Shown here: piece by piece, positions 1 to 64,000 of the stretch
Layout: each line of letters opens with the position of its first letter
Position numbering within the stretch: position 1 is the first letter of the stretch
NCBI GenBank assembly: GCA_042577985.1
Contig: JBHPDI010000001.1
Coordinates: 2,334 to 66,333 of the forward strand
From: Halobacteriota archaeon
GTDB lineage: Archaea; Halobacteriota; UBA148
Reading direction: 5' to 3'
Length of the DNA: 64,000 nt
The notes under the pieces: model-generated
Database searches by the model: none
Told to the model about the DNA's origin: nothing
What the model saw: only the letters and a program-made list of their open reading frames with translations
Program-made: the position numbers and the translations under genes

Positions 1-1612
<1,612 letters not shown>

Positions 1613-1720
1613 GAATTCAGGCGATATTTGGGTCGCAAATTTATATGTGGTCATTATATACGTGATGGTAATGGTCCTATCCTATGCAGGGGAGATATCA
1701 CAGGTATAATATCCTTTGAT

Positions 1721-1842
1721 GCCAAGGTGGCGGAATGGCTAACGCAGCCGCCTGCAGATAAAAAAGAGGATTATCGAGGAAGCAGCGTAGTTTCTTCTAG
1801 GTAGAGAGCGGCTTTTTGCCGGTTCAATTCCGGTCCTTGGCT
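1721..1842 (+). tRNA. tRNA-Cys (anticodon GCA) with a 49-nt intron (1758..1806) at the canonical 37/38 position
   Basis: Hand-folded cloverleaf. Acceptor gccaagg/ccttggc. D-arm gcgg-aatggctaa. Anticodon stem gccgc, loop ctGCAg, then intron, then a-gcggc completing the stem. Variable loop ttttt. T-arm gccgg-ttcaatt-ccggt. Discriminator t. Position between 23S and 5S matches the 16S-tRNAAla-23S-tRNACys-5S operon order reported for Methanosarcinales. Confidence 0.7.
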
Positions 1843-1889
1843 TCTGAAATTCTTGAAAATAAGTGGATAGGATTGAAGCATTTATAGAT

Positions 1890-2018
1890 TGGGCATAGCG
1901 GTCATGGTGGCGGGGAAACTCCTGGTTCCATCTCGAACCCAGAAGATAAGACTGTCTACGTTCTATGCTGTACTGCGGTGCGCGAGCCCGTGGGAACCAT
2001 AGATCGCTGCTATGCCCA
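1890..2018 (+). rRNA. rrf: 5S rRNA
   Basis: Helix I is formed by 5' gggcatagcgg and 3' ctgctatgccc. The internal segment ccatctcgaacccagaag is a conserved 5S loop C/helix III motif. Length is ~129 nt. Confidence 0.8.
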
Positions 2019-2021
2019 CTT

Positions 2022-2040
2022 ATGTTTTTTCGTTTTATTA
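2022..2040 (+). terminator. Oligo-T tract downstream of 5S (tgttttttcgttttatt), archaeal-type terminator candidate
   Basis: T-rich run immediately after the 3' end of the rRNA operon. Confidence 0.3.
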
Positions 2041-2174
2041 TAGCATCATGCAAATCGTTTATAATATACAATATTGATCAAATCTTGGGCTTTGTTAGGG
2101 AAGATAATTCGATAAATATTCTCAAAATTTTTAATATTTATTCTAAAATACTTATTTTCTTATTTTTTTTAAAG

Positions 2175-2445
2175 TGAGTGAGGATGGTAAGCCTCCTTTT
2201 GTTTCAGCGGCATTCGTCTGAGCGCCATATTTGGGCATCGGCTGGACTCTTTATTTGCCCATCTTTGACTTGCACCTACGAGGTTTCGTCGTTCCACCCA
2301 CAACATACACGGCCTCTTTCTTTCGAAGTCATAGCATTAGTGTAGTGTGGTATCGTTTCTGTGCCAGAGCCAAGACTCTCGCCTTGTGCGCTTACACGCA
2401 CTCGTATGTCCAGATGGTGGGAGGACTTTCCTCACAACCTTAGGT
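2175..2445 (-). ncRNA. rnpB: Candidate RNase P RNA (reduced archaeal form)
   Basis: On the minus strand: gtgAGGAAAGUCCUCC (universal P4 5' strand GGAAAGUCC). About 230 nt downstream is GGAGGCUUAcc, whose CCUCC/GGAGG complement gives P4 pairing and the conserved GGCUUA. Also present are ggcACAGAAAcgauacc (conserved ACAGARA motif) and gggCAAAUAaagag (like GGCCAAAUAGGGG). P1-like ends pair as gugagg / ccucac. This is a GC-enriched block in an AT-rich spacer with no ORF. Confidence 0.55.
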
Positions 2446-2522
2446 TGCGGCGACCGCCCCTCCTCTCTCAATCACATATCTACACAAAAAAACATATATC
2501 TTTTGGTCCCAAATAAACAAAT

Positions 2523-3113
2523 GTGTTAACTTTAGAAGAAGGCGTAATGGCAGTAAAGCTTGCTAGGAGTGCTATCGAGAAATATATTAGAGAGGGCGAT
2601 ATAATCTCTCCAAAGAAATTGCCGAAAAAATTTGATGAGAAGAGGGGGGTTTTCGTTACCTTAAAGCAGAATGGCCTAAAGGGGTGTATAGGGCATCCAC
2701 ATCCCACTATGCTATTAGGTGAAGCCATAGTTAATTCTGCGTTAAGTTCTGCTACGAAAGATCCAAGATTTATGCCTCTTGGGGCAGAGGATCTGGAAAA
2801 AATAACAATTGAAGTTACTGTGCTAACTCCCCCGAGACATATCCATGCTAAGCCAAAGATGTTACCAAAAAAAATAGAGATTGGAAAACATGGATTGATT
2901 ATAGCTAGGGGGCAAAATCAAGGGCTTCTGTTACCACAGGTTGCCGTTGAGCACCAATTTGACGAGGAAGAATTCCTCTCTCAGACATGTATAAAAGCAG
3001 GATTGCATCCAGACTCATGGTTGGAAGAGGATACGCAAATACATATTTTCGAGGGGCAAATATTCGTGGAGACCTCTCCAGCGGGAGACGTAGAGGAGAG
3101 GAAAATTATCTAG
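2523..3113 (+). CDS. AMMECR1 domain protein
   Basis: 196 aa. The conserved block GCIGHP...LLPQVAVEH is typical of the AMMECR1 family, which is widespread in archaea. Confidence 0.7.
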   Translation: MLTLEEGVMAVKLARSAIEKYIREGDIISPKKLPKKFDEKRGVFVTLKQNGLKGCIGHPHPTMLLGEAIVNSALSSATKDPRFMPLGAEDLEKITIEVTVLTPPRHIHAKPKMLPKKIEIGKHGLIIARGQNQGLLLPQVAVEHQFDEEEFLSQTCIKAGLHPDSWLEEDTQIHIFEGQIFVETSPAGDVEERKII

Positions 3114-3810
3114 ATATCATCGTTCTAAGACGATCGACTGCCCTAGCGGCACTGTTTGATACGCCTCCAAGTACATCCGAGATTTTGGCCAGATGGAAAA
3201 CACCCACAGCTCCTATTTCATCCTCGGCGAGAAAGATTTTTTTGGTTAACAAGATCTCGATTTTGTCAATTTCGTGCTCCAATTCCTCCACCAGTGGTAT
3301 CAATTCTAGCGCCCCTAAGATCTCATTTTTTCTAAAATATGTTGTCCCTAATCTCTCAATTCTCTCAACTGCTTTTAGATATGCATCAATCGTCTTCGTC
3401 GTCATCTTTGCCATTTCCAGTAGTCCGCTCTTGATTTCCTTTGTTAGAACGTATGATCTAAGTGTCATCAGCTTGGCTACGTCCTCAGCAAAGTCTGATA
3501 TTCCATCCTGTGTTTTTAAGAATTCCAGCAAATCTTGTCGATTAACCGGCAAAAGTATAGAATATGGTAATCTTTTTCTAGTTGTCTGTTTGATCTTGTC
3601 GGCTTCATGCTCTAGGGCAGAGATTTCCTCACTGAGTTTCTGCACCCTTGCTACATCACCATCGCAATATGCTTGAACGATCTCCTCTAGTTTGTATGCT
3701 GCTTCGCATGACTTCTCCGCATGAGAGTACAACGGCTTGAAGGGCGATTTTGCAAAAATGCCTGCAATCGAACGAATATATCTCATATTTATTTCCACTC
3801 CCCTATGCAA
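3106..3810 (-). CDS. DUF47 / PhoU-like phosphate-transport regulator (TIGR00153-type)
   Basis: 234 aa helical protein with the DUF47 pattern. It lies immediately upstream (same strand) of a PiT transporter, which is the usual genomic partnering for this family. Confidence 0.6.
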   Translation of the reverse strand: MHRGVEINMRYIRSIAGIFAKSPFKPLYSHAEKSCEAAYKLEEIVQAYCDGDVARVQKLSEEISALEHEADKIKQTTRKRLPYSILLPVNRQDLLEFLKTQDGISDFAEDVAKLMTLRSYVLTKEIKSGLLEMAKMTTKTIDAYLKAVERIERLGTTYFRKNEILGALELIPLVEELEHEIDKIEILLTKKIFLAEDEIGAVGVFHLAKISDVLGGVSNSAARAVDRLRTMISR

Positions 3811-3868
3811 CTATAATCCAAACGATTAATCATTAACATCTTTCTGATATTTAAACCAACTGCACATC

Positions 3869-4876
3869 TCATATCATCATCAACCCCCAATAGGTCGTAG
3901 CTGCAACGACCATTACAATTGGAACGGTTAAAATCCAAGAGAAAATTATTTTTCTTATAATACTTAGGTCCACCGCCTCTAACCCGCCAGCGAGTCCGAC
4001 ACCCACTACGCTTCCAACCAGGGTGTGTGTGGTTGATACGGGCATTCCAAATGAGGAGCAGACCAATACGGTGGCAGCCGCTCCAAATTGCGCTGCAAAG
4101 GCACTGGCAGGAGTTAAATCTGTGATTTTTTTGCCTATGGTCTCGATTATTCTGTACCCCCAAGTAATCATGCCCAATATTATACCAAAACCTCCAAAAA
4201 CTAAGACCCAAAGGGGTAGCTCCACTCCCACTGTACCTAAGGCTGCAGATAATGGACCTATTGCATTGGCTACATCATTGGAGCCGAGTGCAAATATCAC
4301 CCAACATGAGGCAACAACCACAAGGAATCTAAGGGGTCTATCGGCCCGAAGTGGTTCATCCATCCGTTCAAGTAAACGCCGAATCATCATGAATAACAGA
4401 AATGCTACCGTTCCACCTGCAACGGGAGAAATGATCCAACTAGCCACAATTTTGAGTAGAACGACCCAAGCGATATCAACCATTTCAATTGTGCCTTGAC
4501 CGACTGCAACAAGTCCGAAGCCTAGCATTGAGCCGACTATGGAATGAGATGTGGACACCGGAAGATGAAGATATGTGGCAAAGGTAATCCAAAACCCAGC
4601 CGCCAAAGTAGCAGCAAATGCCCCCAACATGACAGAATGCGCATCGATCAATGAGATCGGAACGATGCCCTTTGCCACCGTTTCCGTTACCCGAGACCCA
4701 AATAGCACAGCACCTGAAAAACACACCGCCCCACCAAGCACCATGGCTTGTTTGAGGCTTAATGTACCGATGCCAACCGTAGTTCCCATCGCATTTGCTA
4801 GATCGTTTGCCCCTATGTTCCATGCCATGTATAGTCCAGCGGCGAATATCGCGATGAGGAAAGGGTCGAATGACAT
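3869..4876 (-). CDS. pit: Inorganic phosphate transporter, PiT (PHO4) family
   Basis: 335 aa polytopic membrane protein. The N-terminal GANDxANA and the repeated C-terminal GSNDVANAIGP signature are hallmarks of PiT. Confidence 0.85.
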   Translation of the reverse strand: MSFDPFLIAIFAAGLYMAWNIGANDLANAMGTTVGIGTLSLKQAMVLGGAVCFSGAVLFGSRVTETVAKGIVPISLIDAHSVMLGAFAATLAAGFWITFATYLHLPVSTSHSIVGSMLGFGLVAVGQGTIEMVDIAWVVLLKIVASWIISPVAGGTVAFLLFMMIRRLLERMDEPLRADRPLRFLVVVASCWVIFALGSNDVANAIGPLSAALGTVGVELPLWVLVFGGFGIILGMITWGYRIIETIGKKITDLTPASAFAAQFGAAATVLVCSSFGMPVSTTHTLVGSVVGVGLAGGLEAVDLSIIRKIIFSWILTVPIVMVVAATTYWGLMMI

Positions 4877-5000
4877 TAGTTCACCTATCTAATAATGGGA
4901 AGATATTTAATATGCATGATGTTGGTGTTATTTTAGGTCTGGAAAAAATTGAGTTTAATTTCATTTTCTATGCAACTTTTCTAAAAATATACTCGAGACA

Positions 5001-5010
5001 CTTATATATA
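5001..5010 (+). promoter_or_regulatory. TATA-box-like element (cttatatata) ~55 nt upstream of the PhoU-like gene start
   Basis: Archaeal TATA-like octamer in an AT-rich spacer. Position only, no BRE verified. Confidence 0.25.
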
Positions 5011-5064
5011 ATTTATCCCAATAGCTATATATTCATTCAATAATCTATATATGGGACGAGTAAA

Positions 5065-6084
5065 ATGAAAGAGGAGAAACGAAAGGTCCAGATGACTGGG
5101 GGATCAACGTTAATAATATCTTTACCCATCAGTTGGACAAGAGAGGCAGGCATAAACCAGGGAGATGAAGTGACGCTACGTTTGCAAGAGGATAAATCAA
5201 TCCTACTCACAGCAAAGCCAAAGAAGAAGCTAGGAATATCCAGAGCAATTATAAAACTATTTCCAGACGAAAAGCCAGAAGACATCCTCAGATTATTAAT
5301 AGCACACTATCTAGTCGGCTATGACATAATCAAACTAGTCTCCCAAGAGGGTTTCAATACAAAGGATAGGAAATGGATTAAGGATACAGTTAGGCAAATG
5401 CTAATAGGACTTGAAGTGGTCGAGGAGTCTGGTGAAGAATTGACTCTTCAGAGCCTTCTAAACTACGAAGAGTTACCTCTCGAAAAAGCAATTCAGAGAA
5501 TGTCCAGGATCATCAAATCTATTCAAAAGGATTCTATCAAGGCTTTGCAAGGGGACATAGCGCTTGCCAGAGATGTCATCCAGCGAGATAGTGAGGTGGA
5601 TAGATTCTATTTATTGATTGTGAGACAGCTCAAAGCGGCGCTCAGAGATCCAGAGCTAGCCAATAAAATAGGCATTAAGCGTCAAAGAGATTGCATGGGA
5701 TACAGACTCATTATAAAAAGTATGGAAAGGATAGCAGATCATGCCGAAAAAATTGCAAGGGATACGATACAAATAGAAAGTCTTAATTCGAAGTTATATG
5801 GAGAAATATGTGAGGTAAGTGAACTTTCCCAGAAGGTCTTTGATCTTTCTTTGGAAAGTCTCTCAAATAGGGATATAAAAGCCGCGAACAGAGCAATAGC
5901 CGAAGCCCAAGAATCCTCGAATCTAGCGACTATAATAAGTAATAGGATTTTTAAAACTTCACTCAGTACGAAAGAGCAAACATACCTGCGATCTATTCTA
6001 GAAAGCCTAAGAAGAATAGCAGAGTATGGGGCAGACATAGCAGAGGTAGTGATTAATATGGGCGTCAAAGAACCAGAGGTTTGA
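5065..6084 (+). CDS. PhoU-domain phosphate uptake regulator with N-terminal AbrB/SpoVT-like swapped-hairpin domain
   Basis: 339 aa. The N-terminus TGGSTLIISLPISWTREAGINQGDEVTLRLQEDKSILL has the AbrB/SpoVT pattern, followed by two helical PhoU-like repeats. It is divergent from the DUF47-PiT pair. Confidence 0.65.
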   Translation: MKEEKRKVQMTGGSTLIISLPISWTREAGINQGDEVTLRLQEDKSILLTAKPKKKLGISRAIIKLFPDEKPEDILRLLIAHYLVGYDIIKLVSQEGFNTKDRKWIKDTVRQMLIGLEVVEESGEELTLQSLLNYEELPLEKAIQRMSRIIKSIQKDSIKALQGDIALARDVIQRDSEVDRFYLLIVRQLKAALRDPELANKIGIKRQRDCMGYRLIIKSMERIADHAEKIARDTIQIESLNSKLYGEICEVSELSQKVFDLSLESLSNRDIKAANRAIAEAQESSNLATIISNRIFKTSLSTKEQTYLRSILESLRRIAEYGADIAEVVINMGVKEPEV

Positions 6085-6103
6085 AATAACACCAAAGGCG
6101 AAT

Positions 6104-7417
6104 ATGATGTTCGATTTAGTTATCAAAAATGCCAGATTGGCGTTAGCGAGGGATATCATAGAGGCAGATATAGCAATAGGGAACGGAAAGATCCTAAGAA
6201 TTGCGAAAGATATCATGGCGGAGCGAGTTATCGACGCTCATGGCTTACTTGTGCTTCCAGGCATGGTGGATGTTCATGTACATTTTCGAGATCCTGGATT
6301 GACGCATAAAGAGGATTGGTATAGTGGCTCATCTGCAGCAGTAGCAGGTGGAGTGACCTGTGTAGTAGATCATCCGAACACTATCCCACCCACTACTTCT
6401 GTAGAATCATTCAAAGTCAAACTGAGGGAGGCAGAGAAGAAATCAATAGTCGATTTTGGTATCAATGCGGGCGTCGTTCGAGCAGCAGAATTGAAGGGAT
6501 TATGGGAGTCTGGTGTAACTGCATTCGGTGAGATATTCCTGGCAGAGTATATGGGCATGCTGAGCGTTGATGATGATATCCTATTGAAATCCCTTCATGT
6601 TATCGCTGACCTGGGGGGTATTGCATGCATTCACGCAGAAGACGAGCAAATCATAAGGGAAAGCATCGAGAAGTTGGAGAATAAGACTAATCCTAGTGCT
6701 CATTCATTATCCAGACCAAATTTTTCCGAAGTCGCTGCTATGGCAAAAGCGATAGGATTGGCGCAAGATACCTGTGCAAATCTTCACATATGTCATCTTA
6801 GCACAAAAGAGGGCTTGGGCTTAATTGGGGCAGGGGTCACATCTGAGGTCACGCCCCACCACCTATTCCTATCGCAAAATGACTGGGATCGACTTGGCAC
6901 CTTTGGCAAGACGAACCCTCCGCTGAGAAGTGAATTAGATCGTGATAATCTTTGGGCAGGTTTATATAGAATCGACATTATCGCCTCTGATCACGCTCCC
7001 CATACCATAGAAGAAAAAAAGCAAGATATTTGGAGCGCCCCTGCGGGTGTGCCAGGCGTCGAGACTTCATTACCTTTGATGTTATCTGCTGTGAAGAAGG
7101 GCATCATATCGCTTCAACGTGTAGTAGAGCTCATGTCTACCAATCCAGCTAGAATATTCTGCTTAAGGGAAAAAGGCGAGATCGCTGTCGGAAAAGACGC
7201 CGATCTCGTTTTTGTCGATCTAAATGACGTTAAGCCTATAAGGGACAGGAACCTGCACAGCAAGGCTGGTTGGACTCCTTTTGAGGGAATGGATGCAGTA
7301 TTTCCTAAAATGACATTTGTGCGTGGAGAGATAATGTACGATGGTGAAATAGTTGGCGAGAAGGGTCATGGACATTTCGTTCCGGGCAGAGGTGCCGACA
7401 AAACTATATATGTATGA
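6104..7417 (+). CDS. pyrC: Dihydroorotase-like cyclic amidohydrolase (dihydroorotase/allantoinase/hydantoinase superfamily)
   Basis: 437 aa. Metal-binding motifs PGMVDVHVHFRDPG and DHAPH, plus Gly-rich segments, are typical of multifunctional dihydroorotase. Confidence 0.7.
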   Translation: MMFDLVIKNARLALARDIIEADIAIGNGKILRIAKDIMAERVIDAHGLLVLPGMVDVHVHFRDPGLTHKEDWYSGSSAAVAGGVTCVVDHPNTIPPTTSVESFKVKLREAEKKSIVDFGINAGVVRAAELKGLWESGVTAFGEIFLAEYMGMLSVDDDILLKSLHVIADLGGIACIHAEDEQIIRESIEKLENKTNPSAHSLSRPNFSEVAAMAKAIGLAQDTCANLHICHLSTKEGLGLIGAGVTSEVTPHHLFLSQNDWDRLGTFGKTNPPLRSELDRDNLWAGLYRIDIIASDHAPHTIEEKKQDIWSAPAGVPGVETSLPLMLSAVKKGIISLQRVVELMSTNPARIFCLREKGEIAVGKDADLVFVDLNDVKPIRDRNLHSKAGWTPFEGMDAVFPKMTFVRGEIMYDGEIVGEKGHGHFVPGRGADKTIYV

Positions 7418-7440
7418 TTGCAAATGTTTTATTGCCCTTT

Positions 7441-7655
7441 GATGGATCAGTGTTAGGGTTCTTTTGGAACCGTGATCGCTGGTAAAGATGGGGGCAACAT
7501 CCGCGTTGTATAGGTCCTTGCGGGAGTTATTGCTTCGTGCTATCTATGACCGTAAGACAACCCCAATGCGGTACAGCTCCCCTGGCACGAGGGTAACTGA
7601 GAGTGACTGCGGAATCTTCCAGAGGATGATCTCTCGGAGTTAGTGCGTCAGGGGA
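7441..7655 (+). ncRNA. Unassigned GC-rich structured RNA candidate (possibly SRP RNA fragment-like or other sRNA)
   Basis: ~215-nt GC-rich block between two AT-rich genes with no ORF. It has multiple complementary segments: ggttc-tttt-ggaacc; gcgggag...ctcccc; gagag...ctctc. An oligo-T run follows (ccttttaagcgttaacttttatttttg). It lacks the SRP helix-8 GGAAGG..AGCAGC motif, so its identity is open. Confidence 0.35.
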
Positions 7656-7695
7656 CATCCTTTTAAGCGTTAACTTTTATTTTTGCTCTTATCTG

Positions 7696-8115
7696 GTGTT
7701 TAATATGGAAGACATTGATAGACTGCGAAAAATCGAGCAGATAATCTGTGAGATCAAGGATTTATCTAGGGCTGGGGCGGTCATCATTGTTGAAGGGAAA
7801 AAGGATCGAGATGCCTTGAACGAACTGGGCATTTCAGATCAAATTTTGCTTGCTTCTTCTCCACCATTGTTGAATTTTGCTGAGGACATCTCACGAAAAA
7901 CAAATCAGGTGATCATCCTAACTGATTGGGACTCACAGGGGGAAAAAATGGCAAAAAAGATCTCAGCATATCTACAAGCATCTGGCTCGAAGCCCAACAA
8001 TTTGATAAGAAAAAAAATCAAAAAACTTGTACGAAAGGAGAGCAAGGACGTAGAAGGTCTGAGTGGTTATGTTAATAACCTCAGAAGAGAAGTGTATACT
8101 CGACATTACCCATAA
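7696..8115 (+). CDS. Small Toprim-domain protein
   Basis: 139 aa. IIVEGKKDRDAL...ILTDWDSQGEKM matches the Toprim E...DxD pattern. It lies directly upstream of DnaG. Confidence 0.55.
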   Translation: MFNMEDIDRLRKIEQIICEIKDLSRAGAVIIVEGKKDRDALNELGISDQILLASSPPLLNFAEDISRKTNQVIILTDWDSQGEKMAKKISAYLQASGSKPNNLIRKKIKKLVRKESKDVEGLSGYVNNLRREVYTRHYP

Positions 8116-8323
8116 CTTTATTAAACCCTAAAATATAACTGATATTGTGATCTGAAGAGATCATCAATCTCATAGATAAAATAGCTAAACAGGTAATCTT
8201 AACTTCATTCATGATTAATTCATTAGTAATCTGAAGAGTTGTAGGGCACAAAGGGTCAAGTAACGTAGTGGTTAAAATTCCCCTTGATTACAATAGCTAT
8301 TTTTTTCTTTAGGGGGGTTTTAA

Positions 8324-9586
8324 ATGCAAAATTCTGATACAACAAAATATATAATCCGTGTTCGTATAAACGCCGAAGGCGTTGTAGAGAAACCAGACGT
8401 AGTGGGAGCCGTATTTGGGCAAACAGAAGGATTGCTCGGCGAGGACCTGGATCTAAGGAATCTTCAGAAGACGGGAAGGATAGGTAGAATAGAGGTCAAC
8501 ATAGATTCTAAGGCAGGTAAATCAAGTGGAAACATTTTGATTCCGTCCTCCCTAGATAAAGTTGAAACAGCGATATTGGCGGCTGCCATAGAAACTATAG
8601 ATAGGGTGGGACCTTGCATTGCTGAGATTAGTGTAGAAAAAATTGAAGATATCAGGGCAACGAAAAGAAAACAGATCATAAATAGGGCAAAACACGTTCT
8701 TTCTGAAAAATTCGATCTTGGTATCCCCGGAGGTCAAGAGATAACAGAATCTGTGAGGCAGGCGGTGCGCGTAGAAAAGATCACATCCTATGGTGAAGAG
8801 GGCTTGCCAGCAGGTCCAAACATACTTGATTCAGATGCAATACTCATCGTAGAAGGAAGAGCAGACGTCATGAATTTGCTTCGATTCGGGATCAAAAATG
8901 CGGTTGCTGTAGAAGGAACCAATGTTCCTTTGACAGTAGGGGAGCTGAGCAAAAAGAAAACCGTCACAGTCTTCTTGGATGGTGATAGGGGCGGAGATCT
9001 CATATTGAAGGAACTGCTTCAGATGGCAGACATCGATTATGTTGCAAGGGCTCCAGATGGTAAAGGCGTAGAGGAGTTAACTCAAAAGGAGATTGTCAAA
9101 GCATTAAGAAACAAGGTGCCGGTAGAACAGGCTGTAGAGGGTGGAGCTGATCGGAGAAAAAAGGTTGTAGAGGGTGGAGCTGATCGGAGAAAAAAGGTTG
9201 TAGAGGGTGGAGCTGATCGGAGAACGAAGGTTGTAGAGGGTGGAGCTGATCGGAGAACGAAGAGTGTTAAAAGGAATATCTTGAGATGGAAACCTACTAA
9301 AAAAGAAAACGAACTCAAGGCATATGCTGAGGAACTCAATGGCACTTTGAGTGCGAAATTGCTCAACTCTGGTAAAAAAGTCATAAAAGAAGTTGCTGTC
9401 AGAGATCTTGCAAATGTACTTAAAGAGAGCGCCAACGTTAAAGGTGTGGTATTTGACGGAGTTATTACACAAAGAATACTCGACATAGCTGCAGAAAAGG
9501 AGCTTGACTATTTAGTCGGTGTCAAGCTAGGTAATATTGTTAAGAGACCTATATCTGTGAAAGTTTTGACAACTAGCGATCTATGA
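8324..9586 (+). CDS. dnaG: Archaeal DnaG-type primase (Toprim), carrying a tandem-repeat insertion
   Basis: 420 aa. The N-terminus [32 protein letters not shown] is the conserved archaeal DnaG signature. Toprim motifs [10 protein letters not shown] and [10 protein letters not shown] are present. It contains the repeat [11 protein letters not shown] x ~4. Confidence 0.8.
9134..9262 (+). repeat. 33-bp perfect/near-perfect tandem repeat (gtagagggtggagctgatcggagaaaaaaggtt) x 3.9, in frame inside dnaG
   Basis: Copies at 9134, 9167, 9200 and 9233 were read directly. Copies 3-4 differ by aaaaaa->acgaag. Confidence 0.9.
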
Positions 9587-10019
9587 TCTTTCTCATTATG
9601 AGTGCACTCTCTCCGTCGTAATAGTACCCGTGGAAAATATCAATCGTATTGAAGCCTAGCTTTTGATACAATTCCTGTGCGATTAGGTTACTTTTTCTTA
9701 CCTCTAGTCTCACAATTATAACTCCGTTTTTTCTGAAATTATCCAAGAGTTCTTTTATCAATGATGTGGCAACTCCCCTCATCCTATTTTTTTTATCGAC
9801 CGCAATCGAAAATATCCTTCCTTCTCCATTGGATATTAGCATTCCGACCGCGAATCCTACAATAACACCATCCATTTCCGCAACTAAAAATCCATCTGAG
9901 ATCATCTCATACAACCTCATATACAAGAATTTATCATGGTCCCTAAACGCTTCTTCTTCTATGGCGATTACTTGCTCAAAGTCCCTTGGCATAAATTTTC
10001 TTATCAAAAACATTTTCAA
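9573..10019 (-). CDS. GNAT family N-acetyltransferase (RimI-like)
   Basis: 148 aa with GNAT motifs: VGFAVG...[14 protein letters not shown]...YQKLGF. Confidence 0.7.
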
Positions 10020-10500
10020 TCACATTTTTTTTGCAGGTGCTCCTATCCTTTCCATCCACGTCAAATATGCTCAGTGAAAAAGATATAAATCAAATCTTTT
10101 TTTGGCAATGATTCAATCTAGGTATATTTCCAATTTCATACACAGATTCTTTTTTCACACACTCTAAAGGGCTATAAACACTAAGTTTATCAATTGAAAT
10201 CATATATCTTTTTCCTCTTAACCCCAAATATTAAAACAAGAAGTTAATCTTTTGTATGCACGTCTCTTCTTAACATCTATTTTTCTTGTCGAGCGCTCCT
10301 TTTGAGGTAATCGATATAAACTCGCTAACCATATATACTACTCTTTTTTCAACATATTTATGTGCTTGAATCTCTTATGGATATAAAATTTCAGCTGTGA
10401 CATTAAATTAAATATCTCTTCCTATGCATCACAAATTGTTTTAAGTAATTTTCCATCGATATTCTCTATAGGAATCAAGTCAACTAGCACGGTAGTAATT

Positions 10501-10905
10501 ATGTTTAGGGGTTACAAAGATTTAGCAGACTACATAACATCTTCCTATAAGGGAAAAATCATAGAGGTCGGTATAGGAAAACATCCAGAGGTGGCACTTT
10601 TGCTAAAGGATCACTTGGAGATAATTGTGACTGATACCTCTTATCTTTGTATTGAAGGCATCCGTTTCATAAGAGACGACATATTCGATCCAAAAATTCA
10701 CATATATAAAGGTGCGAGCTTGATTTACTCTATTCGACCACCGGTGGAAATTCAGCATGCTATCGCATCCGTCGCAAAGCAAGTAGGAGCAGATTTAATA
10801 ATCAGACCATTCGCATCTGAAAAGACGGATCTTAATAAATATTTTGATGAGTCAAAGTTGATAAACTACGGAAGTGCAGTTTTCTATTTGTATAAAAATA
10901 AATAG
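10501..10905 (+). CDS. Conserved archaeal hypothetical protein (UPF0146-like)
   Basis: 134 aa soluble ORF flanked by long AT-rich spacers. Its resemblance to the UPF0146 family is from memory only. Confidence 0.35.
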   Translation: MFRGYKDLADYITSSYKGKIIEVGIGKHPEVALLLKDHLEIIVTDTSYLCIEGIRFIRDDIFDPKIHIYKGASLIYSIRPPVEIQHAIASVAKQVGADLIIRPFASEKTDLNKYFDESKLINYGSAVFYLYKNK

Positions 10906-11176
10906 CGATTAGTGATTCTTTCTTGTGGTTTTTCTTTCTATATTTTTATTAGATCAGAAATGTTGTATCTCTCGTTGACATCGCATTTTTTCATATGAGT
11001 ATGATATCAAAATTTTATAATACTTTTCTGTTATTCCTTCAAATCGAATTTCTGAGCTTTGCTTTAAATATCAAAATTCATCCTAATTAGTACTATCAAA
11101 CGAATATTATCTCGCTTAATAGTTGTTAAATACAATTTTATTTTTGCCCCTAGATTTTTAAAGCTTAATTATTCCC

Positions 11177-11458
11177 TCAAGAATTCATGAACATAAAAAA
11201 AGCAAGAACTGCTAATAACGTTAATGCTACAAGTATCCACATTATAACAACTCTGACCTTTGGATATTCTTGTAAATATTTTTGAGAACTAAAGCTAATT
11301 AATAACCAACCCATGAAAAATAAAACCAGCCTATACCAATAATCTCCTAAAGATTCCATAAAGATAGTCACAACAGCAACAATAATCATTGCTATTCCAA
11401 AAATTATGGAAATTATTCTTAATTCTCTAAATAATTCAGCATCTGTCCTTTTTTTCAT
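11177..11458 (-). CDS. Small membrane protein, hypothetical
   Basis: 93 aa with 2-3 predicted TM helices. It overlaps the upstream ORF by 4 nt, an operon-like arrangement. Confidence 0.35.
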   Translation of the reverse strand: MKKRTDAELFRELRIISIIFGIAMIIVAVVTIFMESLGDYWYRLVLFFMGWLLISFSSQKYLQEYPKVRVVIMWILVALTLLAVLAFFMFMNS

Positions 11459-11847
11459 TTTTTCTTTATCTCCCTCAGACTTTTGCCAAAATTAACAATT
11501 AATGTGAAACTCCCAATTACTGCTAAAATGCCAAAGACATCAAACCAGAAAGTTCCTTTTAGATAATCATCAAAAAAAATTATCGGGAACAGAAGGAAGA
11601 AACCAATCCATATTAATTTGCCAGGTTCTATTCTTTTTGCAACTTTACTTTCAAAAAACGATGCTACAAGAAATCCCAATATGGAACCAACCACAAGCCA
11701 CAAGGATATCTCATTTTTCATAAATCCAACTATAATTCCTATGAGTGCTCCGAACAAAAAATATATCCAAAAATTTTTATGTTTCATAGTATATGCTATA
11801 TAAATTGAATTTATATTTAAATCTTTGTGATTGGAACTTAAACACAA
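11455..11847 (-). CDS. Small membrane protein, hypothetical
   Basis: 130 aa with 3-4 hydrophobic helices. Confidence 0.35.
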   Translation of the reverse strand: MCLSSNHKDLNINSIYIAYTMKHKNFWIYFLFGALIGIIVGFMKNEISLWLVVGSILGFLVASFFESKVAKRIEPGKLIWIGFFLLFPIIFFDDYLKGTFWFDVFGILAVIGSFTLIVNFGKSLREIKKK

Positions 11848-12115
11848 CTCTGCGGACGCAGGTTTCCAGAACTTCGTAACTGGAAACGAATATAACAGGA
11901 ATTTAACGGTTCAGAAACCTTGCAGGGTTTTTCCACCCAAATTACAACCTTCGGTCGTGACTTCGTATATCCGCGAGAAGTTAAATTCAATTGAACCTAA
12001 TATCCTTAATGTTCTTTGGGATTTTAGAATTCTTCGCTCTATTACCATCAAAACAAGTAACTTGAATGCATTTCAGACATAATGCTTAAGATGTCTTGTG
12101 TAAAAGGATGTCATC

Positions 12116-13120
12116 ATGATAGGAATGGTCCTTTGCGGTGGTCATGGCAAACGTCTTCGACCTTTTACGTCCGAGATGCCAAAATCACTTATCGAAATCA
12201 AGGAAGGATATACAATTCTGGATAATCAGCTATTATGCTTCTTATCTGCCGGAATCGATCAAGTTGTTTTGTTGACAGGTTATCTGAGCGAAAAAATCAT
12301 CGAGAGGTACGGTTCAGAATACAAAGGGGTGAAAATCGATTACATCGTAGAGGACGAACCTCTTGGAACCCTGAATGCCATAAAAATGGGTCTTGCCTCT
12401 GTGGAAGATGATGTGGTGATTATGAACGGTGATGTCGTTGCAGATCTAAATTTGAAAAAGATGATCACTACTTTTCAAAATTCCGAATTCATTGCAACTA
12501 TGTTCGTCACGAAAATGAAGAGCCCTTACGGAGTAGTAGTTCTTGGTGAGAATAATATCCAGTCTTTCAGGGAGAAGCCCTTTTTAAATCACTACATAAA
12601 TGGCGGCATATATTGTTTTAAAAAAGGTTGTTCTTCATACTTTGATGAATTTGAAATTGGCGATATAGAGAAAACTATATTTCCAATACTGGCGGATTCA
12701 GGCAAACTTGGTTATTATAAAGAAGACGACATGTTTTGGATATCTCTTGATACGACAAAGGACATAGAGGAGGCAAAAAAAGAGTATTCCAATAGAAAAG
12801 ACAAGCCATGGGGTTACGAGAAGATTCTAATCTCTACTGATAAGTATTTGACCAAGGAATTGTTCATTAAAGAAGGTTATAAAACATCATATCATTATCA
12901 CGAGCAAAAGGACGAAACCATGTTTATAATGGCTGGCTCAGGTTACATTAAATTTGAGGATAGAAAAGAGCGCTTTGGTCGGAACGATGCTATTCGAATA
13001 AAACCAAATACATCTCACACAATAGTAGCTTCGGAGAACACAATAATTCATGAGGTATCCACTCCAGATTTAGAGGATACTGTCAGGTTAAAGGATTTTT
13101 ACATTAGGTGGAATACATGA
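12116..13120 (+). CDS. Sugar-phosphate nucleotidyltransferase with C-terminal cupin (mannose-6-phosphate isomerase-like) domain
   Basis: 334 aa. The N-terminus [15 protein letters not shown] is the G-x-G-x-R NTP-transferase signature. The C-terminal [20 protein letters not shown] is cupin-like. Confidence 0.65.
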
Positions 13121-14418
13121 AAAGAATATCTGTTATCGGAATGGGCTTTGTCGGCTTAGTTAGTGCAGCTTGCTTTGCCAATAAAGGTTTTGAAGTCATA
13201 GCATCCACCCATGACCCCCAGAAAGTCGAACAGATAAATGAAGGTAAGGCGCCTTTTTATGAGAAGGACCTGAACCATATTTTGGTGGAGTCTGTGAAAA
13301 AAGGTAATTTAAAGGCTATTGTAGGGAGAAAAGAAGCAATTATCAACTCTGATATCACGTTCATTGCTGTTGGAACGCCCAGTAAAAAAGACGGAGGCAT
13401 TGATCTTGGGTTTATCAAATCTTCTGCTAAAGAAATAGGAAAAGTTCTAAAGGATAAAGACCACCATCTATTTGTAGTAAAAAGCACCGTAGCCCCGGGT
13501 ACAACGGAAGAAATTGTCAAACCGATTATAGAAAAATATTCTGGTAAAAAAGTAGGATCAGACTTTGGGCTATGCATGAGCCCAGAGTTTTTGCGAGAAG
13601 GTAATGCAGTCTATGACACTATACACCCAGATCGAATTGTCATAGGTGAGAGCGATAAATCTGCAGGAGATACTCTGGAAGAATTCTATCGAGAGTTCTA
13701 TGGCGAGAATTGTTCTCCAATTCTAAGGATGAGCCTTGTCTCAGCAGAGATGGTCAAATACACCTCTAATGCACTTCTCTCCACAAAGATTTCCTTCGCA
13801 AATGAGATTGGCAACATCTGTAAAGAGTTTGGCATCGATGCCTATGAGGTCATGCGTGCCGTCGGTATGGATCACAGACTATCACCGCACTTCTTACGAG
13901 CAGGTGTTGGCTTTGGTGGTAGTTGCTTTCCAAAGGATGTGAAAGCGCTCATACATAAAGCAAAGGAAATTGGTTACGATCCGAATCTTCTAAAGGCCGT
14001 GATGAATGTTAATGAGGGGCAGCCGAAAAGAATGGTTAAACTTCTCGAAAAAAAGCTTCCGTCCTTAGAAGGCAAGAAGGTTGCTGTGTTGGGTCTTGCC
14101 TTTAAGAACGACACTGATGATATACGAGAGTCTAGAGCGATTCCAATAATAAAAATGTTGATGGATAAGAATGCCATAGTTTCTGCCTATGATCCTTTGG
14201 CGAACGAGAACATGCGCCCCATCTTTCCTGACGTCAAGTACTGTACTAGCGCTGAGGAGGCGCTCATAAACGCTGATGCTTGTTTGGTGGTTACAGAATG
14301 GGATGAGTTCAAAAAATTGAATCATGAATTTGACGTTATGGAAAAAAAAGTAGTCATCGATGGAAGGAAAGTCATCCTTCCCAGAGAGGACATAGATTAT
14401 GAAGGATTGTGTTGGTGA
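13108..14418 (+). CDS. Nucleotide-sugar dehydrogenase (UDP-glucose/GDP-mannose dehydrogenase family)
   Basis: 436 aa. Has the N-terminal Rossmann motif [18 protein letters not shown] and the catalytic [10 protein letters not shown]. The true start is probably the second Met (MKRIS). Confidence 0.8.
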
Positions 14419-15427
14419 TCAAATAAAAGTAATAGTTCCGGCCGCTGGTGTTGGCAAAAGACTATATCCTCATACACATACAAAACCAAAATCGATGGTT
14501 TCTGTGGCTGGCAAGCCGATCATCGGCCACATTCTCGATCGACTTATCGATATTCATGCTCAAGAACTAGTAATAGTCGTTGGATACATGAAAGACAAGA
14601 CCATCTCATACATCGATGAGAATTATTCCTCTTGTTTTGGAAAAATTTCATATGTTACTCAAGATAAACCACTTGGTTTGGGCCACTCCATATATGTCAC
14701 GAAGGATGTTATTGGTGACTCCCCCATAATGATAGCTCTTGGAGACATGATCTTCCAGGGAGGCTATGGAGAGTTTTTAGAGCGTCATGAAAAAAATGGT
14801 GAATGCTCAGGATCAATTGGTGTCAAAATTGTTGACATGCCGCAATACTATGGTGTTGTATACATAGATGATGAAGGAAAGATAATCAAACTGGAGGAAA
14901 AACCAAAGCTATCGACTTCTAATCTTGGCATCGCTGGCGTCTACATCATAGATGATACCCCCTTATTCTTTAAATCGCTAGACAAACTGATCGGCGATAA
15001 TCCCAAAAAAGAGGGAGAATATCAACTTACCGATGCCTTACAAATCATGGTAGATGCAGGTGCAATGCTAAAAAAGTTTCATGTGCATGACTGGTATGAT
15101 TGTGGTAGGGCGGATACTTTGTTGGAAGTAAATCGATTGCTCTTGGCCCAAGCCCCAATAAAGACAATACGCTCTACAAATTCCATCATAATTCAGCCAG
15201 TAGCTGTTGGAGATGGTGCGGAAATCATCAACTCCGTAATCGGTCCAGATGTGTCTATCGCTGACGATACAGTTGTCAAAAATTCTATCATTTCTGATAG
15301 TATTGTAGGCTCTGGTGCAAAGATAATGAATATGAATCTCCAGACCAGTATACTTGGGGACTCTGTAAATCTAGCCGGCAAACCAAATACGCTCAATATA
15401 GGGGACTCTTCAACAATAGAGTTCTAG
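14399..15427 (+). CDS. NDP-sugar pyrophosphorylase with C-terminal left-handed beta-helix
   Basis: 342 aa. Has VPAAGVGKRLYP (NTP-transferase motif) and hexapeptide-like C-terminal repeats. Confidence 0.6.
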   Translation: MKDCVGDQIKVIVPAAGVGKRLYPHTHTKPKSMVSVAGKPIIGHILDRLIDIHAQELVIVVGYMKDKTISYIDENYSSCFGKISYVTQDKPLGLGHSIYVTKDVIGDSPIMIALGDMIFQGGYGEFLERHEKNGECSGSIGVKIVDMPQYYGVVYIDDEGKIIKLEEKPKLSTSNLGIAGVYIIDDTPLFFKSLDKLIGDNPKKEGEYQLTDALQIMVDAGAMLKKFHVHDWYDCGRADTLLEVNRLLLAQAPIKTIRSTNSIIIQPVAVGDGAEIINSVIGPDVSIADDTVVKNSIISDSIVGSGAKIMNMNLQTSILGDSVNLAGKPNTLNIGDSSTIEF

Positions 15428-15526
15428 GTTTTGGTAACTCTTCAGGGCTTACTTCTAAAAATCTTTGGGTGTTAACTTCAAGGGCTTTTAATGTGCTAAT
15501 ATACCAAAGTAATATATGGTGGGAGT

Positions 15527-15608
15527 TTGCACCTAAAGTAGGGAAAAAGCCCGACTTTAGGGTCAAAAATCATACTTTAGGGTCAAAACGGACTTTAGGT
15601 GCAAAGTC
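15527..15608. promoter_or_regulatory. Array of four copies of ACTTTAGG[GT][GT]CAAA (one inverted at 15527-15540; direct copies at 15554-15568, 15574-15588 and 15592-15606, ~20 bp apart)
   Basis: Read directly. It sits in a 425-bp spacer upstream of the UXS gene. The motif AAAGTCGTT recurs at ~15683. Confidence 0.5.
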
Positions 15609-15852
15609 GTTCTTAGTTGCGCTAAAGAAGATTATAATATATTTTGAGTATTATCCAATCTAAAACTAATTGATTTGGATGTAGGGGGGAAAAGTCGTTT
15701 ATAGTACACATGATATAGTTGGGGGATACAATCTAAAATCGAGAGATTCAATTCATGCTGCATGAGTAATAGGAAAAATGTAATAAAAATTATGTAGTTG
15801 ACATTGATTTTTATAGGTGAAATGGATTAAGATTTTGAAACTTTGATAACAA

Positions 15853-16827
15853 GTGGTGAATAAGATGAAAACGGTACTTGTAACTGGTGGAGCAGGATTC
15901 ATAGGCTCGCATCTATGTGAAAAACTGCTGGTAGAAGGTAATAAAGTCCTTTGTCTTGATAATTTGTCTACTGGAAATGAGAACAATATTCAACACCTGC
16001 TGAGTGATGCTAGGTTCGATTACATAAAGCAAGATATAATCAAGCCATTGAAAATTACGGACAAAATCGACAATATTTTCCATCTGGCAAGTCCTGCTAG
16101 TCCAGTTGATTATCAACGATTGCCTATAGAGACATTGTTAACTGGCTCATCAGGCACTCATAATGCATTGGATTTTGCCAGAGAAAAAGGGGCAGTATTC
16201 TTGCTAGCATCAACATCTGAGGTTTATGGTGATCCAGGTATTCATCCACAGCGGGAAGATTATTGGGGCAACGTAAACCCAATCGGTTTAAGAAGTTGTT
16301 ATGACGAGGCCAAGAGGTTTGCCGAAGCTTTAACTATGGCTTATCATCGTAAACATGATATTGATGTGCGAATCGTTCGGATATTTAACACTTATGGGCA
16401 AAGGATGGGAAGGGACGACGGTAGAGCTATTCCTAACTTCATAACTCAGGCTATGGCCAATGAACCAATTACTGTATACGGTGACGGCTCTCAAACGAGA
16501 AGTTTTTGTTACATCTCTGACATGGTGGATGGAATATATAAGGCGATGATCTCAAACGGGATGAGAGGTGAAGTAGTAAATCTGGGCAATCCGGGTGAGA
16601 TAACAGTACTGGAATTGGCTGAGAGAATCAAGAGAATCACCAACTCACGTTCGAAGATTGTATTTAAGAAATTGCCCGAGGATGATCCAAAACAGAGGCG
16701 TCCAGATGCATCTAAGGCAAAAGAAATCTTGGGCTGGGAGCCTATGGTAGATCTAGAGGAAGGATTAGTTAGAACAATAATATGGTTTGAAGAAAATCTT
16801 GAAAAGGTTATATCAGGGCATTTATAA
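15853..16827 (+). CDS. UDP-glucuronate decarboxylase (UDP-xylose synthase, UXS-type SDR)
   Basis: 324 aa. [20 protein letters not shown] and the segment [32 protein letters not shown] are characteristic of UXS/ArnA-decarboxylase-type enzymes. Confidence 0.75.
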
Positions 16828-16873
16828 TGAGTAAGAACAAGAGCAGAAAACATACCTATAGTAAGGTAAAAAT

Positions 16874-17116
16874 ATGGTGGCGGTATCTTAAGCAAAAATT
16901 ACTTCTAAAGTTCAAATTAATTCCCCAAAGGATATCAGATAGAAATATAATCTGTATGAAGGCGATAACGTTCTTCTGACCCTAACAGAAGACGAAATCA
17001 TCATGAAACACGGAATAGGTATCATTAGATTGTTGTGGAGACTCATAAAAAAAGAGGTGGCTGTGGACAAAGCATTGTATTTCTTCAAAAAACTGCGGCA
17101 GGAACGGAGAATATAG
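16874..17116 (+). pseudogene. AbrB/SpoVT-like small regulator or antitoxin gene interrupted by in-frame TAA (16889) and TAG (16940)
   Basis: The frame translates MVAVS*AKITSKVQINSPKDIR*KYNLYEGDNVLLTLTEDEIIMKHGIGIIRLLWRLIKKEVAVDKALYFFKKLRQERRI. The segment ITSKVQI-SPKDIR-x-KYNLYEGDNV fits the AbrB swapped-hairpin consensus and resembles the N-terminus of the PhoU-like protein at 5065. It is not in the ORF track because of the stop codons. Confidence 0.45.
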
Positions 17117-17280
17117 ATGTTGTATACTGCGGATTATATGGTGGTGTTAGCATATTTTGTAGATAAGATGCCGGAAAATACTGAGAAAATTTTCAGGATT
17201 GTATAAGAAGAGTTGAAGATAAAGAAGGGATACTAAAATATTGGGTTGGCAAAAGGCAATATTCAAGATAAGAAAGGATA

Positions 17281-17319
17281 AATGGTGCTAAAGAATGGTG
17301 CTAAAGAATGGTGCTAAAG
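17281..17319 (+). repeat. 13-bp tandem repeat (aatggtgctaaag) x3 ending 7 nt before the flippase start codon
   Basis: Read directly. Each unit carries an ATG. Confidence 0.85.
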
Positions 17320-17326
17320 AGCGATA

Positions 17327-18886
17327 ATGGAAGAAACATATTCATACTTGAATGAATCACTGAAAAAGGTAGTAAAAGGCGCGGGATTCGGCTTTATAGG
17401 TGCAATTATAGGAAGAGTTTTTGGATATCTCACAAGAATAGTTTTAGCCAGATCCCTCGGCGCAGATTATTACGGTTTACTAAATCTCGGACTTGCGAGT
17501 TTTAGTATAGTGGCCGTTATTGCAGCTTTTGGGTTGGGAAGTGGAATCATAAGGTATGTTTCATATTATAAGGGCAAAGGAGAAGAAGGAAAAATCAAAG
17601 GCACAATCTATTCCGCTTTGAAAATAAATCTTCCAGTAGCTTTAGCTTTTACATATCTTCTATATTCAGGTTCAGATTGGCTCGCTATTCACATATTTCA
17701 CGACCCAACTCTTTCTTCCGTCTTAAAAATATTCTCTTTTGCCCTCCCCTTCTCAATTTTGGCTGAGAACTTTATTTCAGCAACGATAGGATTTCAATAT
17801 TTGAGATATAGGATTTATGTTCATGATGTCTCAGAAAATGCAATTAGGTTTATTGTGATTGCCATATTGCTTTCGTTAGGTTTTGGCCTATTAGGTGCAG
17901 CATGGGGTTGGTGCATATCGATCATGATAACACCTTTTTTAGCATTTTATTTCCTTGAAAAAAGAGTATTTTCAATTCTCAAAACAAAAACAAAGTCTTA
18001 CCCGTTGGGAAAAGAGCTTTTCTCTTTCTCCTGGCCTCTACTCCTCGGTAGCTTTTCAGGTTTGGTATTGGGATGGTCAGATACACTCATGCTTGGATAT
18101 TTTGCAACGTCTTCTGATGTGGGAATATACAATGCGGCTTTACCTACAGCCATGTTAGTACTAACAATCCCTAGTATCTTTGGGATTATTTTTATGCCAG
18201 TCGTCTCAGAACTCTTCTCTCGTGGAAGATATGACGATATTAGGGATATATACAGTATTGTGACGAAGTGGATACTTTCTTTAATCATACCTGCATTTCT
18301 TTTAATGGTCTTATTTGCTCCTTCTGTGCTAAGAATAATTTTTGGTACAGAATATGCTGGAGGAGCATCAGCTTTAGTACTATTAACCAGTGGATACCTA
18401 TTAGTTTCTTTATTTGGTCTAACTGCTTCAATACTTGAGGCATACGGTCGAACGAAGATAATAATGGGCTGCACGTTCTTTGCCGCAGCGTTAAATTTTA
18501 TTTTAAATCTATATTTAATTCCCATCTATGGAATAACAGGTGCAGCTCTTGCTACAGGGTCATCACTTGCTATTTTTGGTATTATTCAATTTTTATTCGT
18601 GTATCGAATAGCAAAAATGCAGCCTTTCCGATTCAACTATTTAAAACCAGTTCTCACATCTATTTTCGCTGTTTTAATCGTTTATGGAATAACAAAATAT
18701 TTCATGGAGGTAACGTTTTTTGGTTTGATTGGGATGCTATTTGCATTTATCGTTATTTACTTTTTCCTGCTTTTGCTTGTAAAAGGATTTGAGGAGGAAG
18801 ACCTGATGATAATGAGAACTATTGATGAAAAATTGGGAACAAAAACAGATTTACCTAGGAAAATAATCAAAATGTTCTTAAAATAG
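17327..18886 (+). CDS. Oligosaccharide flippase (MOP superfamily, Wzx/AglR-like polysaccharide biosynthesis protein)
   Basis: 519 aa with ~12-14 TM helices and the Gly-rich pattern typical of Wzx flippases. Confidence 0.7.
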   Translation: MEETYSYLNESLKKVVKGAGFGFIGAIIGRVFGYLTRIVLARSLGADYYGLLNLGLASFSIVAVIAAFGLGSGIIRYVSYYKGKGEEGKIKGTIYSALKINLPVALAFTYLLYSGSDWLAIHIFHDPTLSSVLKIFSFALPFSILAENFISATIGFQYLRYRIYVHDVSENAIRFIVIAILLSLGFGLLGAAWGWCISIMITPFLAFYFLEKRVFSILKTKTKSYPLGKELFSFSWPLLLGSFSGLVLGWSDTLMLGYFATSSDVGIYNAALPTAMLVLTIPSIFGIIFMPVVSELFSRGRYDDIRDIYSIVTKWILSLIIPAFLLMVLFAPSVLRIIFGTEYAGGASALVLLTSGYLLVSLFGLTASILEAYGRTKIIMGCTFFAAALNFILNLYLIPIYGITGAALATGSSLAIFGIIQFLFVYRIAKMQPFRFNYLKPVLTSIFAVLIVYGITKYFMEVTFFGLIGMLFAFIVIYFFLLLLVKGFEEEDLMIMRTIDEKLGTKTDLPRKIIKMFLK

Positions 18887-19005
18887 CTAAGTATATGGCT
18901 CTTAAAGTAGCTACATATACCTTTTTATAAATTGTATCTCTTTTTATAAATGAGAAATTTAGATTGGATATATCCTAAATATAAACCAAATAAGGTGATA
19001 GATTT

Positions 19006-20427
19006 ATGAAAATAGCATTAGTTAACGTATTGGACGTTCCAGAGGTACCTCCTATGGGACTGGCATATATCGCCACTTATCTAAGAGAATACGGGAGTTT
19101 TGAAAATACTAAAATAATAGATGCAAATGTAGAGAACGTTTGGGATGGAATTAAAATATATAAACCAGATGTCATTGCAATATCTTCCATGACAATTACC
19201 TATAGTACAGCGATAGAATTGGCAAAAAGAATTAAACAAGAGCAGGACGTTCCTTGTATAATTGGCGGCCCTCATATATCCACCTTACCCTCCTCTCTAT
19301 CTAAGGATTTTGATATGGGTGTTATTGGGGAAGGGGAACAAACAATACTTGAACTTATTCAGTTGTATGATAAAGATAAAGAGTTCAGAAAAGAGAAGTT
19401 AAAAGATATAGGGGGACTTGCCTATCACAATAATGGTAAAGTTAGCTTAACTAAAAAAAGGGATTTAATTCAGCCTTTAGATAAAATTCCTATTCCAGAT
19501 AGGAAATTTCTTGATCCGTCATACTTCAACGAAAAAAGAGTTTTTTTTACTGATAGAATTGGACGAGAAGCCCACATGCTCACTCTTAGGGGATGTCCAT
19601 ACCGTTGCATTTTTTGCTCTACTTCGGCGTTATGGCAAAATGTCACTAGGTACCATTCCGTAGAACACATATGTAGTGAAGTGAATGAACTTATTGATAA
19701 ATATAAAGTCAATGCTATCCAGATTTGGGATGATACTTTCACGATAAATAAAAAGAGATTACAAGAGATATCAGAGGCATTCAAAAAGGAGAAGATAAAC
19801 GAAAAAGTAGAATTTTCTTGCCAACCTAGAGCGAACTTAGTTGATGACAACCTATGTGAAATATTAAAAAACATAGGTGTTACTACAGTGAGCTTTGGCT
19901 TCGAGAGCGGAAGTGATAAAGTTCTTAATTATCTAAAAGCAGGATCGGTTACTGTTGAGCAAAATAAAACTGCTATAAAAACATGTAAAAAACACGGTCT
20001 CAATGTGTTTGGAAGCCTTATGTTTGGAAGTCCTGGTGAGACCTTAGAAGATATCAGACAAACATTAGATTTAATTGACTTCATGGGAGATAATTATGTG
20101 GACTTAATATGGGCTTTTATATCAACTCCATTTCCATCGACTGAATTCTGGGAAGTCGCTAAATCGCGGGGTAAAGTAAATGATGAAGAAATGGATTGGA
20201 ACACCCTAAGCCATAGCTATGCGAAAAATCCCTTTTTATTAGATGATTCTGTGGATAGAGCCGAATTTAAAAGGCTTTTTGAGGAAGCCAAACAAAGAAT
20301 CTATGTATCTTTTGAGAGAAAATATTGGCATCATTCCCTAGGCTGGATGCTAAAACAAGGCATAGTCAATCCAAAAAGAGGATTTGAGGTTTTACTAAAG
20401 ATTCTTAAATTAAAAACTAGTTATTAA
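19006..20427 (+). CDS. Cobalamin-binding radical SAM enzyme (class B)
   Basis: 473 aa. Has the N-terminal B12-binding Rossmann fold (IALVNV...DVIAISSMTITY...IIGGPH) and the radical SAM core RGCPYRCIFCS. Confidence 0.75.
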   Translation: MKIALVNVLDVPEVPPMGLAYIATYLREYGSFENTKIIDANVENVWDGIKIYKPDVIAISSMTITYSTAIELAKRIKQEQDVPCIIGGPHISTLPSSLSKDFDMGVIGEGEQTILELIQLYDKDKEFRKEKLKDIGGLAYHNNGKVSLTKKRDLIQPLDKIPIPDRKFLDPSYFNEKRVFFTDRIGREAHMLTLRGCPYRCIFCSTSALWQNVTRYHSVEHICSEVNELIDKYKVNAIQIWDDTFTINKKRLQEISEAFKKEKINEKVEFSCQPRANLVDDNLCEILKNIGVTTVSFGFESGSDKVLNYLKAGSVTVEQNKTAIKTCKKHGLNVFGSLMFGSPGETLEDIRQTLDLIDFMGDNYVDLIWAFISTPFPSTEFWEVAKSRGKVNDEEMDWNTLSHSYAKNPFLLDDSVDRAEFKRLFEEAKQRIYVSFERKYWHHSLGWMLKQGIVNPKRGFEVLLKILKLKTSY

Positions 20428-21633
20428 TTGAGCAAATTAGGTGATCAAATGAAAATAGCAATTATCCGTGGACCCTACCTGAACAAGTTTGAAATGCAGA
20501 GCTTTGAGCCTATGCTCGATAGCTGCGATTTAACTGCATATTATTGCGAAGAGATGTGGCGAACCTCCGAAAGCGTAAAGGCTGTAGATATCCCAAAAAA
20601 GAAACTAAGGTCAATAGAGGGGGTAATGGGTCTTCAAGTGAGCAAATTTTTGAGATATCCTTTTGGTTTGGTAGGCTATAGACATCACATGATTGGCTTG
20701 GAGAATGAATTAAAATCTTATGATATCGCACATCCAGCAGAAACATATCATGCATTTTCATATCAATGTATCAAAGCAAAAAGGAAATATGGGACAAAAG
20801 TCGCAGTAACATGTTGGGAAAATATCCCATTTTTTAATGAAACCCCGAACTTGCGTGGATACGTTAAGGCTAATTACATAAAAAAACTAGTAAGAGACGA
20901 GGCAGATTTATTTATAGCGATAACAGAAAGAGCAAAAGAGGCATTGATTTATGAGGGCGTTCCAGATGAGAAAATAACCGTGATTCCTATCGGGATGGAT
21001 TTAGATAGATTTAAGCCTCGACCCAGAGACAAGGAAATCATCGGAAAATTGGGATTGAATGAAGACGACTTCATCATTTTGTTTGTTGGAGTTTTAAGCA
21101 TTTACAAAGGCGTTTACGAGCTAGTTTACGCAGCGAAGAGACTTCTTCTCGACAAAGATTTAGACTTCATCAAAGAGCATCTTAAATTCGTCCTTGTTGG
21201 TTTTGGGGAAGAAGAGCAGGGGATTAAAAAGCTGTTGAAGAATCTTGGAATTTTAGAGCATTTCGTTTTCGCAGGACATCAACCTTACATGCAGATTCAC
21301 AGGTTTTACAGTATTGCTGACATTTTCACGCTTCCGAGTAAGCCAATAAAGACTTGGCAAGAGCAGTTTGGGATGGTTTTTGTAGAGGCTATGGCTTCAG
21401 GCTTGCCCATAGTTTCCACTCTGAGTGGTTCAATACCCGAAGTTCTTGGAGATGCCGCAATGCTTATTCAACCAGCAGATGCATATTCGCTTTATCAAGG
21501 ATTGAAAGAAGTTATAATTGATGATGAACTAAGAGGGGGGCTAAGGCTAAAAGCAAGGAAAAGAGCAGAAGAAAATTTCAACCCACAAAAGATTTCAATC
21601 AGGATAAAAGAGGAGTATGAACGATTACTATGA
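20428..21633 (+). CDS. Glycosyltransferase family 4 (GT-B, retaining)
   Basis: 401 aa. The C-terminal EQFGMVFVEAMASGLPIVST is the E-x7-E GT4 motif. Confidence 0.75.
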   Translation: MSKLGDQMKIAIIRGPYLNKFEMQSFEPMLDSCDLTAYYCEEMWRTSESVKAVDIPKKKLRSIEGVMGLQVSKFLRYPFGLVGYRHHMIGLENELKSYDIAHPAETYHAFSYQCIKAKRKYGTKVAVTCWENIPFFNETPNLRGYVKANYIKKLVRDEADLFIAITERAKEALIYEGVPDEKITVIPIGMDLDRFKPRPRDKEIIGKLGLNEDDFIILFVGVLSIYKGVYELVYAAKRLLLDKDLDFIKEHLKFVLVGFGEEEQGIKKLLKNLGILEHFVFAGHQPYMQIHRFYSIADIFTLPSKPIKTWQEQFGMVFVEAMASGLPIVSTLSGSIPEVLGDAAMLIQPADAYSLYQGLKEVIIDDELRGGLRLKARKRAEENFNPQKISIRIKEEYERLL

Positions 21634-21796
21634 TGATCCCATACATCGGTTGATGATAAGGAAAAACACCAAATTCTATATAAGTTATATCTAAGTTATA
21701 TATTCCATATAAGTTGGATATTACTCTTAGGTATTACCCTACCTCTCAAGTAAAAAAATGTGTTGAAGATGTTTCGATAAAGATGAAGGATATTAA

Positions 21797-22858
21797 ATGA
21801 AGGCACTGATATTATCGGGTGGAAAAGGGACTAGGTTGAGACCTCTCACGTTCACCACTGCAAAGCAATTAGTTCCAATAGCTAATAAACCTGTTCTCGG
21901 TTATGTGCTTGACTGTGTTGCACAAGCAGGTCTCACAGATGTTGGTGTTATCATAGCCCAAGAAACAAAAGAGGATGTTAAGAAGTATGTAGGAGATGGC
22001 TCTGAATGGGGATTCAAGGTGACTTACATTATGCAAGAGCCTTTGGGATTGGCTCACGCCGTTAAAACCGCAAAAGATTTTCTCGGTGATGATGACTTCG
22101 TGATGTACCTTGGAGACAACCTACTTGGTACAAGAATAAATGAGTTAGTGACTAATTTTCAAGAAGAGGGGTTCGATGCTTTAATCTTGCTAAAAGAAGT
22201 GGAGGATCCAAGACTGTTTGGTGTAGCTATTTTAGACGAAAAGGGGAACATTGTTAATCTTATAGAAAAGCCTAAGAAATCGCCTAGCAATTTAGCATTA
22301 GTTGGGGTTTATGTTTTTTCAAATAAGATTCACCAAGCTATAGATAGAATTAAACCTTCATGGCGTGGTGAATTAGAGATAACAGATGCAATTCAAGAGA
22401 TGATAAATTTAGGCTGTAAAGTCAAAGCAGAAATCCTCGAATCATGGTGGTTAGATACCGGAAAGAAGGACGACGTTCTCGATGCTAATGCTTTAGTTTT
22501 AGATGATTTTTGCAAGGGAGACATTAAGGGAAACATAGATGATAAAAGCAAGGTTAGTGGGAGGGTTAGAATCGAAGAGGGGACAAAAATAGTAAACAGT
22601 ATTGTTAGGGGACCTTGTGTAATTGGAAAAGATTGTACAATAGAGAATTCTTTCGTTGGCTCTTATACAAGCATTGGAAATAATTCAAATATTGTGGCAT
22701 CGGCCATAGAGTACTGCATCATAATGGAGAATGTCGAGATAAAAAATATTGATAGGTTGGAAGAAAGCTTGATTGGAAGGAATACAAAAATTTCTAAAAA
22801 CAGAAAACAAAAGGTATTAAAACTTCACATAGGTGATTATTCAGAGGTGGAGATTTAA
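21797..22858 (+). CDS. rmlA: Glucose-1-phosphate thymidylyltransferase-like NDP-sugar pyrophosphorylase (long archaeal form with LbH C-terminus)
   Basis: 353 aa. Has MKALILSGGKGTRLRPLTFTTAKQLVPIANKPVL (RmlA-type G-loop) and a hexapeptide-repeat C-terminus. Confidence 0.7.
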   Translation: MKALILSGGKGTRLRPLTFTTAKQLVPIANKPVLGYVLDCVAQAGLTDVGVIIAQETKEDVKKYVGDGSEWGFKVTYIMQEPLGLAHAVKTAKDFLGDDDFVMYLGDNLLGTRINELVTNFQEEGFDALILLKEVEDPRLFGVAILDEKGNIVNLIEKPKKSPSNLALVGVYVFSNKIHQAIDRIKPSWRGELEITDAIQEMINLGCKVKAEILESWWLDTGKKDDVLDANALVLDDFCKGDIKGNIDDKSKVSGRVRIEEGTKIVNSIVRGPCVIGKDCTIENSFVGSYTSIGNNSNIVASAIEYCIIMENVEIKNIDRLEESLIGRNTKISKNRKQKVLKLHIGDYSEVEI

Positions 22859-22871
22859 GACGGGTGTTAAT

Positions 22872-23741
22872 ATGAAAGTGCTAATAACTGGGAATACGGG
22901 ATTTATAGGGAGTAACATGTTCCGTTTCCTTGAAAGCAAAGAATCCGTAGAACCAATAGGATATTCAGAAAGCACAGGACAGGATATATTCGATTTGGAT
23001 AAGTTAAGAGAATTTGTTAAAAATTGTGATGTCGTTTATCATTTTGCTGCTTACGCTAAGCCGGGTGAGAGTATAACTAATCCTGTTAAAGCGATAGAAA
23101 CTAACGTTAAAGGTTGCTTAAATATTTTAGAGGCATGCAGAGAATATAAAGTTCCACTAATATATCCAAGTAGCTGCGAAATATACGGTAATTCAAAAGA
23201 ACCCATTAAAGAAGAGGCTCCTGTAAAACCACTTAATCCATATGCTGCGAGCAAAGCCTCAGCCGATAGCATTTGTTTTTCGTATTATATAAGTTATGAT
23301 ATGGATATTAAAATTGTGAGATTATTTAATCCCTATGGTCCAAAACAGCAGTTGAATAAAATAATACCCATATTATACTTCCAAGCCATCAATAATGAAG
23401 ATCTTACCGTGTTTGGGGAAGGAAATGATACAAGAGATTATGTATACGTAAAGGATATTATAAGGGGGCTATGGCTAGTAAGAAATTTGCCCGCGGGCGA
23501 AGTAATAAATTTAGCTACTGGGAAAGAAACAACAAATCTTGAAGTTGCTAATTTAATTTTAGAGTTAACAAATAGTGATTCAGAAATATCCTTTATAAAT
23601 TATCCAAAAGAATTTGGAAATATTAAAAATCAAGTTGGGTCATTTGAAAAAGCGAAAAGGCTGTTAGGATGGCATTCGGAAGTAGAGTTAGAAGAAGGTA
23701 TTAAAAAGACTATAAAATGGTTAGAAACAATAAAGGAGTAA
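22872..23741 (+). CDS. NAD-dependent epimerase/dehydratase family SDR
   Basis: Has GNTGFIGS, the YAASK catalytic motif and a C-terminal substrate domain. The start was moved to MKVLITG, which is in frame with the track ORF starting at 22833. Confidence 0.65.
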   Translation: MKVLITGNTGFIGSNMFRFLESKESVEPIGYSESTGQDIFDLDKLREFVKNCDVVYHFAAYAKPGESITNPVKAIETNVKGCLNILEACREYKVPLIYPSSCEIYGNSKEPIKEEAPVKPLNPYAASKASADSICFSYYISYDMDIKIVRLFNPYGPKQQLNKIIPILYFQAINNEDLTVFGEGNDTRDYVYVKDIIRGLWLVRNLPAGEVINLATGKETTNLEVANLILELTNSDSEISFINYPKEFGNIKNQVGSFEKAKRLLGWHSEVELEEGIKKTIKWLETIKE

Positions 23742-23745
23742 AAGG

Positions 23746-25080
23746 ATGGAGACCTACGAAGAACTGGAAAAAATAAAAGAAGAGATTTTTAAGAAAATAG
23801 CAGAATATTATGAAGTTAAGAAGGGGGAAAAGGGGGAATCTGTCCCAAGTTCATACAGAATAAGTTATGCTAAAGCTATTTTTGATGAAAAAGAGGTAAT
23901 TTCAATAACAGACTCTATTTTAAAAGAATGGCTTGGTTTGGGACCAAAGGCGAGAGAATTTACTAAGATGTTCTCGGAATATCTGGGGGTCTCAAAGACG
24001 GTTTTAGTTAATTCAGGCTCATCTGCAAATTTACTTGCACTAACCGCACTAAAATCAAATAAAATTAAAAAACCATTAAATAATGGAGAAGAAGTAATAA
24101 CACCCGCCGTAACATTTCCTACTGTTGTTAACCCAATAATACAGAATGACTTGATTCCAGTAATAGTGGATGCTAACATAGAAACTTATAATATCGATAT
24201 TGAGAGGTTAAAAGAAGCCATTACTCCTAAAACAAGGGCAATTATGTTACCCCATATGTTGGGAAACTCAAATGATATGGACGCTATAATAGATATTGCT
24301 GAAGATCACAAACTTTATTTAATCGAAGATAATTGCGATGCGCTTGGATCTGAGTTTGATGGGAAAAAAACAGGTAGTTTTGGTATTTTATCAACTTGTT
24401 CTTTTTATCCTGCACATCACATCACAATGGGGGAGGGCGGATCTATCTCTATTATCGCAGACGATGCGAATCTATATAGAGTAATAATATCCCTTAGAGA
24501 CTGGGGGAGGGACTGTTGGTGTGAAAGTGATGAGAAATCACCCACTGGTGCTTGTGATAGAAGATTTGAATGGGAGATTGGTGGGACAAAATATGATCAT
24601 CGCTATATATACAGCCATATCGGATATAACTTAAAACCAATAGAAATTCAGGCTGCAATGGGAGTGGAACAGCTCAAGAAGATAGGAGATTTTAACCAGA
24701 AAAGGAGGGATAATTTTCAATATCTATATAATAATTTGAGAAAATATGTGGAATATATATCTTTCATAAAAAAACCAAAGAAAGCTAATCCTGCATGGTT
24801 TGCTTTTCCAATTATGGTAAACGAGAAAGCTCCTTTCTCTAGATACGAAATTACGAAATACTTGGAAGACAAAGGAATACAAACAAGATTACTATTTGCA
24901 GGAGAAATCACTAAACAGCCAGCGTACAAATCAATCCAATTCAAATCTTCTGGGTCTTTAGAAAATTCTGAAAAAGTGATGAAAAATTCTTTTTTCATTG
25001 GAATTCATCCAGGGCTTAACGAATTGCAATTAAAATATATTGTTAAGATTTTTGATAGTTTTATGGAAGGGTTTAGGTAA
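23746..25080 (+). CDS. E1/ColD-like PLP/PMP-dependent NDP-4-keto-6-deoxyhexose 3-dehydrase (DegT/DnrJ/EryC1 fold, His replaces the Schiff-base Lys)
   Basis: 444 aa. The active-site segment is STCSFYPAHHITMGEGG, with H where aminotransferases have K. This substitution defines ColD and E1 (RfbH/DdhC). A Cys cluster (C-x38-C-x-C-x10-C: STCS...DCWCESDEKSPTGAC) resembles the E1 [2Fe-2S] site. Confidence 0.65.
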   Translation: METYEELEKIKEEIFKKIAEYYEVKKGEKGESVPSSYRISYAKAIFDEKEVISITDSILKEWLGLGPKAREFTKMFSEYLGVSKTVLVNSGSSANLLALTALKSNKIKKPLNNGEEVITPAVTFPTVVNPIIQNDLIPVIVDANIETYNIDIERLKEAITPKTRAIMLPHMLGNSNDMDAIIDIAEDHKLYLIEDNCDALGSEFDGKKTGSFGILSTCSFYPAHHITMGEGGSISIIADDANLYRVIISLRDWGRDCWCESDEKSPTGACDRRFEWEIGGTKYDHRYIYSHIGYNLKPIEIQAAMGVEQLKKIGDFNQKRRDNFQYLYNNLRKYVEYISFIKKPKKANPAWFAFPIMVNEKAPFSRYEITKYLEDKGIQTRLLFAGEITKQPAYKSIQFKSSGSLENSEKVMKNSFFIGIHPGLNELQLKYIVKIFDSFMEGFR

Positions 25081-26027
25081 TGAAGATACTAATAACAGGT
25101 GGAGCAGGCTTCATAGGATGTAATTTTGTTCGATATATGCTAAAGAAGTATCCTACTGAAGAGATTTTAGTCTTAGATAAACTAACTTATGCTGGCAGAA
25201 TAGAGAATTTACAAGACGTTATGGATAAAATAAAGTTTATCAAAGGAGATATTTGCAATAAAAAGGATGTTGAGAAAGTAGGGCATTGCGACGCCATATT
25301 CAACTTTGCAGCAGAGACGCATGTTGATCGCTCGATAATAGATGCAGGCATATTTGTAAAAACGGACATTCTTGGTACTTATAATCTATTGGAGCATGCA
25401 AGAAAGCATGATGTTGAAAAATACATCCAAATAAGTACGGATGAAGTATACGGTTCGATAGAAAAGGACTCTTTTAAAGAAAGTGACATATTAGATCCAT
25501 CTTCTCCTTACTCAGCGAGCAAAGCGGGAGCGGATTTGTTAGTTAAGGCATACTACAAGACTTATGGCGTGCAAGCATTAATAACTCGCAGTTCAAACAA
25601 CTTTGGTCCCTATCAGTATCCAGAGAAGCTAATTCCTGTTCTCATTATCAATGCCTTGTATGATAAACCGTTACCAATTTATGGGGAAGGTAAAAACATA
25701 AGAGATTGGATTTATGTTATGGATAATTGTGAAGCGATAGATTTAGTATTTCAAAAAGGAAAGATGATGGAGACGTATAACATCGGTGCTGGAAATGAAA
25801 AAACGAATATAGAAATTGTAAACTTAATATTGGGGGAAATGAAAAAACCGAAGAGTTTAATAGAATTTGTAATGGATAGGCCGGGGCATGATTTTAGATA
25901 CTCTTTAAATTGCGAGAAAATAAAAAGATTAGGATGGGAGCCTAAGGTAAAGTTTGAGGAAGGGATTGAGAAAACTATTAATTGGTATGCTGAAAATAGA
26001 GGATGGTGGGAAACATTGTTGAAGTAA
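25080..26027 (+). CDS. rmlB: dTDP-glucose 4,6-dehydratase-like (RmlB-type SDR)
   Basis: 315 aa. [59 protein letters not shown] and most other blocks match RmlB. Confidence 0.8.
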   Translation: MKILITGGAGFIGCNFVRYMLKKYPTEEILVLDKLTYAGRIENLQDVMDKIKFIKGDICNKKDVEKVGHCDAIFNFAAETHVDRSIIDAGIFVKTDILGTYNLLEHARKHDVEKYIQISTDEVYGSIEKDSFKESDILDPSSPYSASKAGADLLVKAYYKTYGVQALITRSSNNFGPYQYPEKLIPVLIINALYDKPLPIYGEGKNIRDWIYVMDNCEAIDLVFQKGKMMETYNIGAGNEKTNIEIVNLILGEMKKPKSLIEFVMDRPGHDFRYSLNCEKIKRLGWEPKVKFEEGIEKTINWYAENRGWWETLLK

Positions 26028-26029
26028 CA

Positions 26030-27007
26030 ATGGGTGATAAGTATCCAGGAATCAGTGTCGTAATACCGGCATACAATGGTGAGAAGACAATTGGCAAAAC
26101 GATAGAATCTATTTTGAATCAGAAATATGAAGGAGAAATTGAAATAATTATTGTGAATGACTGTTCAACCGATGGTACCTTAGAAGTTGTTCAGCAGTAT
26201 CCAACAAAGATAATAAATAATGATACGAATTTGGGATTGGCTTATTCTGTAAATAAAGGTGTAAAAGCCTCAAAGAATGATATTGTTTCCGTGATTCATG
26301 AAGATATACTATTGATTGACAAAGAATGGGTCAAGAAATTAGTCCCTTATCTCAAGGAAGGAGTTGCAGTAGTTTCTTCACCTGTAATGTTACCAAGGGA
26401 AATCTATGACACATTTGGTTTCTGGGAGATGGTTTTATTCTCATGGGATTTGAAAGAAGATTATGAAAAAACTGTGGAAATTTTCACAGATGGGTATAAT
26501 GAATTCAAAAACGTCATTTTCAAGAAAGATATTTTCCTAAAGTTTGGAGGATTAGATGGAAATATATACCGGGCAGCTTGTGAGGATGTGGATTTGAGTA
26601 TGAAATTGTTTAAGGCAGGTTATAATATGGTCTCAGTTCCAATCCCAGTTTATCATCTTCATTCTTCTCGTGCAGCTAATCTTTCAAAGATATTATTTGA
26701 ATACCGACCTCGATTATCAGAAGGACAAGGCGTTTTGTTCAGAAAATACGGATTTAGATCATGGGACATAAATAATCAAAATTTCAAAACTATTGCGATT
26801 ATAGCTCTTTTTGTTCCCTTCAACATAATTCGAATAGTCGGAGCACTTTTCATCCTTGCAATAATTTTTGGAAATACGATAAGAGCATTTAAGGTTATGA
26901 AAAATCTAAAAGTTTTTATATTAGTTCCTCTAGTAAAAATTTTAGATTATTTCTTAGAAGTAATTTACTTCTGGAAAGGTTTCCTAACAGGTAGGCAGAG
27001 GAAATGA
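26030..27007 (+). CDS. Glycosyltransferase family 2 with C-terminal membrane segment
   Basis: Has ISVVIPAYNGEKTIGKTIESILNQ...VNDCSTDGT (GT-A DxD context). The start was moved to MGDKY, in frame with the track ORF starting at 26003. Confidence 0.7.
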   Translation: MGDKYPGISVVIPAYNGEKTIGKTIESILNQKYEGEIEIIIVNDCSTDGTLEVVQQYPTKIINNDTNLGLAYSVNKGVKASKNDIVSVIHEDILLIDKEWVKKLVPYLKEGVAVVSSPVMLPREIYDTFGFWEMVLFSWDLKEDYEKTVEIFTDGYNEFKNVIFKKDIFLKFGGLDGNIYRAACEDVDLSMKLFKAGYNMVSVPIPVYHLHSSRAANLSKILFEYRPRLSEGQGVLFRKYGFRSWDINNQNFKTIAIIALFVPFNIIRIVGALFILAIIFGNTIRAFKVMKNLKVFILVPLVKILDYFLEVIYFWKGFLTGRQRK

Positions 27008-27873
27008 AAATAATAATTACAATCCCAGCATATAATGAAGAAGAGAGTATTAGTTATGTGATTAGCGGTATTAAAAAAACGATGGATCAAACTGAATACG
27101 AGTATAAGATAATTGTTGTCAATGATGGTTCGACAGATAACACAGCTAATATCGCAAAAAGTTCTGGGGCATTAGTTTATTCACATCCATATAATTATGG
27201 TCTAGCTGAAACTTTTAGAACTGAAATAGAAAAAGCTTTAGAGGGCAATGCGGAGATAATTGTCCATATAGATGCGGATGGACAATATAGGCCAGAGGAA
27301 ATTCATGAATTGATAAAACCCCTAGAAAATAAAGAAGCTGATTTGGTATTAGGCTCAAGGTTTGCCGGGGTTATTGAAAAAATGCCATTTGTTAAAAAAT
27401 TAGGCAATATTGCTTTTTCAAAAGTAGTTTCTCAAATAAGTGGAATAAAAGTGACAGATGCGCAGACAGGGTTCAGGGCATTTACAAGAGAGATCGCTGA
27501 AAAAATCGAGATTATTTCTACACATACATATACGCAAGAACAGATAATAAAAACAGTTAGAAATAAGTTCAAAGTAAAAGAAGTTCCGATTTATTTCGAA
27601 AAAAGGAAGTCAGGTACGAGCAGATTGATGTCGAATCCAGTTGATTTTGCAATTAAGGCATGGATTAATTTATTGAGAATATATAGGGATTTTGAACCTC
27701 TAAAGTTCTTTGGAGTAGTGGGGTTTGTTTTAATATTCACTGCTATATTAACTTTTTTTTGTAGTATATTCTTCTTGAGGGAACTTTTAGATATAACAGT
27801 TATAGTTCTTATTTTAGCCGGAATTCAGATTATATTATTTGGTTTTTTAGCAGAGATGGTGAAAAAAAGGTGA
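27004..27873 (+). CDS. GT2 polyprenyl-phosphate hexose synthase-like (DPM1/GtrB/AglJ-like) with C-terminal TM helices
   Basis: 289 aa. Has IIITIPAYNEEESI...VVNDGSTDNT...DADGQY and two C-terminal TM helices. Confidence 0.7.
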   Translation: MKIIITIPAYNEEESISYVISGIKKTMDQTEYEYKIIVVNDGSTDNTANIAKSSGALVYSHPYNYGLAETFRTEIEKALEGNAEIIVHIDADGQYRPEEIHELIKPLENKEADLVLGSRFAGVIEKMPFVKKLGNIAFSKVVSQISGIKVTDAQTGFRAFTREIAEKIEIISTHTYTQEQIIKTVRNKFKVKEVPIYFEKRKSGTSRLMSNPVDFAIKAWINLLRIYRDFEPLKFFGVVGFVLIFTAILTFFCSIFFLRELLDITVIVLILAGIQIILFGFLAEMVKKR

Positions 27874-29135
27874 CAAATGACAAAGAGGTGCACAATTTTA
27901 AGGATTTAGATCCAGAACTCTGTACCTTTTGTGGCACGTGCGTAGGTGTATGTCCTCAAAATTCATTAATCGCTAAACACGGAAAAATTTATTCGGTAGG
28001 CAAATGTAAATCTTGTGGACTTTGTTATAATGCCTGTCCTGGTAGAGAAGTTGCCTTCTCTAAATTAAATTCACATATTTTTAAATCTTCACAAAGAGAT
28101 AGATATGTCGGTGTTTACAAATCATTATATGTGGGACATTCAAGAGATGTAAAAATAAGAAATAATGCATCTTCTGGAGGTGTCGTAACATCATTATTAA
28201 TTTTTTTATTGGACAAAGGTCTAATTGATGGAGCTATCGTTGTTTGCATGAAATATAAAGAACCATGGAATTACGAAGTAAAAATTGCGAGAACAAAAAA
28301 AGATATTTTGAAAGCTTCACAATCTAAATACTCTTTAGTTCCTCTAAATGCTATTTTAAGTAAAATAAGGAAAGAAGATGGTAATTTTGCCCTTGTGGGT
28401 TTACCTTGCCATATCCATGGTATTAGAAGTCTTCAAATGATGGGGTGGGAACACAGTGATAAGATTAAATATTTAATTGGTCTATTTTGTGGTTTTAATA
28501 TGCATTTATCCGCAACAAATCATCTTATCAATAAATTAGGAGTTGAAAAAGGAGATATACTAAGTCTCCAATATAGGGGGGGCAATTATCCAGGTGGTTT
28601 CCTTATAAAAACAAAAAATAATAATGAAAAATCTCTTGAGAAGTTTTATTATAATCTATTAAACCTAATGTATGTTCCTAAGAGGTGTCTACTTTGTGTG
28701 GACCTTATGAATGAACTTGCTGATATCTCGGTAGGTGATGCGTGGATTAAAGATATTGATAAAGATGGATGGTCAACAGTTATAGTTAGAACAGAAAAAG
28801 GAGAAACCTTGTTTAAGGATGCCATAAAACACAATTATTTGGGCTATAAAAAAATTTCAAGAGAAGATCTTTTAAAATCACATTCACATTTAATAAGATA
28901 CAAAAAAATAAAAGTTTTTATCAGATTATATTTAAGCAAGAAAAAACCGATATATGATTTGGAGTATCCTAATATGAAGATACATGAATATATACCGGGC
29001 GCTCTATTCTTTTATTCAGTTAAAATTCTGGGCAATGATTATATTAAAAAAGTTATAGGTTTTTTGCCACTAAAATTATTTGGGATTATAGCACATTTAG
29101 GCAAATACATAATAAGAAAGGGAGAGCTAGAATGA
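27870..29135 (+). CDS. FrhB/FdhB-like protein (coenzyme F420 hydrogenase/dehydrogenase beta-subunit family) with N-terminal 2x[4Fe-4S] ferredoxin domain
   Basis: 421 aa. Has CTFCGTCVGVCP and CKSCGLCYNACP ferredoxin motifs followed by an FrhB-like FAD/F420 domain. Confidence 0.6.
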   Translation: MTNDKEVHNFKDLDPELCTFCGTCVGVCPQNSLIAKHGKIYSVGKCKSCGLCYNACPGREVAFSKLNSHIFKSSQRDRYVGVYKSLYVGHSRDVKIRNNASSGGVVTSLLIFLLDKGLIDGAIVVCMKYKEPWNYEVKIARTKKDILKASQSKYSLVPLNAILSKIRKEDGNFALVGLPCHIHGIRSLQMMGWEHSDKIKYLIGLFCGFNMHLSATNHLINKLGVEKGDILSLQYRGGNYPGGFLIKTKNNNEKSLEKFYYNLLNLMYVPKRCLLCVDLMNELADISVGDAWIKDIDKDGWSTVIVRTEKGETLFKDAIKHNYLGYKKISREDLLKSHSHLIRYKKIKVFIRLYLSKKKPIYDLEYPNMKIHEYIPGALFFYSVKILGNDYIKKVIGFLPLKLFGIIAHLGKYIIRKGELE

Positions 29136-30763
29136 GCGAAAATAGCTATCGAACTTATGTTTTAAATAATATGCCACGCCTGATAAGTCAGCTTGACCGG
29201 GACAAAAATTCTCTGACATATGGCTGTTTCGACAGAAACTATTGGCATTATAAGATAAGAGACTTTCCTTCAATAATTCTTCAACAAGGTTCTTTAGCTT
29301 TAGCCTTACTTTATTCAAATAACTTCAAAGGAAATATTTATTATAAGAACAAAAAAATTGAGGAATGGACTTTAGCATCCCTCTATTTTTGGATGGAAAA
29401 CCAATTAAAGGACGGTTCTTTTAATGAGTATTGGCCAAATGAGCACGGATATCCTCCAACGGTATTTTCTTTATATACCACCTCGGAGACATATAGGCTA
29501 TTGCATGCTTTTATTGACAAAAAAGACGGCTTAGAAAGGGCCTTAATTAAATCGTGCAACTTTATCTCTAAACATGATGAAAAGGGAGCACAGAACCAGG
29601 AAATAGCTTCTATTACCTCGTTATATAGTGTGTATTTATCAATCAAAGAAAAATGGTTATTAAATATTATTGATGAAAAAGTGAAGCAAATCCTCAAAAG
29701 GCAATCACATGAAGGATGGATCTCTGAATACGGTGGTGCAGATATTGGGTATCTGAGTGTATCACTGGGTTATCTCGCTGAGTATTATAAAATGAGTCAA
29801 GATAAAAGAGTATTTCCTGCTCTAAAAAGTATTGTAGATTTTATGCAGTTCTTTATACATCCTGATTCTACCTCTGGGGGGGATTATGGGAGTAGAAATA
29901 CTGAATACTTTCTTCCAAACGGTTTAGAGATTTTAGCAGCAGATTATTCGTTGGCAGGTGCTATAGCTGATAAATTATTAAATAATTTAGAAAAATATCA
30001 AACTCTTCCTAACACAGTAGACGAGAGATATCTTTCTCATTATTTCTTACATTCTTATGTTGGTGCACTACTTAATTATAAACCCAGAAGAGATATCCCA
30101 AAGCTTCCGTGCGAGATAAAATGTGAGAAATATTTTAAAGATGCGGGTTTATATGTTCTAAATAATGGAAATTATTATGCTATTTTAGGATTATCAAAAG
30201 GCGGAGTTTTAAAAGTTTTTTCGCAAGGAAAAGAAATTCTAAATGACTGTGGTTATATGGCAAAAATCTCTAAAAATAAACTCATTACAACTAATTGGGT
30301 TGATCAGAGTTATATAAAAGAAAAGAAAGGGAATACTTTTATCGTTTCTGGTGATTTCCACTCGATATCACAATATTTACCCACCCCTTTAAAGCATTTC
30401 TTGCTGAGAGGTGCGTCGAGTATATTTGGTAAGCGACTTATACCTATTTTGAAAAAGCGACTAATAACTAGAGATATAAAAGTGCCAACTACTTTTAAAA
30501 GAACGGTGACTTTTCATGGTAAAAGAATAATTATCGATGATATTATTACTTCTGAAAACGTATTAAAAGAAGTTTCTACATCCGATGGTTTTTCTTTCCG
30601 ATATGTTCCATCATCTAAATATTTTCAAATTAACGAAATTAAGAGAATAAATATAGATAAAATTTTCCAAAATATTAGGAAAATTGAAATCAAAAAGGAG
30701 GTAGACTGCATAAATGGAAAAGTCTTTATTGCAAATGAAAATCACAAGAAAAGAAATTCATAA
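29132..30763 (+). CDS. Hypothetical protein, no motif recognised (possibly polysaccharide-modifying)
   Basis: 543 aa soluble ORF, translationally coupled to the FrhB-like gene (4-nt overlap). Confidence 0.4.
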   Translation: MSENSYRTYVLNNMPRLISQLDRDKNSLTYGCFDRNYWHYKIRDFPSIILQQGSLALALLYSNNFKGNIYYKNKKIEEWTLASLYFWMENQLKDGSFNEYWPNEHGYPPTVFSLYTTSETYRLLHAFIDKKDGLERALIKSCNFISKHDEKGAQNQEIASITSLYSVYLSIKEKWLLNIIDEKVKQILKRQSHEGWISEYGGADIGYLSVSLGYLAEYYKMSQDKRVFPALKSIVDFMQFFIHPDSTSGGDYGSRNTEYFLPNGLEILAADYSLAGAIADKLLNNLEKYQTLPNTVDERYLSHYFLHSYVGALLNYKPRRDIPKLPCEIKCEKYFKDAGLYVLNNGNYYAILGLSKGGVLKVFSQGKEILNDCGYMAKISKNKLITTNWVDQSYIKEKKGNTFIVSGDFHSISQYLPTPLKHFLLRGASSIFGKRLIPILKKRLITRDIKVPTTFKRTVTFHGKRIIIDDIITSENVLKEVSTSDGFSFRYVPSSKYFQINEIKRINIDKIFQNIRKIEIKKEVDCINGKVFIANENHKKRNS

Positions 30764-30821
30764 GAAACCAAAAATTTTTTATGCCATGAAACTTGCTGAA
30801 TAAAGACAAAAGGATATTAAA

Positions 30822-32354
30822 ATGTCAGATATTATACTAATCCAACCGAAGGCAGGGGTTTATGAGATAACTAGTATCAGGATGCCCTTGCCATGTTTGT
30901 CGATTGCCGCCCTCCCGGATCGAGATGGCTATAATGTAAAAATTATAGACCAAAGAACAGATAAAAATTGGCAATCAAACCTTATCAGTTCTCTTAAATC
31001 GAAACCCATTTGTGTTGGTGTGACCAGCATGACAGGCCCACAGATTGGGTTTGCTCTGGAAGTATCCAAGTGTATTAAGGATAACTCAGATGTTCCTGTG
31101 GTGTGGGGTGGAGTCCATCCTTCTCTGTTACCTGAACAAACACTGGAAAACGAAAATATAGATATAGTTGTGGTGGGGGAAGGCGAAGCCACTTTTTTTG
31201 AGTTAGTTGCTGCATTGGAAAAAGAAAAGCCTCTGGAAGATGTGAAAGGAATATGGTATAAACAGGATGGCAAAATTAAAAGAACTCCTCCAAGACCATT
31301 TATGGATTTGAACGCCCTCCCTGATATGCCCTATCATCTTGTAGATGTGCATAAATATTCTGCCTTTGATCTAAGCGGAACAGGAGAACAGGCCCTTTCG
31401 GTTATGACCAGTCGGGGCTGTCCATATGGTTGCAGCTTTTGTTATAATACGGTTTTTAATAAACGTAAATGGAGAGCCTTAACGGTAGAGAACTCATTAA
31501 AACGGATAAAAAATGTTGTGGACAGTTTTGGAGTTAAGTCGATTTACTTCCCTGAGGATAATTTTTCATTCGATCTTAAGAGATTTGAAGGGATTATCAA
31601 AGGAATTATAGATGAAGGGCTGGACATAACTTGGGGTTCTCAGGGGATCAGGATGGACTCTGTTGGGAAGATGAGCCATGAACTTCTATCACTAGCTGAG
31701 AAAAGCGGCTGCAAGAATCTGGATATTGGTATCGAATCAGGATCACCGAGAATCCTGAAACTAATAAAGAAAGGAGCAACTGTTGATCAGATTGTAGCAG
31801 GGGGTAAAAAACTTTCCGAGCATGATTTTATAGTAAAATATAATTTTATGATGGGGATTCCAACAGAGACAAAAGAGGAAAGGAAAGAGTCGTTGGACCT
31901 TGGCTCAAAGTTAATCAAAGAGAATAAGAACGCATATATGCTGTTTCATATTTATACACCATTTCCTCAGACTGAACTCTATAAGTTGGCATTAGAAAGC
32001 GGTTTTAAATCTCCGTCCACACTCGAAACATGGGCGAAGTTCAACTATCTCGACTGGACATATAATTACGATTCGTGGTTATCCGATAAAGACATAAAAA
32101 TTTTAGGCAATTTGTCTTTCATATCTCGCCTTGCTAACAGGAATATAAGGTATAAAATTACAAACACATTTATTAAAACAATGTTTGACTTGTATTATCC
32201 GATAGCCAAGTTTAGGCTCGATCACAATTTCTATTATTTGTTTATCGAAAAAGCAGTGGAAAAGAGTATGAGACCGGTATTACTCAAATATATGTCACAA
32301 ATTGGTAAAAAATATACGAATGAACCTTCAGACATTTCCGCTAGAGATGGTTAG
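30822..32354 (+). CDS. Cobalamin-binding radical SAM enzyme (class B), second copy
   Basis: 510 aa. Has a B12-binding N-terminus (ILIQPK...VGVTSMTGPQI...VVWGGVHPS) and the radical SAM core SRGCPYGCSFCYN. Confidence 0.75.
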   Translation: MSDIILIQPKAGVYEITSIRMPLPCLSIAALPDRDGYNVKIIDQRTDKNWQSNLISSLKSKPICVGVTSMTGPQIGFALEVSKCIKDNSDVPVVWGGVHPSLLPEQTLENENIDIVVVGEGEATFFELVAALEKEKPLEDVKGIWYKQDGKIKRTPPRPFMDLNALPDMPYHLVDVHKYSAFDLSGTGEQALSVMTSRGCPYGCSFCYNTVFNKRKWRALTVENSLKRIKNVVDSFGVKSIYFPEDNFSFDLKRFEGIIKGIIDEGLDITWGSQGIRMDSVGKMSHELLSLAEKSGCKNLDIGIESGSPRILKLIKKGATVDQIVAGGKKLSEHDFIVKYNFMMGIPTETKEERKESLDLGSKLIKENKNAYMLFHIYTPFPQTELYKLALESGFKSPSTLETWAKFNYLDWTYNYDSWLSDKDIKILGNLSFISRLANRNIRYKITNTFIKTMFDLYYPIAKFRLDHNFYYLFIEKAVEKSMRPVLLKYMSQIGKKYTNEPSDISARDG

Positions 32355-32433
32355 TCCATATTTATTTGTGAAGAAATCTAAAGTATAGTTTGGTAAAAAA
32401 CAGAATAAAATTATGCTTTCCAATAAAAAATTG

Positions 32434-33354
32434 TTATTCCTGCGATTTCATCTTCCACATAAATGGAATCCCAATCAATGATACCAGCCAATACCTAACA
32501 ATAGAAAATAAGATGCCAACACCCAACAATTTTTCTGGTGCAGCAAACCCTGAGAAAAGAAAAATAATGGCCGCATCACGAGTACCCATACCGCCCAGTG
32601 TAACTGGAATCAATCCAATGAAAATTGCAATTGGGATATTAGCCATTGTGAAGAACAAGGGAACGTTAATTCTCAATGCATAGAAAAATATTAGGGTTTG
32701 TAATATTGATATACTCCAAATTAAAAGAGAATAAGAGAGAATAATCGAAAATACTCTTTTATCTTTCGTTAGTAATTTCGTAGAAAGAATCAGGTTTTGA
32801 ATTTTTTCATTCCATGAACTCTTTATCGGCAAGCGGAAATTAAAACCAGCGTGTGCAAGAAGAAATATTGCAATTATGAAAATGAAGATGCTTAACGCAA
32901 TAAAAGCTAACTCATATTTCTTACAAAACGTCATGCCAATTAAAGAAAACAAAACAAGTGTAAGAAAATCAAACATTCTCTCGGTTATTACGCTGCCAAC
33001 TGTTTTACTTGCTGGAATCTTATTTTTTAAATAATATGCCTTGATAACATCTCCTGACTTGGAAGGAGTAATCGAAGTTAAAGGAAGAGCAGCCATTATC
33101 AAGTTAAGGCATTCTTTGTATGGTAATTTATAGCCCATTATTTCTAAGATTATTTGCCATCGTTTTGCAATGATAGGTATGATCAAAAATAACAATAAAA
33201 GCGCAATAAGCAGATAAAAGAGATTAGCGTGCGATAATACATCCATAACCGAATAAAAATCTATTTTTGTGAAGATGAAGTAGAAAATGGCTATTGTGAT
33301 GGCTAATACAATAACCGATTTCAATACTGAACTGCTGCTCCTTTTCAATGTCAC
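32434..33354 (-). CDS. Flippase-like domain membrane protein (UPF0104 / LPG-synthase-TM-like)
   Basis: 306 aa with ~8 TM helices and the conserved RW...P.RSGD-type loop (IAKRWQIILE...TPSKSGDVIKAY). Confidence 0.55.
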   Translation of the reverse strand: MTLKRSSSSVLKSVIVLAITIAIFYFIFTKIDFYSVMDVLSHANLFYLLIALLLLFLIIPIIAKRWQIILEIMGYKLPYKECLNLIMAALPLTSITPSKSGDVIKAYYLKNKIPASKTVGSVITERMFDFLTLVLFSLIGMTFCKKYELAFIALSIFIFIIAIFLLAHAGFNFRLPIKSSWNEKIQNLILSTKLLTKDKRVFSIILSYSLLIWSISILQTLIFFYALRINVPLFFTMANIPIAIFIGLIPVTLGGMGTRDAAIIFLFSGFAAPEKLLGVGILFSIVRYWLVSLIGIPFMWKMKSQE

Positions 33355-33460
33355 TCTTCCTTCTCCTTCTACATCTTTTAAAATCCCTCTAATTATAACT
33401 ACTTTTTACTTTTTTTAAATCAATCTTTATATACTTACTATTTGCTATAGAATTAATAAA

Positions 33461-35218
33461 TTGTATGATAACAATAACGAAAGGGGAGGATGTATGACAA
33501 AATCAATTCCAAAGATAGTATGCGGAGCATTTACGATGTATTTATCCTTGGTGATTTTGGTAGGTTATTATATGGACCACTTTGGTTTTTCGCTCACGAT
33601 TGGCAGAATTATTTTGCCTTTACTTGCAATTTCTATTTTCTATATTGGTTTTAAATTTTTTAAGCATACTCCAATCTCTTACGAATTCGATAAAACATAT
33701 ACCCTAATATTTTTTACAATATTAACTGTATCATTCATCTATTTTTTGTTGCCTTCTCTACCCTCTTTCCTGCCTTTAGGCAGTAATGTGGACGCCCCCC
33801 AAGCGTATGCAATTACAAAATTAATTGCTGATACCCGTTCCTTGTTGTTGCACCAAGATTTTATTTGGTTGGATTATCAACCGGTATGGAAGGTCTACCC
33901 ATTTGGGTTGCATCTAAATGTTGCAGTTATTTCGTGGATTTCAAATATACTCCCTATCAAACTTATATATCCATTTATGTGTTTGATTATTTCAATGTCT
34001 ATTGCGGGAGTATATGGAATAACAGTGGAATCAAAAATAACCGATAACAAATACCTTGCTGCCATTCCAAGTTTTTTACTGGTAACTTTTGTTCTTCTTA
34101 ACCTCCAGATGAGGTTAGGGGGCCCATTCCCACGACTCTTTGGTGCTTTTTTGATAATAATGTTCGTGTGGTTCCTGATGGATTATGTCAAAAGACCTTC
34201 ATTATTATCGGTGATTCCGCTGATTTTAATTGAATGTGCCGTGATTAATAGTTATCCCACTTTTTCAATAATACCCATTGCAATGTTTACTTTTGCATTA
34301 ATTTTTGCGATAGATCAAAAAAAGATAAAAATACCTCATTTCATTTTGTTTAATGTTATTGTACTTCTGTTGTCCATTTCTTATGTCATCTATTTTTATA
34401 ACACGACTGCATACCTTACAAATACTGGAAATCTAGATGTAATAAACCAACCTAGCACCATGGGAATACAAATAATGCCATTCAATCCCTGGTTAAGCGA
34501 TCAGTCCATCTATGTGAACTTGGCTAACATGGCTGCAACGTTATTTTTTGTTGTTTCCATTCCGGGGTTTTTATTACATTTTACTGACAAAAAAGCCAGA
34601 GAACTCATATTATTTTATAGCATTGTATCATTACAAATATTGGCATTCCTAGTTCTTGTTTTTCTTATTAACATGCGATTGATGCCAATAAATAATACAA
34701 TCTATGTGCTGATGTACCCTGCCGCTATTGCTATATTTCTTGGGATAAAAAAAATTTTTGATATTGAGAATATATCAAAGAAATTTAGTGCAATTGCATT
34801 TGTCTGCATGATTTTATTAACATTCGCAACTGCGCCTGTTATGTCTCTCGGATGTTCGACAGGTCTAACAGGCAGAGAGGTGGGTATTACTCAAGACGAA
34901 TATGATACTGCTCTGTGGGTTAAAAATAATATTGGTGAAGATGTTTCAGTTTTAGCAGATCCGGGGGCACAGTTCTTCTTCTTTGTAGCATCAGAACAAA
35001 AAAACATAACATTAATATATTCCTCTTATGAACACTTGAATAAAGAATTTAGAGAATGGCAAACGCAAGCGAAATCCGGTGATATTGTAGTAGTATTAAA
35101 TATATATGCAGTTAGTTCGGCCATTGTTTTACATCAGGATAATACCGTGGACATAGATAATACTACATATGAGATTTTATATCCTAAGGGAGTTTGTTAC
35201 GTTTTGAGGTATATCTAA
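33461..35218 (+). CDS. Large polytopic membrane protein with C-terminal soluble domain, GT-C-fold glycosyltransferase-like
   Basis: 585 aa with >10 TM helices and a ~130-aa hydrophilic C-terminal domain, an architecture like the ArnT/PMT/AglB class. No catalytic motif was confirmed. Confidence 0.35.
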   Translation: MYDNNNERGGCMTKSIPKIVCGAFTMYLSLVILVGYYMDHFGFSLTIGRIILPLLAISIFYIGFKFFKHTPISYEFDKTYTLIFFTILTVSFIYFLLPSLPSFLPLGSNVDAPQAYAITKLIADTRSLLLHQDFIWLDYQPVWKVYPFGLHLNVAVISWISNILPIKLIYPFMCLIISMSIAGVYGITVESKITDNKYLAAIPSFLLVTFVLLNLQMRLGGPFPRLFGAFLIIMFVWFLMDYVKRPSLLSVIPLILIECAVINSYPTFSIIPIAMFTFALIFAIDQKKIKIPHFILFNVIVLLLSISYVIYFYNTTAYLTNTGNLDVINQPSTMGIQIMPFNPWLSDQSIYVNLANMAATLFFVVSIPGFLLHFTDKKARELILFYSIVSLQILAFLVLVFLINMRLMPINNTIYVLMYPAAIAIFLGIKKIFDIENISKKFSAIAFVCMILLTFATAPVMSLGCSTGLTGREVGITQDEYDTALWVKNNIGEDVSVLADPGAQFFFFVASEQKNITLIYSSYEHLNKEFREWQTQAKSGDIVVVLNIYAVSSAIVLHQDNTVDIDNTTYEILYPKGVCYVLRYI

Positions 35219-35240
35219 TTTTTAATGTAAAATGTGAGAA

Positions 35241-36542
35241 TTAAAATATTCGCACCACTGTGAAAGATAAACATAGTCCTGCAAGAGCAAATGCAATGCC
35301 AACTATTATACTTCTTTTGATATATGTGTAGTGTTTGCTATTATAAATTAAGTATTGAGTTATTAGTGCGCCACCAATCAATATCAAGGCAATATCTGCC
35401 ATGTATATGTAGGGATATTTATCTAATGCCCCAATGTATGATTGGTAGAACTGAGGTGCCACAACTATTGTTATTATAACCCAAGATGCAGAAAGATACA
35501 TGATTATTTTTGATTTCCACTCCTCAAATTCAAATCCTTCTAACAATAAAAAAATTGGAAGTATAAAACCTACATACCGTAGCTGACCGTATCCATAAAC
35601 AGGAAATATGCTAATCAATAAATAACCTGCAACTCCCCATGCTAAAAGTGCTGCAATTTTATCTTCATTTTTCTTATAATACGTCCACATAACCAGCAAC
35701 AATAGCGCAGTGACCACAAAATAACTGAGCTGCGCATATACAGAGATATCTCCCCATTTTATTCCTGGATAATGATGCCAATATATAGAACGAACATCGG
35801 TGTTCATCAAGCCGTATGTAATTTTAGTGTACCAATTCCATCCTATATAGGTTATTCCGCCTGCCAATAAGGGAAATATATTCTTGAATTTACGTTTGAA
35901 TATGAAGTCATATAAAAATAGTCCCCCTGCAACAACAAAGCTAAAACGAGTAAGAATACCTATAGAATACAAAAAGCAGCTTATCGTATAGTTTTCTTTT
36001 AAATAACAATAAACCAAAGCTAAGCATAAAACATAACCTAGGGGTTCAGATAAACCAATAGTTCCCCATGCCACAATAAAAGGATTTAGAGTAACTACAA
36101 TTGTGCATAATTTAATCTTTGTTTTTTCTTGAAAAAGTTCAGATGAGGCCAAATATGCAAGAATTGGAGTTGCTACAATTAAACAGAAACTATTGATTAG
36201 TAGCATTGACTCCTTAAAAGGAAAAATCAATGACAAAATCCTAATGCAAAAAGGATAAAATGGTGGGAATCCCACAAATTCTGGTATATAGTATCCATTT
36301 TGAGCTATTCCCAAATAAAACCAACCATCCCACACAGATGCCAAATCACTAAGGGCATCATGTGGGTAATAACCCCAACCCACGCCACCATAACCAAGCG
36401 TAGAAAAAACAATAAACATGCGAGCCAAATGCAAAAAAAAGGAAATGATTATTAAACCAAGTAAAAACTTATAGTCCTCTTGAAATTTCTTTTTTCCTTT
36501 CTCAATAACCCTGCTTATCATATGATTTATGGCATAAATCAT
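35241..36542 (-). CDS. Polytopic membrane protein, GT-C-like (DUF2029/GT87-type candidate)
   Basis: 433 aa with ~11 TM helices and aromatic-rich loops. Confidence 0.35.
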   Translation of the reverse strand: MIYAINHMISRVIEKGKKKFQEDYKFLLGLIIISFFLHLARMFIVFSTLGYGGVGWGYYPHDALSDLASVWDGWFYLGIAQNGYYIPEFVGFPPFYPFCIRILSLIFPFKESMLLINSFCLIVATPILAYLASSELFQEKTKIKLCTIVVTLNPFIVAWGTIGLSEPLGYVLCLALVYCYLKENYTISCFLYSIGILTRFSFVVAGGLFLYDFIFKRKFKNIFPLLAGGITYIGWNWYTKITYGLMNTDVRSIYWHHYPGIKWGDISVYAQLSYFVVTALLLLVMWTYYKKNEDKIAALLAWGVAGYLLISIFPVYGYGQLRYVGFILPIFLLLEGFEFEEWKSKIIMYLSASWVIITIVVAPQFYQSYIGALDKYPYIYMADIALILIGGALITQYLIYNSKHYTYIKRSIIVGIAFALAGLCLSFTVVRIF

Positions 36543-36565
36543 TTTTTAGTTACCCTTCCTTTCTG

Positions 36566-38221
36566 TTACCCTTCCTTTCTACCACATATTAAAATATCAC
36601 AACCTACTCCTAGTAACTCCAATCTTTTTTCTAATCCTTGTAAAAGAGCCAATAGCCTTTCAGAATTTAGTAAGGCGATAAAGGGCGATAAAACAAAAAG
36701 AGTTGAGACATGATAGACGTTGACGTCATTGTCTTTTAGAAGTTCTTTCAACTCCTTTGGACTGAATATTCTTAGATGTTGTTCAGCATAGTTCCGTCCC
36801 TTCCCAAAATGATCCCAAAAGAACTCTATTAGCGACCAGAGAGAGTTTGAATTGGGCATAGTAATGCTAACTCTCCCGCCTGGTTTTAGTATGCCTGACA
36901 CCTCGGCAATCATTCTCTCTGGCTCTGGTACATGTTCTATTATATTTCCCAATATTGCAACATCGAAAGTATGGGGCTTAAATGGCAAGTTTTGAGCATC
37001 TGCAACAATAAAATTGGTTTTTTCATTTCCTCTACTTCTCGCATATAGAACACCGGGGCGACTCAAGTCAAATCCAACTACTTTACCCCCAAATTCTGTG
37101 CACTTACGTGAAATCACACCAGACCCGCACCCCATATCTAATATGAGTTCATTTTGTCCAATTTTAGTGTTTTCAAATAAATTCTTTATCCTTCTTCTCT
37201 GCCAATGCCTCTGTATAAGAATATCTGAATTATATGCGATTTCATCAATGTCCCCCTGTACCTCTTCATATCTTTCCCTCAAACCTGTGCCAGTGATTTC
37301 TGAGATGAAAAAGCCCTTAAGCCCAAGACAGTCAACAGAAGTGTTCATAACTCTAACTATTACTGCAAATGCTACGCTAGCACTGATCGGAACTCCAATC
37401 AAACTAAACGTTTCTGATATCCCAAATTCTTGTATTCCAAGCCCAGCTGAGGTGAAAGGTACCATTGATAGGGCAGTAAGAAGTGGGTTTAAAAACAAAG
37501 ACTTCAATATACTGAGATCGATACCAAGTGCCCTGCCTATCATAAACCACTCAAAACCCCTTAAAATCCATCCTAAAAACGAGATTGAAAGAATCATGGG
37601 AATAAAGCCCCTAACCTTAGCTGATTCTTTCTGTACTTTCAGAATGAAGCTGCCTATTCTATGCTTCTCAAGTATCTTTCTGATTCTGTCTGGGATATGT
37701 ATGTTGAAGAAAGTTAAAGCAACCACAATAAGAAGTGCGACTATCATTAGACCAATCGAAAGAACTCGAAGGATATAGCCCGGTATGCCTATCAAGCTAA
37801 GTATCATTAACACAGCTACCGCGCCAAATACGACCTTTAATATGAGGTCGAACACATAGCAATAAGAGATAGTAGATAACGCAGCCTCTGGTTTAATCCC
37901 TCTTTTTTTAAGTGGAACCAATGAGTACATATATCCCGATCTTGCCGGAGTAAAATCTGAGACTATCATCCCACACATATGTGCCCAAAAAACTTGCCCC
38001 AGCCGTATTTTCTTATCCACCTTTTTAAAAATTATATGTAATCTGTATGCCATAATAAAATTGTTCAAGAAATAGGCTAATACAGCTAAAGTCAAAAATA
38101 GAAAATTAAGGTTTGTAAGAATTTCAGCGACTTCCTCGAAATCTGTGGTGTACACAATTGCTATTACAATTGCAATCCCAATGAGGATCTGGATTATAGT
38201 ATATCCTTTATTTTTCATCAC
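36566..38221 (-). CDS. Fusion protein: N-terminal flippase-like (UPF0104) membrane domain + C-terminal class I SAM-dependent methyltransferase
   Basis: 551 aa. Residues 1-330 contain TM helices with the FTPARSGYMYSL loop. Residues ~360-551 contain MTase motif I (LILDMGCGSGVIS) and post-I (VVGFDLS...). Confidence 0.6.
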   Translation of the reverse strand: MMKNKGYTIIQILIGIAIVIAIVYTTDFEEVAEILTNLNFLFLTLAVLAYFLNNFIMAYRLHIIFKKVDKKIRLGQVFWAHMCGMIVSDFTPARSGYMYSLVPLKKRGIKPEAALSTISYCYVFDLILKVVFGAVAVLMILSLIGIPGYILRVLSIGLMIVALLIVVALTFFNIHIPDRIRKILEKHRIGSFILKVQKESAKVRGFIPMILSISFLGWILRGFEWFMIGRALGIDLSILKSLFLNPLLTALSMVPFTSAGLGIQEFGISETFSLIGVPISASVAFAVIVRVMNTSVDCLGLKGFFISEITGTGLRERYEEVQGDIDEIAYNSDILIQRHWQRRRIKNLFENTKIGQNELILDMGCGSGVISRKCTEFGGKVVGFDLSRPGVLYARSRGNEKTNFIVADAQNLPFKPHTFDVAILGNIIEHVPEPERMIAEVSGILKPGGRVSITMPNSNSLWSLIEFFWDHFGKGRNYAEQHLRIFSPKELKELLKDNDVNVYHVSTLFVLSPFIALLNSERLLALLQGLEKRLELLGVGCDILICGRKEG

Positions 38222-38224
38222 ATC

Positions 38225-38938
38225 TTATTCCCCAAATAATGATTTTAAACTTAACCTTAATTTTAACACTACTATTGGATACTCTATAATAATTTTAATA
38301 TTTGATTTAGATAATCCCTTCGCCCTGTTCCTAAATATTATAGGTATCTCTTTCATTGTAAATTTTTTCTGCTTAATTTTAAAAAGAGTTTCTGGACCTA
38401 CACTATATCCTTTTGAAAAGTAATTATCTAAATTTATTGATCCCAAAACCTCTTTTCTGTAACACTTATAACCTCCACTACTATCTTTTACTTCTAGTCC
38501 TAATATTATCCTGTTATATATATTTGAGATGTGACTTAGTAAGATATTCTTAAAATGGCAGTTTATAGAGTTCCCACCTTTAACGTATCTAGAACCGATA
38601 ACAACATCATACTTTTTAATTTCTTCCAAAAACCTTGGGATATCCGCAGGGTCATGAGAAAAATCCGCGTCCATTTCAAAAATACAGTCTACATTCTGTG
38701 TTAAAGCGTATTTAAAGCCCGTAATACCTGCTGTCCCTCTCCCACGCTCATTACGATGAATAACATGAACCATGCCAGCATATTCTTTTGCCAATTTATC
38801 AGCAATTTGCCCTGTACTATCTGGAGAGTTGTCATCCACAATCAAAATGTTTACATTTTTATTTTTTAATATCTCTCTAACTATATCTTCAATGTTTTCT
38901 TTTTCATTGTATGTAGGAAGCATCACTATCGCTTTCAT
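38225..38938 (-). CDS. GT2 dolichyl/polyprenyl-phosphate hexose synthase (DPM1-like), soluble form
   Basis: 237 aa. Has KAIVMLPTYNEKENI...VDDNSPDSTG...DADFSH. Confidence 0.75.
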   Translation of the reverse strand: MKAIVMLPTYNEKENIEDIVREILKNKNVNILIVDDNSPDSTGQIADKLAKEYAGMVHVIHRNERGRGTAGITGFKYALTQNVDCIFEMDADFSHDPADIPRFLEEIKKYDVVIGSRYVKGGNSINCHFKNILLSHISNIYNRIILGLEVKDSSGGYKCYRKEVLGSINLDNYFSKGYSVGPETLFKIKQKKFTMKEIPIIFRNRAKGLSKSNIKIIIEYPIVVLKLRLSLKSLFGE

Positions 38939-38957
38939 TTAATAGTATCTCCTCTGA

Positions 38958-39611
38958 TCACTTGACATTGCCCTTTTCCCAATCATTAAGAAATTGTCTT
39001 ATTCCAATATCTGTCAGAGGGTGTACAATCATTTTTTCAATAACATTAAAAGGAATAGTGGCAACATGTGCACCAGCTTTTGCTGCCTCTATCACATGCA
39101 ATGGATGTCGAATGCTCGCAACGATGACCTCAGTTTTTATATTGTAGTTATTGAAAATCGTTATAATCTCCCTTACCAAGTTCATTCCTTCATGACCTAT
39201 ATCATCTAACCGTCCAATGAATGGACTGACATAACTGGCACCCGACTTAGCGGCAAGCAATGCTTGATTCGCTGAGAAGATTAACGTCATATTCACTTTA
39301 ATATTTTCCATGTTTAATATTTTCGTGGCTTTTAACCCTTCTTTGGTTATGGGAATCTTTACAATAATATTTGGTGCCAATTTTGATAATTTCCTTGCCT
39401 CTTCGACCATCTCCTCTGTCCTTAAACTAATAACTTCAGCACTAATCGGTCCATTCACGATGCTACAAATATCCTTTAGCAGTTCCTGAAAATCCATCTC
39501 TTCTCTGGCTATTAGGGTTGGGTTAGTTGTCACTCCATCAAGTATCCCTAAACCATTAGCCTTCTTTATCTCTTCGATATTCGCAGTGTCAATAAAAAAT
39601 TTCATTTCCAA
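38958..39611 (-). CDS. tal: Transaldolase / fructose-6-phosphate aldolase (short TalC/Fsa type)
   Basis: 217 aa. Has [12 protein letters not shown]...GVTTNP...KIP, the characteristic Schiff-base Lys context. Confidence 0.8.
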
Positions 39612-40198
39612 TCACTATCCTCTAAAATCCATTTAGCAGCGGCATACAAATCGGAAGCGGTATAATCTATATTTTCATTTTTTTTCACGCTTTGAACACG
39701 CCCAGTTAGAACTAATATCGTTTTACAACCCATTTTAATCCCAGGTACTAGGTCTGTCATCTTATCCCCTATTACGTAAGATTCTTTTAAGTCAATATCC
39801 AAATCATGCGCTGCTTGCTTTAACATACCTGGATTTGGCTTTCTGCAATAACAACCAACATCTGGATGATGTGGACAATAATATATAGCATCTAAAAATG
39901 CTCCTTCTTTAGATAATTCCTTTTCCATCTTTTGATGAATATTTATCAGCATTTCTTCGGTAAAATATCCACGCACAACACCGGCTTGATTTGTAAAAAC
40001 TACAACCTTTAAACCAGCATTATTCAATAATTTAATTGCTTCCCCCACTCCTGATATAAGTTTAAACTCATTTGGATGACGAGGAGCAAACTGATTAGAC
40101 TCTGGATGAACTACTTCTTCATTGGTCGTCCCGTCCCTATCCAAGAATACTGCTCTATTCATTATCACCACCAAAAAGCTCTTTTTCAACAATGTCAC
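39602..40198 (-). CDS. gmhB: D-glycero-D-manno-heptose 1,7-bisphosphate phosphatase (HAD-IIIA, GmhB)
   Basis: [10 protein letters not shown] (HAD motif I) and VVFTNQAG, plus a Cys-rich Zn motif (CYCRKPNPG) typical of GmhB. The probable true start is MNRAVF at 40162. Confidence 0.7.
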
Positions 40199-40724
40199 AA
40201 ATAATATGCCCTATCGTAATGTGTGCCTCTTGAATTCTAGGAGTGTTGCTCGATGGAACCTTTATGCATAGATCAACAACTTTAGCAAGTTCACCTCTTC
40301 TACCAATAAAACCAATTGTTATTGCACCTTTTTCTTTGGCAGTTCTTATACCTTTTATAACATTTGGGGAACTACCGCTGGTGCTGATACCTATAACAAT
40401 GTCGCCACGCTCAACCAGTGCTTCGACTTGTCTTGAAAAAACATTATTATATCCATAGTCGTTTCCAATGGCTGTTAGAATGGATGTATTAGTAGTGAGT
40501 GCGATTGCTGGCAATCCCTTTCTTTCCAACATAAACTTGCTAACTAGCTCACACGCTATATGTTGAGCATCTGCTGCACTTCCACCGTTCCCAAATAAAA
40601 CAACTTTTTTTCCATTTTCATAAGCTTTAATAATCCTCTCACATATTTTCTCTATTTCAGCGCTTTGTTCACGAAGTTCCATTTTAATTCTTGCACCCTC
40701 CTCTAACATCTCACTTATCTTCAT
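40155..40724 (-). CDS. gmhA: Sedoheptulose-7-phosphate isomerase (SIS domain, GmhA)
   Basis: Has KVVLFGNGGSAADAQH...GISTSGSSPNVI. The start was trimmed to MKISEM; the track ORF extends to 40772. Confidence 0.8.
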   Translation of the reverse strand: MKISEMLEEGARIKMELREQSAEIEKICERIIKAYENGKKVVLFGNGGSAADAQHIACELVSKFMLERKGLPAIALTTNTSILTAIGNDYGYNNVFSRQVEALVERGDIVIGISTSGSSPNVIKGIRTAKEKGAITIGFIGRRGELAKVVDLCIKVPSSNTPRIQEAHITIGHIICDIVEKELFGGDNE

Positions 40725-41727
40725 CTCCAACCTTCCATATTTGTAATCCTTTTGTTTCAAATCCAAAATCAATTATCTTCACACCATATTCTTTGATTTT
40801 ATCTTCCACTTTGTACTTCTTGTCGTACTCGCAGAAGAGCAAAAGATGTCCTCCCCCTCCTGCACCAAGTATCTTTCCGCCAATTGCTCCGTTCTCTCTT
40901 GCAATTTCATATAGCTTGTCTATTTCAGGGTTAGTTATTTTATTTGATAGCCTTTTCTTTTCTATCCATCCTTGATGTAAAAGCTCACCAAATCTCCTAA
41001 GATTACCTTTAATCAGAGAATATTTCATTTCATCGGCAATACTCTTCAGATTATGCATTCCTTCTATCGAGTCTTTTTTTCTTTCTTTATATCTTTTTAC
41101 CAGATCAACTTGAATTTCACTCGACAGTCTTGTATCACCTGTATAACAGAGCAACAAGCGATATTGGAGTTCGTTTAAATTTTCAGAACGGAGTCGCAAC
41201 GGATTTACAATGACTTCATCCTTAAATTCGATATAGTTAAGTCCTCCAAATGTGGAAGCGTATTGATCCTGATATCCTCCTTCCATCTTTAACTCTTCTC
41301 TCTCTATATGATATGCGAGTTCTGCGACTTCGTATCCCTCCATGCAAATCTCAAGGAATTCTTTGAAAGCCCCTATCAAAGCCACTGTAACTGCAGATGA
41401 GATGCCCATTCCAGAGCCAGGCGGCATATCGCTATGTATTAATAAATCACATCCTTTATCAACACTAAACTCGTTTATTATTGCTTTTACTATGTCTAAT
41501 CTGCCATTGTATTCCAGTTCTTCTCCAATTTCAAAGCTTTTTTTTAATCTATAATCCAATGAATATATGTTAATTGCTTTATTTTTATTCGGTGTAATGG
41601 TGGCGTATGCATATTTATTTATGGTAGTGCTGATCACTGCGCCGCCATGTTCTCGACAGTAAGGTGGCACATCAGTTCCTCCACCTCCAAAACTGATCCG
41701 AAAAGGGGATCTACTCCTTATGACCAT
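40711..41727 (-). CDS. hddA: D-glycero-alpha-D-manno-heptose 7-phosphate kinase (GHMP kinase, HddA-type)
   Basis: 338 aa. Has RSPFRISFGGGGTD (GHMP N-terminal motif), PPGSGMGSSA (ATP loop), and gene context consistent with the heptose pathway. Confidence 0.7.
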   Translation of the reverse strand: MVIRSRSPFRISFGGGGTDVPPYCREHGGAVISTTINKYAYATITPNKNKAINIYSLDYRLKKSFEIGEELEYNGRLDIVKAIINEFSVDKGCDLLIHSDMPPGSGMGISSAVTVALIGAFKEFLEICMEGYEVAELAYHIEREELKMEGGYQDQYASTFGGLNYIEFKDEVIVNPLRLRSENLNELQYRLLLCYTGDTRLSSEIQVDLVKRYKERKKDSIEGMHNLKSIADEMKYSLIKGNLRRFGELLHQGWIEKKRLSNKITNPEIDKLYEIARENGAIGGKILGAGGGGHLLLFCEYDKKYKVEDKIKEYGVKIIDFGFETKGLQIWKVGDEDK

Positions 41728-42449
41728 ATTAGCTCCTCCAGCTCTTTTTTGATCCTCTCATAGTCTTCTGGTGTGCCCAAGTCTCGAAAGTAACAATTCG
41801 TTTTATATCCAAATATGCGATTTGTTTCCACTATCTTTGGAAAAAGGTCATATTCAATAGAAAATACCTCTTTGGCAGGCATATAACTGTATATGTCTAA
41901 GTCAAAGACATAAGCACCCGTGTTAATACTTCCAAAGTTTTTTTCACTTTTTTCTATAAATTTCGTAATTATGCAATGTTCATTAATTTCGACTGCTCCG
42001 TATCTATGGTTTTCTTCATTTATGTTAGCCAGTGATATTGTTGCTAAACCCTTTTTTTCTTCATGAAAACTCAAAAAATCAGTGAAATCTGTGAGGAGAT
42101 AAGTATCTCCATTCATAACCATGAATTTATCTTCATTAACAACATAGGATTCCGCGTTTTTTAGAGCCCCGCCAGTTCCCAAAGGTTTTTCCTCCTCCAC
42201 ATATTCAATGTGTACCTCAAACTTTTTCCCATTTCCAAAGTAATTCTTGATTTCATTACTCATATACCCAACAGAAAGAATAATGTCTCTTAGATTGAAC
42301 CTCTTTAGCAATTCGATTTGCCATTCCAAAAAGGGCTTTCCACATATTTGAGCCATAGGCTTTGGCTTATCACTAATAATTTTCCGAAGCCTTGTTCCAA
42401 GTCCACCAGCCAAGATTATTGTTTTCATAATAAGCCTATTTTTTTTCAA
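41718..42449 (-). CDS. hddC: D-glycero-alpha-D-manno-heptose 1-phosphate guanylyltransferase (HddC-type NTP transferase)
   Basis: 243 aa. Has IILAGGLGTRLR...KPKPM, and gene context consistent with the heptose pathway. Confidence 0.7.
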   Translation of the reverse strand: MKKNRLIMKTIILAGGLGTRLRKIISDKPKPMAQICGKPFLEWQIELLKRFNLRDIILSVGYMSNEIKNYFGNGKKFEVHIEYVEEEKPLGTGGALKNAESYVVNEDKFMVMNGDTYLLTDFTDFLSFHEEKKGLATISLANINEENHRYGAVEINEHCIITKFIEKSEKNFGSINTGAYVFDLDIYSYMPAKEVFSIEYDLFPKIVETNRIFGYKTNCYFRDLGTPEDYERIKKELEELIWS

Positions 42450-42604
42450 TTATGCTTTTTCAGTAGTTCCAAAATACCCCTCTTCCGAGTACGATTATAT
42501 ACTATACTTTCATGTCGGTTTGGCGGATTGTTTATGTGAGGATTGTGAATAAGCGGTAGAATGGATTGGAAAATCGTGTTCGAAACTCGGTGAATCAGGA
42601 AGTA

Positions 42605-43534
42605 CTATTTTAAGACTTTCTTTGCCGACTCAACTATTTTTCTTGTCGTTAAACTATACAACTCATACAACTCATTAGTATCGCCAGATTGTCCAAATCT
42701 ATCTCGAACTGCTACAAACTCCATCGGTACCACTTCATTACATACAATTGTTTCTGCTACTGCGCCACCTAATCCCCCCAAGATACTATGCTCTTCTACT
42801 GTAATGATTGCCCCGGTTTCACGGGCTGCTTTTATTATAATATCTGTATCAATAGGCTTAATCGTATGTATGTTGATCACCCTTGCATCAATCCCTTCTT
42901 TATTAAGGTCATCCGCTGCATCTAATGCCTTACTAACCATCGTTCCAGTTGCTATGATCGTCAAATCAGATCCTTCTCTCAGCGTTATACCTTTTCCCAA
43001 CTCGAATTGGTAATTCGAATCAAATAGGATTGGTGTTTTAATCCTACTCAAACGAACATAGAAAGGTCCTGGATAGTAAACGATTGCACATATTGCCTGT
43101 TTAGTCTCTTCTGCGTCGGCTGGCACAATAACCTGCATATTTGGAATGACTCGCATGAGGGCTATATCTTCTAGCGATTGATGGGAGGCACCGTCTGGAC
43201 CATTGCTCAGTCCTGCATGACTTACAACGATTTTTACATCCAGATTATCATGAGCTACTATACTTCTAATTTGTTCCCACGCTCTGCCAGTTGCAAAAAT
43301 CGCATATGAACTTGCAAAGGCTATTTTACCGGAATATGCAAGCCCAGCTGCCGTTCCTATCAAATCTTGCTCAGCACAACCAACATTAAAAAATCTCTTA
43401 GGGTATCTCTCTGCAAATTTACTCGTTTTTGTAGATGTTGAAAGATCTGCATCTAATACGACGATTCTTTCTTCTTTAGCACCTATCTCAGCTAAACACT
43501 CACCATAAGCATCACGTGTGGATTTTTCAATCAT
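42605..43534 (-). CDS. Transketolase, C-terminal (pyrimidine-binding) subunit
   Basis: 309 aa. GTAAGLA...VAHDN...GPDGASHQ matches the split-tkt B subunit. Confidence 0.8.
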   Translation of the reverse strand: MIEKSTRDAYGECLAEIGAKEERIVVLDADLSTSTKTSKFAERYPKRFFNVGCAEQDLIGTAAGLAYSGKIAFASSYAIFATGRAWEQIRSIVAHDNLDVKIVVSHAGLSNGPDGASHQSLEDIALMRVIPNMQVIVPADAEETKQAICAIVYYPGPFYVRLSRIKTPILFDSNYQFELGKGITLREGSDLTIIATGTMVSKALDAADDLNKEGIDARVINIHTIKPIDTDIIIKAARETGAIITVEEHSILGGLGGAVAETIVCNEVVPMEFVAVRDRFGQSGDTNELYELYSLTTRKIVESAKKVLK

Positions 43535-44382
43535 GCCAACACATCTCGTTTATAAATTGAATCCAATTCATTCAGTGCTTTTTCAATCTCTGTCGGAGTT
43601 GGTGCTCTTCCATGAAAATCTTTTATCCATTCCATAAAGGAAACACCTCTGCCCTTTATTGAATGAGCAATTATCACAGTTGGCTGCCCTCTCTTATTTT
43701 TTGAGGCATTAAATGCTTTTAAGACTTCTTTGACATCATAAGCATCCACCTCAATGACTCGCCAACCAAACGCATGCCATTTTTCTACGAGCGGTTCCAG
43801 ACTCATAATTTTCTCTGTTGGTCCGTCTATTTGCAGACCATTTCGATCTACAATAGCTACGAGATTATCTAAATTGTAATGAGCAGATGTCATTGCTGCC
43901 TCCCAGATTAGACCTTCGTCACACTCTCCATCCCCAAGGAGAACATAAACTCGGTAGTTTTTATTATCAATTTTTCCCGCCATAGCCATGCCATTTGCTA
44001 TCGAAAGTCCTTGACCTAATGAGCCTGAAGACATTTCTATCCCTGAGATTCTATTTCTATCAGGGTGTCCTTGGAGAACACTATTAACTCTTCGAAGATT
44101 TTCCAATTCTTCAAGCGGGATATAACCGGATTCCGCTAAAGCTGCATATAGTGTTGGGGCTGCGTGACCCTTGCTTAATACAAATCTATCTCTATCGGGC
44201 CAATTAGGATTTTTTGGATCATGGTGCATCACATAAAAATATAATGCTGTAATCACATCTACACATGACAATGACCCACCAGGATGCCCTGACCCAGCTT
44301 TTGAAATCATTTTTAAGACATGTACTCGAATTCTATATGCTTTTTCCAAAAGTCGTTTAATATCTTCTTCCCTTACTTTCAT
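43531..44382 (-). CDS. Transketolase, N-terminal (TPP-binding) subunit
   Basis: 283 aa. Has GSGHPGGSLS and LLGDGECDEG, the TPP-binding motif GDG-x-E. Confidence 0.8.
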   Translation of the reverse strand: MKVREEDIKRLLEKAYRIRVHVLKMISKAGSGHPGGSLSCVDVITALYFYVMHHDPKNPNWPDRDRFVLSKGHAAPTLYAALAESGYIPLEELENLRRVNSVLQGHPDRNRISGIEMSSGSLGQGLSIANGMAMAGKIDNKNYRVYVLLGDGECDEGLIWEAAMTSAHYNLDNLVAIVDRNGLQIDGPTEKIMSLEPLVEKWHAFGWRVIEVDAYDVKEVLKAFNASKNKRGQPTVIIAHSIKGRGVSFMEWIKDFHGRAPTPTEIEKALNELDSIYKRDVLA

Positions 44383-45412
44383 TCTCCTCTCTCGATATAG
44401 CCTCTTTTAATTCTTGTGTGGATAACAATGCCAAGCCCTTTTTATTCGCAGTCAATCCCGCGGCATAATTTGATAGTTTTGCTGCCTCTACTAGAGTTGC
44501 ACCTGTTGTTAGACCCAAAGCTAATACACTTGTAATCGTATCTCCAACACCTGTAACATCAAGTGGATTTTTTACAACCGGAGGAATAAAGGATACACTT
44601 TCATTTTGCTCAAAAACATAAAAACCTTCTTCTACCCATGTTATTAAAACTCCTTTGCATTCTAGCATGGTCATGATTCTTTGGCCCATATTTCGTATAC
44701 TTGTTTCGTTAATTGGTGTGACTCCAGTGGCATAACTTGCTTCTTTTCGATTTGCTCTAATCACGGTCACACCTTTGTATAATAAAAAATTTTCTTTTTT
44801 AGGGTCAACAACAATTTTTTTTCCATATTTCATCGTAATTTCGACTGCTGTGTCCACAAGTTTTGGCGTTATAACACCTCTACCATAATCAGAAATAACA
44901 ATTACATCCACATCATCAATTAATTCTTTTATATAATCTATAAGCATTATAGTGGTTTTAGAACCTATTTGTGCTTTGTCGGCTCTATCTAAACGAAGTA
45001 TTTGCTGTTCAAAAGTTCTAATCCTGGTTACCAAAGTTGTAGGCTCTTCTGTTCTAAAAATACCGTCTGTAGCTATGCCTCTATTCTTTAATTCGTTAAC
45101 CAAATAATCTCCCTCATGATCATCTCCAACAACACTCGCCACACAAATTTCTCCTCCCAGCGCATGAAGATTATTAACGGCATTTGCAGCTCCGCCTATC
45201 ACAAGAGACTCTGAGCTAATATCAACAACTGGTACTGGTGCTTCAGGCGAAATCCTGGTCACATCACCAATAATAAATTTGTCCACCATCACATCGCCTA
45301 TCACCAATATTTTCTTATTATTAAACTTGTCTACTATGTCAGATAGTTCTATTCTCTCACCTCTCTTTCTGCATAGTTTTGGAGTATTTAAATAAGTTAT
45401 GGTGTGCTGCAA
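44357..45412 (-). CDS. PfkB-family sugar kinase resembling HldE/RfaE domain I (D-beta-D-heptose 7-phosphate kinase)
   Basis: 351 aa. ILVIGDVMVDKFIIGDVTRISPEAPVPVV...GGAANAVNN closely parallels the RfaE kinase-domain N-terminus (VMVVGDVMLDRYWYG...ISPEAPVPVV...GGAANVA). Confidence 0.55.
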   Translation of the reverse strand: MQHTITYLNTPKLCRKRGERIELSDIVDKFNNKKILVIGDVMVDKFIIGDVTRISPEAPVPVVDISSESLVIGGAANAVNNLHALGGEICVASVVGDDHEGDYLVNELKNRGIATDGIFRTEEPTTLVTRIRTFEQQILRLDRADKAQIGSKTTIMLIDYIKELIDDVDVIVISDYGRGVITPKLVDTAVEITMKYGKKIVVDPKKENFLLYKGVTVIRANRKEASYATGVTPINETSIRNMGQRIMTMLECKGVLITWVEEGFYVFEQNESVSFIPPVVKNPLDVTGVGDTITSVLALGLTTGATLVEAAKLSNYAAGLTANKKGLALLSTQELKEAISREENESKGRRY

Positions 45413-45722
45413 TCATTATGTAAACTTACGTAGCTAAATTAAAGCAGATAATGGTGGGGGGAAGTATGAGCAGAAAGGGTAACACAACAATACAATCCTT
45501 TTTGTTTTACGTTGCGTTGGAGCATTCGACGAGGTCTCCAGAGTTATTACTGGGGTTTGCCATATCTGCTAAATTAAAGCCATAGGGAAGAACGGTAGAA
45601 AGGGAAGATGTTGTTGTAACTCTTAATATGGATAACGATAACAATAGGTTCATTAATAAGGATAGGTATGAAACACTTTATGGGATGGGAATGCATTTTT
45701 TTAAGGAGAATTTAATACTAAA

Positions 45723-46793
45723 ATGGGGGAAGAAATGCGAATAGCAATACTAAGCACATTCCCAGATAAGAAATGTGGAATTGCAGATTACATATATCCA
45801 GTTGTTCAAGAACTTAAAAAGAGTGATGAACTAGAGAAGCTCATCGTTATCGGAGACCTTGAATCTACGAAAGCAGATTACATGGTAGATTTTAAATCGT
45901 TCAAATTGTATAAACTTGTAAATGAAATTATTGCTAAAGAGTCAATAGACCTGCTATACATAGAGCATGAATATTGGATTTATGGTAAAACCAATCTCGG
46001 CTTCATTGGGGTACATAAAAAGCTGGATATACCCATCGTTACTAACTTCACTGCAATTTCCTCAAATGATCCGGGCATCTCCTTATTGGAGCGCATCCGG
46101 GCAAAAATAGTGGAAGGAATAGTTTCAACCAGGGCGAAGAAGATAGTCGTTTCTTATGGAGCTGATGAAGAGCAACTTGCTGACTTGCCAACGCAGAAAA
46201 TAGCTAAAATTCCACTTGGAATAGCTCCCATTTCTAAACTTGAAAAACGTAAAAAAGAAGGAGACAAGAAAACCATCCTATTCTTCGGGATAATATCTTC
46301 TCATAAAGGTGTAGAAAATCTCATTAAATCTTCAAAATACCTCAAAGATGTGAGAATAGCAATCGCGGGCAGACCTAATATGGATTTTAAAGAACTGCTA
46401 ATGCTTAAAGAAGAATACTTAAAATACAATGAAATAATCCTCGATTTCGAATGGATACCTGATGATAAGAAAAATGAATATTTCAGCAAGGCCGATGTAG
46501 TAGTCCTACCCTACACAAGGATAGGTATTCAATCTGGAGTGTTATACGATGCTCTAGGTTATGGTGTTCCTTGCGTTGTAAGTAGTGGGGGAATGATGGG
46601 TGCAGTTGTAAATGAATATAGTTTGGGGGCGGTAGTGGATCCAATGGATCCAGAAGACATTGCAAGAGGTATCACCAAGGTACTCAATGGTTATAGCAAA
46701 TATAAAGATAATGTGCTTAAATATCAGAAGACAGCGAGTTGGGAGAACGTGGCGAAGATGTATGTCGGGTTATTTAAAGAGGTATTAGTTTGA
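45723..46793 (+). CDS. Glycosyltransferase family 4
   Basis: 356 aa with a C-terminal GT-B domain (GVLYDALGYGVPCVVS). Confidence 0.6.
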   Translation: MGEEMRIAILSTFPDKKCGIADYIYPVVQELKKSDELEKLIVIGDLESTKADYMVDFKSFKLYKLVNEIIAKESIDLLYIEHEYWIYGKTNLGFIGVHKKLDIPIVTNFTAISSNDPGISLLERIRAKIVEGIVSTRAKKIVVSYGADEEQLADLPTQKIAKIPLGIAPISKLEKRKKEGDKKTILFFGIISSHKGVENLIKSSKYLKDVRIAIAGRPNMDFKELLMLKEEYLKYNEIILDFEWIPDDKKNEYFSKADVVVLPYTRIGIQSGVLYDALGYGVPCVVSSGGMMGAVVNEYSLGAVVDPMDPEDIARGITKVLNGYSKYKDNVLKYQKTASWENVAKMYVGLFKEVLV

Positions 46794-46854
46794 TTTTGAC
46801 AAATTAAATATCACTGTTTGCCGAAAATAGTGCCAAAGTTTGTTTTATCTCACG

Positions 46855-47049
46855 GATGGTGAGCAGGAGGTTATTTCAGAGATTCCGAGAAAAGTAGCGG
46901 AACTCGACAAACTGTTAGGGATTGAGGTATTCCCTAAAATGATGCGGAATTAATGTTATAAAGAGAAGGAAGAGACAACGGTGAAGATGATAAGTGTTGA
47001 TTTGGGGTGTGGAACAAATAAAAGGGCAGATATCGGTTTGGATAGTTAA
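46855..47049 (+). pseudogene. Remnant of a class I SAM methyltransferase gene (motif I fragment ...VKMISVDLGCGTNKRADIGLDS*, preceded in the same frame by ...IPRKVAELDKLLGIEVFPKMMRN*)
   Basis: Translating the spacer gives a G-x-G-x-G motif-I fragment with stops on both sides. No full-length ORF exists. Confidence 0.4.
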
Positions 47050-47106
47050 TTTAAATATATGCAAAATTTAGTTACAATGGATGTAATATGGAGGTGAAAT
47101 ACATCT

Positions 47107-48096
47107 ATGGAATCCTTGGATACAGAAGGTGGAAAGGGTGAAAGTGGTGGTACAGGAAATCAACCAAAAGTCTCTATTGTTCTTTTGGGCTATAATAGGG
47201 CGCACATGCTACCAAAATGCATCGAAACCTTGAAAGAGCAAGATTATGAGAATATTGAAATAATTTATGTAGATGATGCAAGCATAGACAATAGTGTAGA
47301 CGTTGCTGAATCTTATGGGATAAAGAAAATAATTCGGCTGCCAGAGAATAAAGGTTTCGGGCCACCGAATAATAAAGGTGTGAAGATTGCAGAAGGTGAC
47401 TTTGTTTTTTTTGTACATGATGATATGTATTTTGAAAAAAGCTGCGTTTCGGAGCTTGTAAAAGAGATAACAAACGATGAAGATATTTTTGCTGTTGACC
47501 CCCTCCAATATAATTGGGAAGGCACAGAGATACACCATGGTGCTATAAAGATAAAGAAGAGCGGTCTCAAAAATTGGTTCCCTTTTGTCCTGGTAGATTT
47601 TGATGTTGTAGACGAAAAAATTGAAATCCCTTGGGGGTGTGCCGGCAGTTTAATGGTAAGAAGAGAAATGTTCGAGGAACTAGGTGGATTTGATAGCACT
47701 TTCTTCCTAGACTGCGAGGATACGGATTTATGTGTAAGAGCATGGATGAGGGGATGGAAAACGGTGTATGTTCCATCTGCTAAACTTTACCACATGGTAT
47801 CTGGAGGTACCAGAACCCCATCAGATTTGAGAATGCTCAGCGGTGAGAAGAACTTCTTAAGATTCGTTCTTAAGGTAATGAGCAAGAAAATGGTTGTTAG
47901 AATGTATCTTGCAAAATTGGTACAGGCACTTGGATTAATACTTATGGGCAAGAAAAGGGGTGTGCTTATCCTTAAGGCAATGGTAAGGACCCTATCAAAC
48001 TTTAATGAAATCTCAGAGGAAAGGAAAAAAATATTTTTAGCAAGTAAAGAGAGCGGTGACGAGATATTAGAAAAATTTTTAGCTAAATCACAATAA
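47107..48096 (+). CDS. Glycosyltransferase family 2
   Basis: 329 aa. Has VSIVLLGYNRAHML...YVDDASIDNS. Confidence 0.7.
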   Translation: MESLDTEGGKGESGGTGNQPKVSIVLLGYNRAHMLPKCIETLKEQDYENIEIIYVDDASIDNSVDVAESYGIKKIIRLPENKGFGPPNNKGVKIAEGDFVFFVHDDMYFEKSCVSELVKEITNDEDIFAVDPLQYNWEGTEIHHGAIKIKKSGLKNWFPFVLVDFDVVDEKIEIPWGCAGSLMVRREMFEELGGFDSTFFLDCEDTDLCVRAWMRGWKTVYVPSAKLYHMVSGGTRTPSDLRMLSGEKNFLRFVLKVMSKKMVVRMYLAKLVQALGLILMGKKRGVLILKAMVRTLSNFNEISEERKKIFLASKESGDEILEKFLAKSQ

Positions 48097-48099
48097 CAC

Positions 48100-49080
48100 C
48101 TATACCTTTTTTATGATACCTTTCACAAACCCAACAAACAACCAAATATATTTGTAAAACAAAAGTATTGGCATGAGAAATATAATCCTGGAAAAATCTT
48201 CTATTATGATAGACCTGAGTATGATGTATAAATAAAGCAAGAAGAAAGGTATCAGCGAAATAGCGATATAAGTTATATTTATATGCGCTATAACGGAAAC
48301 AATCAAAAAAATAGGTAAAGCAGCGAAGTAGATTATTATAAACATTTTAATTGTGTTTCCAAGCAGATTACTACTGAAGTATCGCCAATTCGCCAATGGC
48401 TCACCATACCAGATACACTTCTTATAATATCTGAAGAAGCCTATATCTTGCTTCTCCTCATGATTTACGGCCTTTGGAGCGTATAGGAATTCATATCCTT
48501 GCTTTTTAAGCTCATCGAGCTTCTTCAACACTCGATTATACAATTCAGTATCTTCTCCAGCTCTCAAATTCTCATCGTATAAACCAACGATATCGTATAA
48601 CTTCTTCCTTGGCATTAGGGGGTCTACACCCTTTAGCTCTTCTGGAATCTTGCTCCAGCCCATTATTTTGTCGTATAGATAAACTAACAATGGAAATAGA
48701 CCTTGACCTTGTGGTGGATCAAAACCTTCTTTAGCTCTTACGCAGAGAACTTTATCAGATTTTGCATAATGCTTTGCTATTTCATTGATAAAATTCTTCG
48801 AGATCCAACAATCAGAATCCACAAATACAACTACGTCGCCATTTGCATTCGAAATTCCTTCGTTCCTAGCTGCACCAACGCCTTTTGGCTCCTTCCGAAT
48901 TATTTTGAATGGAAATTTCGATTTCTGCTTATAATTCTCTATTATCTCTTCCGTGCCGTCATCCGAACTATCCACAACTACAACTTCAATACTGGGATAT
49001 GTTTGACTTAATATGCTTTCAAAACATTTACTTATCGTATTTTTCGCATTCTTGCTGATTGTCACAACAGAAATTAGCAT
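48100..49080 (-). CDS. Glycosyltransferase family 2 with C-terminal TM helices
   Basis: 326 aa. Has ISVVTISKNAKNTI...VVVDSSDDGT...FVDSDC. Confidence 0.7.
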   Translation of the reverse strand: MLISVVTISKNAKNTISKCFESILSQTYPSIEVVVVDSSDDGTEEIIENYKQKSKFPFKIIRKEPKGVGAARNEGISNANGDVVVFVDSDCWISKNFINEIAKHYAKSDKVLCVRAKEGFDPPQGQGLFPLLVYLYDKIMGWSKIPEELKGVDPLMPRKKLYDIVGLYDENLRAGEDTELYNRVLKKLDELKKQGYEFLYAPKAVNHEEKQDIGFFRYYKKCIWYGEPLANWRYFSSNLLGNTIKMFIIIYFAALPIFLIVSVIAHINITYIAISLIPFFLLYLYIILRSIIIEDFSRIIFLMPILLFYKYIWLFVGFVKGIIKKV

Positions 49081-49116
49081 TTAAACATCCTTATTTATTC
49101 TCTTAACTCTTTATTA

Positions 49117-49899
49117 TCATTTTTCCTGTTCCACAATCCTCGTTATTGCGGTGATGTTCCAAACATTTTCGTCAACATTTCCATTCAAATCTAAAAAGGG
49201 ACATATTTTCAAGACTTCAAAACCAGCACTTTCTAGATAGTATTTTAGTTCTTGAGGAAAATAGAATCTAACGACATGCTTTTCGTTAACTTCATTGAAG
49301 GTGCCCTCCTTTTTATTTAGAACGATTAATTTGTAGTTCACTTCACAGATATGGTCAAAAGCCCTTAAATTCGGAATTGCAACTCTTAAGATTCTCACTT
49401 TATCATTTTCGATCTCTTTTATTCTTTGTTCTGGAAGAGTCCTCATAACAGCTAATCCGTTCCAAACATCAAAAATAAAAATGCCGTTTGGTTTTAAATG
49501 CCTGCGTATATTATTTAATGCCTTAACTACGTCAGAATTTTTTGTTATGTACCCCATCACAGCAAACATAGCAATACATGCATCGAATTTTTCGTGTAAG
49601 CGGAAATCACGCAGGTCCATGACACGAAACTCTAGGTTTGCTATGTTCTTTGATTTTTCCTTTGCCTTTTCGATGATCATTTCTGAAATATCGGAGCCCA
49701 CAACGTTATAATTTCTTTTTGCCAATGGAATTGCGTGACCGCCAGTGCCACATCCTGCATCGAGTAGTGTGCTTATTGGTTTTTCAGAATATTTTCTAAA
49801 AATTTCCTCTACAAAGTCGCATTCTATTTCGTAGTTTTTATCTTGGTAAATCAAGTCATATACGTCGGCTAATTCTTCTTTAAAAACCATTAATTCCAT
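49117..49899 (-). CDS. Class I SAM-dependent methyltransferase
   Basis: 260 aa. LLDAGCGTGGHAIPLA is MTase motif I. Confidence 0.7.
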   Translation of the reverse strand: MELMVFKEELADVYDLIYQDKNYEIECDFVEEIFRKYSEKPISTLLDAGCGTGGHAIPLAKRNYNVVGSDISEMIIEKAKEKSKNIANLEFRVMDLRDFRLHEKFDACIAMFAVMGYITKNSDVVKALNNIRRHLKPNGIFIFDVWNGLAVMRTLPEQRIKEIENDKVRILRVAIPNLRAFDHICEVNYKLIVLNKKEGTFNEVNEKHVVRFYFPQELKYYLESAGFEVLKICPFLDLNGNVDENVWNITAITRIVEQEK

Positions 49900-51061
49900 C
49901 CCCTTTTCGAATATCTTTTATTTTGCTTATGATATAATCTAACTCATTCTTCCCAAGTAAAGGACTGCTAGGTATGTAAAATCCATTTTTAGCCACATAA
50001 TTGGCAACAGGGCATTCATCCTCTCTGACCCAACCTTTCTGAATAAAGATCTCCTGCATATTATAAGGAATAAAAGCTTCACGTGTTTCTATACCGTCTC
50101 TAGTCAATTTCTTCATGACGAACTCTCTTGGGAAATTAAATCCCTCCTGAAGAACTATATTGTACATCCAATAAACATTCTTAGCATAGTTTTTCTCAAC
50201 TGGTAGTCGTAAGCCAGAAATGTCTCTAAGGTTTTCGTCATAATAATGGGCAATCTTACGCTTTTTATCAATTATTTCATCAATTTTTTTAAGTTGGGCG
50301 CAACCAATAGCAGCTTGGATATTTGCCATGCGGTAACCAAATCCGATATCCGTGTGCATAAATTTATTATTTGTTCCGAAAGCTAAACTCTTTAAGGAGC
50401 GTACTTTATCGGCAATTTCAGCATTGTTTGTAGTTACCATGCCCCCTTCTCCCGTGGTGATAATTTTATTCGCATAAAAACTGAAGCACCCGACATCACC
50501 TAAAGAACCGACTTTTATTCCTTTGTACAGAGCACCGTGAGCTTCTGCACAGTCCTCAACGACATATAGCCCGTATTTCTTTGCTATCTTCAAAATTGGA
50601 TCCATGTCAACAGGATGACCATAAATATGCACAGCCAAAATTGCTTTAGTTTTTTCATTAATTTTTTCTTCAATTAACGCAGGGTTGATATTCCATGTGT
50701 CAGGTTCTATATCAATTGGAATGGGCTTGGCGCCTTGATATAGGACAGCAAAAAAGGTTGCCATATTAGTGAAGGAGGAAACCAAAATTTCATCGGCATG
50801 GCCGATTCCTAATGATGCTAATGCGAGATGCAATGCGGAAGTACCACTGTTTGTAGCAATACCATAAGCACAGCCAGAATAATGTGAAAAATCCTCCTCA
50901 AATTTATCTATATATTGTCCATATAGACCTGAAATCGCACCGTCTCCAAGTGCGGATAAAACGTATTTAGTTTCCTCTTCATCTAAAAATGGCTGAGATA
51001 CTGGAATCTTCATTTGTCTAAGATTCCTCCTCTCGTGTGTTCCTGTTTCGGATTCTCTCAT
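49880..51061 (-). CDS. DegT/DnrJ/EryC1/StrS-family NDP-sugar aminotransferase (PLP-Lys present)
   Basis: GCFSFYANKIITTGEGG, with the canonical Lys. The likely true start is MKIPVSQPF at 51013. Confidence 0.75.
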   Translation of the reverse strand: MRESETGTHERRNLRQMKIPVSQPFLDEEETKYVLSALGDGAISGLYGQYIDKFEEDFSHYSGCAYGIATNSGTSALHLALASLGIGHADEILVSSFTNMATFFAVLYQGAKPIPIDIEPDTWNINPALIEEKINEKTKAILAVHIYGHPVDMDPILKIAKKYGLYVVEDCAEAHGALYKGIKVGSLGDVGCFSFYANKIITTGEGGMVTTNNAEIADKVRSLKSLAFGTNNKFMHTDIGFGYRMANIQAAIGCAQLKKIDEIIDKKRKIAHYYDENLRDISGLRLPVEKNYAKNVYWMYNIVLQEGFNFPREFVMKKLTRDGIETREAFIPYNMQEIFIQKGWVREDECPVANYVAKNGFYIPSSPLLGKNELDYIISKIKDIRKGDGINGF

Positions 51062-51459
51062 TTGTTTGCTACCCGATTACTATCTGATATTAATTTCTCT
51101 GTGAGCCTGTACGTATCTTTTTCGTAATTTTTACCTCCTCTGGGTCCCCTTGTGAATACAAGAAACTCTGAATCTTCCAGAGCAATTAAAGCGTGTTTTT
51201 CCATTGGAGGTGTGAAGACTAAATTTCCCGCCTTAATAATCGCAGTCTCAATTTCCTCTTCACCGATTTGTGTTAAAAGTTTTAGACAACCTTTAAGGAC
51301 AAAAGTATATTGCACGGATTCTTTGTGATAATGGTTCCCCCGGACTGCCCCTTTTTTTGACGATATAAGAGTGATATATTCAATAACCTCTTTTTCCAGG
51401 ATATCTGTTATTATACCCCTTTCATCTTCAAATGCATACTTCTTATTGGTTATCTTCAT
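51058..51459 (-). CDS. FdtA/WxcM-like NDP-4-keto-6-deoxyhexose 3,4-ketoisomerase (small cupin)
   Basis: 133 aa. FEDERGII...RGNHYHK matches the FdtA His-containing cupin core. Confidence 0.6.
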   Translation of the reverse strand: MKITNKKYAFEDERGIITDILEKEVIEYITLISSKKGAVRGNHYHKESVQYTFVLKGCLKLLTQIGEEEIETAIIKAGNLVFTPPMEKHALIALEDSEFLVFTRGPRGGKNYEKDTYRLTEKLISDSNRVANK

Positions 51460-51479
51460 ATAGTTATCCTACCTATAAT

Positions 51480-52706
51480 TCAGTCTATAATGTGTGGTTT
51501 TGGAATAGGAATAATAAATTTTCCTCCAGCATCTTTATAATTTTTTAAATTCTTTATTATTTCATCAGCAAAATTCCAAGCTAACAAGAGGGCATAATCT
51601 GGCTTTTGTTTAATCAATTCAGAATCTGGCAAAACAGGTATATGTGTTCCTGGAGTATATTTTCCTATTTTCAGAGTTGATTTTTCGGTAACAAAATCAA
51701 GGATTTCAGGACCAATTCTGCAATAGTTCAATAAAGTCATCCCTTTTGCAGGTGCACTCACTCCGGCTATTCGTTTGCCTTCGTGTTTTATTGATTTTAA
51801 CATCCAGATAAGCTCCTCGCGATTGTGCTGCACAGATGTTGCGAAATTTTTGAGTGTATCGTGCTCATATATTCTCTTCTCTTTTTCAAGTTCAAGGAAT
51901 TTATCGACATTGCTAGAGATCGGATAGGCGTTTTTTCTTGCTACAAAATAACGCAAAGATCCTCCGTGGATATCTACTTTTTCAACGTCAAATATCTCCA
52001 TTCCAAATGTATGGAATAATATGCTCACGGGTTTAACCGATAGGTAGGATAGGTGTTCATGGTATATGGTGTCATACTCCAAATTTTCTATTAAATCAAC
52101 TAAGTAAGGCGCTTCAAAAATAAACACTCCATCATCGTCTAATAATATATCTAAAGCTCTTACTAGAGAATGTAGATCATTAATATGAGCAACAACATTT
52201 GTTCCAGTTACAACTTTCGCCTTCTTTCGTTCTTTTGTGATTGTACGTGATAAAGCTTCACTAAAAAAATCATGAATCGTTTCTATACCCCTTTTTATAG
52301 CTATTTCACCTATATTTCTTACTGGTTCAACGCCTAGTACATTAACAATACCTTGATTCTTGAAACCCTGGAGTAATACTCCAACGTTGCTTCCAATATC
52401 AACTACCAAATCCTTCTGCGTAAGACGAAATCTTGAAACTGCTTCCTGGGCGAGTGAATGAAAGTGTGCAACTCCTGTTTTAGTCGTGGATGACTCGTAG
52501 GGATAGGTCTCGTTGAACAACATCTCGGGTGGAACAACATAACCTATCTGGACTAGAGAGCAGCCATTACAGATAAAAGCCTCCAAAGGATAATATACTT
52601 CTGGCTCCGTCAATCTATTAGGGGATAAGAAATCATCCGCGGTGGGCGTGTGTCCTAGATCTAAGAATTTCGTTAAGCTTTTACTGTGGCAAATTCTACA
52701 CTGCAT
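51480..52706 (-). CDS. TylCIII-family NDP-hexose C-methyltransferase (Zn-ribbon N-terminus + SAM MTase + C-methyltransferase C-terminal domain)
   Basis: 408 aa. Has an N-terminal C-x2-C...C-x2-C motif (CRICHS...CNGCS), the mid-domain DIGSNVG, and the family's typical length and architecture. Confidence 0.6.
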   Translation of the reverse strand: MQCRICHSKSLTKFLDLGHTPTADDFLSPNRLTEPEVYYPLEAFICNGCSLVQIGYVVPPEMLFNETYPYESSTTKTGVAHFHSLAQEAVSRFRLTQKDLVVDIGSNVGVLLQGFKNQGIVNVLGVEPVRNIGEIAIKRGIETIHDFFSEALSRTITKERKKAKVVTGTNVVAHINDLHSLVRALDILLDDDGVFIFEAPYLVDLIENLEYDTIYHEHLSYLSVKPVSILFHTFGMEIFDVEKVDIHGGSLRYFVARKNAYPISSNVDKFLELEKEKRIYEHDTLKNFATSVQHNREELIWMLKSIKHEGKRIAGVSAPAKGMTLLNYCRIGPEILDFVTEKSTLKIGKYTPGTHIPVLPDSELIKQKPDYALLLAWNFADEIIKNLKNYKDAGGKFIIPIPKPHIID

Positions 52707-52751
52707 TTTAAGGTCTCATAATCAAATTTGTTTTTGTTTCAATTTGTGTTA

Positions 52752-53801
52752 TCAATCTATTTTAACATATCTTGAAAGGATTTTATCTTCACTTGGATAA
52801 TTGGGAGCATCCCACGGGAATTTTTCCCCACTTTGCCATCTCCCCCATTTACTTAAATCTTCGTTTACCATTTCCTCCACAAGCTCGTCAAATTTCACCT
52901 TAGGCTCCCAACCTAATTTCTTCTTTGCCTTTGAATAATCCCCTTGTAAGAAGTTGACATCCAAAGGTCTTTTGAATCTTTCGTCAATTTTAACATATTT
53001 TTGCCAATCTAAACCAACAATATCAAATGCTTTTTCTGCAAATTCTTTTACACTATGGGATTCATTCGTTGCCACTACGTAATCCTCTGGTTCTTTTTGC
53101 TGAAGCATAAGCCACATGGATTTAACATAGTCTGGTGCGTAGCCCCAGTCCCTCTTTGCTTCTAAGTTGCCTAATTTTAATTCCTTTTCTATTCCAAGAT
53201 CAATCTTTGCAACAGCGTTGGAAATTTTTCTCGTTACGAATTCTAACCCTCTTAATGGGCTTTCATGATTGAATAAAATTCCATTACATGCGAAAATATT
53301 GTACCCCTCCCGATACTGCTTTGTTAGCCAGTACCCGTATAACTTTGCTGCAGCGTACGGGCTGGAGGGTTTAAAAGGTGAGTCCTCGTTTAAACTCGAT
53401 GAATGCCCTCTTCCATATAATTCGCTTGTGGAAGCCTGATAAAACTTTATTTCTGGGTCGATTTGTCTGATAGCTTCTAAAATCCTCGTCACACCCAAAC
53501 CTGTTATCTCCCCGGTTCCAATAGGTTGTTCAAAAGATGCACCTACAAAACTTTGCGCCGCGAGGTGATAAATTTCATCGGGTTCCGCAATTTTAATTGC
53601 CTCCACCATAGAACTTGCATCTACTAAATCCGCAGGTATCAACTTCACCCTCTCAAAGATGTCTAAGTATTGCAATCTCCAGAAGTTCGGTGTGGAAATT
53701 CTCCTGTAAATCCCATAAACTTCGTATCCTTTATCTAACAGAAATTCTGCAAGATATGCACCATCTTGACCTGTTATGCCTGTTATTAATGCCTTTTTCA
53801 T
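52752..53801 (-). CDS. gmd: GDP-mannose 4,6-dehydratase
   Basis: 349 aa. KALITGITGQDGAYLAEFLLDKGYEVYGI...HLAAQSFV...YAAAKLY closely matches Gmd. Confidence 0.85.
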   Translation of the reverse strand: MKKALITGITGQDGAYLAEFLLDKGYEVYGIYRRISTPNFWRLQYLDIFERVKLIPADLVDASSMVEAIKIAEPDEIYHLAAQSFVGASFEQPIGTGEITGLGVTRILEAIRQIDPEIKFYQASTSELYGRGHSSSLNEDSPFKPSSPYAAAKLYGYWLTKQYREGYNIFACNGILFNHESPLRGLEFVTRKISNAVAKIDLGIEKELKLGNLEAKRDWGYAPDYVKSMWLMLQQKEPEDYVVATNESHSVKEFAEKAFDIVGLDWQKYVKIDERFKRPLDVNFLQGDYSKAKKKLGWEPKVKFDELVEEMVNEDLSKWGRWQSGEKFPWDAPNYPSEDKILSRYVKID

Positions 53802-53951
53802 AATATCATCCTCTTTCCCATGCTTATATAAATATACAGCCTCTTATTACCAATATCTTTTAAAATGAAAATATTTTCAAAACATGTATCGAGTCGCCTA
53901 CGAATTCTCCATTGTGTGGAATAGGAATGTTAGGAGTGACGTAAATTATGT

Positions 53952-55082
53952 TCATAATAAATCCTCAATAACCTCTTGATATCTCTTTCCGATCACCATC
54001 CAATCAAAATTATCAATAACCCATTCTCTCGCTTTTTTCCCCATCTCTGTTTTTTTATCCCTGTTCATCAAAATCATTATTCTATCTGCCATCTCCTTCA
54101 CATTTCCCGGTTCAACCAAATATCCTGTTTCACCATTTTTTATCGTATCCAGCATGCCGCCTACTTTCGTCCCTATCACAGGTTTTTCACATGCCATTGC
54201 TTCTAAAACCACAATCCCATAAGGCTCTATTATACTTGGTTGAACGTAAATATCGCACTCTGAATATAAAAAAGGCATTTCATAGTTTGGAATGGGTTTT
54301 TCTAGAAACTCAACTTCTCCCTCTAAGCCAAGTCTTTTCACAAGATTTTTCAAATTCCTTTCTTCTGCTCCTCTCCCCAAGATGTATAGTTTTGCTTCTG
54401 ATGACTCTTGTAAGAGTTGCATCGCCTCTATTAGATAATTTAATCCTTTATATCTGTGCAATCTAGCAACCGTTAGAATCTTCAGTTTGCATGATGTGGA
54501 AAGCTGCCCCTTACCCTCCATTGGTCTGAACAATTTCGTGTCCACGCCAACATTTATTACTTTTATCTCTCTTTTTACTCCCAATTCTTTTATCATGAAT
54601 TCCTTGGCAGAATTACAGTGTGCAGTTATGACATCAACGCCATCTCTCACGATTTTGTTGACTGTTTTGTCAAAAGTTTTCAATAGAATCCTCTTTTTGA
54701 GATCCGTTGGATAATATGTTCTCTCCGTAGACAATATTGTAGGCGTTCGCTTTAACCTTGCTGCAAAGTAGGCGAGGTGACAGATGAATGGGTAGTCCTC
54801 TTGCAGGAGCACTACATCATAATCATTTTTGAGAATATGAGTAAAAACAGAAGGAACCATTGGATTTTCTCCTAAGTTCAAGGGTGTTGTGAAATATTTT
54901 ACCTTAAAATCGTAGGAATAAAAGTTGCAGTCTTTTCCTCTTATCATCACCTCTCTAGGGGCTTTCGCAGTGGAAGTGACAATCGTTACATCGTGTCCCA
55001 ACTTTGTGAGGCTCTGCGCAAGCCCATATTCGTTACCTCTAACAAAAGGTGTGAAAAATGGTACGACAATGCAGATTTTCAT
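53952..55082 (-). CDS. Glycosyltransferase family 4
   Basis: 376 aa with E-x7-E context (EPYGIVVLEAMACEKPVIGT). Confidence 0.75.
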   Translation of the reverse strand: MKICIVVPFFTPFVRGNEYGLAQSLTKLGHDVTIVTSTAKAPREVMIRGKDCNFYSYDFKVKYFTTPLNLGENPMVPSVFTHILKNDYDVVLLQEDYPFICHLAYFAARLKRTPTILSTERTYYPTDLKKRILLKTFDKTVNKIVRDGVDVITAHCNSAKEFMIKELGVKREIKVINVGVDTKLFRPMEGKGQLSTSCKLKILTVARLHRYKGLNYLIEAMQLLQESSEAKLYILGRGAEERNLKNLVKRLGLEGEVEFLEKPIPNYEMPFLYSECDIYVQPSIIEPYGIVVLEAMACEKPVIGTKVGGMLDTIKNGETGYLVEPGNVKEMADRIMILMNRDKKTEMGKKAREWVIDNFDWMVIGKRYQEVIEDLL

Positions 55083-56140
55083 CTTATTTCCTCATACACG
55101 TCAATCAAACGCTCTGTTACATTGTCCCAATCCACCAAATTTCCACCATATTTGCCTCGCTTGATAGTAGCCACGCGTTTTATCGTTTTGATAAGGTCAT
55201 TCACATTCGTAGGCGATTTAACCTCAAAGCACATTTTGTTATCCATGAACTCGATCAATGAGCCAATATCGGATATGATGCAGGGTGTTCCGCTTGCAAG
55301 AGCCTCTGCCACTGTTATACCATAGGCCTCATGCTCAGAAAGCATGACAAATACATCTGCGGATTTGTAATGTTGAAGTAACTCGTGTCTTGGGAGACCT
55401 CTTATCCAGTCAATCTTCTTGCTTGTGCCAAGATTATTTGCCATTTTTTTTAGTTTTTGCTCATAGGGTCCCTTCCCTACGATCTCTAATCGATGTTCCA
55501 ATAATGGCAACGCTTGGATGACATATTGAACACCTTTGTATTTCTCGAGGCGACCTACGAACAAGATGGTTTTATTCTTCCTTTCTATGGGTTTAACGTC
55601 CTTGAACTCATCTAAATTTATGCCATTGGGAATGTGAGTCAATTTGGATGCAGGAATATTGAAATTCTCTTTTATTAAATTCAGCTCAAACTGTGATACA
55701 CATACTATTTTGTCTGATTTTTTAAGTATTCTCGCTCCAAGCGGGCGATATGGTTTGTGGAGTTGATTTCGGATGAATGAGTGCCCTGCTCCATGATAAT
55801 GAGGTGTGAAAACTAATTTTCGATCCTTTTTGGCTAGGGCACAGAATAACGCTGGAAATGCGTGGTAATTGTGCGTATGAATTATGTCATATTCTCGATT
55901 TATGAGATAACTGTAAATCTGTGGTGCAAAGAAAAAGGCATCATTGGGTGCGATTGACCTAAATCTGGTGATTTTGACGCCATTTACTTTATCTTTTTTT
56001 TGTAGCTTACCAGACGGGTTGGTGCATATAACTTCAACATCCCATCCATTTTTTACTAGACGCTCACTCAACTCCTTTACATGCGTCTCCACTCCACCTA
56101 TGTCTGGATGGTATCTGGGGCAAACTTGGGCTATTTTCAT
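55079..56140 (-). CDS. Glycosyltransferase family 4
   Basis: 353 aa with EAYGITVAEALASGTPCIIS. Confidence 0.75.
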   Translation of the reverse strand: MKIAQVCPRYHPDIGGVETHVKELSERLVKNGWDVEVICTNPSGKLQKKDKVNGVKITRFRSIAPNDAFFFAPQIYSYLINREYDIIHTHNYHAFPALFCALAKKDRKLVFTPHYHGAGHSFIRNQLHKPYRPLGARILKKSDKIVCVSQFELNLIKENFNIPASKLTHIPNGINLDEFKDVKPIERKNKTILFVGRLEKYKGVQYVIQALPLLEHRLEIVGKGPYEQKLKKMANNLGTSKKIDWIRGLPRHELLQHYKSADVFVMLSEHEAYGITVAEALASGTPCIISDIGSLIEFMDNKMCFEVKSPTNVNDLIKTIKRVATIKRGKYGGNLVDWDNVTERLIDVYEEIR

Positions 56141-56563
56141 TTTATTATTTACTCCCTACCGACAATTCCGTCAAAGCAATTGAACTATTGTATTGGTTAC
56201 AAGCTCTGACATCTTTATCTTTTCACATGGAGTGAAATATGCCTCCTTCCAACTTGGACGTTATTTTATATTTGTCCTCCATGAATCCAATAATCGCATC
56301 GGAAGCAGATTCTAATTTTTTCAAAAGCTTCTAATGCGTCTGATTTTATATATTTCTTGGATTACATCCTTATGGATCTTATCGCATCTCTGGACATCAG
56401 ATATATCTTTTATCTTTTTTTTTTTTATCCCTTAACATTTTAAGTATTTTGCATCTTTCTTAATTTTCAAAGCATTGGACATATTTGAGATTGTTATGGA
56501 CTAACCAATTGTTCATTATTCCAGAACTATTTATAAATCCTTACTACTTTATTACTTGTTACG

Positions 56564-57721
56564 ATGAGAAGTATATGTATCGTTGGGCCGTCGAAACGAT
56601 TTTTAAGTGGGATTAGTTATTATACTATTCGCTTGGCTAACGCATTGGCAATGTCAAATAATGTGTCAGTTGTCTGTTTGAGAAAATTATTGCCCCAATT
56701 TTTGTTTCCGGGGCGAGATCACGTTGGAAAAAAGATATCAGATCTTGAATTCTCGCCTAACATCGCAGTTTATGATGGCATGGACTACAATTCGCCATTG
56801 AGCTGGATTAGGGCATTTCACTTTGTCAAAAATAAAAACCCTGATGTGATCATATTACAATGGTGGACATCTTCTGTAGCACACATGCACCTTGTTTTAA
56901 AGGTGTTAAATGCGCTTTTGCTTAAATCAAAGTTTATAGTCGAGTTTCATGAGGTTGTAGATCCCTTGGAGGAGGCTATTTTGCCTATTAGGTTGTATTC
57001 ACGTGTATTTGGTCGTTTATTAACTCATAAAGCAGATGCATATATCGTACACTCCAGTTTTGACAAGAAGCAGATCGCATCCAAATATCACCTCGGTGAA
57101 GGGGAAATGTACATCATTCCACATGGACTTTATGATCATTATAAACCAATTGATGGGGGGAAAGCTAAATCTGCACTAAAGATCAAGGAGAAATTCGTCA
57201 TTTTGCACTTTGGATTGATCAGGAGATATAAAGGCATTCCATACCTCATCGATGCGTTCGAACGAATGCCAGAAGACGTGGCGAAGGACGCAAGATTGCT
57301 TATCGTGGGGGAGCTCTGGGAGGGCGGAGAGGATATAGTCCAGAGGGTTGCAAACTCAAAGCGCGCGGGTCAGATAACGTTGATACCAAAATACGTCTCT
57401 GATAGTGATCTCCCGCTATATTTTTCAGCAGCGGATGTTATCGTTTTTCCCTACACAAGGGCATCACAGAGTGGTGCAGCCCATATAGCAATGTGCTTTA
57501 AAAAGCCAATAATAGCTTCTAAGGTCGGGGGATTGAAGGAATCCATGTCAAAATATGAAGGAACATCTTTCGTTCCACCAGGCGATGCAAATGCGATTGC
57601 AAAAGCACTCATAACCTGCTATGAGGAGCCGAAAGAAATCAAATGTAATTTAGCAGAGTTTAGCTGGAATACAATCACATCCAAGTACTTTGATGTAATA
57701 GATAGAATCAGCAATAAATAA
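56564..57721 (+). CDS. Glycosyltransferase family 4
   Basis: 385 aa with a GT-B C-terminal domain. Confidence 0.6.
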   Translation: MRSICIVGPSKRFLSGISYYTIRLANALAMSNNVSVVCLRKLLPQFLFPGRDHVGKKISDLEFSPNIAVYDGMDYNSPLSWIRAFHFVKNKNPDVIILQWWTSSVAHMHLVLKVLNALLLKSKFIVEFHEVVDPLEEAILPIRLYSRVFGRLLTHKADAYIVHSSFDKKQIASKYHLGEGEMYIIPHGLYDHYKPIDGGKAKSALKIKEKFVILHFGLIRRYKGIPYLIDAFERMPEDVAKDARLLIVGELWEGGEDIVQRVANSKRAGQITLIPKYVSDSDLPLYFSAADVIVFPYTRASQSGAAHIAMCFKKPIIASKVGGLKESMSKYEGTSFVPPGDANAIAKALITCYEEPKEIKCNLAEFSWNTITSKYFDVIDRISNK

Positions 57722-57788
57722 CCCTTCAAAAGATTTATGTGAGATGTGATACTGTGTTTAATGCTTAAAGTGATGGAGAAGATGACCG

Positions 57789-60464
57789 TTGGGCAATAAA
57801 AAAAGAAAAAAGAAGTCTAGGGCGAAACCCAAAGCAGCGAAGAAAGAGGTACTAAAGATAACAAAAAGAGAAGCCGAGATCACACAGCTTCGCTCATCAC
57901 TAGAAAATTTTGAGAAGGAATATGAGCAAGGTAAGATCTCCAAGGCAGCATATGAAAAACTTAAGGCAGAGTATGAGGATGATGTTAAGAGGATTGAACA
58001 TATCTCATTTTTTGAGAAGATCCGGCAGAAAATATCGATTTATACCTTATTGTTAATCACCATAGTTTCTCTCGCTTTCTACATTAGGGCCGTTTTACCA
58101 TATGATAACGTGTTCCTTGAAGACATGGTTCGATTTGGTGGAAATGACCCTTGGTATCACATGCGTCTCATAGAAAACACTATTCGTAATTTTCCCAACA
58201 GGATTTTTTTCGACCCATACACTCAATTTCCAGTCGGCGAAGTTCTCCATTTTGGACCACTGTACGATCAAATGGTTTCTTTAATTGCCTTACTCGTTGG
58301 GTTGGGGTCGCCCAGTCTGCATACCATAGAGGTTATAGGAGCCTATTTCCCAGCAGTTCTAGGAGCATTGGTCGTTTTACCTGTCTACTTCATTGGGAAG
58401 GTAGTATTCGATAGGCGAGTAGGCCTGTTATCTGCACTTGTCGTTGCTATCCTGCCAGGACAATTCTTATCACGATCGCTCTTGGGATTCACAGATCACC
58501 ATGTTGCAGAGACACTTTTTAGCACTCTGACGATTTTGTTTTTCATGATAGCGATGAGAAGGGCAGAGGGTATAAAGTTCGAGCATGTATTGAAGAAAGA
58601 GTGGCATATCTTGAGGGCCCCGCTGGCGTATTCAATATTAGCCGGGCTTATGTTTGGGTGCTATCTGCTATGTTGGTATGGGGCTTTGTTGTTTGCATTC
58701 ATAATTGCCGTATTCGTCATCATTCAGCACATCATTGACTATCTACAGAACAAATCAACTGACTACCTGTGCATCGTTGGTGGAATCACATTTGTGATCC
58801 CACTGATAATTGTCGCACCAATTGTTATTCAAGGTCTTGGTCAGTATTCATGGTTACACATATTTTCATTCATTATAGGTATCTTGGCGTTTTTATTATT
58901 AAGCGGCATCCCCAAGGTAATGGGCAGTAAGGACATCGATCGGATTTATTATCCGGTGATTTTAATCGGAATTGGCTCGATAGGTGTAGCAAGCGTTTAT
59001 CTGATTAATCCCTCTCTTTTCCACTCGATGTTGAGCTCGTTTGGCATATTCTGGCCGGAGGGGGGCATATTAACCGTCGCAGAGGCGACATCGATCTTTT
59101 ATAGAGGCGGTCAGTTTTCCTTACAGTGGGTATGGGATAACTTTACGGCGTGCTTTTATGCTACTCTCATCGCTCTTTTGATGGTCGGATATAGAATCTT
59201 TAAAGAACGGAAGCCAGAGGACACATTGCTAGGGGTATGGAGCATCATCATGTTCCTTGCAATCGTTGGACAGAACAGGTTTGCATACTACTTCGTGGTG
59301 AATGTCGCAATTCTCTCTGGATATTTCGGCGTCAAAATGTTGGAATGGGGTGGCTTGGGTAAATTGTATGAGGACTTCCAAAGAAGGGTGAAGGACTCTA
59401 GCGATATTGGTTATTTCGTTTCCAGATATGTAAAACTAGTTCACATATTTGTCGTGGTACTGGTTGTTTTGATTCTCATATATCCTAATGTCAACATAAC
59501 GATGGGATCGGGCCCAGGTGCAGCAAGGTGGACTGGTGGGCCCAGTATGGACTGGTACTCTGCCTTGGACTGGATGAGATATAATACACCTGATCCTGGC
59601 CTTGACTATTATGAGCTCTACGAAGCACCTGCACATGGAGAGACATACCAATACCCCGAATCTGCCTACGGCGTGATGAGCTGGTGGGACTATGGTCACT
59701 GGATCACCAGAATAGCGCACAGGATACCGAATGCTAATCCATTTCAGTCAGGCATAGGCGGTCCCATAGGAAGTGATAATCCAGGAGCTTGCGTTTTTTT
59801 CATCTCAAAAACTGAAGCTGAAGCAAATGAAGTTGCCGACGAGCTTGGTGTGAAATACGTAATAAGTGACTTCATGATGGCTGACGTATGGAACGCATTT
59901 TATAACAAGTTTGGGGCGATGACCGTTTGGGCTGGCGATATTGAGGGATATTATGTACAAGTTAATGATACGGGGGAAGGACCCAGACTTATACCTAGCC
60001 CCAAATATTTCAGCACAATGGAAGCCAGATTGCACATATTTGATGGCACAGGAGTACAACTTAGTGAAGACATCTATCTGGAGCCTTTACATCATTATAG
60101 GCTTGTCCATGAGTCTCCTAGCACTATAATCTCTATAGGTGGGCAAGAAGTAAAGTTTGTCAAGATTTTTGAATATGTTCCTGGGGCGAAGATAGTTGGA
60201 AGTGCACCTGAAGGTACTAACGTTTTAATCAACGTTGAAATTCAGACCAATCAAGGTCGAACGTTCAGTTATACTCAAACTACAACTTCTAATGGAAGCT
60301 ATGAGTTCATAGTTCCGTACTCTACAGAGGGTCCTATGGTTGGTGGAACACAGTTTGGCACGATGCCAGTGGGACCATACACTATAATAATTGGAGATAT
60401 GATGGGGGAAGTTAGAGTCACAGAGGATCAAGTGATTACTGGAGAAACTATCCTGTTGACTTAG
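57789..60464 (+). CDS. aglB: Archaeal oligosaccharyltransferase AglB (STT3 family) with an unusual ~70-aa basic/helical N-terminal extension
   Basis: 891 aa. Has the WWDYGHWI catalytic motif, an early-loop DPWYH acidic motif, 13 TM helices and a C-terminal soluble domain. The N-terminus MGNKKRKKKSRAKPKAAKKEV...GKISKAAYEKLKAEY precedes TM1 with no internal Met. Confidence 0.85.
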   Translation: MGNKKRKKKSRAKPKAAKKEVLKITKREAEITQLRSSLENFEKEYEQGKISKAAYEKLKAEYEDDVKRIEHISFFEKIRQKISIYTLLLITIVSLAFYIRAVLPYDNVFLEDMVRFGGNDPWYHMRLIENTIRNFPNRIFFDPYTQFPVGEVLHFGPLYDQMVSLIALLVGLGSPSLHTIEVIGAYFPAVLGALVVLPVYFIGKVVFDRRVGLLSALVVAILPGQFLSRSLLGFTDHHVAETLFSTLTILFFMIAMRRAEGIKFEHVLKKEWHILRAPLAYSILAGLMFGCYLLCWYGALLFAFIIAVFVIIQHIIDYLQNKSTDYLCIVGGITFVIPLIIVAPIVIQGLGQYSWLHIFSFIIGILAFLLLSGIPKVMGSKDIDRIYYPVILIGIGSIGVASVYLINPSLFHSMLSSFGIFWPEGGILTVAEATSIFYRGGQFSLQWVWDNFTACFYATLIALLMVGYRIFKERKPEDTLLGVWSIIMFLAIVGQNRFAYYFVVNVAILSGYFGVKMLEWGGLGKLYEDFQRRVKDSSDIGYFVSRYVKLVHIFVVVLVVLILIYPNVNITMGSGPGAARWTGGPSMDWYSALDWMRYNTPDPGLDYYELYEAPAHGETYQYPESAYGVMSWWDYGHWITRIAHRIPNANPFQSGIGGPIGSDNPGACVFFISKTEAEANEVADELGVKYVISDFMMADVWNAFYNKFGAMTVWAGDIEGYYVQVNDTGEGPRLIPSPKYFSTMEARLHIFDGTGVQLSEDIYLEPLHHYRLVHESPSTIISIGGQEVKFVKIFEYVPGAKIVGSAPEGTNVLINVEIQTNQGRTFSYTQTTTSNGSYEFIVPYSTEGPMVGGTQFGTMPVGPYTIIIGDMMGEVRVTEDQVITGETILLT

Positions 60465-60836
60465 TTTGATTTATTTTTTTATATTATGCCTATTGTTATT
60501 CTATTCATTCTACGTATTTATTTATTCAGCACTTACCTTTTATTTTTTTTTAGATAATCCTCATTTTTGACAATATATCATTCAAAATATCTGAAATAGC
60601 CAGTCTTTTTAATGCAAAACATCTTGAAAGCTCAAAACACTCTTTGAATCAACAATTGTTGACGTATAATCCTTTTTAACATCTTGTTGATTGAGTTGAT
60701 AACTCAACGGGGGATTTTGATAATTAAATAGGCCAACTTGATAGAAAAACACACATAGCAAATCTTATATTAGGGTGATAGAAATGAGCAGTAAAGTGAA
60801 ATAATGGAAAATCAAGACATTTTAGGTGAACGTCAA

Positions 60837-61736
60837 ATGAGAGATAAAGTTTGCATCCTGATTCCAACACTCAACGAAGCAAATACAATAGGCGAAGTAG
60901 TCGAAGAGTTCAGTTCTATGGGATTTACAAACATCTTGGTGATTGATGGACATAGCACTGATGATACCATCAAAATAGCGAGGGAGAAGGGTGCTAAAGT
61001 TGTGACCCAGAAAGGAAAAGGCAAAGGTCAAGCTATTCAGCAATCATTTGATCTAATTGAGGAGGATATCATCGTGATGATCGACGGCGATGGGACTTAT
61101 CTTCCAGAAGAGGTGGATAGATTGCTAGCGCCGATCGAGAAAGGAACTGCTGATCATGTTATTGGAAACAGATTTGCAGAGCATAAGGGTGGGGCATTTA
61201 CAAAATTGAATCTATTCGGCAACCAAATTTTGAACAAATCATTTGGTCTTGCGTACGGTGCTTGGGTCACCGATATTTTGTCCGGATATAGGGCGTTCAC
61301 CAAGAAAGCAATCCAAGAATTAGAGCTGAATAAGACAGGATTTGAGACAGAGGCAGAGATCACCATAGAGAGCGTTAAAAAAGATTTGAGAATGGTGGAA
61401 GTGCCAATATCCTATTTATCTAGACATGAAAGAGCTGCAACAAAACTTCACCCTCTTAAGGATGGCTTTAGAATCGGAATCACCATATACAAGCTTACTA
61501 AAACGTACAATCCATTGTTATATTTTGGCCTGCTTGGGGCAGTTTTCATGGTGTTGGGCACTTGTGTAGGCTTCTACGTCGTACTAGAGTGGTTCAAAGG
61601 AATAACTCGCATTCCAATGACCATACTTGCCACTTTGCTGATCGTGATGGGTGTTCAAATGTTAATCTTCGGTCTTCTAAGTGATCTCCTCTCGTTATTC
61701 CACAAAGAATTGATGAGGGAGTTCAGAAGAAAGTAG
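60837..61736 (+). CDS. GT2 dolichyl-phosphate hexosyltransferase (AglJ/AglD/DPM1-like) with C-terminal TM helices
   Basis: Has VCILIPTLNEANTI...VIDGHSTDDT...DGDGTY and two C-terminal TM helices. The start was moved to MRDKV, in frame with the track ORF starting at 60804. Confidence 0.7.
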   Translation: MRDKVCILIPTLNEANTIGEVVEEFSSMGFTNILVIDGHSTDDTIKIAREKGAKVVTQKGKGKGQAIQQSFDLIEEDIIVMIDGDGTYLPEEVDRLLAPIEKGTADHVIGNRFAEHKGGAFTKLNLFGNQILNKSFGLAYGAWVTDILSGYRAFTKKAIQELELNKTGFETEAEITIESVKKDLRMVEVPISYLSRHERAATKLHPLKDGFRIGITIYKLTKTYNPLLYFGLLGAVFMVLGTCVGFYVVLEWFKGITRIPMTILATLLIVMGVQMLIFGLLSDLLSLFHKELMREFRRK

Positions 61737-61864
61737 GTCGTAAAATTGCTCTTCTGAACCATATCCTCTTCCCTTTACACAAAAATAATCAAGAATTATA
61801 TTAGAATAGTTTTCATTCCGCAGGGCAAGCAAGTATGTATATTAAACATCATAACAATAATTAG

Positions 61865-63448
61865 TTGGGTGGAAAAAAATTGAAACTAGTTCCAGATACA
61901 AGTGTCATTATAGATGGGAGGATCACTGCTAAAATAGAAGAAGGCGAGTTCAAGGGAGCCAAAATTATCATCCCAGAGGCAGTTGTCACAGAACTTGAGG
62001 CACAGGCTAACAAAGGTAGAGATATTGGATTCAGTGGCTTGGAGGAACTCAAGAAATTAAACGAGATGGCAAAAGAAGGCAAGATCACATTAGAATACAC
62101 AGGCGAAACTCCCACGCTTGAGCAGATCAGGCTTGCATCTAGAGGAGCGATCGACGCTATAATCAGGGCTGTAGCTGTCCAGCACAAAGCCATTTTCATA
62201 ACGAGTGATATCGTACAGTCAGAGGTAGCTCGAGCAAAAGGACTGGAGGTTATATACCTCTATCCAGAGAAGGAAGAGTTGGGTACTCTTTCTATCCAGA
62301 ATTTCTTCACCGATGACACGATGTTCGTACTTTTAAAGGCCAGGATTTGCCCAATGGCAAAGAGAGGAACGGTCGGAAAGATGCGATTGGTTAAGATACG
62401 AGATCAACCTTGTACAGAAAAGGAGCTGCGTGACATATCGCATGAGATCCTAGAAAGAGCCAAGAGAGATCCAGATGGCTTTATCGAGCTTGAGAAGAGG
62501 GGAGCCACTATCGTCCAGCTTGGATCTATGAGGATAGCGATAGCTCGTCCGCCTTTCTCGGATGGCATGGAAATAACGGCGGTACGCCCTATTGCGAAAG
62601 TCACGCTAGATGACTATCGATTTTGTAATGAATTAAAAGCAAGGTTGGTTGAGGGGCAAAGAGGAATAGTTGTTGCTGGACCCCCTGGTACGGGAAAGTC
62701 TACTTTTGCCGCCTGTTTGGCAGAGTTTCTGCAAAAGAGCGGATATGTGGTGAAGACCATGGAATCCCCCAGAGATCTTCAGGTACCAGATGAGATCACG
62801 CAGTACGCTCCTCTGGAAAACGACATGGCTGCTACGGCAGATATACTTCTCCTTGTCAGACCGGACTATACAATCTATGACGAGGTGCGTAAGACATCCG
62901 ACTTTCGTGTATTTGGGGATATGCGACTAGCCGGTGTGGGAATGGTGGGGGTGGTTCATTCCAGCAGGGCAATAGACGCCGTGCAGCGATTGATAGGGAG
63001 AGTTGAGCTTGGTATCATCCCGCAGATAGTTGACACGGTTGTATTCATCGACAAGGGGGAAATAGCCAAGGTATATGACGTGACGTTCAAGGTGAAAGTG
63101 CCGCATGGAATGGTTGAGGAGGATTTGTCTCGCCCGGTTATAGAGGTGGTTGACTTTGAGTCAGGACGTACGGAATACGAGATATACTCCTACGGAGACC
63201 AAGTTGTGGTCATGCCTGTTGAGAATCCAAGCAAACCAGCTTGGTCTCTGGCAGAGAAGGAAATTCATAAAGTTATTAGCAAGTATTCACGTGGTAACAT
63301 AGATGTGTTGATGATATCGGACGGAAAAGCTATCGTCTATCTTGATGGACGGGATATTCCTAGGATCTTAGGCAAAGGTGGTAAGAATATAGATCGAATT
63401 GAAGGCATTCTTGGGATAAGCATAGATGTTTGCGAAAGGGAGGATTGA
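61865..63448 (+). CDS. PIN-domain / PhoH-like P-loop ATPase / KH-domain protein (COG1855-type)
   Basis: 527 aa. Has an N-terminal PIN domain (VPDTSVIIDG...), the Walker A motif GPPGTGKST, and a C-terminal KH-like GKGGKNIDRIEGILG. Confidence 0.65.
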   Translation: MGGKKLKLVPDTSVIIDGRITAKIEEGEFKGAKIIIPEAVVTELEAQANKGRDIGFSGLEELKKLNEMAKEGKITLEYTGETPTLEQIRLASRGAIDAIIRAVAVQHKAIFITSDIVQSEVARAKGLEVIYLYPEKEELGTLSIQNFFTDDTMFVLLKARICPMAKRGTVGKMRLVKIRDQPCTEKELRDISHEILERAKRDPDGFIELEKRGATIVQLGSMRIAIARPPFSDGMEITAVRPIAKVTLDDYRFCNELKARLVEGQRGIVVAGPPGTGKSTFAACLAEFLQKSGYVVKTMESPRDLQVPDEITQYAPLENDMAATADILLLVRPDYTIYDEVRKTSDFRVFGDMRLAGVGMVGVVHSSRAIDAVQRLIGRVELGIIPQIVDTVVFIDKGEIAKVYDVTFKVKVPHGMVEEDLSRPVIEVVDFESGRTEYEIYSYGDQVVVMPVENPSKPAWSLAEKEIHKVISKYSRGNIDVLMISDGKAIVYLDGRDIPRILGKGGKNIDRIEGILGISIDVCERED

Positions 63449-63943
63449 AATAGAGAAAACAAATCACCATAAATTTTTCAGAGGATTTGTAGCGAAGAAT
63501 AAAACTATTGGTTGAGAAAGCCGATTATGTGTTCGAGAAAGAGGAGATCGTCTAACACATCAAGCCAGTCAGGTCTGTATTTTTCACATCTTATCAGGAT
63601 TCAAGCTTTTGAACACCTCCTATCCGAAAAGCTTCAAAAATATCTGAGAAATCTCCACTCTTTCTTGTGATCATTTCTAAATCATATTTCTAAATGAACT
63701 TTATATCGCAACTTTATAGCACCATATACGACTCTTAAATTCGTTGTCACTTCAATAGACGGAATTCTTTCAAGAATGTATTTTTGGTTTTATCAAAATC
63801 TTATCGCGTTTTAATATTATTTCTCCAGCAAATATTTTCTAGGGCGTTATTGTTTGCAGTCATCAGTATGTTTCTCCAAATATCGGTACCCTAGTCATAA
63901 ATCCTAAACGTATCCCATGTATAATCCTTCTCTATGGAGCAGT

Positions 63944-64000
63944 TTATTGAGGCTTGAGGTCAGGTCTAATTCTAGATTTTTCTGCTTGCTCGAAATAGTT
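63944..64000 (-). CDS. 3' end of an unidentified minus-strand CDS running off the window (C-terminus ...NYFEQAEKSRIRPDLKPQ*)
   Basis: In-frame stop at 63944-63946 with an open frame to the window edge. It is too short for the ORF track. Confidence 0.25.
   Translation of the reverse strand, partial: NYFEQAEKSRIRPDLKPQ

Follow-up and report, generated by a model that had tools for sequence, protein, structure and literature searches.

A probable N-glycosylation locus in an uncultured archaeon, with conserved ends and a centre likely replaced by exchange

Results

Between positions 12116 and 61736 of the window (the whole 64,000-nucleotide stretch analyzed, taken from a 66.5-kb contig of a metagenome-assembled genome, or MAG), 42 open reading frames lie back to back. 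Searches against Pfam, NCBIfam, and PDB placed nearly all of them in nucleotide-sugar synthesis, glycosyltransfer, flipping, or oligosaccharyl transfer, in agreement with an initial annotation that had described more than 40 consecutive glycan genes. That annotation had listed six GT4 and five GT2 genes; the total of 11 was correct, but the split was the reverse, with five GT4 genes (starting at 20428, 45723, 53952, 55079, and 56564) and six GT2 genes (26003, 27004, 38225, 47107, 48100, and 60804). Its alternating strand blocks were likewise recovered, except that the reading frame at 33461 to 35218 is on the plus strand within a block given as minus. The island divides into a left module (12116 to 16833), a hypervariable 37-kb centre of 33 genes on both strands, built of cassettes and delimited by blastn breakpoints, tblastn, and GC3 (16834 to 53871), and a right module (53872 to 61736).

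The left module encodes, all on the plus strand, an NTP-transferase/cupin protein (12116 to 13120), an AglM-type UDP-glucose 6-dehydrogenase (13108 to 14418), and an AglF/RmlA-long-type sugar-1-phosphate nucleotidyltransferase (14399 to 15427), all assigned with Pfam and NCBIfam, and a homolog of UDP-glucuronate decarboxylase (UXS) that matches human UXS1 in PDB at 367 bits (15853 to 16827). Gene order is kept in relatives L080 to L084 at 83 to 93% protein identity, GC3 is 0.36 to 0.41, and genes g1 to g14 as a whole are 71 to 93% identical to those of relatives. In blastn alignments, DNA identity of 90% to L084 and 82 to 86% to L080 ends at 16833/16834, six nucleotides past the UXS stop codon. 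About 40 nt inside this breakpoint, an AbrB/MazE-like frame opens with an ATG at 16876 and is broken by two in-frame stops. Marginal matches to PF04014 (E = 0.011) and to AbrB regulators in PDB (E = 0.004) suggest that it may be an antitoxin pseudogene (16876 to 17010, plus strand). A decayed gene had been proposed at 16874, at a strand-block junction; the gene is tentatively upheld, but it lies inside the first plus block.

At the other end, the right module holds two GT4 genes on the minus strand (53952 to 55082 and 55079 to 56140), followed on the plus strand by a third GT4 (56564 to 57721), the oligosaccharyltransferase AglB with WWDYG at residue 632 (57789 to 60464), and an AglJ equivalog, an AglJ-type dolichol-phosphate glycosyltransferase scoring 445.8 bits against a cutoff of 325 (60804 to 61736). 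Its order is kept in L001, L166, and L008 at 80 to 93% protein identity; identity is 62 to 81% in L002 and L003, and genes g48 to g53 are 80 to 95% identical to those of relatives. The third GT4 is 57 to 60% identical to aglB-linked GT4s across Methanosarcina. The right breakpoint falls at 53872, within the g47/g48 spacer, where 85% blastn identity to L001 and L166 begins.

On the plus strand, the centre opens with a Wzx/MOP flippase (17327 to 18886), only 26% identical to the flippase in the same position in L080 and L084, followed by a B12-binding radical SAM enzyme (19006 to 20427) and a GT4 (20428 to 21633). Next is a predicted NDP-3,6-dideoxyhexose cassette (21797 to 26027), also on the plus strand, comprising a long-form RmlA (21797 to 22858; NCBIfam rmlA_long, 488.8), an SDR reductase/epimerase (22833 to 23741), an E1/RfbH 3-dehydrase (23746 to 25080; NCBIfam RfbH, 549.4; PDB 3BCX, 385 bits), and an RmlB 4,6-dehydratase (25080 to 26027; NCBIfam dTDP-glucose dehydratase, 459.2), with all three NCBIfam scores above cutoff. 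Relative to 3BCX, the 3-dehydrase retains the active-site HH and Cys residues, and SDR-RfbH fusions in the same order are found elsewhere; no gene for its reductase partner E3 (AscD/RfbI) was found in the window.

Still on the plus strand are a GT2 (26003 to 27007), an AglJ-like GT2 (27004 to 27873), an FrhB-like Fe-S flavoprotein (27870 to 29135), a soluble protein of unknown function (29132 to 30763), and a second B12 radical SAM enzyme (30822 to 32354). Together with a flippase-like membrane protein on the minus strand (32434 to 33354), they form the lowest-GC stretch (26003 to 33354; GC3, 0.22 to 0.29). The piece from 25776 to 27009 (g21/g22) matches Met33H (L002) at 81% DNA identity, compared with only 73.6% for the aglB region of that genome. 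A further block shared with L169 at 79 to 88% protein identity (33425 to 38976) includes a 14-transmembrane-helix (TM) protein (33461 to 35218, plus) and, on the minus strand, a 9-TM protein (35241 to 36542), a fusion protein joining a flippase-like domain to a methyltransferase (36566 to 38221), and a soluble GT2 of the polyprenol-phosphate-sugar synthase type (38225 to 38938). This block is a candidate set for sugar addition outside the membrane. Pfam and PDB searches gave no match for the two polytopic proteins, and a GT-C role for them is conjectural.

An eight-gene GDP-heptose cassette, assigned with NCBIfam and Pfam, occupies 38958 to 45412 on the minus strand. In order of transcription, it encodes a PfkB heptose-7-phosphate kinase-like protein, the N and C halves of a transketolase, HddC, HddA, GmhA, GmhB, and a transaldolase/FSA. 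GmhB exceeds its NCBIfam cutoff, while HddA (E = 1.6e-85), GmhA (4e-58), and HddC (1e-48) fall below equivalog cutoffs. All four enzyme types of the GDP-D-glycero-alpha-D-manno-heptose pathway, known from the Aneurinibacillus S-layer glycan, are thus present and adjacent, and unlike that pathway, the cassette adds the PfkB kinase resembling RfaE domain I, the split transketolase, and the transaldolase. Because it has its own transketolase and transaldolase, it could provide its own sedoheptulose-7-phosphate. Heptose has already been reported in a Thermoplasma N-glycan (PMC11407970).

Beyond the cassette are a GT4 (45723 to 46793) and a GT2 (47107 to 48096) on the plus strand. A second decayed gene had been placed between them, at 46855, but the 313-nt spacer, which holds a 37-amino-acid ORF and a VDLGCGTNKRADIGLD stretch, gave no significant match to any gene remnant in Pfam and other searches and lies inside a plus block rather than at a junction. 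The minus strand then carries a GT2 (48100 to 49080) and a putative GDP-sugar tailoring cassette (49117 to 53801) made up of a methyltransferase (49117 to 49899), a DegT aminotransferase (49880 to 51061), a cupin (51058 to 51459), a sugar C-methyltransferase (51480 to 52706), and a GDP-mannose 4,6-dehydratase (52752 to 53801; gmd, 419.5 bits against a cutoff of 415).

Comparison with relatives, which extended some 10 kb out from dnaG, aglB, or HddA and in no relative placed dnaG and aglB together on one contig, separated the centre from the ends. At matching positions in five relatives, blastn and tblastn found no homology to the centre, and no orthologs of g15 to g47 were found in the corresponding stretches; the locus is not fully syntenic. 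GC3 was 0.310 for the 33 centre genes versus 0.407 in flank genes (Mann-Whitney P = 1e-5), compared with 0.400 in the end modules (P = 0.66 versus flank), and delta* for the centre was 60 against 20. The core-like composition and full synteny that would have spoken against a mosaic were thus not seen. The variable stretches of relatives are also GC poor, and low GC may have another cause, weak selection on rarely expressed genes. Among 10 centre proteins sampled, 9 were singleton clusters at 90% identity in a collection of 15 billion proteins, and the sequence of the tenth was outside the collection.

Exchange of cassettes is shown directly by their recurrence beside other genes in L169, L170, and L171, and by the g21/g22 piece, which is closer to Met33H (L002) than the core is. 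The eight heptose genes keep their order across four contigs, counting the window, with 85 to 90% DNA identity and 80 to 87% protein identity but different neighbors: 38977 to 45341 recurs in L170 and L171, and the larger 33425 to 45635 (g28 to g39) recurs in L169. Strand-block junctions had been taken as cassette joints. The joint at 45341/45635 does coincide with the g39/g40 strand switch, and 33425 matches a g27/g28 switch absent from the earlier list, but 16833 and 53872 fall inside blocks.

The centre of the window is the derived state at both edges, because outgroups share genes that the window lacks. L080 and L084 both carry a second SDR and a 505-amino-acid flippase after UXS, and L001, L166, L002, and L003 all have a GT4 of about 400 amino acids to the left of g48. 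Even L001 and L166, at 90 to 94% identity, are told apart by 2 kb of replaced sequence and by inserted toxin-antitoxin genes.

Discussion

These results point to a 50-kb cell-surface N-glycosylation cluster whose ends were inherited and conserved while its middle was replaced, a reading we consider likely. The whole locus had been proposed to be a mosaic of horizontally acquired cassettes; this holds for the centre but not for the end modules, some 12.6 kb that include aglB, are syntenic at 80 to 93% identity, and have native GC3. The vertically inherited ends would form the invariant part of the pathway, with the left module supplying UDP-glucose, UDP-glucuronate, and UDP-xylose and the right module providing AglJ to place the first sugar on dolichol phosphate, three GT4s, and AglB for transfer to Asn. 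The 37-kb centre would determine what varies in the glycan or glycans, presumably the distal part. It carries a flippase and eight more glycosyltransferases, along with two candidate membrane transferases, and includes three self-contained cassettes predicted for NDP-3,6-dideoxyhexose, GDP-heptose, and GDP-amino/methyl-6-deoxyhexose. We infer that homologous recombination, acting within the conserved ends as well as between cassettes, renews this centre. Judged by protein identities of 80 to 87%, donors look like a gene pool of related archaea, and distant donor lineages are not indicated. Drawing pieces from such a shared pool would make the surface glycan differ by lineage. Viruses and cell recognition may be the selective driver, and the assignment of sugars to glycans is similarly provisional.

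UDP-xylose, 3,6-dideoxyhexose, and heptose had been proposed to make one unusually complex archaeal glycan, but the four sugar pathways and at least 11 transferases could equally serve several glycoconjugates. It is possible, though doubtful, that much of the centre makes exopolysaccharide or capsule, lipid glycans, or S-layer O-glycans and is merely colocated with aglB. A Wzx-type flippase, many glycosyltransferases, and FrhB-like and radical SAM genes are typical of polysaccharide loci, and four nucleotide-sugar routes exceed the usual need of one short N-glycan. However, AglJ and AglB bracket one side and AglM/AglF-type genes the other, neither a Wzy polymerase nor a chain-length regulator nor export genes were detected in the 42-gene locus, and aglB-based clusters of other archaea encode an N-glycan pathway (PMC5867893). 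Such a role for the centre is compatible with the above account of how the locus evolved.

Vertical descent of the entire locus, with the centre made to look foreign by fast evolution, differential loss, and drift to low GC, appears improbable. It would fit heptose homologs whose identity resembles genus-level divergence, as well as the low GC often seen in glycan loci in general. It does not fit identity that falls from 90% to nothing over a few bases at intergenic points, nonorthologous genes in equivalent positions (the 26% flippase and the absent second SDR), or one cassette with different neighbors in other contigs. Moreover, the window does not match L084, its nearer relative (90 to 93% identical), whereas L080 and L084, which are further apart (84 to 86%), agree with each other.

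Sharp edges and low GC, the toxin-antitoxin-like pseudogene at the left edge, and toxin-antitoxin pairs at junctions in relatives might instead suggest one mobile island that entered in a single event at the site between UXS and the GT4 genes, for example an integrative element or what remains of a provirus. We regard a single insertion as very improbable: searches found no integrase, insertion sequence or transposase, tRNA target, att site, or flanking direct or inverted repeats, relatives hold other glycan genes rather than an empty site, and sub-blocks of the centre differ in GC (0.336 to 0.377) and in distribution. An assembly artifact joining the conserved modules to another population's glycan region, as the 66.5-kb MAG contig, the composition shifts at both joins, and the 9 singletons of 10 might hint, is the most far-fetched reading, requiring two exactly intergenic joins that leave gene order and function coherent, while independent assemblies of relatives share the design of conserved ends and a GC-poor, differing middle.

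With replacement of the centre between inherited ends as the preferred reading, the locus is an ordinary, well-resolved case within a known class, the variable aglB-based clusters. Haloferax agl clusters are variable, low in GC, and prone to horizontal transfer (PMC5867893, PMC11407970), and in haloarchaeal clusters content differs between close relatives, GC is below that of the genome, and horizontal transfer has been inferred (PMC5867893). As in those aglB clusters (AglF, AglM, AglD, AglR, and AglS), the window has AglB adjacent to an AglJ equivalog, an AglM/AglF-type UDP-glucuronate supply, many GT2 and GT4 genes, a flippase, low GC, and content that varies between close relatives. Unlike the Haloferax clusters, it belongs to another lineage, an uncultured "Halobacteriota/Methanocellales" MAG group, is far larger (42 genes) with a clear three-part design and both ends fixed, shows no homing endonucleases, and has a different sugar set (UDP-xylose, 3,6-dideoxyhexose, heptose, and a C-methylated GDP-sugar).

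Bacterial O-antigen and capsule loci, such as rfb between galF and gnd in Escherichia coli and Salmonella or pneumococcal cps between dexB and aliA, are exchanged by recombination in conserved flanks. The archaeal locus differs in that its glycan is presumably assembled on a dolichol-phosphate carrier and passed by AglB to Asn rather than to lipid A or capsule export, and in that Wzy, Wzz, WaaL, and the E3 gene were not detected. Common to these loci and the archaeal one are conserved flanking genes that serve as anchors for recombination around a GC-poor centre swapped as cassettes, together with a Wzx flippase, RmlA/RmlB, an RfbH/E1 route to 3,6-dideoxyhexoses, and routes to GDP-sugars. Conserved ends with a replaced middle are thus a pattern known before from both haloarchaea and bacterial O-antigen loci.

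Genomic setting of the glycan locus

The window opens within an archaeal 23S rRNA, whose 3' part is followed by a tRNA-like match, a 5S rRNA, and RNase P RNA. Housekeeping genes come next, encoding AMMECR1, a PHO4 phosphate transporter, PhoU, a dihydroorotase-like amidohydrolase, two Toprim proteins (one of them DnaG), GNAT, and UPF0146. As judged by DnaG, its closest relatives are MAGs labelled 'Methanocellales archaeon' (82 to 85% identity), and the second closest are 'Methanosarcinales archaeon Met12/Met33H' (67%). The ribosomal and housekeeping genes, together with these DnaG relationships, therefore identify the window as chromosomal DNA of an uncultured archaeon.

Several features of this leading region were recorded in passing. 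A 122-nt Rfam tRNA match between the 23S and 5S rRNAs (1721 to 1842), for which ARAGORN makes no call, is probably an intron-bearing tRNA. The dnaG gene (8324 to 9586) contains an in-frame 33-nt tandem repeat (9129 to 9257, 3.9 copies, 96% match) that gives a protein of 420 aa, versus 387 to 388 aa in relatives. A pstSCAB-phoU phosphate uptake operon, which separates PHO4 from the PhoU/MazE gene in relatives L080 to L081 (2660 to 6623 in contig L080), is absent from the window, where its place would be at about 4.9 kb, and from the related contig L084. Between UPF0146 and the glycan genes, a second small nonhomologous spot (10932 to 11980, GC of 0.27 to 0.30) is unrelated to the sequence at the same place in L084 and L080 and bears two small membrane protein ORFs, both on the minus strand (11177 to 11458 and 11455 to 11847).

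Beyond this spot, 42 back-to-back ORFs extend from 12116 to 61736, in agreement with an initial annotation of more than 40 consecutive glycan genes. Almost all functions named in that annotation were confirmed by Pfam, NCBIfam, and PDB sequence searches, including UDP-glucose 6-dehydrogenase, a UXS homolog, the long form of RmlA, RmlB, RfbH/E1, the heptose enzymes GmhA, GmhB, HddA, and HddC, and GDP-mannose 4,6-dehydratase with a sugar C-methyltransferase, cupin, aminotransferase, and methyltransferase, as well as an MOP flippase, AglB, and an AglJ-level GT2. Minor corrections were five GT4 and six GT2 enzymes instead of six and five, and one plus-strand ORF (33461 to 35218) within a block that had been assigned to the minus strand.

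Homology to relatives breaks at two sharp boundaries

Relatives were compared within 10 kb of the anchor genes. On the left, DnaG-bearing contigs (L080 to L085) keep the gene order of the window from AMMECR1 through PHO4, PhoU, amidohydrolase, Toprim, DnaG, GNAT, UPF0146, NTP-transferase/cupin, UDP-glucose dehydrogenase, and NTP-transferase to UXS. DNA identity, which is 90 to 93% with L084 and 82 to 86% with L080, stops at 16833, six bases past the UXS stop codon. Past this point, L080 and L084 encode a second SDR followed by a 505-aa flippase, whereas in the window a 499-nt spacer containing an AbrB-like pseudogene precedes a flippase only 26% identical to that of the relatives. No remnant of the second SDR was found in the gap from 16828 to 17326, and, apart from conserved intergenic sequence, tblastx and blastx searches of all spacers, run against the related loci and the proteins of the window, detected no gene remnants.

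The pseudogene in this spacer is one of two decayed genes previously proposed to mark junctions between strand blocks. It can be recognized weakly as an AbrB/MazE-like frame starting at 16876 with two in-frame stops (Pfam E = 0.011, PDB E = 0.004); the other, at 46855, gave nothing significant, nor was a methyltransferase-like motif in the gap from 46794 to 47106 significant, and neither site is at a strand junction. The same spacer also contains a perfect 13-nt tandem repeat, AATGGTGCTAAAG, present in 3.1 copies (17281 to 17320), which ends 6 nt ahead of the flippase start codon and could affect flippase expression.

On the right, six related contigs (L001, L002, L003, L008, L166, and L168) share the order GT4-GT4, then GT4-AglB-AglJ-PIN/ATPase. 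DNA identity to L001 and L166 (85 to 86%) begins at 53872, which falls in the spacer separating the first GT4 from the GDP-mannose dehydratase gene, and different glycan genes lie to the left of this point in every relative. For example, L001 has GT4, GT2, a GFO/IDH oxidoreductase, an unassigned gene, and GT4; L166 has GT4, GT2, GT4, and asparagine synthase-like genes; and L002 has GT4, GT4, GT2, and a methyltransferase. In a tblastn search of all window proteins against 171 loci, the products of genes 1 to 14 were 71 to 93% identical and those of genes 48 to 53 were 80 to 95% identical to proteins of relatives, while genes 15 to 47 had no ortholog in the corresponding stretches except for one GT2 (g22, 78% to L002).

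The direction of change can be read from these comparisons. Identity between the window and L084 (90 to 93%) exceeds that between L080 and L084 (84 to 86%), yet it is the less similar pair, L080 and L084, that stays collinear across the second SDR and the flippase. At the right edge, a GT4 of about 400 aa adjoining the first conserved GT4 (g48) is common to L001, L166, L002, and L003, with decreasing identity, and is absent from the window. On these comparisons, the center of the window is the derived state. The simplest reading is that the window lineage, once separated from its nearest sequenced relative, replaced the center at both edges.

Toxin-antitoxin pairs were also seen at joins between conserved agl genes in relatives, with HEPN/MNT in L166 (8997 to 9873) and VapBC and PIN toxin-antitoxin genes in L168 (7372 to 7994 and 332 to 2246). 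Such pairs fit the AbrB-like scar at the left breakpoint of the window.

The center has a distinct composition

Base composition changes at the same boundaries. Mean GC3 is 0.310 in the 33 genes of the center, 0.400 in the 9 genes of the end modules, and 0.407 in 9 flanking genes. By the Mann-Whitney test, the center differs from both the flank and the end modules (P = 1e-5 for each), and the end modules are indistinguishable from the flank (P = 0.66). Dinucleotide distance to the flanks (delta*, times 1,000) is 60 for the center and 20 for the left module. These two measures were used in place of a codon usage log-likelihood score, which did not discriminate. GC content within the center ranges from 0.336 (21.8 to 30.8 kb) up to 0.377 (heptose cassette), and the variable stretches of relatives are likewise GC poor (0.345 to 0.377, versus 0.41 to 0.43).

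The contrast in GC3 and delta*, combined with the lack of synteny, therefore defines a distinct, nonsyntenic region limited to 16.8 to 53.9 kb. Core-like composition and full synteny, named at the outset as evidence against a mosaic island, were absent there and only there. The mosaic originally proposed for the full 50 kb is accordingly retained for the central 37 kb and withdrawn for the two ends, which are conserved in relatives and have flank-like GC3.

Parts of the center recur in other contexts

Pieces of the center are found elsewhere as units. Homologs of HddA with 80 to 87% identity occur on three contigs (L169 to L171), all with the same eight-gene order of PfkB kinase, transketolase N, transketolase C, HddC, HddA, GmhA, GmhB, and transaldolase. 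The segment from 38977 to 45341 has 85 to 90% DNA identity to L170 and L171, where its neighbors are GT4 genes and a methyltransferase. A longer segment (33425 to 45635) has 81 to 87% identity to L169, the only contig that also has the GT2, the flippase-like/methyltransferase fusion, and both polytopic membrane proteins (g28 to g31); L169 differs by an extra radical SAM gene and by the genes on the other side. Within this cassette, GmhB exceeds its NCBIfam equivalog cutoff (185.7 versus 178), while GmhA (196.5 versus 276), HddA (287.5 versus 600), and HddC (165.7 versus 300) are each the best-named match at E ≤ 1e-48 and fall below the equivalog cutoff. With its own transketolase and transaldolase, the cassette would feed itself with sedoheptulose-7-phosphate.

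Another short segment, comprising the end of RmlB and a GT2 (25776 to 27009), is 81% identical to Met33H (L002), compared to only 73.6% for the Met33H aglB region. Among approximately 15 billion proteins, 9 of 10 sampled center proteins were alone in their 90% clusters, and the tenth was not in the collection; therefore, no piece was acquired very recently from a source that has been sequenced. No integrase or transposase was matched by Pfam in the ORFs scanned, no tRNA lies near the island, and searches for att sites, recombination boxes, and flanking repeats at the junctions returned only chance-level matches.

The block from 33.4 to 38.9 kb has genes for a soluble GT2 of the polyprenol-phosphate-sugar synthase type and for two flippase-like proteins, along with two polytopic proteins predicted to span the membrane 14 and 9 times. 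Modelled on AglD, AglR, and AglS of Haloferax, its domain types and topology suggest that the block may add a sugar outside the membrane. Placing the polytopic proteins among the GT-C enzymes, from topology, is a guess. Three center proteins (g25, g28, and g29) had no match in Pfam, NCBIfam, or PDB; a single-sequence AlphaFold model of g29 had a pLDDT of 44.

Putative 3,6-dideoxyhexose genes

The long RmlA, the dehydratase, and RfbH all score above their NCBIfam cutoffs (488.8, 459.2, and 549.4 bits, respectively). When the RfbH/E1 3-dehydrase is aligned to the Yersinia enzyme (3BCX), both the active-site histidines (YPAHHITMGEGG) and the Fe-S cysteines (C..C...C) are kept. Many homologs of this protein (P0362 to P0390) are fused to an SDR, N- or C-terminally; SDR-RfbH fusions mirror the order of the adjacent SDR and RfbH genes of the window (g19 and g20), an analogy that supports these two proteins working together. 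Two of the homologs carry inteins or LAGLIDADG domains. In a search of representatives clustered at 50%, the best RfbH matches had at most 53% identity, and at most 48% over the full length.

No ORF in the window encodes an E3 reductase of the AscD type (2Fe-2S flavin). A nearby FrhB-like protein (27870 to 29135) was considered as a substitute and is unsupported in this role: in ten fusion proteins scanned, RfbH homologs were joined to SDRs and never to FrhB-like domains. The FrhB-like protein has two 4Fe-4S motifs, and a homolog with 37% identity occurs close to aglB in Methanosarcina sp. T3 (L013). In the window, the next gene encodes a 543-aa soluble protein without a family match; the stretch covering both (27870 to 30763, GC3 of 0.22 to 0.26) is the most GC-poor part of the island.

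Predicted UDP-sugar supply and oligosaccharyl transfer in the end modules

The left module (12116 to 16833) encodes the supply of UDP-Glc, UDP-GlcA, and UDP-Xyl. Its UXS matches human UXS1 at 367 bits (E = 5e-109, residues 5 to 318) in a PDB sequence search, with the UDP-glucose 6-dehydrogenase gene two genes upstream; no NCBIfam equivalog model matched UXS.

The right module (53872 to 61736) encodes AglJ, three GT4 enzymes directly upstream of aglB, and AglB itself. AglB combines the STT3 membrane domain with AglB-type core and peripheral domains (PF02516, 101 bits; PF22627, 111 bits; PF18079, 90 bits; all above Pfam cutoffs), eleven hydrophobic segments, and the catalytic motif WWDXG as WWDYG at residues 632 to 636. 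The AglJ gene, 340 nt downstream of aglB, scores 445.8 against a cutoff of 325 for equivalog TIGR04182. AglB is also clustered with AglJ and further glycosyltransferases in L001, L002, L003, L166, and L168, and the GT4 adjoining aglB is 57 to 60% identical to aglB-linked GT4s across Methanosarcina. An exact-protein look-up of g50 returned no record.

The AglB N terminus (residues 1 to 80, 57789 to 58030) is a lysine-rich, coiled-coil-like extension of about 80 residues ahead of the first membrane segment; it is matched in close relatives, where alignments begin at residues 1 to 13, and not in distant AglBs, where they begin at about residues 57 to 95. A metagenome scan with AglB was swamped by the universal WWDYGHWI pattern and yielded no close relative (best match, 46% identity). 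More than 20 contigs binned as Dehalococcoidia/Chloroflexota, some of 120 to 200 kb (L045, L049, L051, L054, L056, L059, L063 to L067, L069, L071 to L073, L076, L077, and L079, plus many metagenome loci), encode AglB homologs 37 to 46% identical to that of the window. Several of these contigs bear long RmlA and RmlB proteins 53 to 59% identical to those of the center (g18 and g21). A literature search pairing Dehalococcoidia with AglB found no paper.

Discussion

Within about 10 kb of the anchors where relatives could be compared, this locus has the design of a replaceable glycan locus, with conserved flanks, a nonhomologous center of distinct composition, and cassettes that occur in other contexts. 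Co-location suggests that the glycan transferred by AglB is the product of this cluster. The end modules would then carry out the invariant steps, namely, assembly of a lipid-linked core and transfer to Asn, and the center would provide distal sugars and their transferases. The best explanation for diversification is homologous recombination, acting both within the conserved end modules and from one cassette to another.

A broader reading, which we put forward tentatively and consider somewhat less probable than its opposite, is that the locus is a serotype-switching device of a methanogen-related, uncultured lineage of archaea, in which the units exchanged are sugar cassettes that are each metabolically self-sufficient, such as the eight-gene heptose module with its transketolase and transaldolase genes. 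Recombination would carry such cassettes from one agl locus to another, leaving toxin-antitoxin scars at the joins, and the N-glycan of the lineage would contain heptose, xylose, and a 3,6-dideoxyhexose whose synthesis dispenses with a canonical E3 reductase. If this were true, a recipient without a pentose phosphate route could still make sedoheptulose-7-phosphate via the enzymes of the heptose module.

For annotation of MAGs, the AglM/AglF/UXS and GT4-GT4-GT4-AglB-AglJ modules offer anchors for locating and comparing surface glycan types in this lineage, and the locus also helps to predict virus-host specificity.

Reviews describe archaeal N-glycans as species specific and report heptose in the N-glycan of Thermoplasma (PMC11407970). 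In Haloferax, the content of aglB-based clusters varies between close relatives and their GC is below that of the genome, features ascribed to horizontal gene transfer (PMC5867893). Variable, GC-poor agl clusters prone to such transfer were already described, and the current understanding is unchanged; aglB-based clusters are widespread, and this locus is a large, well-delimited member in another lineage. Its breakpoints can be placed with a precision of a few bases, and one of its cassettes occurs in four different contexts. Outside the haloarchaea, it provides a cleanly delimited archaeal case in which the ends are fixed and the middle can be swapped, a design shared with bacterial O-antigen and capsule loci, whose switching resembles the recombination proposed here.

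Follow-up and report, generated by a model that had tools for sequence, protein, structure and literature searches.

The window analysed here, a 64-kb stretch of DNA from an uncultured archaeon, carries a four-gene sugar cassette immediately followed by a second, equally compact gene group (Table 1). The functions discussed below are assigned from sequence and genomic context: family membership, the conserved catalytic His and cluster ligands, the conserved cassette and the lack of association with FrhB-like or E3 genes are computed results, whereas the nucleotide, the product, the role of the SDR, the electron donor and the glycan destination are inferred. The open reading frames listed in an earlier, sequence-only reading of this DNA were all recovered at their positions, and the archaeal glycan setting described in that reading is confirmed: the window contains archaeal LSU rRNA, 5S rRNA and RNase P genes, an AglB gene, a Wzx-like flippase gene and numerous glycosyltransferase genes. 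The cassette lies within this AglB-linked glycan island, and the glycan is the presumable destination of its sugar. It most likely directs, as far as can be predicted, the synthesis of a rare 3,6-dideoxy sugar for surface glycans. In keyword searches of the literature, no description of archaeal glycans containing 3,6-dideoxyhexoses turned up, in agreement with the view, already expressed in the sequence-only reading, that these sugars are uncharacterised there.

Table 1. Features of the 64-kb window discussed in the text.
Feature	Coordinates	Strand	Basis
B12-radical SAM gene	19006-20427		
Glucose-1-phosphate thymidylyltransferase, long form (RmlA-long), predicted; first gene of the cassette	21797-22858	+	TIGR01208 equivalog
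Extended SDR, 289 aa	22872-23741	+	PF01370, PF16363; mechanical ORF from GTG 22833
Putative E1/RfbH-type PMP- and [2Fe-2S]-dependent NDP-4-keto-6-deoxyhexose 3-dehydrase	23746-25080	+	NF011936, 3bcx, His/Cys alignment
dTDP-glucose 4,6-dehydratase (RmlB), predicted	25080-26027	+	TIGR01181, PDB 6bi4/2hun, STDEVYG
GT2 glycosyltransferase	26003-27007	+	PF00535
GT2 with C-terminal membrane segment (AglJ/dolichyl-phosphate hexose synthase-like); module gene 1	27004-27873	+	TIGR04182, NF041391
FrhB-family flavo/Fe-S protein, N-terminal 2x[4Fe-4S]; module gene 2	27870-29135	+	PF04422, PF04432 (FrhB_FdhB_N/C), Fer4
543-aa 'hypothetical', uronate polysaccharide lyase/dermatan-sulfate epimerase fold; module gene 3	29132-30763	+	AF2 + Foldseek
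B12-radical SAM gene	30822-32354		
LPG_synthase_TM (flippase-like) membrane protein; module gene 4	32434-33354	-	PF03706, 162 bits
Ordinary DegT aminotransferase	49880-51061	-	
AglB	57789-60464		

The third gene of the cassette encodes a protein that reaches 549 bits with the NCBIfam model NF011936, for which the cut-off is 423; its match to Yersinia E1 (PDB 3bcx) has an E-value of 3e-114 and ~45% identity. Its score is far higher against E1 (385 bits) than against ColD (200 bits). The sequence-only reading had proposed that the PLP-binding Lys is replaced by His in this protein, and the alignment bears this out: the motif SFYPAHHITMGEGG is found without any difference in Yersinia E1, and its first His aligns with H220, the residue mutated in the H220K structure 3bb8. 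The suspected E1-type cysteine cluster is present as well, at positions equivalent to the four [2Fe-2S] ligands C193, C251, C253 and C261, the last spacer being X10 in the window protein versus X7 in Yersinia E1. All 198 E1-type sequences aligned (197 homologues and Yersinia E1) have H220 and the four Cys without exception, whereas three of the four cluster Cys are missing from ColD in the same alignment. Such strict conservation of the ligands speaks for the redox cluster being functional. The ordinary DegT aminotransferase of the same window provides an internal control, with a Lys at this position (SFYANKIITTGEGG) and no Cys loop. The third gene product is thus assigned, by its sequence, as a genuine His-variant, Fe-S-bearing 3-dehydrase of the E1 type.

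The flanking nucleotidyltransferase, SDR and 4,6-dehydratase genes that had also been recognised can be described more precisely. The first protein exceeds the TIGR01208 cut-off of 320 with 489 bits, its closest solved structures are all dTDP-glucose synthases, and its predicted product is dTDP-glucose. The fourth protein, whose start codon overlaps the stop codon of the E1-type gene by 1 nt, scores 459 bits against TIGR01181 (cut-off 365), contains the STDEVYG motif and matches PDB 6bi4 and 2hun at E~1e-106, its closest solved structures being dTDP enzymes; it would provide the 4-keto-6-deoxyglucose used by the E1-type enzyme. The only other 4,6-dehydratase of the window is Gmd, located 28 kb away on the opposite strand, and neither RfbF nor RfbG was found in the 64 kb. 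RmlC is absent from the window too, and RmlA and RmlB are therefore not there for rhamnose synthesis. RmlA-long enzymes can be promiscuous; even so, context and family models together point to a thymidine-linked sugar and not to a cytidine-linked one. The SDR probably starts at ATG 22872, which gives it the length of its orthologues. It carries the motifs SSCEIYG and YAASK, has no counterpart of the Asp in the TDE triad of RmlB, and matched only the two general families of Table 1 and no NCBIfam equivalog. It is predicted to act as an NAD(P)H-dependent 4-ketoreductase on the 3-deoxygenated product but, since no equivalog assignment is available, an epimerase activity or a role in a different step is also conceivable. 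The GT2 gene that follows RmlB is a tentative candidate for the transferase of the cassette product. A GT2 gene also follows the cassette in six other loci, with a similarity so low (43-48 bits) that orthology is unclear.

Wherever the contig reaches, the succession RmlA-long, ~290-aa SDR, E1 and RmlB is conserved as a cassette at the locus of every homologue that shares 58% identity or more with the window protein and has a readable context. It occurs in Halobacteriota, Thermoplasmatales and MSBL1, and marks a monophyletic, largely archaeal subfamily of E1 proteins that are 58-100% identical to the window protein. In a neighbor-joining tree these homologues constitute a single clade (n=43), outside which fall Yersinia E1 and the whole set of 80 CDP-context loci. 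RmlA-long orthologues of 352-359 aa are encoded in every locus of the clade for which the flank was recovered, and the SDR orthologue immediately precedes E1 in the intact loci as well as in one locus of the sister group. In the MSBL1 copy, disrupted by a transposase, the SDR orthologue is found ~4 kb downstream of E1 on the other strand. Of the 80 loci of homologues with 50% identity or less, roughly half have a nucleotidyltransferase gene close by, and it is of the short, ~256-aa form; those sampled are TIGR02623 cytidylyltransferases paired with CDP-glucose 4,6-dehydratases.

The account that best explains the locus as a whole, and which is held here as fairly probable, is a dTDP-based 3,6-dideoxyhexose cassette (21797-26027) that is served by generic electron donors and is independent of the FrhB-like module downstream. 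RmlA-long would produce dTDP-glucose, to be converted by RmlB into dTDP-4-keto-6-deoxy-D-glucose. The E1-type enzyme, with PMP as cofactor and a catalytic His where the Schiff-base Lys would otherwise stand, would then remove the C3 hydroxyl by way of a PMP-glucoseen, reduced by two single electrons delivered through the [2Fe-2S] cluster on the four Cys. The linked SDR would reduce the 4-keto group to give a dTDP-3,6-dideoxyhexose of one or the other configuration at C4 (and C5), which the glycosyltransferases of the island would consume. The predicted substrate skeleton and the ensuing SDR reduction are those of the CDP pathway of Yersinia and Salmonella, and the 3-dehydrase belongs to the same family as their E1 (AscC/DdhC/RfbH), the partner of E3 (AscD/DdhD). 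The classical 3,6-dideoxyhexose pathway relies on the CDP-type RfbF and RfbG, and colitose synthesis on GDP; here the partners are of the dTDP type. The gene logic of bacterial abequose, tyvelose or colitose, invoked in the sequence-only reading, is therefore not simply reproduced.

Another parallel is offered by SpnQ, the dTDP-4-keto-2,6-dideoxyglucose 3-dehydrase of an actinomycete antibiotic pathway. By its description, this enzyme is, like those of the UrdQ/LanQ type, a His-bearing [2Fe-2S] homologue of E1 working on dTDP-sugars that RmlA/RmlB-type enzymes produce. The substrate of SpnQ, however, is already 2-deoxygenated, and its product enters a secondary metabolite, not a cell-surface glycan as predicted here. 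The window contains neither a 2,3-dehydratase (PF03559) nor a 3-ketoreductase, so that the product would be a 3,6-dideoxy and not a 2,3,6-trideoxy sugar. This sugar may still be an intermediate that is C-methylated or branched later, for example by a B12-radical SAM enzyme, in which case the residue finally present in the glycan would be something other than a plain 3,6-dideoxyhexose. This reading, compatible with the favored one, is a possibility of some weight even if it is not the expected outcome. Two such genes lie on either side of the cassette and its neighbors, others are found directly after E1 in three loci and near the cassette in two more, and 23 CDP-type loci combine E1 with a YerE-like TPP enzyme. 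On the other hand, the four genes of the conserved core do not include a radical SAM gene, and six loci lack one.

The electron supply of the 3-dehydrase deserves separate consideration, as classical E1 requires E3 (PMC8987622). With spurious ORFs set aside, none of those in the window that are 150 aa or longer encodes an E3-like protein (Fer2/FAD_binding_6/NAD_binding_1), in accordance with the sequence-only reading. This is not a peculiarity of the locus: E3-like genes are absent from all 91 other E1 loci, bacterial or archaeal, within 10 kb on either side where the contig allows. Their absence is the rule. Nine cassette-clade loci were also checked for a small ferredoxin gene in the vicinity of the cassette, and none has one. 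SpnQ likewise has no dedicated E3 and functions with general ferredoxin/FNR or flavodoxin/reductase pairs (PMC8987622). By analogy, housekeeping ferredoxin or flavodoxin systems would most likely reduce the cluster in this archaeon too, and the source is probably neither a dedicated E3 nor the FrhB-like protein. A dedicated reductase encoded elsewhere in the genome, either AscD/E3-like or another FNR-type [2Fe-2S] flavoprotein (PyrK- or NfnA-like), appears rather unlikely. The visible sequence is limited to 64 kb from a single contig of ~66 kb, and such an enzyme could lie beyond it, in line with the E3 requirement of classical E1. E1 and E3 genes are, however, linked in Yersinia and Salmonella, and some linkage would be expected if a partner existed, yet none was seen within up to 10 kb of E1 in the 91 other loci, which come from many phyla; SpnQ, moreover, dispenses with one.

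It is more improbable still that no external reductant is used at all, the protein acting either like ColD, with enamine hydrolysis and with glutamate restoring the PMP, or else as a 4-aminotransferase. SpnQ does show aminotransferase activity when the reductase is omitted (PMC8987622). ColD, the GDP-4-keto-6-deoxymannose 3-dehydratase of colitose synthesis, shares with the window protein the DegT fold, the PMP cofactor and the His, and needs no reductase; it acts on a GDP-sugar, and both its depleted cluster and its distance from the window protein, given above, speak against this reading.

The sequence-only reading had instead proposed that the FrhB-like protein, using F420H2, replaces E3 as the reductant of the [2Fe-2S] cluster. 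FrhB, FpoF and related enzymes carry FAD and Fe-S centres, and the FrhB-like gene, the only ORF of the window with ferredoxin-type Cys motifs, lies 2.8 kb downstream of E1 on the same strand and in the same tightly packed string. Its distribution nevertheless makes this reading very unlikely. The FrhB-like gene is found in 0/91 other E1 loci (up to 10 kb), including the nine of the cassette clade, and an E1-type gene in 0/84 FrhB-like loci, where only ordinary DegT matches (<=161 bits) were detected. Close homologues occur in Geosporobacter, of the Firmicutes, which are not known to make F420, and in Omnitrophota and Anaerolineae; none of these lineages is known to use F420. Taken together with its own conserved neighbors, these observations make a dedicated F420H2-to-E1 route unlikely.

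These neighbors place the FrhB-like protein in a recurring module of its own, apparently packed by chance beside the cassette. An orthologue of the GT2 with the membrane segment (below cut-off with 142 bits for TIGR04182 and 110 bits for NF041391) immediately precedes the FrhB-like gene in three loci (380-400 bits). The ~540-aa gene adjoins it in nine loci and lies less than 5 kb away, on the opposite strand, in a tenth; LPG_synthase_TM accompanies this gene pair in six. The 543-aa protein has no Pfam or NCBIfam match and no signal peptide, but its AF2 model (pLDDT 93) retrieved PL33, PL8, PL12, PL15 and PL17 lyases and DS-epimerase 1 from the PDB with Foldseek. No described function was found for this gene set. 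FrhB proteins of polysaccharide loci, to which the window protein is akin by its domains and glycan cluster, usually stand beside pyruvyl transferases, as do its more distant relatives (42/84 loci overall), whereas in its closest clade the partners are the genes just described. In this organism, cassette and module are joined by overlapping start and stop codons and probably share one transcript, so that an opportunistic transfer of electrons from the FrhB-like protein to E1 may occur.

The central gene of the cassette encodes a protein resembling E1, the dehydrase AscC/DdhC of Yersinia. This E1-like protein is matched by PF01041 in a Pfam scan (E=5e-89) and reaches 549.4 bits against the NCBIfam model NF011936 (RfbH), whose cut-off is 423. 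The sequence of the Yersinia pseudotuberculosis E1 crystal structure (3bcx) aligns with it over the full length (E=3e-114, about 45% identity), whereas ColD gives merely about 200 bits. These matches to the E1/RfbH family are far beyond chance, and the identical protein is named 'lipopolysaccharide biosynthesis protein RfbH [Halobacteriota archaeon]' by the NCBI. A previous reading of this DNA, made from the sequence alone, had claimed the hallmark of E1, a His replacing the Schiff-base Lys, together with a cysteine cluster that could hold an E1-type [2Fe-2S] centre, and both observations were borne out by alignment with Yersinia E1 and ColD. Indeed, the motif SFYPAHHITMGEGG is the same in the window protein and in Yersinia E1, and the first His of AHH falls, in HMMER and MAFFT alignments alike, on E1 H220, the residue mutated in the deposited H220K structure 3bb8. 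Counting along E1 in the alignment, cysteines of the window protein occupy the positions of C193, C251, C253 and C261. The published [2Fe-2S] motif of E1 is C-X57-C-X1-C-X7-C (Agnihotri et al. 2004, cited in PMC8987622). A three-residue insertion in the last loop of the window protein changes this final spacer from X7 to X10, and the non-ligand cysteines C192 and C257 of E1 have no counterpart in the alignment.

To assess the conservation of these residues, 197 homologues were aligned together with ColD and the E1 of Yersinia. No E1-type sequence deviates at H220 or at any of the four ligand cysteines (198/198 invariant), and ColD is devoid of equivalents of C251, C253 and C261. An internal control is provided by an ordinary DegT aminotransferase of the same window (49880-51061, minus strand), which carries a Lys at the H220 position and has no Cys loop. 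By every sequence criterion applied, the window protein belongs to the E1/RfbH family and bears the ligands of a [2Fe-2S] cluster, the binding of which is predicted; its predicted activity is a C-3 deoxygenation using PMP and reducing equivalents. A ColD-type 3-dehydratase was rejected, as the window protein possesses the Fe-S ligands missing in ColD and has no GDP-mannose pathway context: the sole Gmd of the window (52752-53801) lies 28 kb from the E1-like gene, on the opposite strand and in a different gene group. The same distance, strand and grouping, and a protein that is not of the ColD type, dispose of GDP-4-keto-6-deoxymannose from this Gmd as the substrate.

The nucleotide carried by the sugar is indicated by the neighboring genes. 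From RmlA-long to the 543-aa protein the genes are tightly packed on the plus strand, and several of their start and stop codons overlap.

Features of the E1 cassette and of the adjoining genes (positions in the window)
Feature	Position	Strand	Remarks
RmlA-long	21797-22858	+	TIGR01208, 489 bits (cut-off 320)
Extended SDR	mechanical ORF 22833-23741; likely start ATG 22872	+	289 aa from the likely start, length as in orthologues
E1-like protein	23746-25080	+	NF011936
RmlB	25080-26027	+	TIGR01181, 459 bits (cut-off 365)
GT2	26003-27007	+	
GT2, AglJ/Dol-P-hexose-synthase-like	27004-27873	+	side module gene
FrhB-like protein	27870-29135	+	
543-aa protein	29132-30763	+	no family match
LPG_synthase_TM flippase-like protein	32434-33354	-	side module gene
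AglB oligosaccharyltransferase	57789-60464		

The nearest solved relatives of RmlA-long and RmlB are dTDP enzymes in every case, and no protein of the window is claimed by TIGR02623 (glucose-1-phosphate cytidylyltransferase) or TIGR02622 (CDP-glucose 4,6-dehydratase). The flanking genes had been taken for the gene logic of bacterial 3,6-dideoxyhexose synthesis. This description is right as to the enzymes present and needs correction as to their partners, which are of the dTDP type and not the CDP-glucose enzymes RfbF and RfbG. Rhamnose synthesis as the role of RmlA and RmlB was ruled out because neither RmlC nor RmlD was found in the window. An A/T-rich stretch (21676-21720) containing three copies of ATATAAGTT precedes the start of RmlA-long by some 80-120 nt and is probably the promoter region of the cassette transcription unit. 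A scan for sigma-70 promoters and terminators, which tells little in an archaeal host, gave counts no greater than in shuffled sequence.

The cassette was then compared with 91 other E1 loci. The gene context was readable for eleven loci encoding an E1 that shares at least 58% identity with that of the window, namely environmental contigs (78-85% identity), one MAG each of Halobacteriota and Thermoplasmatales, and MSBL1. In all cases in which the flanks were covered, RmlA-long (352-359 aa), the SDR (about 290 aa), E1 and RmlB were found together, the order being broken by a transposase in the MSBL1 copy. Another 80 loci, taken from GTDB genomes with an E1 43-50% identical to the window protein, served as a contrast set spanning many bacterial phyla plus Methanoregula, Methanobacteriaceae and Helarchaeota. 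In about half of them E1 is paired with a nucleotidyltransferase of about 256 aa; those sampled exceed the TIGR02623 threshold, and the best match of the adjoining dehydratases is CDP-glucose 4,6-dehydratase. In a neighbor-joining tree rooted on ColD, the proteins with cassette context fall within one clade of 43 sequences, in which neither Yersinia E1 nor any of the 80 CDP-context proteins is placed. RmlA-long, SDR, E1 and RmlB constitute a conserved cassette.

The SDR of this cassette is claimed by no NCBIfam equivalog model. It contains the YxxxK motif and reads SSCEIYG where RmlB has STDEVYG, and thus has no Asp of the kind needed for 4,6-dehydration. One member of the sister group has kept the SDR-E1 pair and neither RmlA-long nor RmlB, which, together with the conserved cassette, makes the SDR the tightest partner of E1. 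From these features we infer that the SDR may be the 4-ketoreductase completing the sugar. In several bacterial MAGs an SDR of about 300 aa forms the N-terminal part of a fusion with an E1 homologue (L019:2553-4823, L021:554-2782, L053:8975-11308 and L067:3897-6146 of the comparison loci). The SDR part of these fusions is RmlD-like by eye, E3 is again missing, and the arrangement points to a tight coupling between dehydrase and ketoreductase.

Classical E1 receives its electrons from E3, the reductase AscD/DdhD. The lack of such a partner near the cassette, pointed out in the sequence-only reading, was confirmed by a Pfam scan in which no ORF of the window displayed the Fer2/FAD_binding_6/NAD_binding_1 architecture. 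The 91 other E1 loci, covered up to 10 kb per side, gave a uniform outcome: no ORF combines the plant-type 2Fe-2S and FNR motifs, and the plant-type 2Fe-2S motif alone does not occur in a plausible protein. This second screen relied on sequence motifs rather than HMMs and had no positive control, so that the Pfam scan of the window carries more weight. The families recurring near E1 are SDRs, short nucleotidyltransferases, GT2s, an acetolactate-synthase-like TPP enzyme of about 600 aa (YerE-like) and a protein of about 154 aa; none is FNR-like. SpnQ is an E1 homologue acting on a dTDP-sugar; it has both the His and the [2Fe-2S] motif and uses ferredoxin/ferredoxin-reductase or flavodoxin/flavodoxin-reductase pairs in place of a specific E3 (PMC8987622). 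The missing E3 is therefore both common, being uniform across the loci, and precedented. Its absence from 91/91 other E1 loci suggests that most enzymes of the E1 type use general low-potential carriers and that the E1-E3 pair of the textbooks is an exception, a testable point about radical PMP chemistry. In an anaerobic archaeon, low-potential ferredoxin is abundant.

A more specific donor had been proposed in the FrhB-like protein encoded downstream, a choice explained by the fact that this protein is the only one of the window with ferredoxin-type Cys motifs. The comparison of loci speaks against the proposal. The FrhB-like and 543-aa proteins, used as queries, found no phmmer match in 87 E1 loci, and Pfam annotation of five more loci, four from the cassette clade and one from the sister group, contained no FrhB domain. 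Conversely, 84 loci containing FrhB-like relatives are free of any E1-type gene, the best 'E1' matches being ordinary DegT proteins (161 bits at most). FrhB or FpoF proper was also discarded as the identity of this protein, which scores 134 bits against TIGR03289 (cut-off 331.5) and 90 bits against NF040616 (cut-off 475) and has no FrhA/G or Fpo association; in the window and in the related loci, all its neighbors are glycan-synthesis genes. It was concluded that the FrhB-like protein belongs to a separate module, not to E1, and that only in this genome does this module adjoin the E1 cassette. An opportunistic electron transfer from the FrhB-like protein to E1 is conceivable, but nothing supports it.

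The module to which the FrhB-like protein belongs can be delineated from its close relatives (at least about 41% identity), which are found directly after an orthologous GT2 and beside a homologue (about 540 aa) of the 543-aa protein and an LPG_synthase_TM protein. GT2, FrhB-like, 540-aa and LPG_synthase_TM genes are a recurring four-gene module with no described function, carried by Methanocalculus, by other archaeal contigs and by the Firmicute Geosporobacter ferrireducens. All four are present in the window (27004-33354), the LPG_synthase_TM gene on the minus strand. The 543-aa protein is 'hypothetical' in every annotation. Its AlphaFold model, based on 59 homologues and confident (pLDDT 93), has a beta-sandwich following an alpha/alpha toroid, a fold for which Foldseek retrieved from the PDB uronate-specific polysaccharide lyases (PL33 hyaluronan lyase with E=1e-9, chondroitinases, heparinase III and alginate lyases) as well as human dermatan-sulfate epimerase 1. 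Neither a signal peptide nor a membrane segment was read in its sequence, and UDP-glucose 6-dehydrogenase genes lie close by, in this window as well as in two related loci. A speculative reading is that this protein would abstract the C5 proton of a hexuronate in the cytoplasm, as an epimerase or an eliminase, and, together with a flavin/Fe-S reductase, would act on a lipid-linked sugar; the module may be one that modifies lipid-linked hexuronate. Uncharacterised as it is, it merits a study of its own. More distant FrhB-like relatives adjoin a polysaccharide pyruvyl transferase (PF04230) in 42/84 loci. The FrhB-like gene lies immediately upstream of PF04230 among L111-L175 of these loci (e.g. 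L159:9288-10589); this pairing is widespread and, to our knowledge, has no established function.

The archaeal origin claimed for this DNA is supported by the window itself, which starts inside an archaeal 23S rRNA, with its 3' part followed by a tRNA and a 5S rRNA, and which contains an archaeal RNase P RNA. From about 12 to 61 kb it forms one large glycan-biosynthesis island. Besides nucleotidyltransferases, a UDP-glucose 6-dehydrogenase and numerous GT2 and GT4 genes, this island encodes a Wzx-like flippase, two B12-radical SAM enzymes and AglB, and it includes a heptose-type group as well as a Gmd/C-methyltransferase/DegT group. Compared with the classical E1 pathway, the nucleotide is predicted to be dTDP instead of CDP, E3 is missing, and the CDP-glucose partners RfbF and RfbG of E1/RfbH-type systems, present in the loci of distant homologues, were not found in the window. 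The window resembles the SpnQ system by its RmlA/RmlB-type supply of dTDP-sugar and its lack of a dedicated E3, but differs from it in having no 2-deoxygenation genes, as no NDP-hexose 2,3-dehydratase (Hexose_dehydrat, PF03559) was detected among the non-spurious window ORFs of at least 150 aa; in SpnQ-type pathways this enzyme and a 3-ketoreductase supply the 2,6-dideoxy substrate.

It is conceivable, if somewhat short of probable, that the cassette is a largely archaeal, E3-independent and ferredoxin-driven route to a dTDP-3,6-dideoxyhexose reaching AglB-dependent archaeal surface glycans. Whatever goes past family assignment and gene-context statistics is here deduced from sequence. We know of no description of a dTDP-3,6-dideoxyhexose, and 3,6-dideoxyhexoses have so far been viewed as uncommon sugars, known from a few Gram-negative O-antigens. 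They are counted in a rare group of sugars, most of which are absent from Archaea (PMC7725333). Word searches of the literature retrieved no report of 3,6-dideoxyhexoses or E1 homologues in archaeal glycans and nothing relevant on RfbH or a 3-dehydrase in archaea or methanogens. If this route is real, 3,6-dideoxyhexoses would extend beyond Salmonella- and Yersinia-type O-antigens to archaeal surface glycans, with dTDP-glucose-derived forms in Halobacteriota, Thermoplasmatales and MSBL1. Surveys demanding the full CDP/E1/E3 set may overlook such loci. Current understanding is not overturned, the enzyme being already auto-annotated as RfbH and its homologues being widespread.

Several further features of the island and of the related loci can be mentioned. 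The YerE-like enzyme occurs together with E1 in L029 (8185-9981) and in 22 other CDP-type loci, including those of Methanoregula (L004, L007, L010) and Methanobacterium (L022, L058). This association suggests that branched-chain 3,6-dideoxy sugars of the yersiniose type are common among environmental bacteria and in some methanogens. B12-binding radical SAM enzymes are encoded in the island (19006-20427 and 30822-32354) and, elsewhere, directly downstream of E1 (L029:11302-12822, L034:7676-9184, L040:10167-11720); they may C-methylate the deoxysugar. On the minus strand, the region 38958-45412 encodes a transaldolase/FSA, a HAD phosphatase, a SIS isomerase, a GHMP kinase, an HddC-like nucleotidyltransferase, a transketolase split into N and C halves and a PfkB kinase, and resembles a pathway of the GDP-heptose type supplied by the pentose-phosphate pathway. 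A second deoxysugar branch, probably leading to a C-methylated amino-6-deoxyhexose, is encoded at 49880-53801 (minus strand) by Gmd (TIGR01472, 419.5 bits, cut-off 415), a sugar C-methyltransferase (PF08421/PF08484) and the Lys-containing DegT aminotransferase. The tRNA located between the 23S and 5S rRNA genes (1721-1842) spans 122 nt for a model of 71 positions and probably contains an intron. Finally, a 33-bp tandem repeat (9129-9257; 3.9 copies, 96% match) encodes an 11-residue repeat within a Toprim-domain (DnaG-like) protein (8324-9586).

Follow-up and report, generated by a model that had tools for sequence, protein, structure and literature searches.

The 64,000-nucleotide stretch of DNA analysed here (the window) carries archaeal 23S rRNA, 5S rRNA and RNase P RNA and is therefore archaeal. 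Within it, Pfam identifies a glycan island with a Wzx-type flippase, a GT4, two GT2s, NDP-sugar enzymes and a UDP-Glc/GDP-Man dehydrogenase, in agreement with the setting described in a first-pass annotation. That annotation had singled out three genes of the island as a candidate module: one for an FrhB-like protein, one for a 543-aa protein (U543) and one for a B12-binding radical SAM enzyme. The features relevant to this study are as follows.

13108 to 14418, plus strand: enzyme of the UDP-glucose/GDP-mannose dehydrogenase family (Pfam UDPG_MGDP_dh N, central and C domains)
19006 to 20427, plus strand: second B12-binding radical SAM protein, 473 aa (Pfam B12-binding and Radical_SAM)
26003 to 27007, plus strand: GT2 no. 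2, 334 aa (Pfam Glycos_transf_2, 4.9e-30)
27004 to 27873, plus strand: GT2 of predicted polyprenyl-monophosphate-sugar synthase class, 289 aa (Pfam Glycos_transf_2)
27870 to 29135, plus strand: FrhB-like flavo-iron-sulfur protein, 421 aa, GTG start (Pfam)
29132 to 30763, plus strand: U543, uncharacterised 543-aa protein (ORF; fold from a model)
30822 to 32354, plus strand: B12-binding radical SAM protein, class B, 510 aa (Pfam B12-binding and Radical_SAM)
32434 to 33354, minus strand: flippase-like membrane protein, LPG_synthase_TM / TIGR00374, 306 aa (Pfam 2.5e-47)
33461 to 35218, plus strand: polytopic membrane protein, 585 aa, candidate GT-C, with a C-terminal soluble domain

According to the ORF coordinates, 4-nt overlaps join the two GT2 genes (26003-27007/27004-27873), the 27004 GT2 gene and the FrhB-like gene (27004-27873/27870-29135), and the FrhB-like gene and U543; the stretch from 26003 to 30763 is an operon-like run of four translationally coupled genes. 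A T-rich gap of 58 nt separates U543 from the 30822 radical SAM gene. The co-directional order of the trio, the overlap of its first two members and the presence of another B12 radical SAM gene 8 kb upstream (19006-20427, with the Pfam domains) were all correctly described before. For the FrhB-like protein, U543 and both radical SAM proteins alike, homologues are numerous (lowest E-values 0), indicating that these four ORFs are real genes and not chance ones. The 26003 GT2 has hydrophobic segments at its C-terminus, weak NCBIfam matches including AglG (a glucosyl-Dol-P glucuronosyltransferase) and a counterpart of 81.5% identity in the closest genome (L001, 84% identity).

Gene neighbourhoods of U543

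We compared 57 U543-related loci flanked on each side by 3 kb or more, counting genes within 3 kb of U543. A GT2 was found in 49 loci, a flavoprotein in 34 (18 FrhB-like and, in place of it, an FMN nitroreductase in 16) and a flippase-like gene (GtrA or LPG-synthase-TM) in 27, while 23 loci (about 40%) had no flavoprotein at this distance. Nearly all of the flavoprotein genes (31/34) lay within 300 bp of U543, and in the clade that includes the window nearly every U543 adjoins one, the stop codon of one gene often overlapping the start codon of the next. On the basis of these counts, GT2, flavoprotein, U543 and flippase-like gene form a conserved unit. The idea that the FrhB-like protein and U543 are a functional pair gains from an adjacency that recurs from ANME-1-like archaea to Lachnospiraceae, where compact five-gene Gtr-like modules contain both genes and no radical SAM. 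In some loci (L035, L036, L049 and L023), a U543-nitroreductase pair is found away from any glycan cluster.

For the 27004 GT2, the best NCBIfam matches were AglJ (3e-41), PpgS, Dol-P hexose transferase and ArnC, and among 43 GT2s adjoining U543, AglJ and PgfS were matched by 40 and ArnC by 37, in every case below the equivalog cut-offs. Judging by these matches, the U543-adjacent GT2s are predicted to belong to the polyprenyl-P-sugar synthase class (AglJ / PpgS / Dol-P-hexose transferase / ArnC / PgfS-like). The 32434 protein scores above the TIGR00374 cut-off and is a candidate flippase for a lipid-linked sugar; its orthologue lies directly 3' of U543 in L001, L085 and L086. This gene and the putative synthase gene, the neighbours that say most about function, did not appear in the first-pass annotation.

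GT-C-type neighbours recur across the loci (PMT_2, STT3, DUF6541 and TPR-bearing membrane proteins). In the window, Pfam, NCBIfam and an AF2 model (pLDDT 47.8) did not demonstrate a GT-C transferase: the 585-aa protein encoded at 33461 has no Pfam or NCBIfam match and only 9 homologues, and the syntenic L001 protein is 34% identical to it. A UDP-sugar 6-dehydrogenase family gene occurs near U543 in a minority of loci (10/80), a Methanocalculus locus having two copies directly upstream, and AsnB-type amidotransferases occur in 15/80; both gene types hint at a uronate. From its family assignment, the 13108 dehydrogenase could possibly supply an NDP-uronic acid.

The trio as first proposed is not a conserved unit, given that a B12 radical SAM lies within 3 kb of U543 in only 9 of the 57 loci, and a flavoprotein together with a radical SAM in only two. 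Both radical SAM proteins of the window carry a CxxxCxxC motif, and the 30822 protein scores below every NCBIfam cut-off. The radical SAMs found beside the pair in different genomes share about 30% identity with each other and with both window copies and are mutually non-orthologous. In L001 the place of the 30822 gene is taken by the flippase-like gene, and the nearest homologues of the 30822 protein (at most 62% identity) belong to other glycan clusters without U543; the 19006 protein has an 81% identical orthologue in L001, about 8 kb from U543. The 30822 radical SAM is an accessory gene outside the conserved core, and each of the two enzymes may serve the island as a separate, exchangeable tailoring activity (C-methylation, for example) and not as an obligate partner of the pair.

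U543 and its flavoprotein partners

U543 itself has no match in Pfam-A or NCBIfam, as expected from the first-pass annotation, which had recognised no motif in it. It is not an orphan but a member of a large uncharacterised family of about 2,260 clusters at 50% identity, found in 438 GTDB species, and its homologues match the Pfam family PF25840 (Ulvan_lyase_N). In the confidently predicted structure (pLDDT 92.5), an (alpha/alpha) toroid at the N-terminus is followed by a beta-sandwich at the C-terminus, and structure comparison with this model matched dermatan-sulfate epimerase 1 and the PL8/12/15/17/33/35/40 lyases, which shows that U543 shares its fold with polysaccharide lyases and uronyl C5-epimerases. 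Identity to these relatives is about 10%, and a family profile of U543 found no match among PDB sequences. That U543 might prove to be a well-characterised lyase had been allowed for: the fold is indeed of lyase type, but the family is not a characterised one.

The N-terminus of U543 is a well-predicted helix of the modelled fold (pLDDT 85-94), and we therefore assign it no signal peptide; no membrane anchor was found either. Among family sequences, N155 is conserved in 78/78 and Y207 in 77/78. Their spacing of 52 residues in the sequence resembles that of the carboxylate-neutralising Asn N245 and the catalytic Tyr Y305 in the PL40 enzyme Uly1040 (PMC12915356), a hint at the active site. The family alignment contains no conserved His after residue 330, and the His base and metal-binding His of the PL39/PL40 beta-domain are not kept. 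Many of the conserved residues are polar or charged, which would fit a sugar site.

The FrhB-like protein bears the two Fe-S motifs previously ascribed to it (CTFCGTCVGVCP and CKSCGLCYNACP, both Fer4) together with FrhB_FdhB_N (2e-22) and FrhB_FdhB_C (1.8e-37), arranged as an N-terminal 2x[4Fe-4S] ferredoxin, an FrhB N+C core and a C-terminal extension of about 90 aa. Solved relatives of this core hold FAD plus a [4Fe-4S] cluster. The closest of them, 8RIU_B (8.6e-36), the F420-reductase zeta subunit of Ethanoperedens CODH, is built of these three parts as well. Against the NCBIfam FrhB and FpoF models, the window protein stays far under the cut-offs (133.9 versus 331.5). FrhB-like/GtrA fusions occur in some bacteria, supporting a membrane location.

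FrhB-like and nitroreductase partners never occur together in one of the 57 loci, and the two types interleave among closely related U543 proteins in the tree, implying an equivalent flavin-dependent job. For the nitroreductases, the highest-scoring matches are BluB, the C-terminal domain of FbiB and NfsA, in all cases far below the cut-offs. Orthologues of the FrhB-like partner are also present in bacteria that are not known to make F420, Lachnospiraceae among them. Given these bacterial partners, and the nitroreductases that take their place in 16 loci, F420 cannot be essential to the chemistry of the module. The suggested delivery of electrons from F420H2 is possible at the window locus but not required by the family.

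A proposed tailoring step and its alternatives

We lean towards a role of the conserved module in tailoring, close to the membrane, a sugar on polyprenyl (here dolichyl) monophosphate. The 27004 GT2 would make a Dol-P-sugar from a nucleotide sugar, on which cytoplasmic U543 would act, the substrate most likely being a hexuronate and the reaction most likely starting with removal of the proton adjacent to the carboxylate. The FrhB-like flavo-Fe-S protein would then reduce what U543 has formed. In the version we prefer, elimination of the 4-OH by U543 would yield a 4,5-unsaturated uronate (a 2-alkoxy-acrylate) as the compound that is reduced, the net product being a 4-deoxy-hexuronate. MurB and the C-terminal domain of FbiB use flavin to reduce enolpyruvyl groups, and by analogy with them this specific 4-deoxygenation is offered tentatively, as a rather doubtful detail of the scheme. 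The flippase-like 32434 protein would carry the product to the other side of the membrane, for a GT-C-type transferase to attach to a surface glycan or protein. Taken as a whole, such a tailoring module, instead of the FrhB/U543/radical-SAM trio, is our best explanation, and we hold it with as much doubt as confidence. The conserved unit would then represent an uncharacterised tailoring step for a lipid-linked, probably uronic-acid, sugar.

U543 could instead be a cofactor-free uronyl C5-epimerase of DS-epi1-like or AglQ-like type acting on a lipid-linked hexuronate (GlcA to IdoA or ManA to GulA, for example), with the flavoprotein catalysing an optional, separate step and not reducing its product. 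The 23 loci without a flavoprotein imply that the U543 product does not always need reducing, which fits an epimerase better than a dehydratase. However, the near-constant adjacency in the window clade and the in-place exchange of flavoprotein types suggest tighter coupling, and the DS-epi1 His/Tyr/His triad could not be mapped on U543, whose beta-domain has no conserved His; we consider this reading unlikely. It is quite improbable that the FrhB-like protein serves as F420H2-driven electron input for the B12 radical SAM enzyme or enzymes, the trio carrying out radical chemistry on a sugar with U543 in a substrate-binding or auxiliary role. In its favour, radical SAM chemistry depends on an electron donor of low potential, and 8RIU_B, an F420 reductase, relays electrons and uses its ferredoxin domain to dock onto a partner. 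In L085 the FrhB-like gene shares a 4-nt overlap with a B12 radical SAM gene, and L005, L053 and L055 also combine radical SAM, flavoprotein and U543. Against this stand the rarity and non-orthology of the nearby radical SAMs, the absence of the 30822 gene from L001, the Lachnospiraceae-type modules that have the FrhB-like partner but no radical SAM, and its replacement by nitroreductases without an Fe-S relay.

The lyase fold and the Ulvan_lyase_N matches of its homologues would also suit a true polysaccharide lyase trimming the polymer of the island among unrelated glycan genes, like AlgL in alginate operons, and operons for exopolysaccharides often include lyases and hydrolases. We regard this as very unlikely, as U543 lacks a signal peptide or membrane anchor, its partners are a putative monosaccharide-lipid synthase, a flavoprotein and a candidate flippase and not polymerases or exporters, it occurs in the compact Lachnospiraceae modules, and it has not conserved the catalytic His that the nearest lyase families carry in their beta-domain. 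The toroid also aligns with terpene cyclases, and U543 and the flavoprotein might modify the lipid carrier and not the sugar, for instance by holding the polyprenyl chain in a cyclase-like toroid and saturating or otherwise altering an isoprene unit. This seems far-fetched: the cyclase alignment covers the toroid only (248 residues), whereas lyases and the epimerase cover both domains, the polar and charged conserved residues fit a sugar site, and undecaprenyl phosphate, which usually serves as carrier in bacteria, is not known to be saturated in U543-carrying groups such as Lachnospiraceae.

Comparison with known systems

No described pathway matching the gene set was found in the literature, in line with the first-pass annotation. 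The closest are three-component Gtr/Arn-type systems, such as ArnC-ArnD-ArnE/F-ArnT, DprE1/DprE2 (arabinan) and pentofuranose systems, for which auxiliary enzymes acting on lipid-linked sugar donors have been described (PMC11127046). They share with the U543 modules a GT2 synthase, a small flippase (GtrA or, here, LPG_synthase_TM), a GT-C nearby and one or more extra enzyme genes between synthase and flippase. In the U543 modules, unlike these systems, the extra genes encode a lyase/epimerase-fold protein and an FrhB-like protein or nitroreductase, neither type being described there.

The two-domain architecture of U543 is that of DS-epi1 (PDB 6HZN) and of the PL8, 12, 15, 17, 21, 33, 35, 39 and 40 lyases, from which U543 differs in its low identity, cytoplasmic location, smaller size (543 aa), lack of a conserved beta-domain His/metal site, biosynthetic context and coupling to a reductase. 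Toroid-fold uronate epimerases are also known from archaeal N-glycosylation (PMC12624080). These, AglQ of Haloferax volcanii and VNG1058H of Halobacterium salinarum (372 aa), are by description single-domain proteins of the AGE/cellobiose-2-epimerase type and, unlike U543, have neither a beta-sandwich nor a flavoprotein partner.

Members of the FrhB family (FrhB, FpoF, the N-terminal half of Fsr, the 8RIU zeta subunit and the ferredoxin-dependent BciB/HCAR) have 2x[4Fe-4S] followed by the FrhB core, as in the window. The window protein differs in scoring below every equivalog cut-off, in having no hydrogenase, Fpo or Fdh partner genes nearby, in having bacterial orthologues and in being replaceable by nitroreductases; its C-terminal extension is also longer than that of the 8RIU zeta subunit (about 20 aa, residues 350-370; PMC11493965). 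Finally, reduction of a 2-alkoxy-acrylate, the chemistry we propose for the flavoprotein, would have parallels in MurB (enolpyruvyl-UDP-GlcNAc) and in the nitroreductase-fold C-terminal domain of FbiB (dehydro-F420-0), the latter being, with BluB, among the best if low-scoring matches of the nitroreductase partners.

Gene layout of the window

The first-pass annotation had proposed a sugar-modifying, F420H2-linked trio made up of an FrhB-like protein, a 543-aa protein (U543) and a B12 radical SAM enzyme. ORF reading and Pfam searches confirmed the corresponding genes and their domains, and the features on which the analysis turns are the following:

19006-20427 (+): second B12 radical SAM gene, with B12-binding and Radical_SAM domains (Pfam)
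26003-27007 and 27004-27873 (+): two GT2 genes upstream of the FrhB-like gene, joined by 4-nt overlaps
27870-29135 (+): FrhB-like gene, with two Fer4 motifs, FrhB_FdhB_N and FrhB_FdhB_C (Pfam)
29132-30763 (+): U543 gene, overlapping the FrhB-like gene by 4 nt
30822-32354 (+): B12 radical SAM gene, 58 nt after U543, with B12-binding and Radical_SAM domains (Pfam)

Since 4-nt overlaps link the successive genes, the four genes of 26003-30763 are translationally coupled. They are surrounded by a large glycan island in a window that is archaeal by its 23S rRNA, 5S rRNA and RNase P RNA. A protein identical to U543 is recorded for a 'Halobacteriota archaeon', and the nearest representative genome by U543 is a Methanophagales (ANME-1) MAG, at 84% identity. 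A scan of the window with sigma-70 promoter and terminator models gave counts equal to those of shuffled sequence, such bacterial models being uninformative for an archaeon.

Several other features of the window were recorded along the way. The archaeal RNase P RNA lies at 2176-2469 (-), and between the 23S (1-1608) and 5S (1894-2015) genes Rfam calls a tRNA at 1721-1842 (+) that spans 122 nt and scores 47.7 bits. ARAGORN, in contrast, found no tRNA in the whole window, and the Rfam call may represent an intron-containing or atypical archaeal tRNA of the rRNA operon. A 33-nt tandem repeat at 9129-9257 (3.9 copies, 96% matches), which encodes about four copies of an 11-aa unit, sits within a 420-aa ORF at 8324-9586 (+). 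Just ahead of the glycan island, which starts at 12116, the lowest-GC part of the window (10001-12000, 31.5%) holds only short ORFs, including minus-strand genes for two small hydrophobic proteins (11177-11847). Beyond the U543 genes, the 551-aa product of 36566-38221 (-) fuses a second LPG_synthase_TM domain to a class I SAM methyltransferase, echoing the methyltransferase links and fusions of U543 and nitroreductase partners elsewhere (the homologue P0251 and the loci L002-L004).

Neighbours of U543 across genomes

The conservation of this arrangement was assessed in 80 U543-bearing loci from different species, in which ORFs were called, neighbours clustered and clusters annotated; counts within 3 kb refer to the 57 loci in which U543 is flanked by at least 3 kb on each side. 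A GT2 of one sequence cluster lies within 3 kb of U543 in 49 of these 57 loci, and within 300 bp in 32. A flavoprotein is found within 3 kb in 34/57 (31 within 300 bp) and is either FrhB-like (18/57) or an FMN nitroreductase in its place (16/57), never both (0/57). Flippase-like membrane proteins occur within 3 kb in 27/57, as GtrA in 13 and as LPG_synthase_TM in 14. The real unit is thus formed by GT2, the FrhB-like protein (or nitroreductase), U543 and the flippase-like protein. The proposed trio stands in part: the FrhB-like protein and U543 belong to the unit, and the B12 radical SAM enzyme is an accessory, found within 3 kb in 9/57 loci (together with a flavoprotein in 2/57) and absent from the corresponding position of L001, the locus of the nearest relative.

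Individual loci illustrate both the constancy and the flexibility of the unit. L001 reads GT2, GT2, FrhB-like, U543, followed by the flippase-like LPG_synthase_TM protein (LPG-TM) on the minus strand, and the locus L085 reads radical SAM, FrhB-like, U543, again followed by LPG-TM on the minus strand. In Methanocalculus (L086) the order is AglB, two UDP-sugar dehydrogenases, a nucleotidyltransferase, GT2, FrhB-like, U543 and LPG-TM (minus strand). The Lachnospiraceae module is a compact five-gene run of a large membrane protein, GT2, U543, FrhB-like and GtrA, and in some bacteria the FrhB-like and GtrA proteins are fused. Orenia marismortui carries U543, LPG-TM, nitroreductase and GT2, and a Phyllobacterium megaplasmid GT2, U543 and LPG-TM only. 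In a neighbour-joining tree of U543, FrhB-like and nitroreductase partners interleave among close relatives in the window's clade; a more distant clade is without a flavoprotein and is accompanied by AsnB-type amidotransferases, methyltransferases and, in six loci, B12 radical SAM enzymes. Literature searches returned nothing describing this gene set, their lone mention of F420 and nitroreductase being a gene count in Klebsiella K loci.

Not all U543-nitroreductase pairs belong to obvious glycan clusters: those of L035, L036 and L049 (from Anaerolineae) and of L023 do not, showing that the pair can also exist by itself, perhaps with a different role there. The pairs of L036 and L049 adjoin a DeoR regulator and a ribulose-phosphate 3-epimerase, and that of L023 an L,D-transpeptidase and ZnuA.

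Both radical SAM proteins of the window match PF02310 and PF04055 and carry CxxxCxxC motifs (GCPYGCSFC and GCPYRCIFC). NCBIfam assigned neither to a characterised class B subfamily (BchE, HpnJ, PhpK, GenK-type methylases, AprD4 and others), the best scores being 151-156 for BchE against a cut-off of 481. L001 lacks the gene corresponding to 30822, its flippase-like gene directly following U543. The nearest homologues of the 30822 protein, at no more than 62% identity, reside in other glycan clusters without U543, which hold GT2, AsnB, UDP-sugar dehydrogenase, methyltransferase, PMT_2 and more B12 radical SAM genes; the unannotated neighbours in these clusters were checked and are not relatives of U543. 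The radical SAM proteins that do flank U543 form subclades of their own (51-87% identity among L050, L072, L073 and L077, 45% between L063 and L064) with only about 30-37% identity to the window's copies, and that of L085 is 30-31% identical to each window copy. The absence from L001, the low identities and the homologues without U543 together indicate that the pair has no fixed B12 radical SAM partner and that these enzymes are frequent, exchangeable residents of such islands.

Runs of paralogous B12 radical SAM genes amid GT2, AsnB and GT-C genes were also seen in archaeal, CPR and other uncultured lineages (four to five in L081 and L082, which span 17.5 kb, five in L053, four in L063 and three in L077), a pattern suggesting that glycans are extensively tailored by radical chemistry there.

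For the FrhB-like protein, the Pfam matches to FrhB_FdhB_N (2e-22) and FrhB_FdhB_C (1.8e-37) are both above gathering scores, and the scores against the FrhB/FpoF/FdhB equivalogs remain well below their cut-offs (TIGR03289, 133.9 vs 331.5; FpoF, 89.9 vs 475). No hydrogenase, Fpo or Fdh catalytic-subunit gene lies beside it, its neighbours being glycan genes only. Among solved structures, it is closest to 8RIU chain B (E 8.6e-36). This chain, the zeta subunit of CO dehydrogenase from Ca. Ethanoperedens, is an F420 reductase with the same layout, which makes the use of F420 plausible in this archaeon. Orthologues of the FrhB-like partner are also present in bacteria, Lachnospiraceae among them, that are not known to make F420. 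For the nitroreductase partners, the best scores are against BluB, the C-terminal domain of FbiB and NfsA, all far below cut-offs. What the two partner types have in common is a flavin-dependent redox step acting on the module's substrate. No clear transmembrane segment was found in the C-terminal extension of the FrhB-like protein, on which we do not rely.

In three bacterial loci (L022, L024 and L030) a 348-aa DUF362 protein is encoded directly after the FrhB-like gene and may also take part in the redox step.

The remaining partners point to lipid-linked glycosylation. The GT2s adjacent to U543 match the class of polyprenyl-monophosphate-sugar synthases (PgfS and AglJ in 40/43, ArnC in 37/43, PpgS and Dol-P hexose transferase in 34/43), and the window GT2 at 27004 has the same match list. 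All these matches, for the window protein and the 43 others, are below equivalog cut-offs, so the assignment holds at class level only and does not identify the sugar. The flippase-like protein of the window is of the TIGR00374 type, with GtrA in related loci, and both presumably flip a lipid-linked sugar. GT-C-type membrane transferases recur near U543 in related loci, as PMT_2, STT3/AglB, DUF6541 and TPR-bearing proteins. Two polytopic membrane proteins are candidate GT-C-like transferases of the window's island, one of 585 aa (33461-35218, +) and one encoded at 35241-36542 (-). The former gave no family match, has only nine homologues among 5.8 billion proteins and yielded an AF2 model with a pLDDT of 47.8, unusable for fold search; the latter weakly matches the AZOBR_p60025 cell-surface glycopolymer formation family.

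The U543 family and its predicted fold

U543 belongs to a large unnamed family without an assigned role. We found at least 876 homologues among the scored candidates, 2,262 clusters at 50% identity (E <= 1e-3) and 438 species loci in GTDB representative genomes, distributed over Halobacteriota, DPANN archaea, Firmicutes (many of them Lachnospiraceae and Christensenellales), CPR bacteria, Chloroflexota, Planctomycetota and others. In one homologue, P0251, U543 is fused to a methyltransferase. The window protein has no match in NCBIfam or in our local Pfam-A, a copy without PF25840; many homologues carry a precomputed PF25840 match, named Ulvan_lyase_N in the contig tables. Scans of homologues against the same local Pfam gave only sub-threshold toroid matches (Pec_lyase, DUF6288, C5-epim_C, GH88, GH127 and LANC_like), and PDB sequence searches with U543 alone and with a family profile returned nothing.

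The predicted model of U543 has the two-domain fold of the (alpha/alpha)n toroid plus beta-sandwich lyases (PL8/12/15/17/21/33/35/39/40). A pyruvyl-transferase role, which the first-pass annotation had named as an example, is unsupported by this fold. In 78 family members, the most distant at about 31% identity, the conserved residues of U543 include E104, N155, E199, D204, Y207, Y252, R255, N256, T257, D297, K356, R457 and D470. The PL40 ulvan lyase Uly1040 shares the toroid and beta-sheet architecture; in its toroid Asn245 and Trp246 neutralise the uronate carboxylate and Tyr305 is the acid, and in its beta-domain His485, His487 and Mn2+ supply the base (PMC12915356). N155 and Y207 of U543, kept in 78/78 and 77/78 members and 52 residues apart, may, by their sequence spacing, correspond to the Asn...Tyr pair of the lyases and the epimerase DS-epi1, such as N245 and Y305 of Uly1040 (PMC12915356). 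No counterpart of the PL39/PL40-type base His and metal-binding His was found, no His past residue 330 being at least 93% conserved among the 78 members. The N-terminal helix of the fold is well predicted, and neither the window protein nor the family consensus has a signal peptide or hydrophobic leader, which argues against a secreted or periplasmic, polymer-degrading location. The basic helix 419-444, with a net charge of +7 and an unremarkable hydrophobic moment, might bind the membrane, a point on which we do not rely.

Proposed pathway and comparison with known systems

The evidence best supports a three-component pathway of the Gtr/Arn-like kind into which a tailoring step has been inserted. 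GT2 would make a Dol-P-sugar, U543 and the flavoprotein would alter the sugar on the cytoplasmic side of the membrane, the flippase-like protein would translocate it and a GT-C enzyme would pass it to the acceptor. AsnB-type amidotransferases amidate uronates in O-antigen pathways. Their presence in 15/80 loci, together with UDP-sugar 6-dehydrogenases near U543 in 10/80 (at 13108 in the window, and two in Methanocalculus) and a fold class dominated by uronate lyases, DS-epi1 and unsaturated-glucuronyl hydrolases, suggests that the substrate is a uronate.

For modules containing a flavoprotein, the window's among them, the chemistry that we favour, as an inference, is elimination followed by reduction, in which U543 would take the C5 proton and expel the 4-OH to give a 4,5-unsaturated uronate, a 2-alkoxy-acrylate that the flavin would then reduce. 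A serious alternative is that U543 simply epimerises C5, a reading favoured by the 40% of loci that have no flavoprotein within 3 kb. Returning to elimination and reduction, a specific version that we regard as rather unlikely would make of U543 and its interchangeable flavoprotein partner a previously undescribed deoxygenation system of two enzymes. In it, a lyase-fold enzyme turned to biosynthesis would dehydrate a polyprenyl-phosphate hexuronate to the 4,5-ene, and a flavin ene-reductase would saturate this to a 4-deoxy-hexuronate donor. GT-C enzymes would then transfer the sugar to glycans of the cell surface, in hundreds of species of archaea and bacteria that include ANME-type archaea and gut Lachnospiraceae.

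The module would be a new form of lipid-linked sugar tailoring, centred on a large uncharacterised family. If it works as proposed, a widespread three-component glycosylation scheme gains a new tailoring step for lipid-linked donors, in which an enzyme of lyase/epimerase fold is coupled to a flavin reductase. This would also give a role to a family of about 2,260 clusters at 50% identity in 438 GTDB representative species that has had none, and a biosynthetic role beyond energy metabolism to FrhB-like proteins, including those of bacteria not known to make F420. Furthermore, the proposal predicts that an unusual sugar, a uronate in deoxy or epimerised form, is displayed at the cell surface by ANME-related archaea, DPANN and CPR organisms, and gut Firmicutes.

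The proposed reduction is modelled on MurB and FbiB, which carry out flavin-dependent reduction of 2-alkoxy-acrylates, and ArnD and DprE1/E2 are auxiliary enzymes that work on lipid-linked donors. Further precedents are provided by other auxiliary enzymes acting on such donors (PMC11127046) and by the toroid-fold uronate epimerases of archaeal N-glycosylation (PMC12624080).
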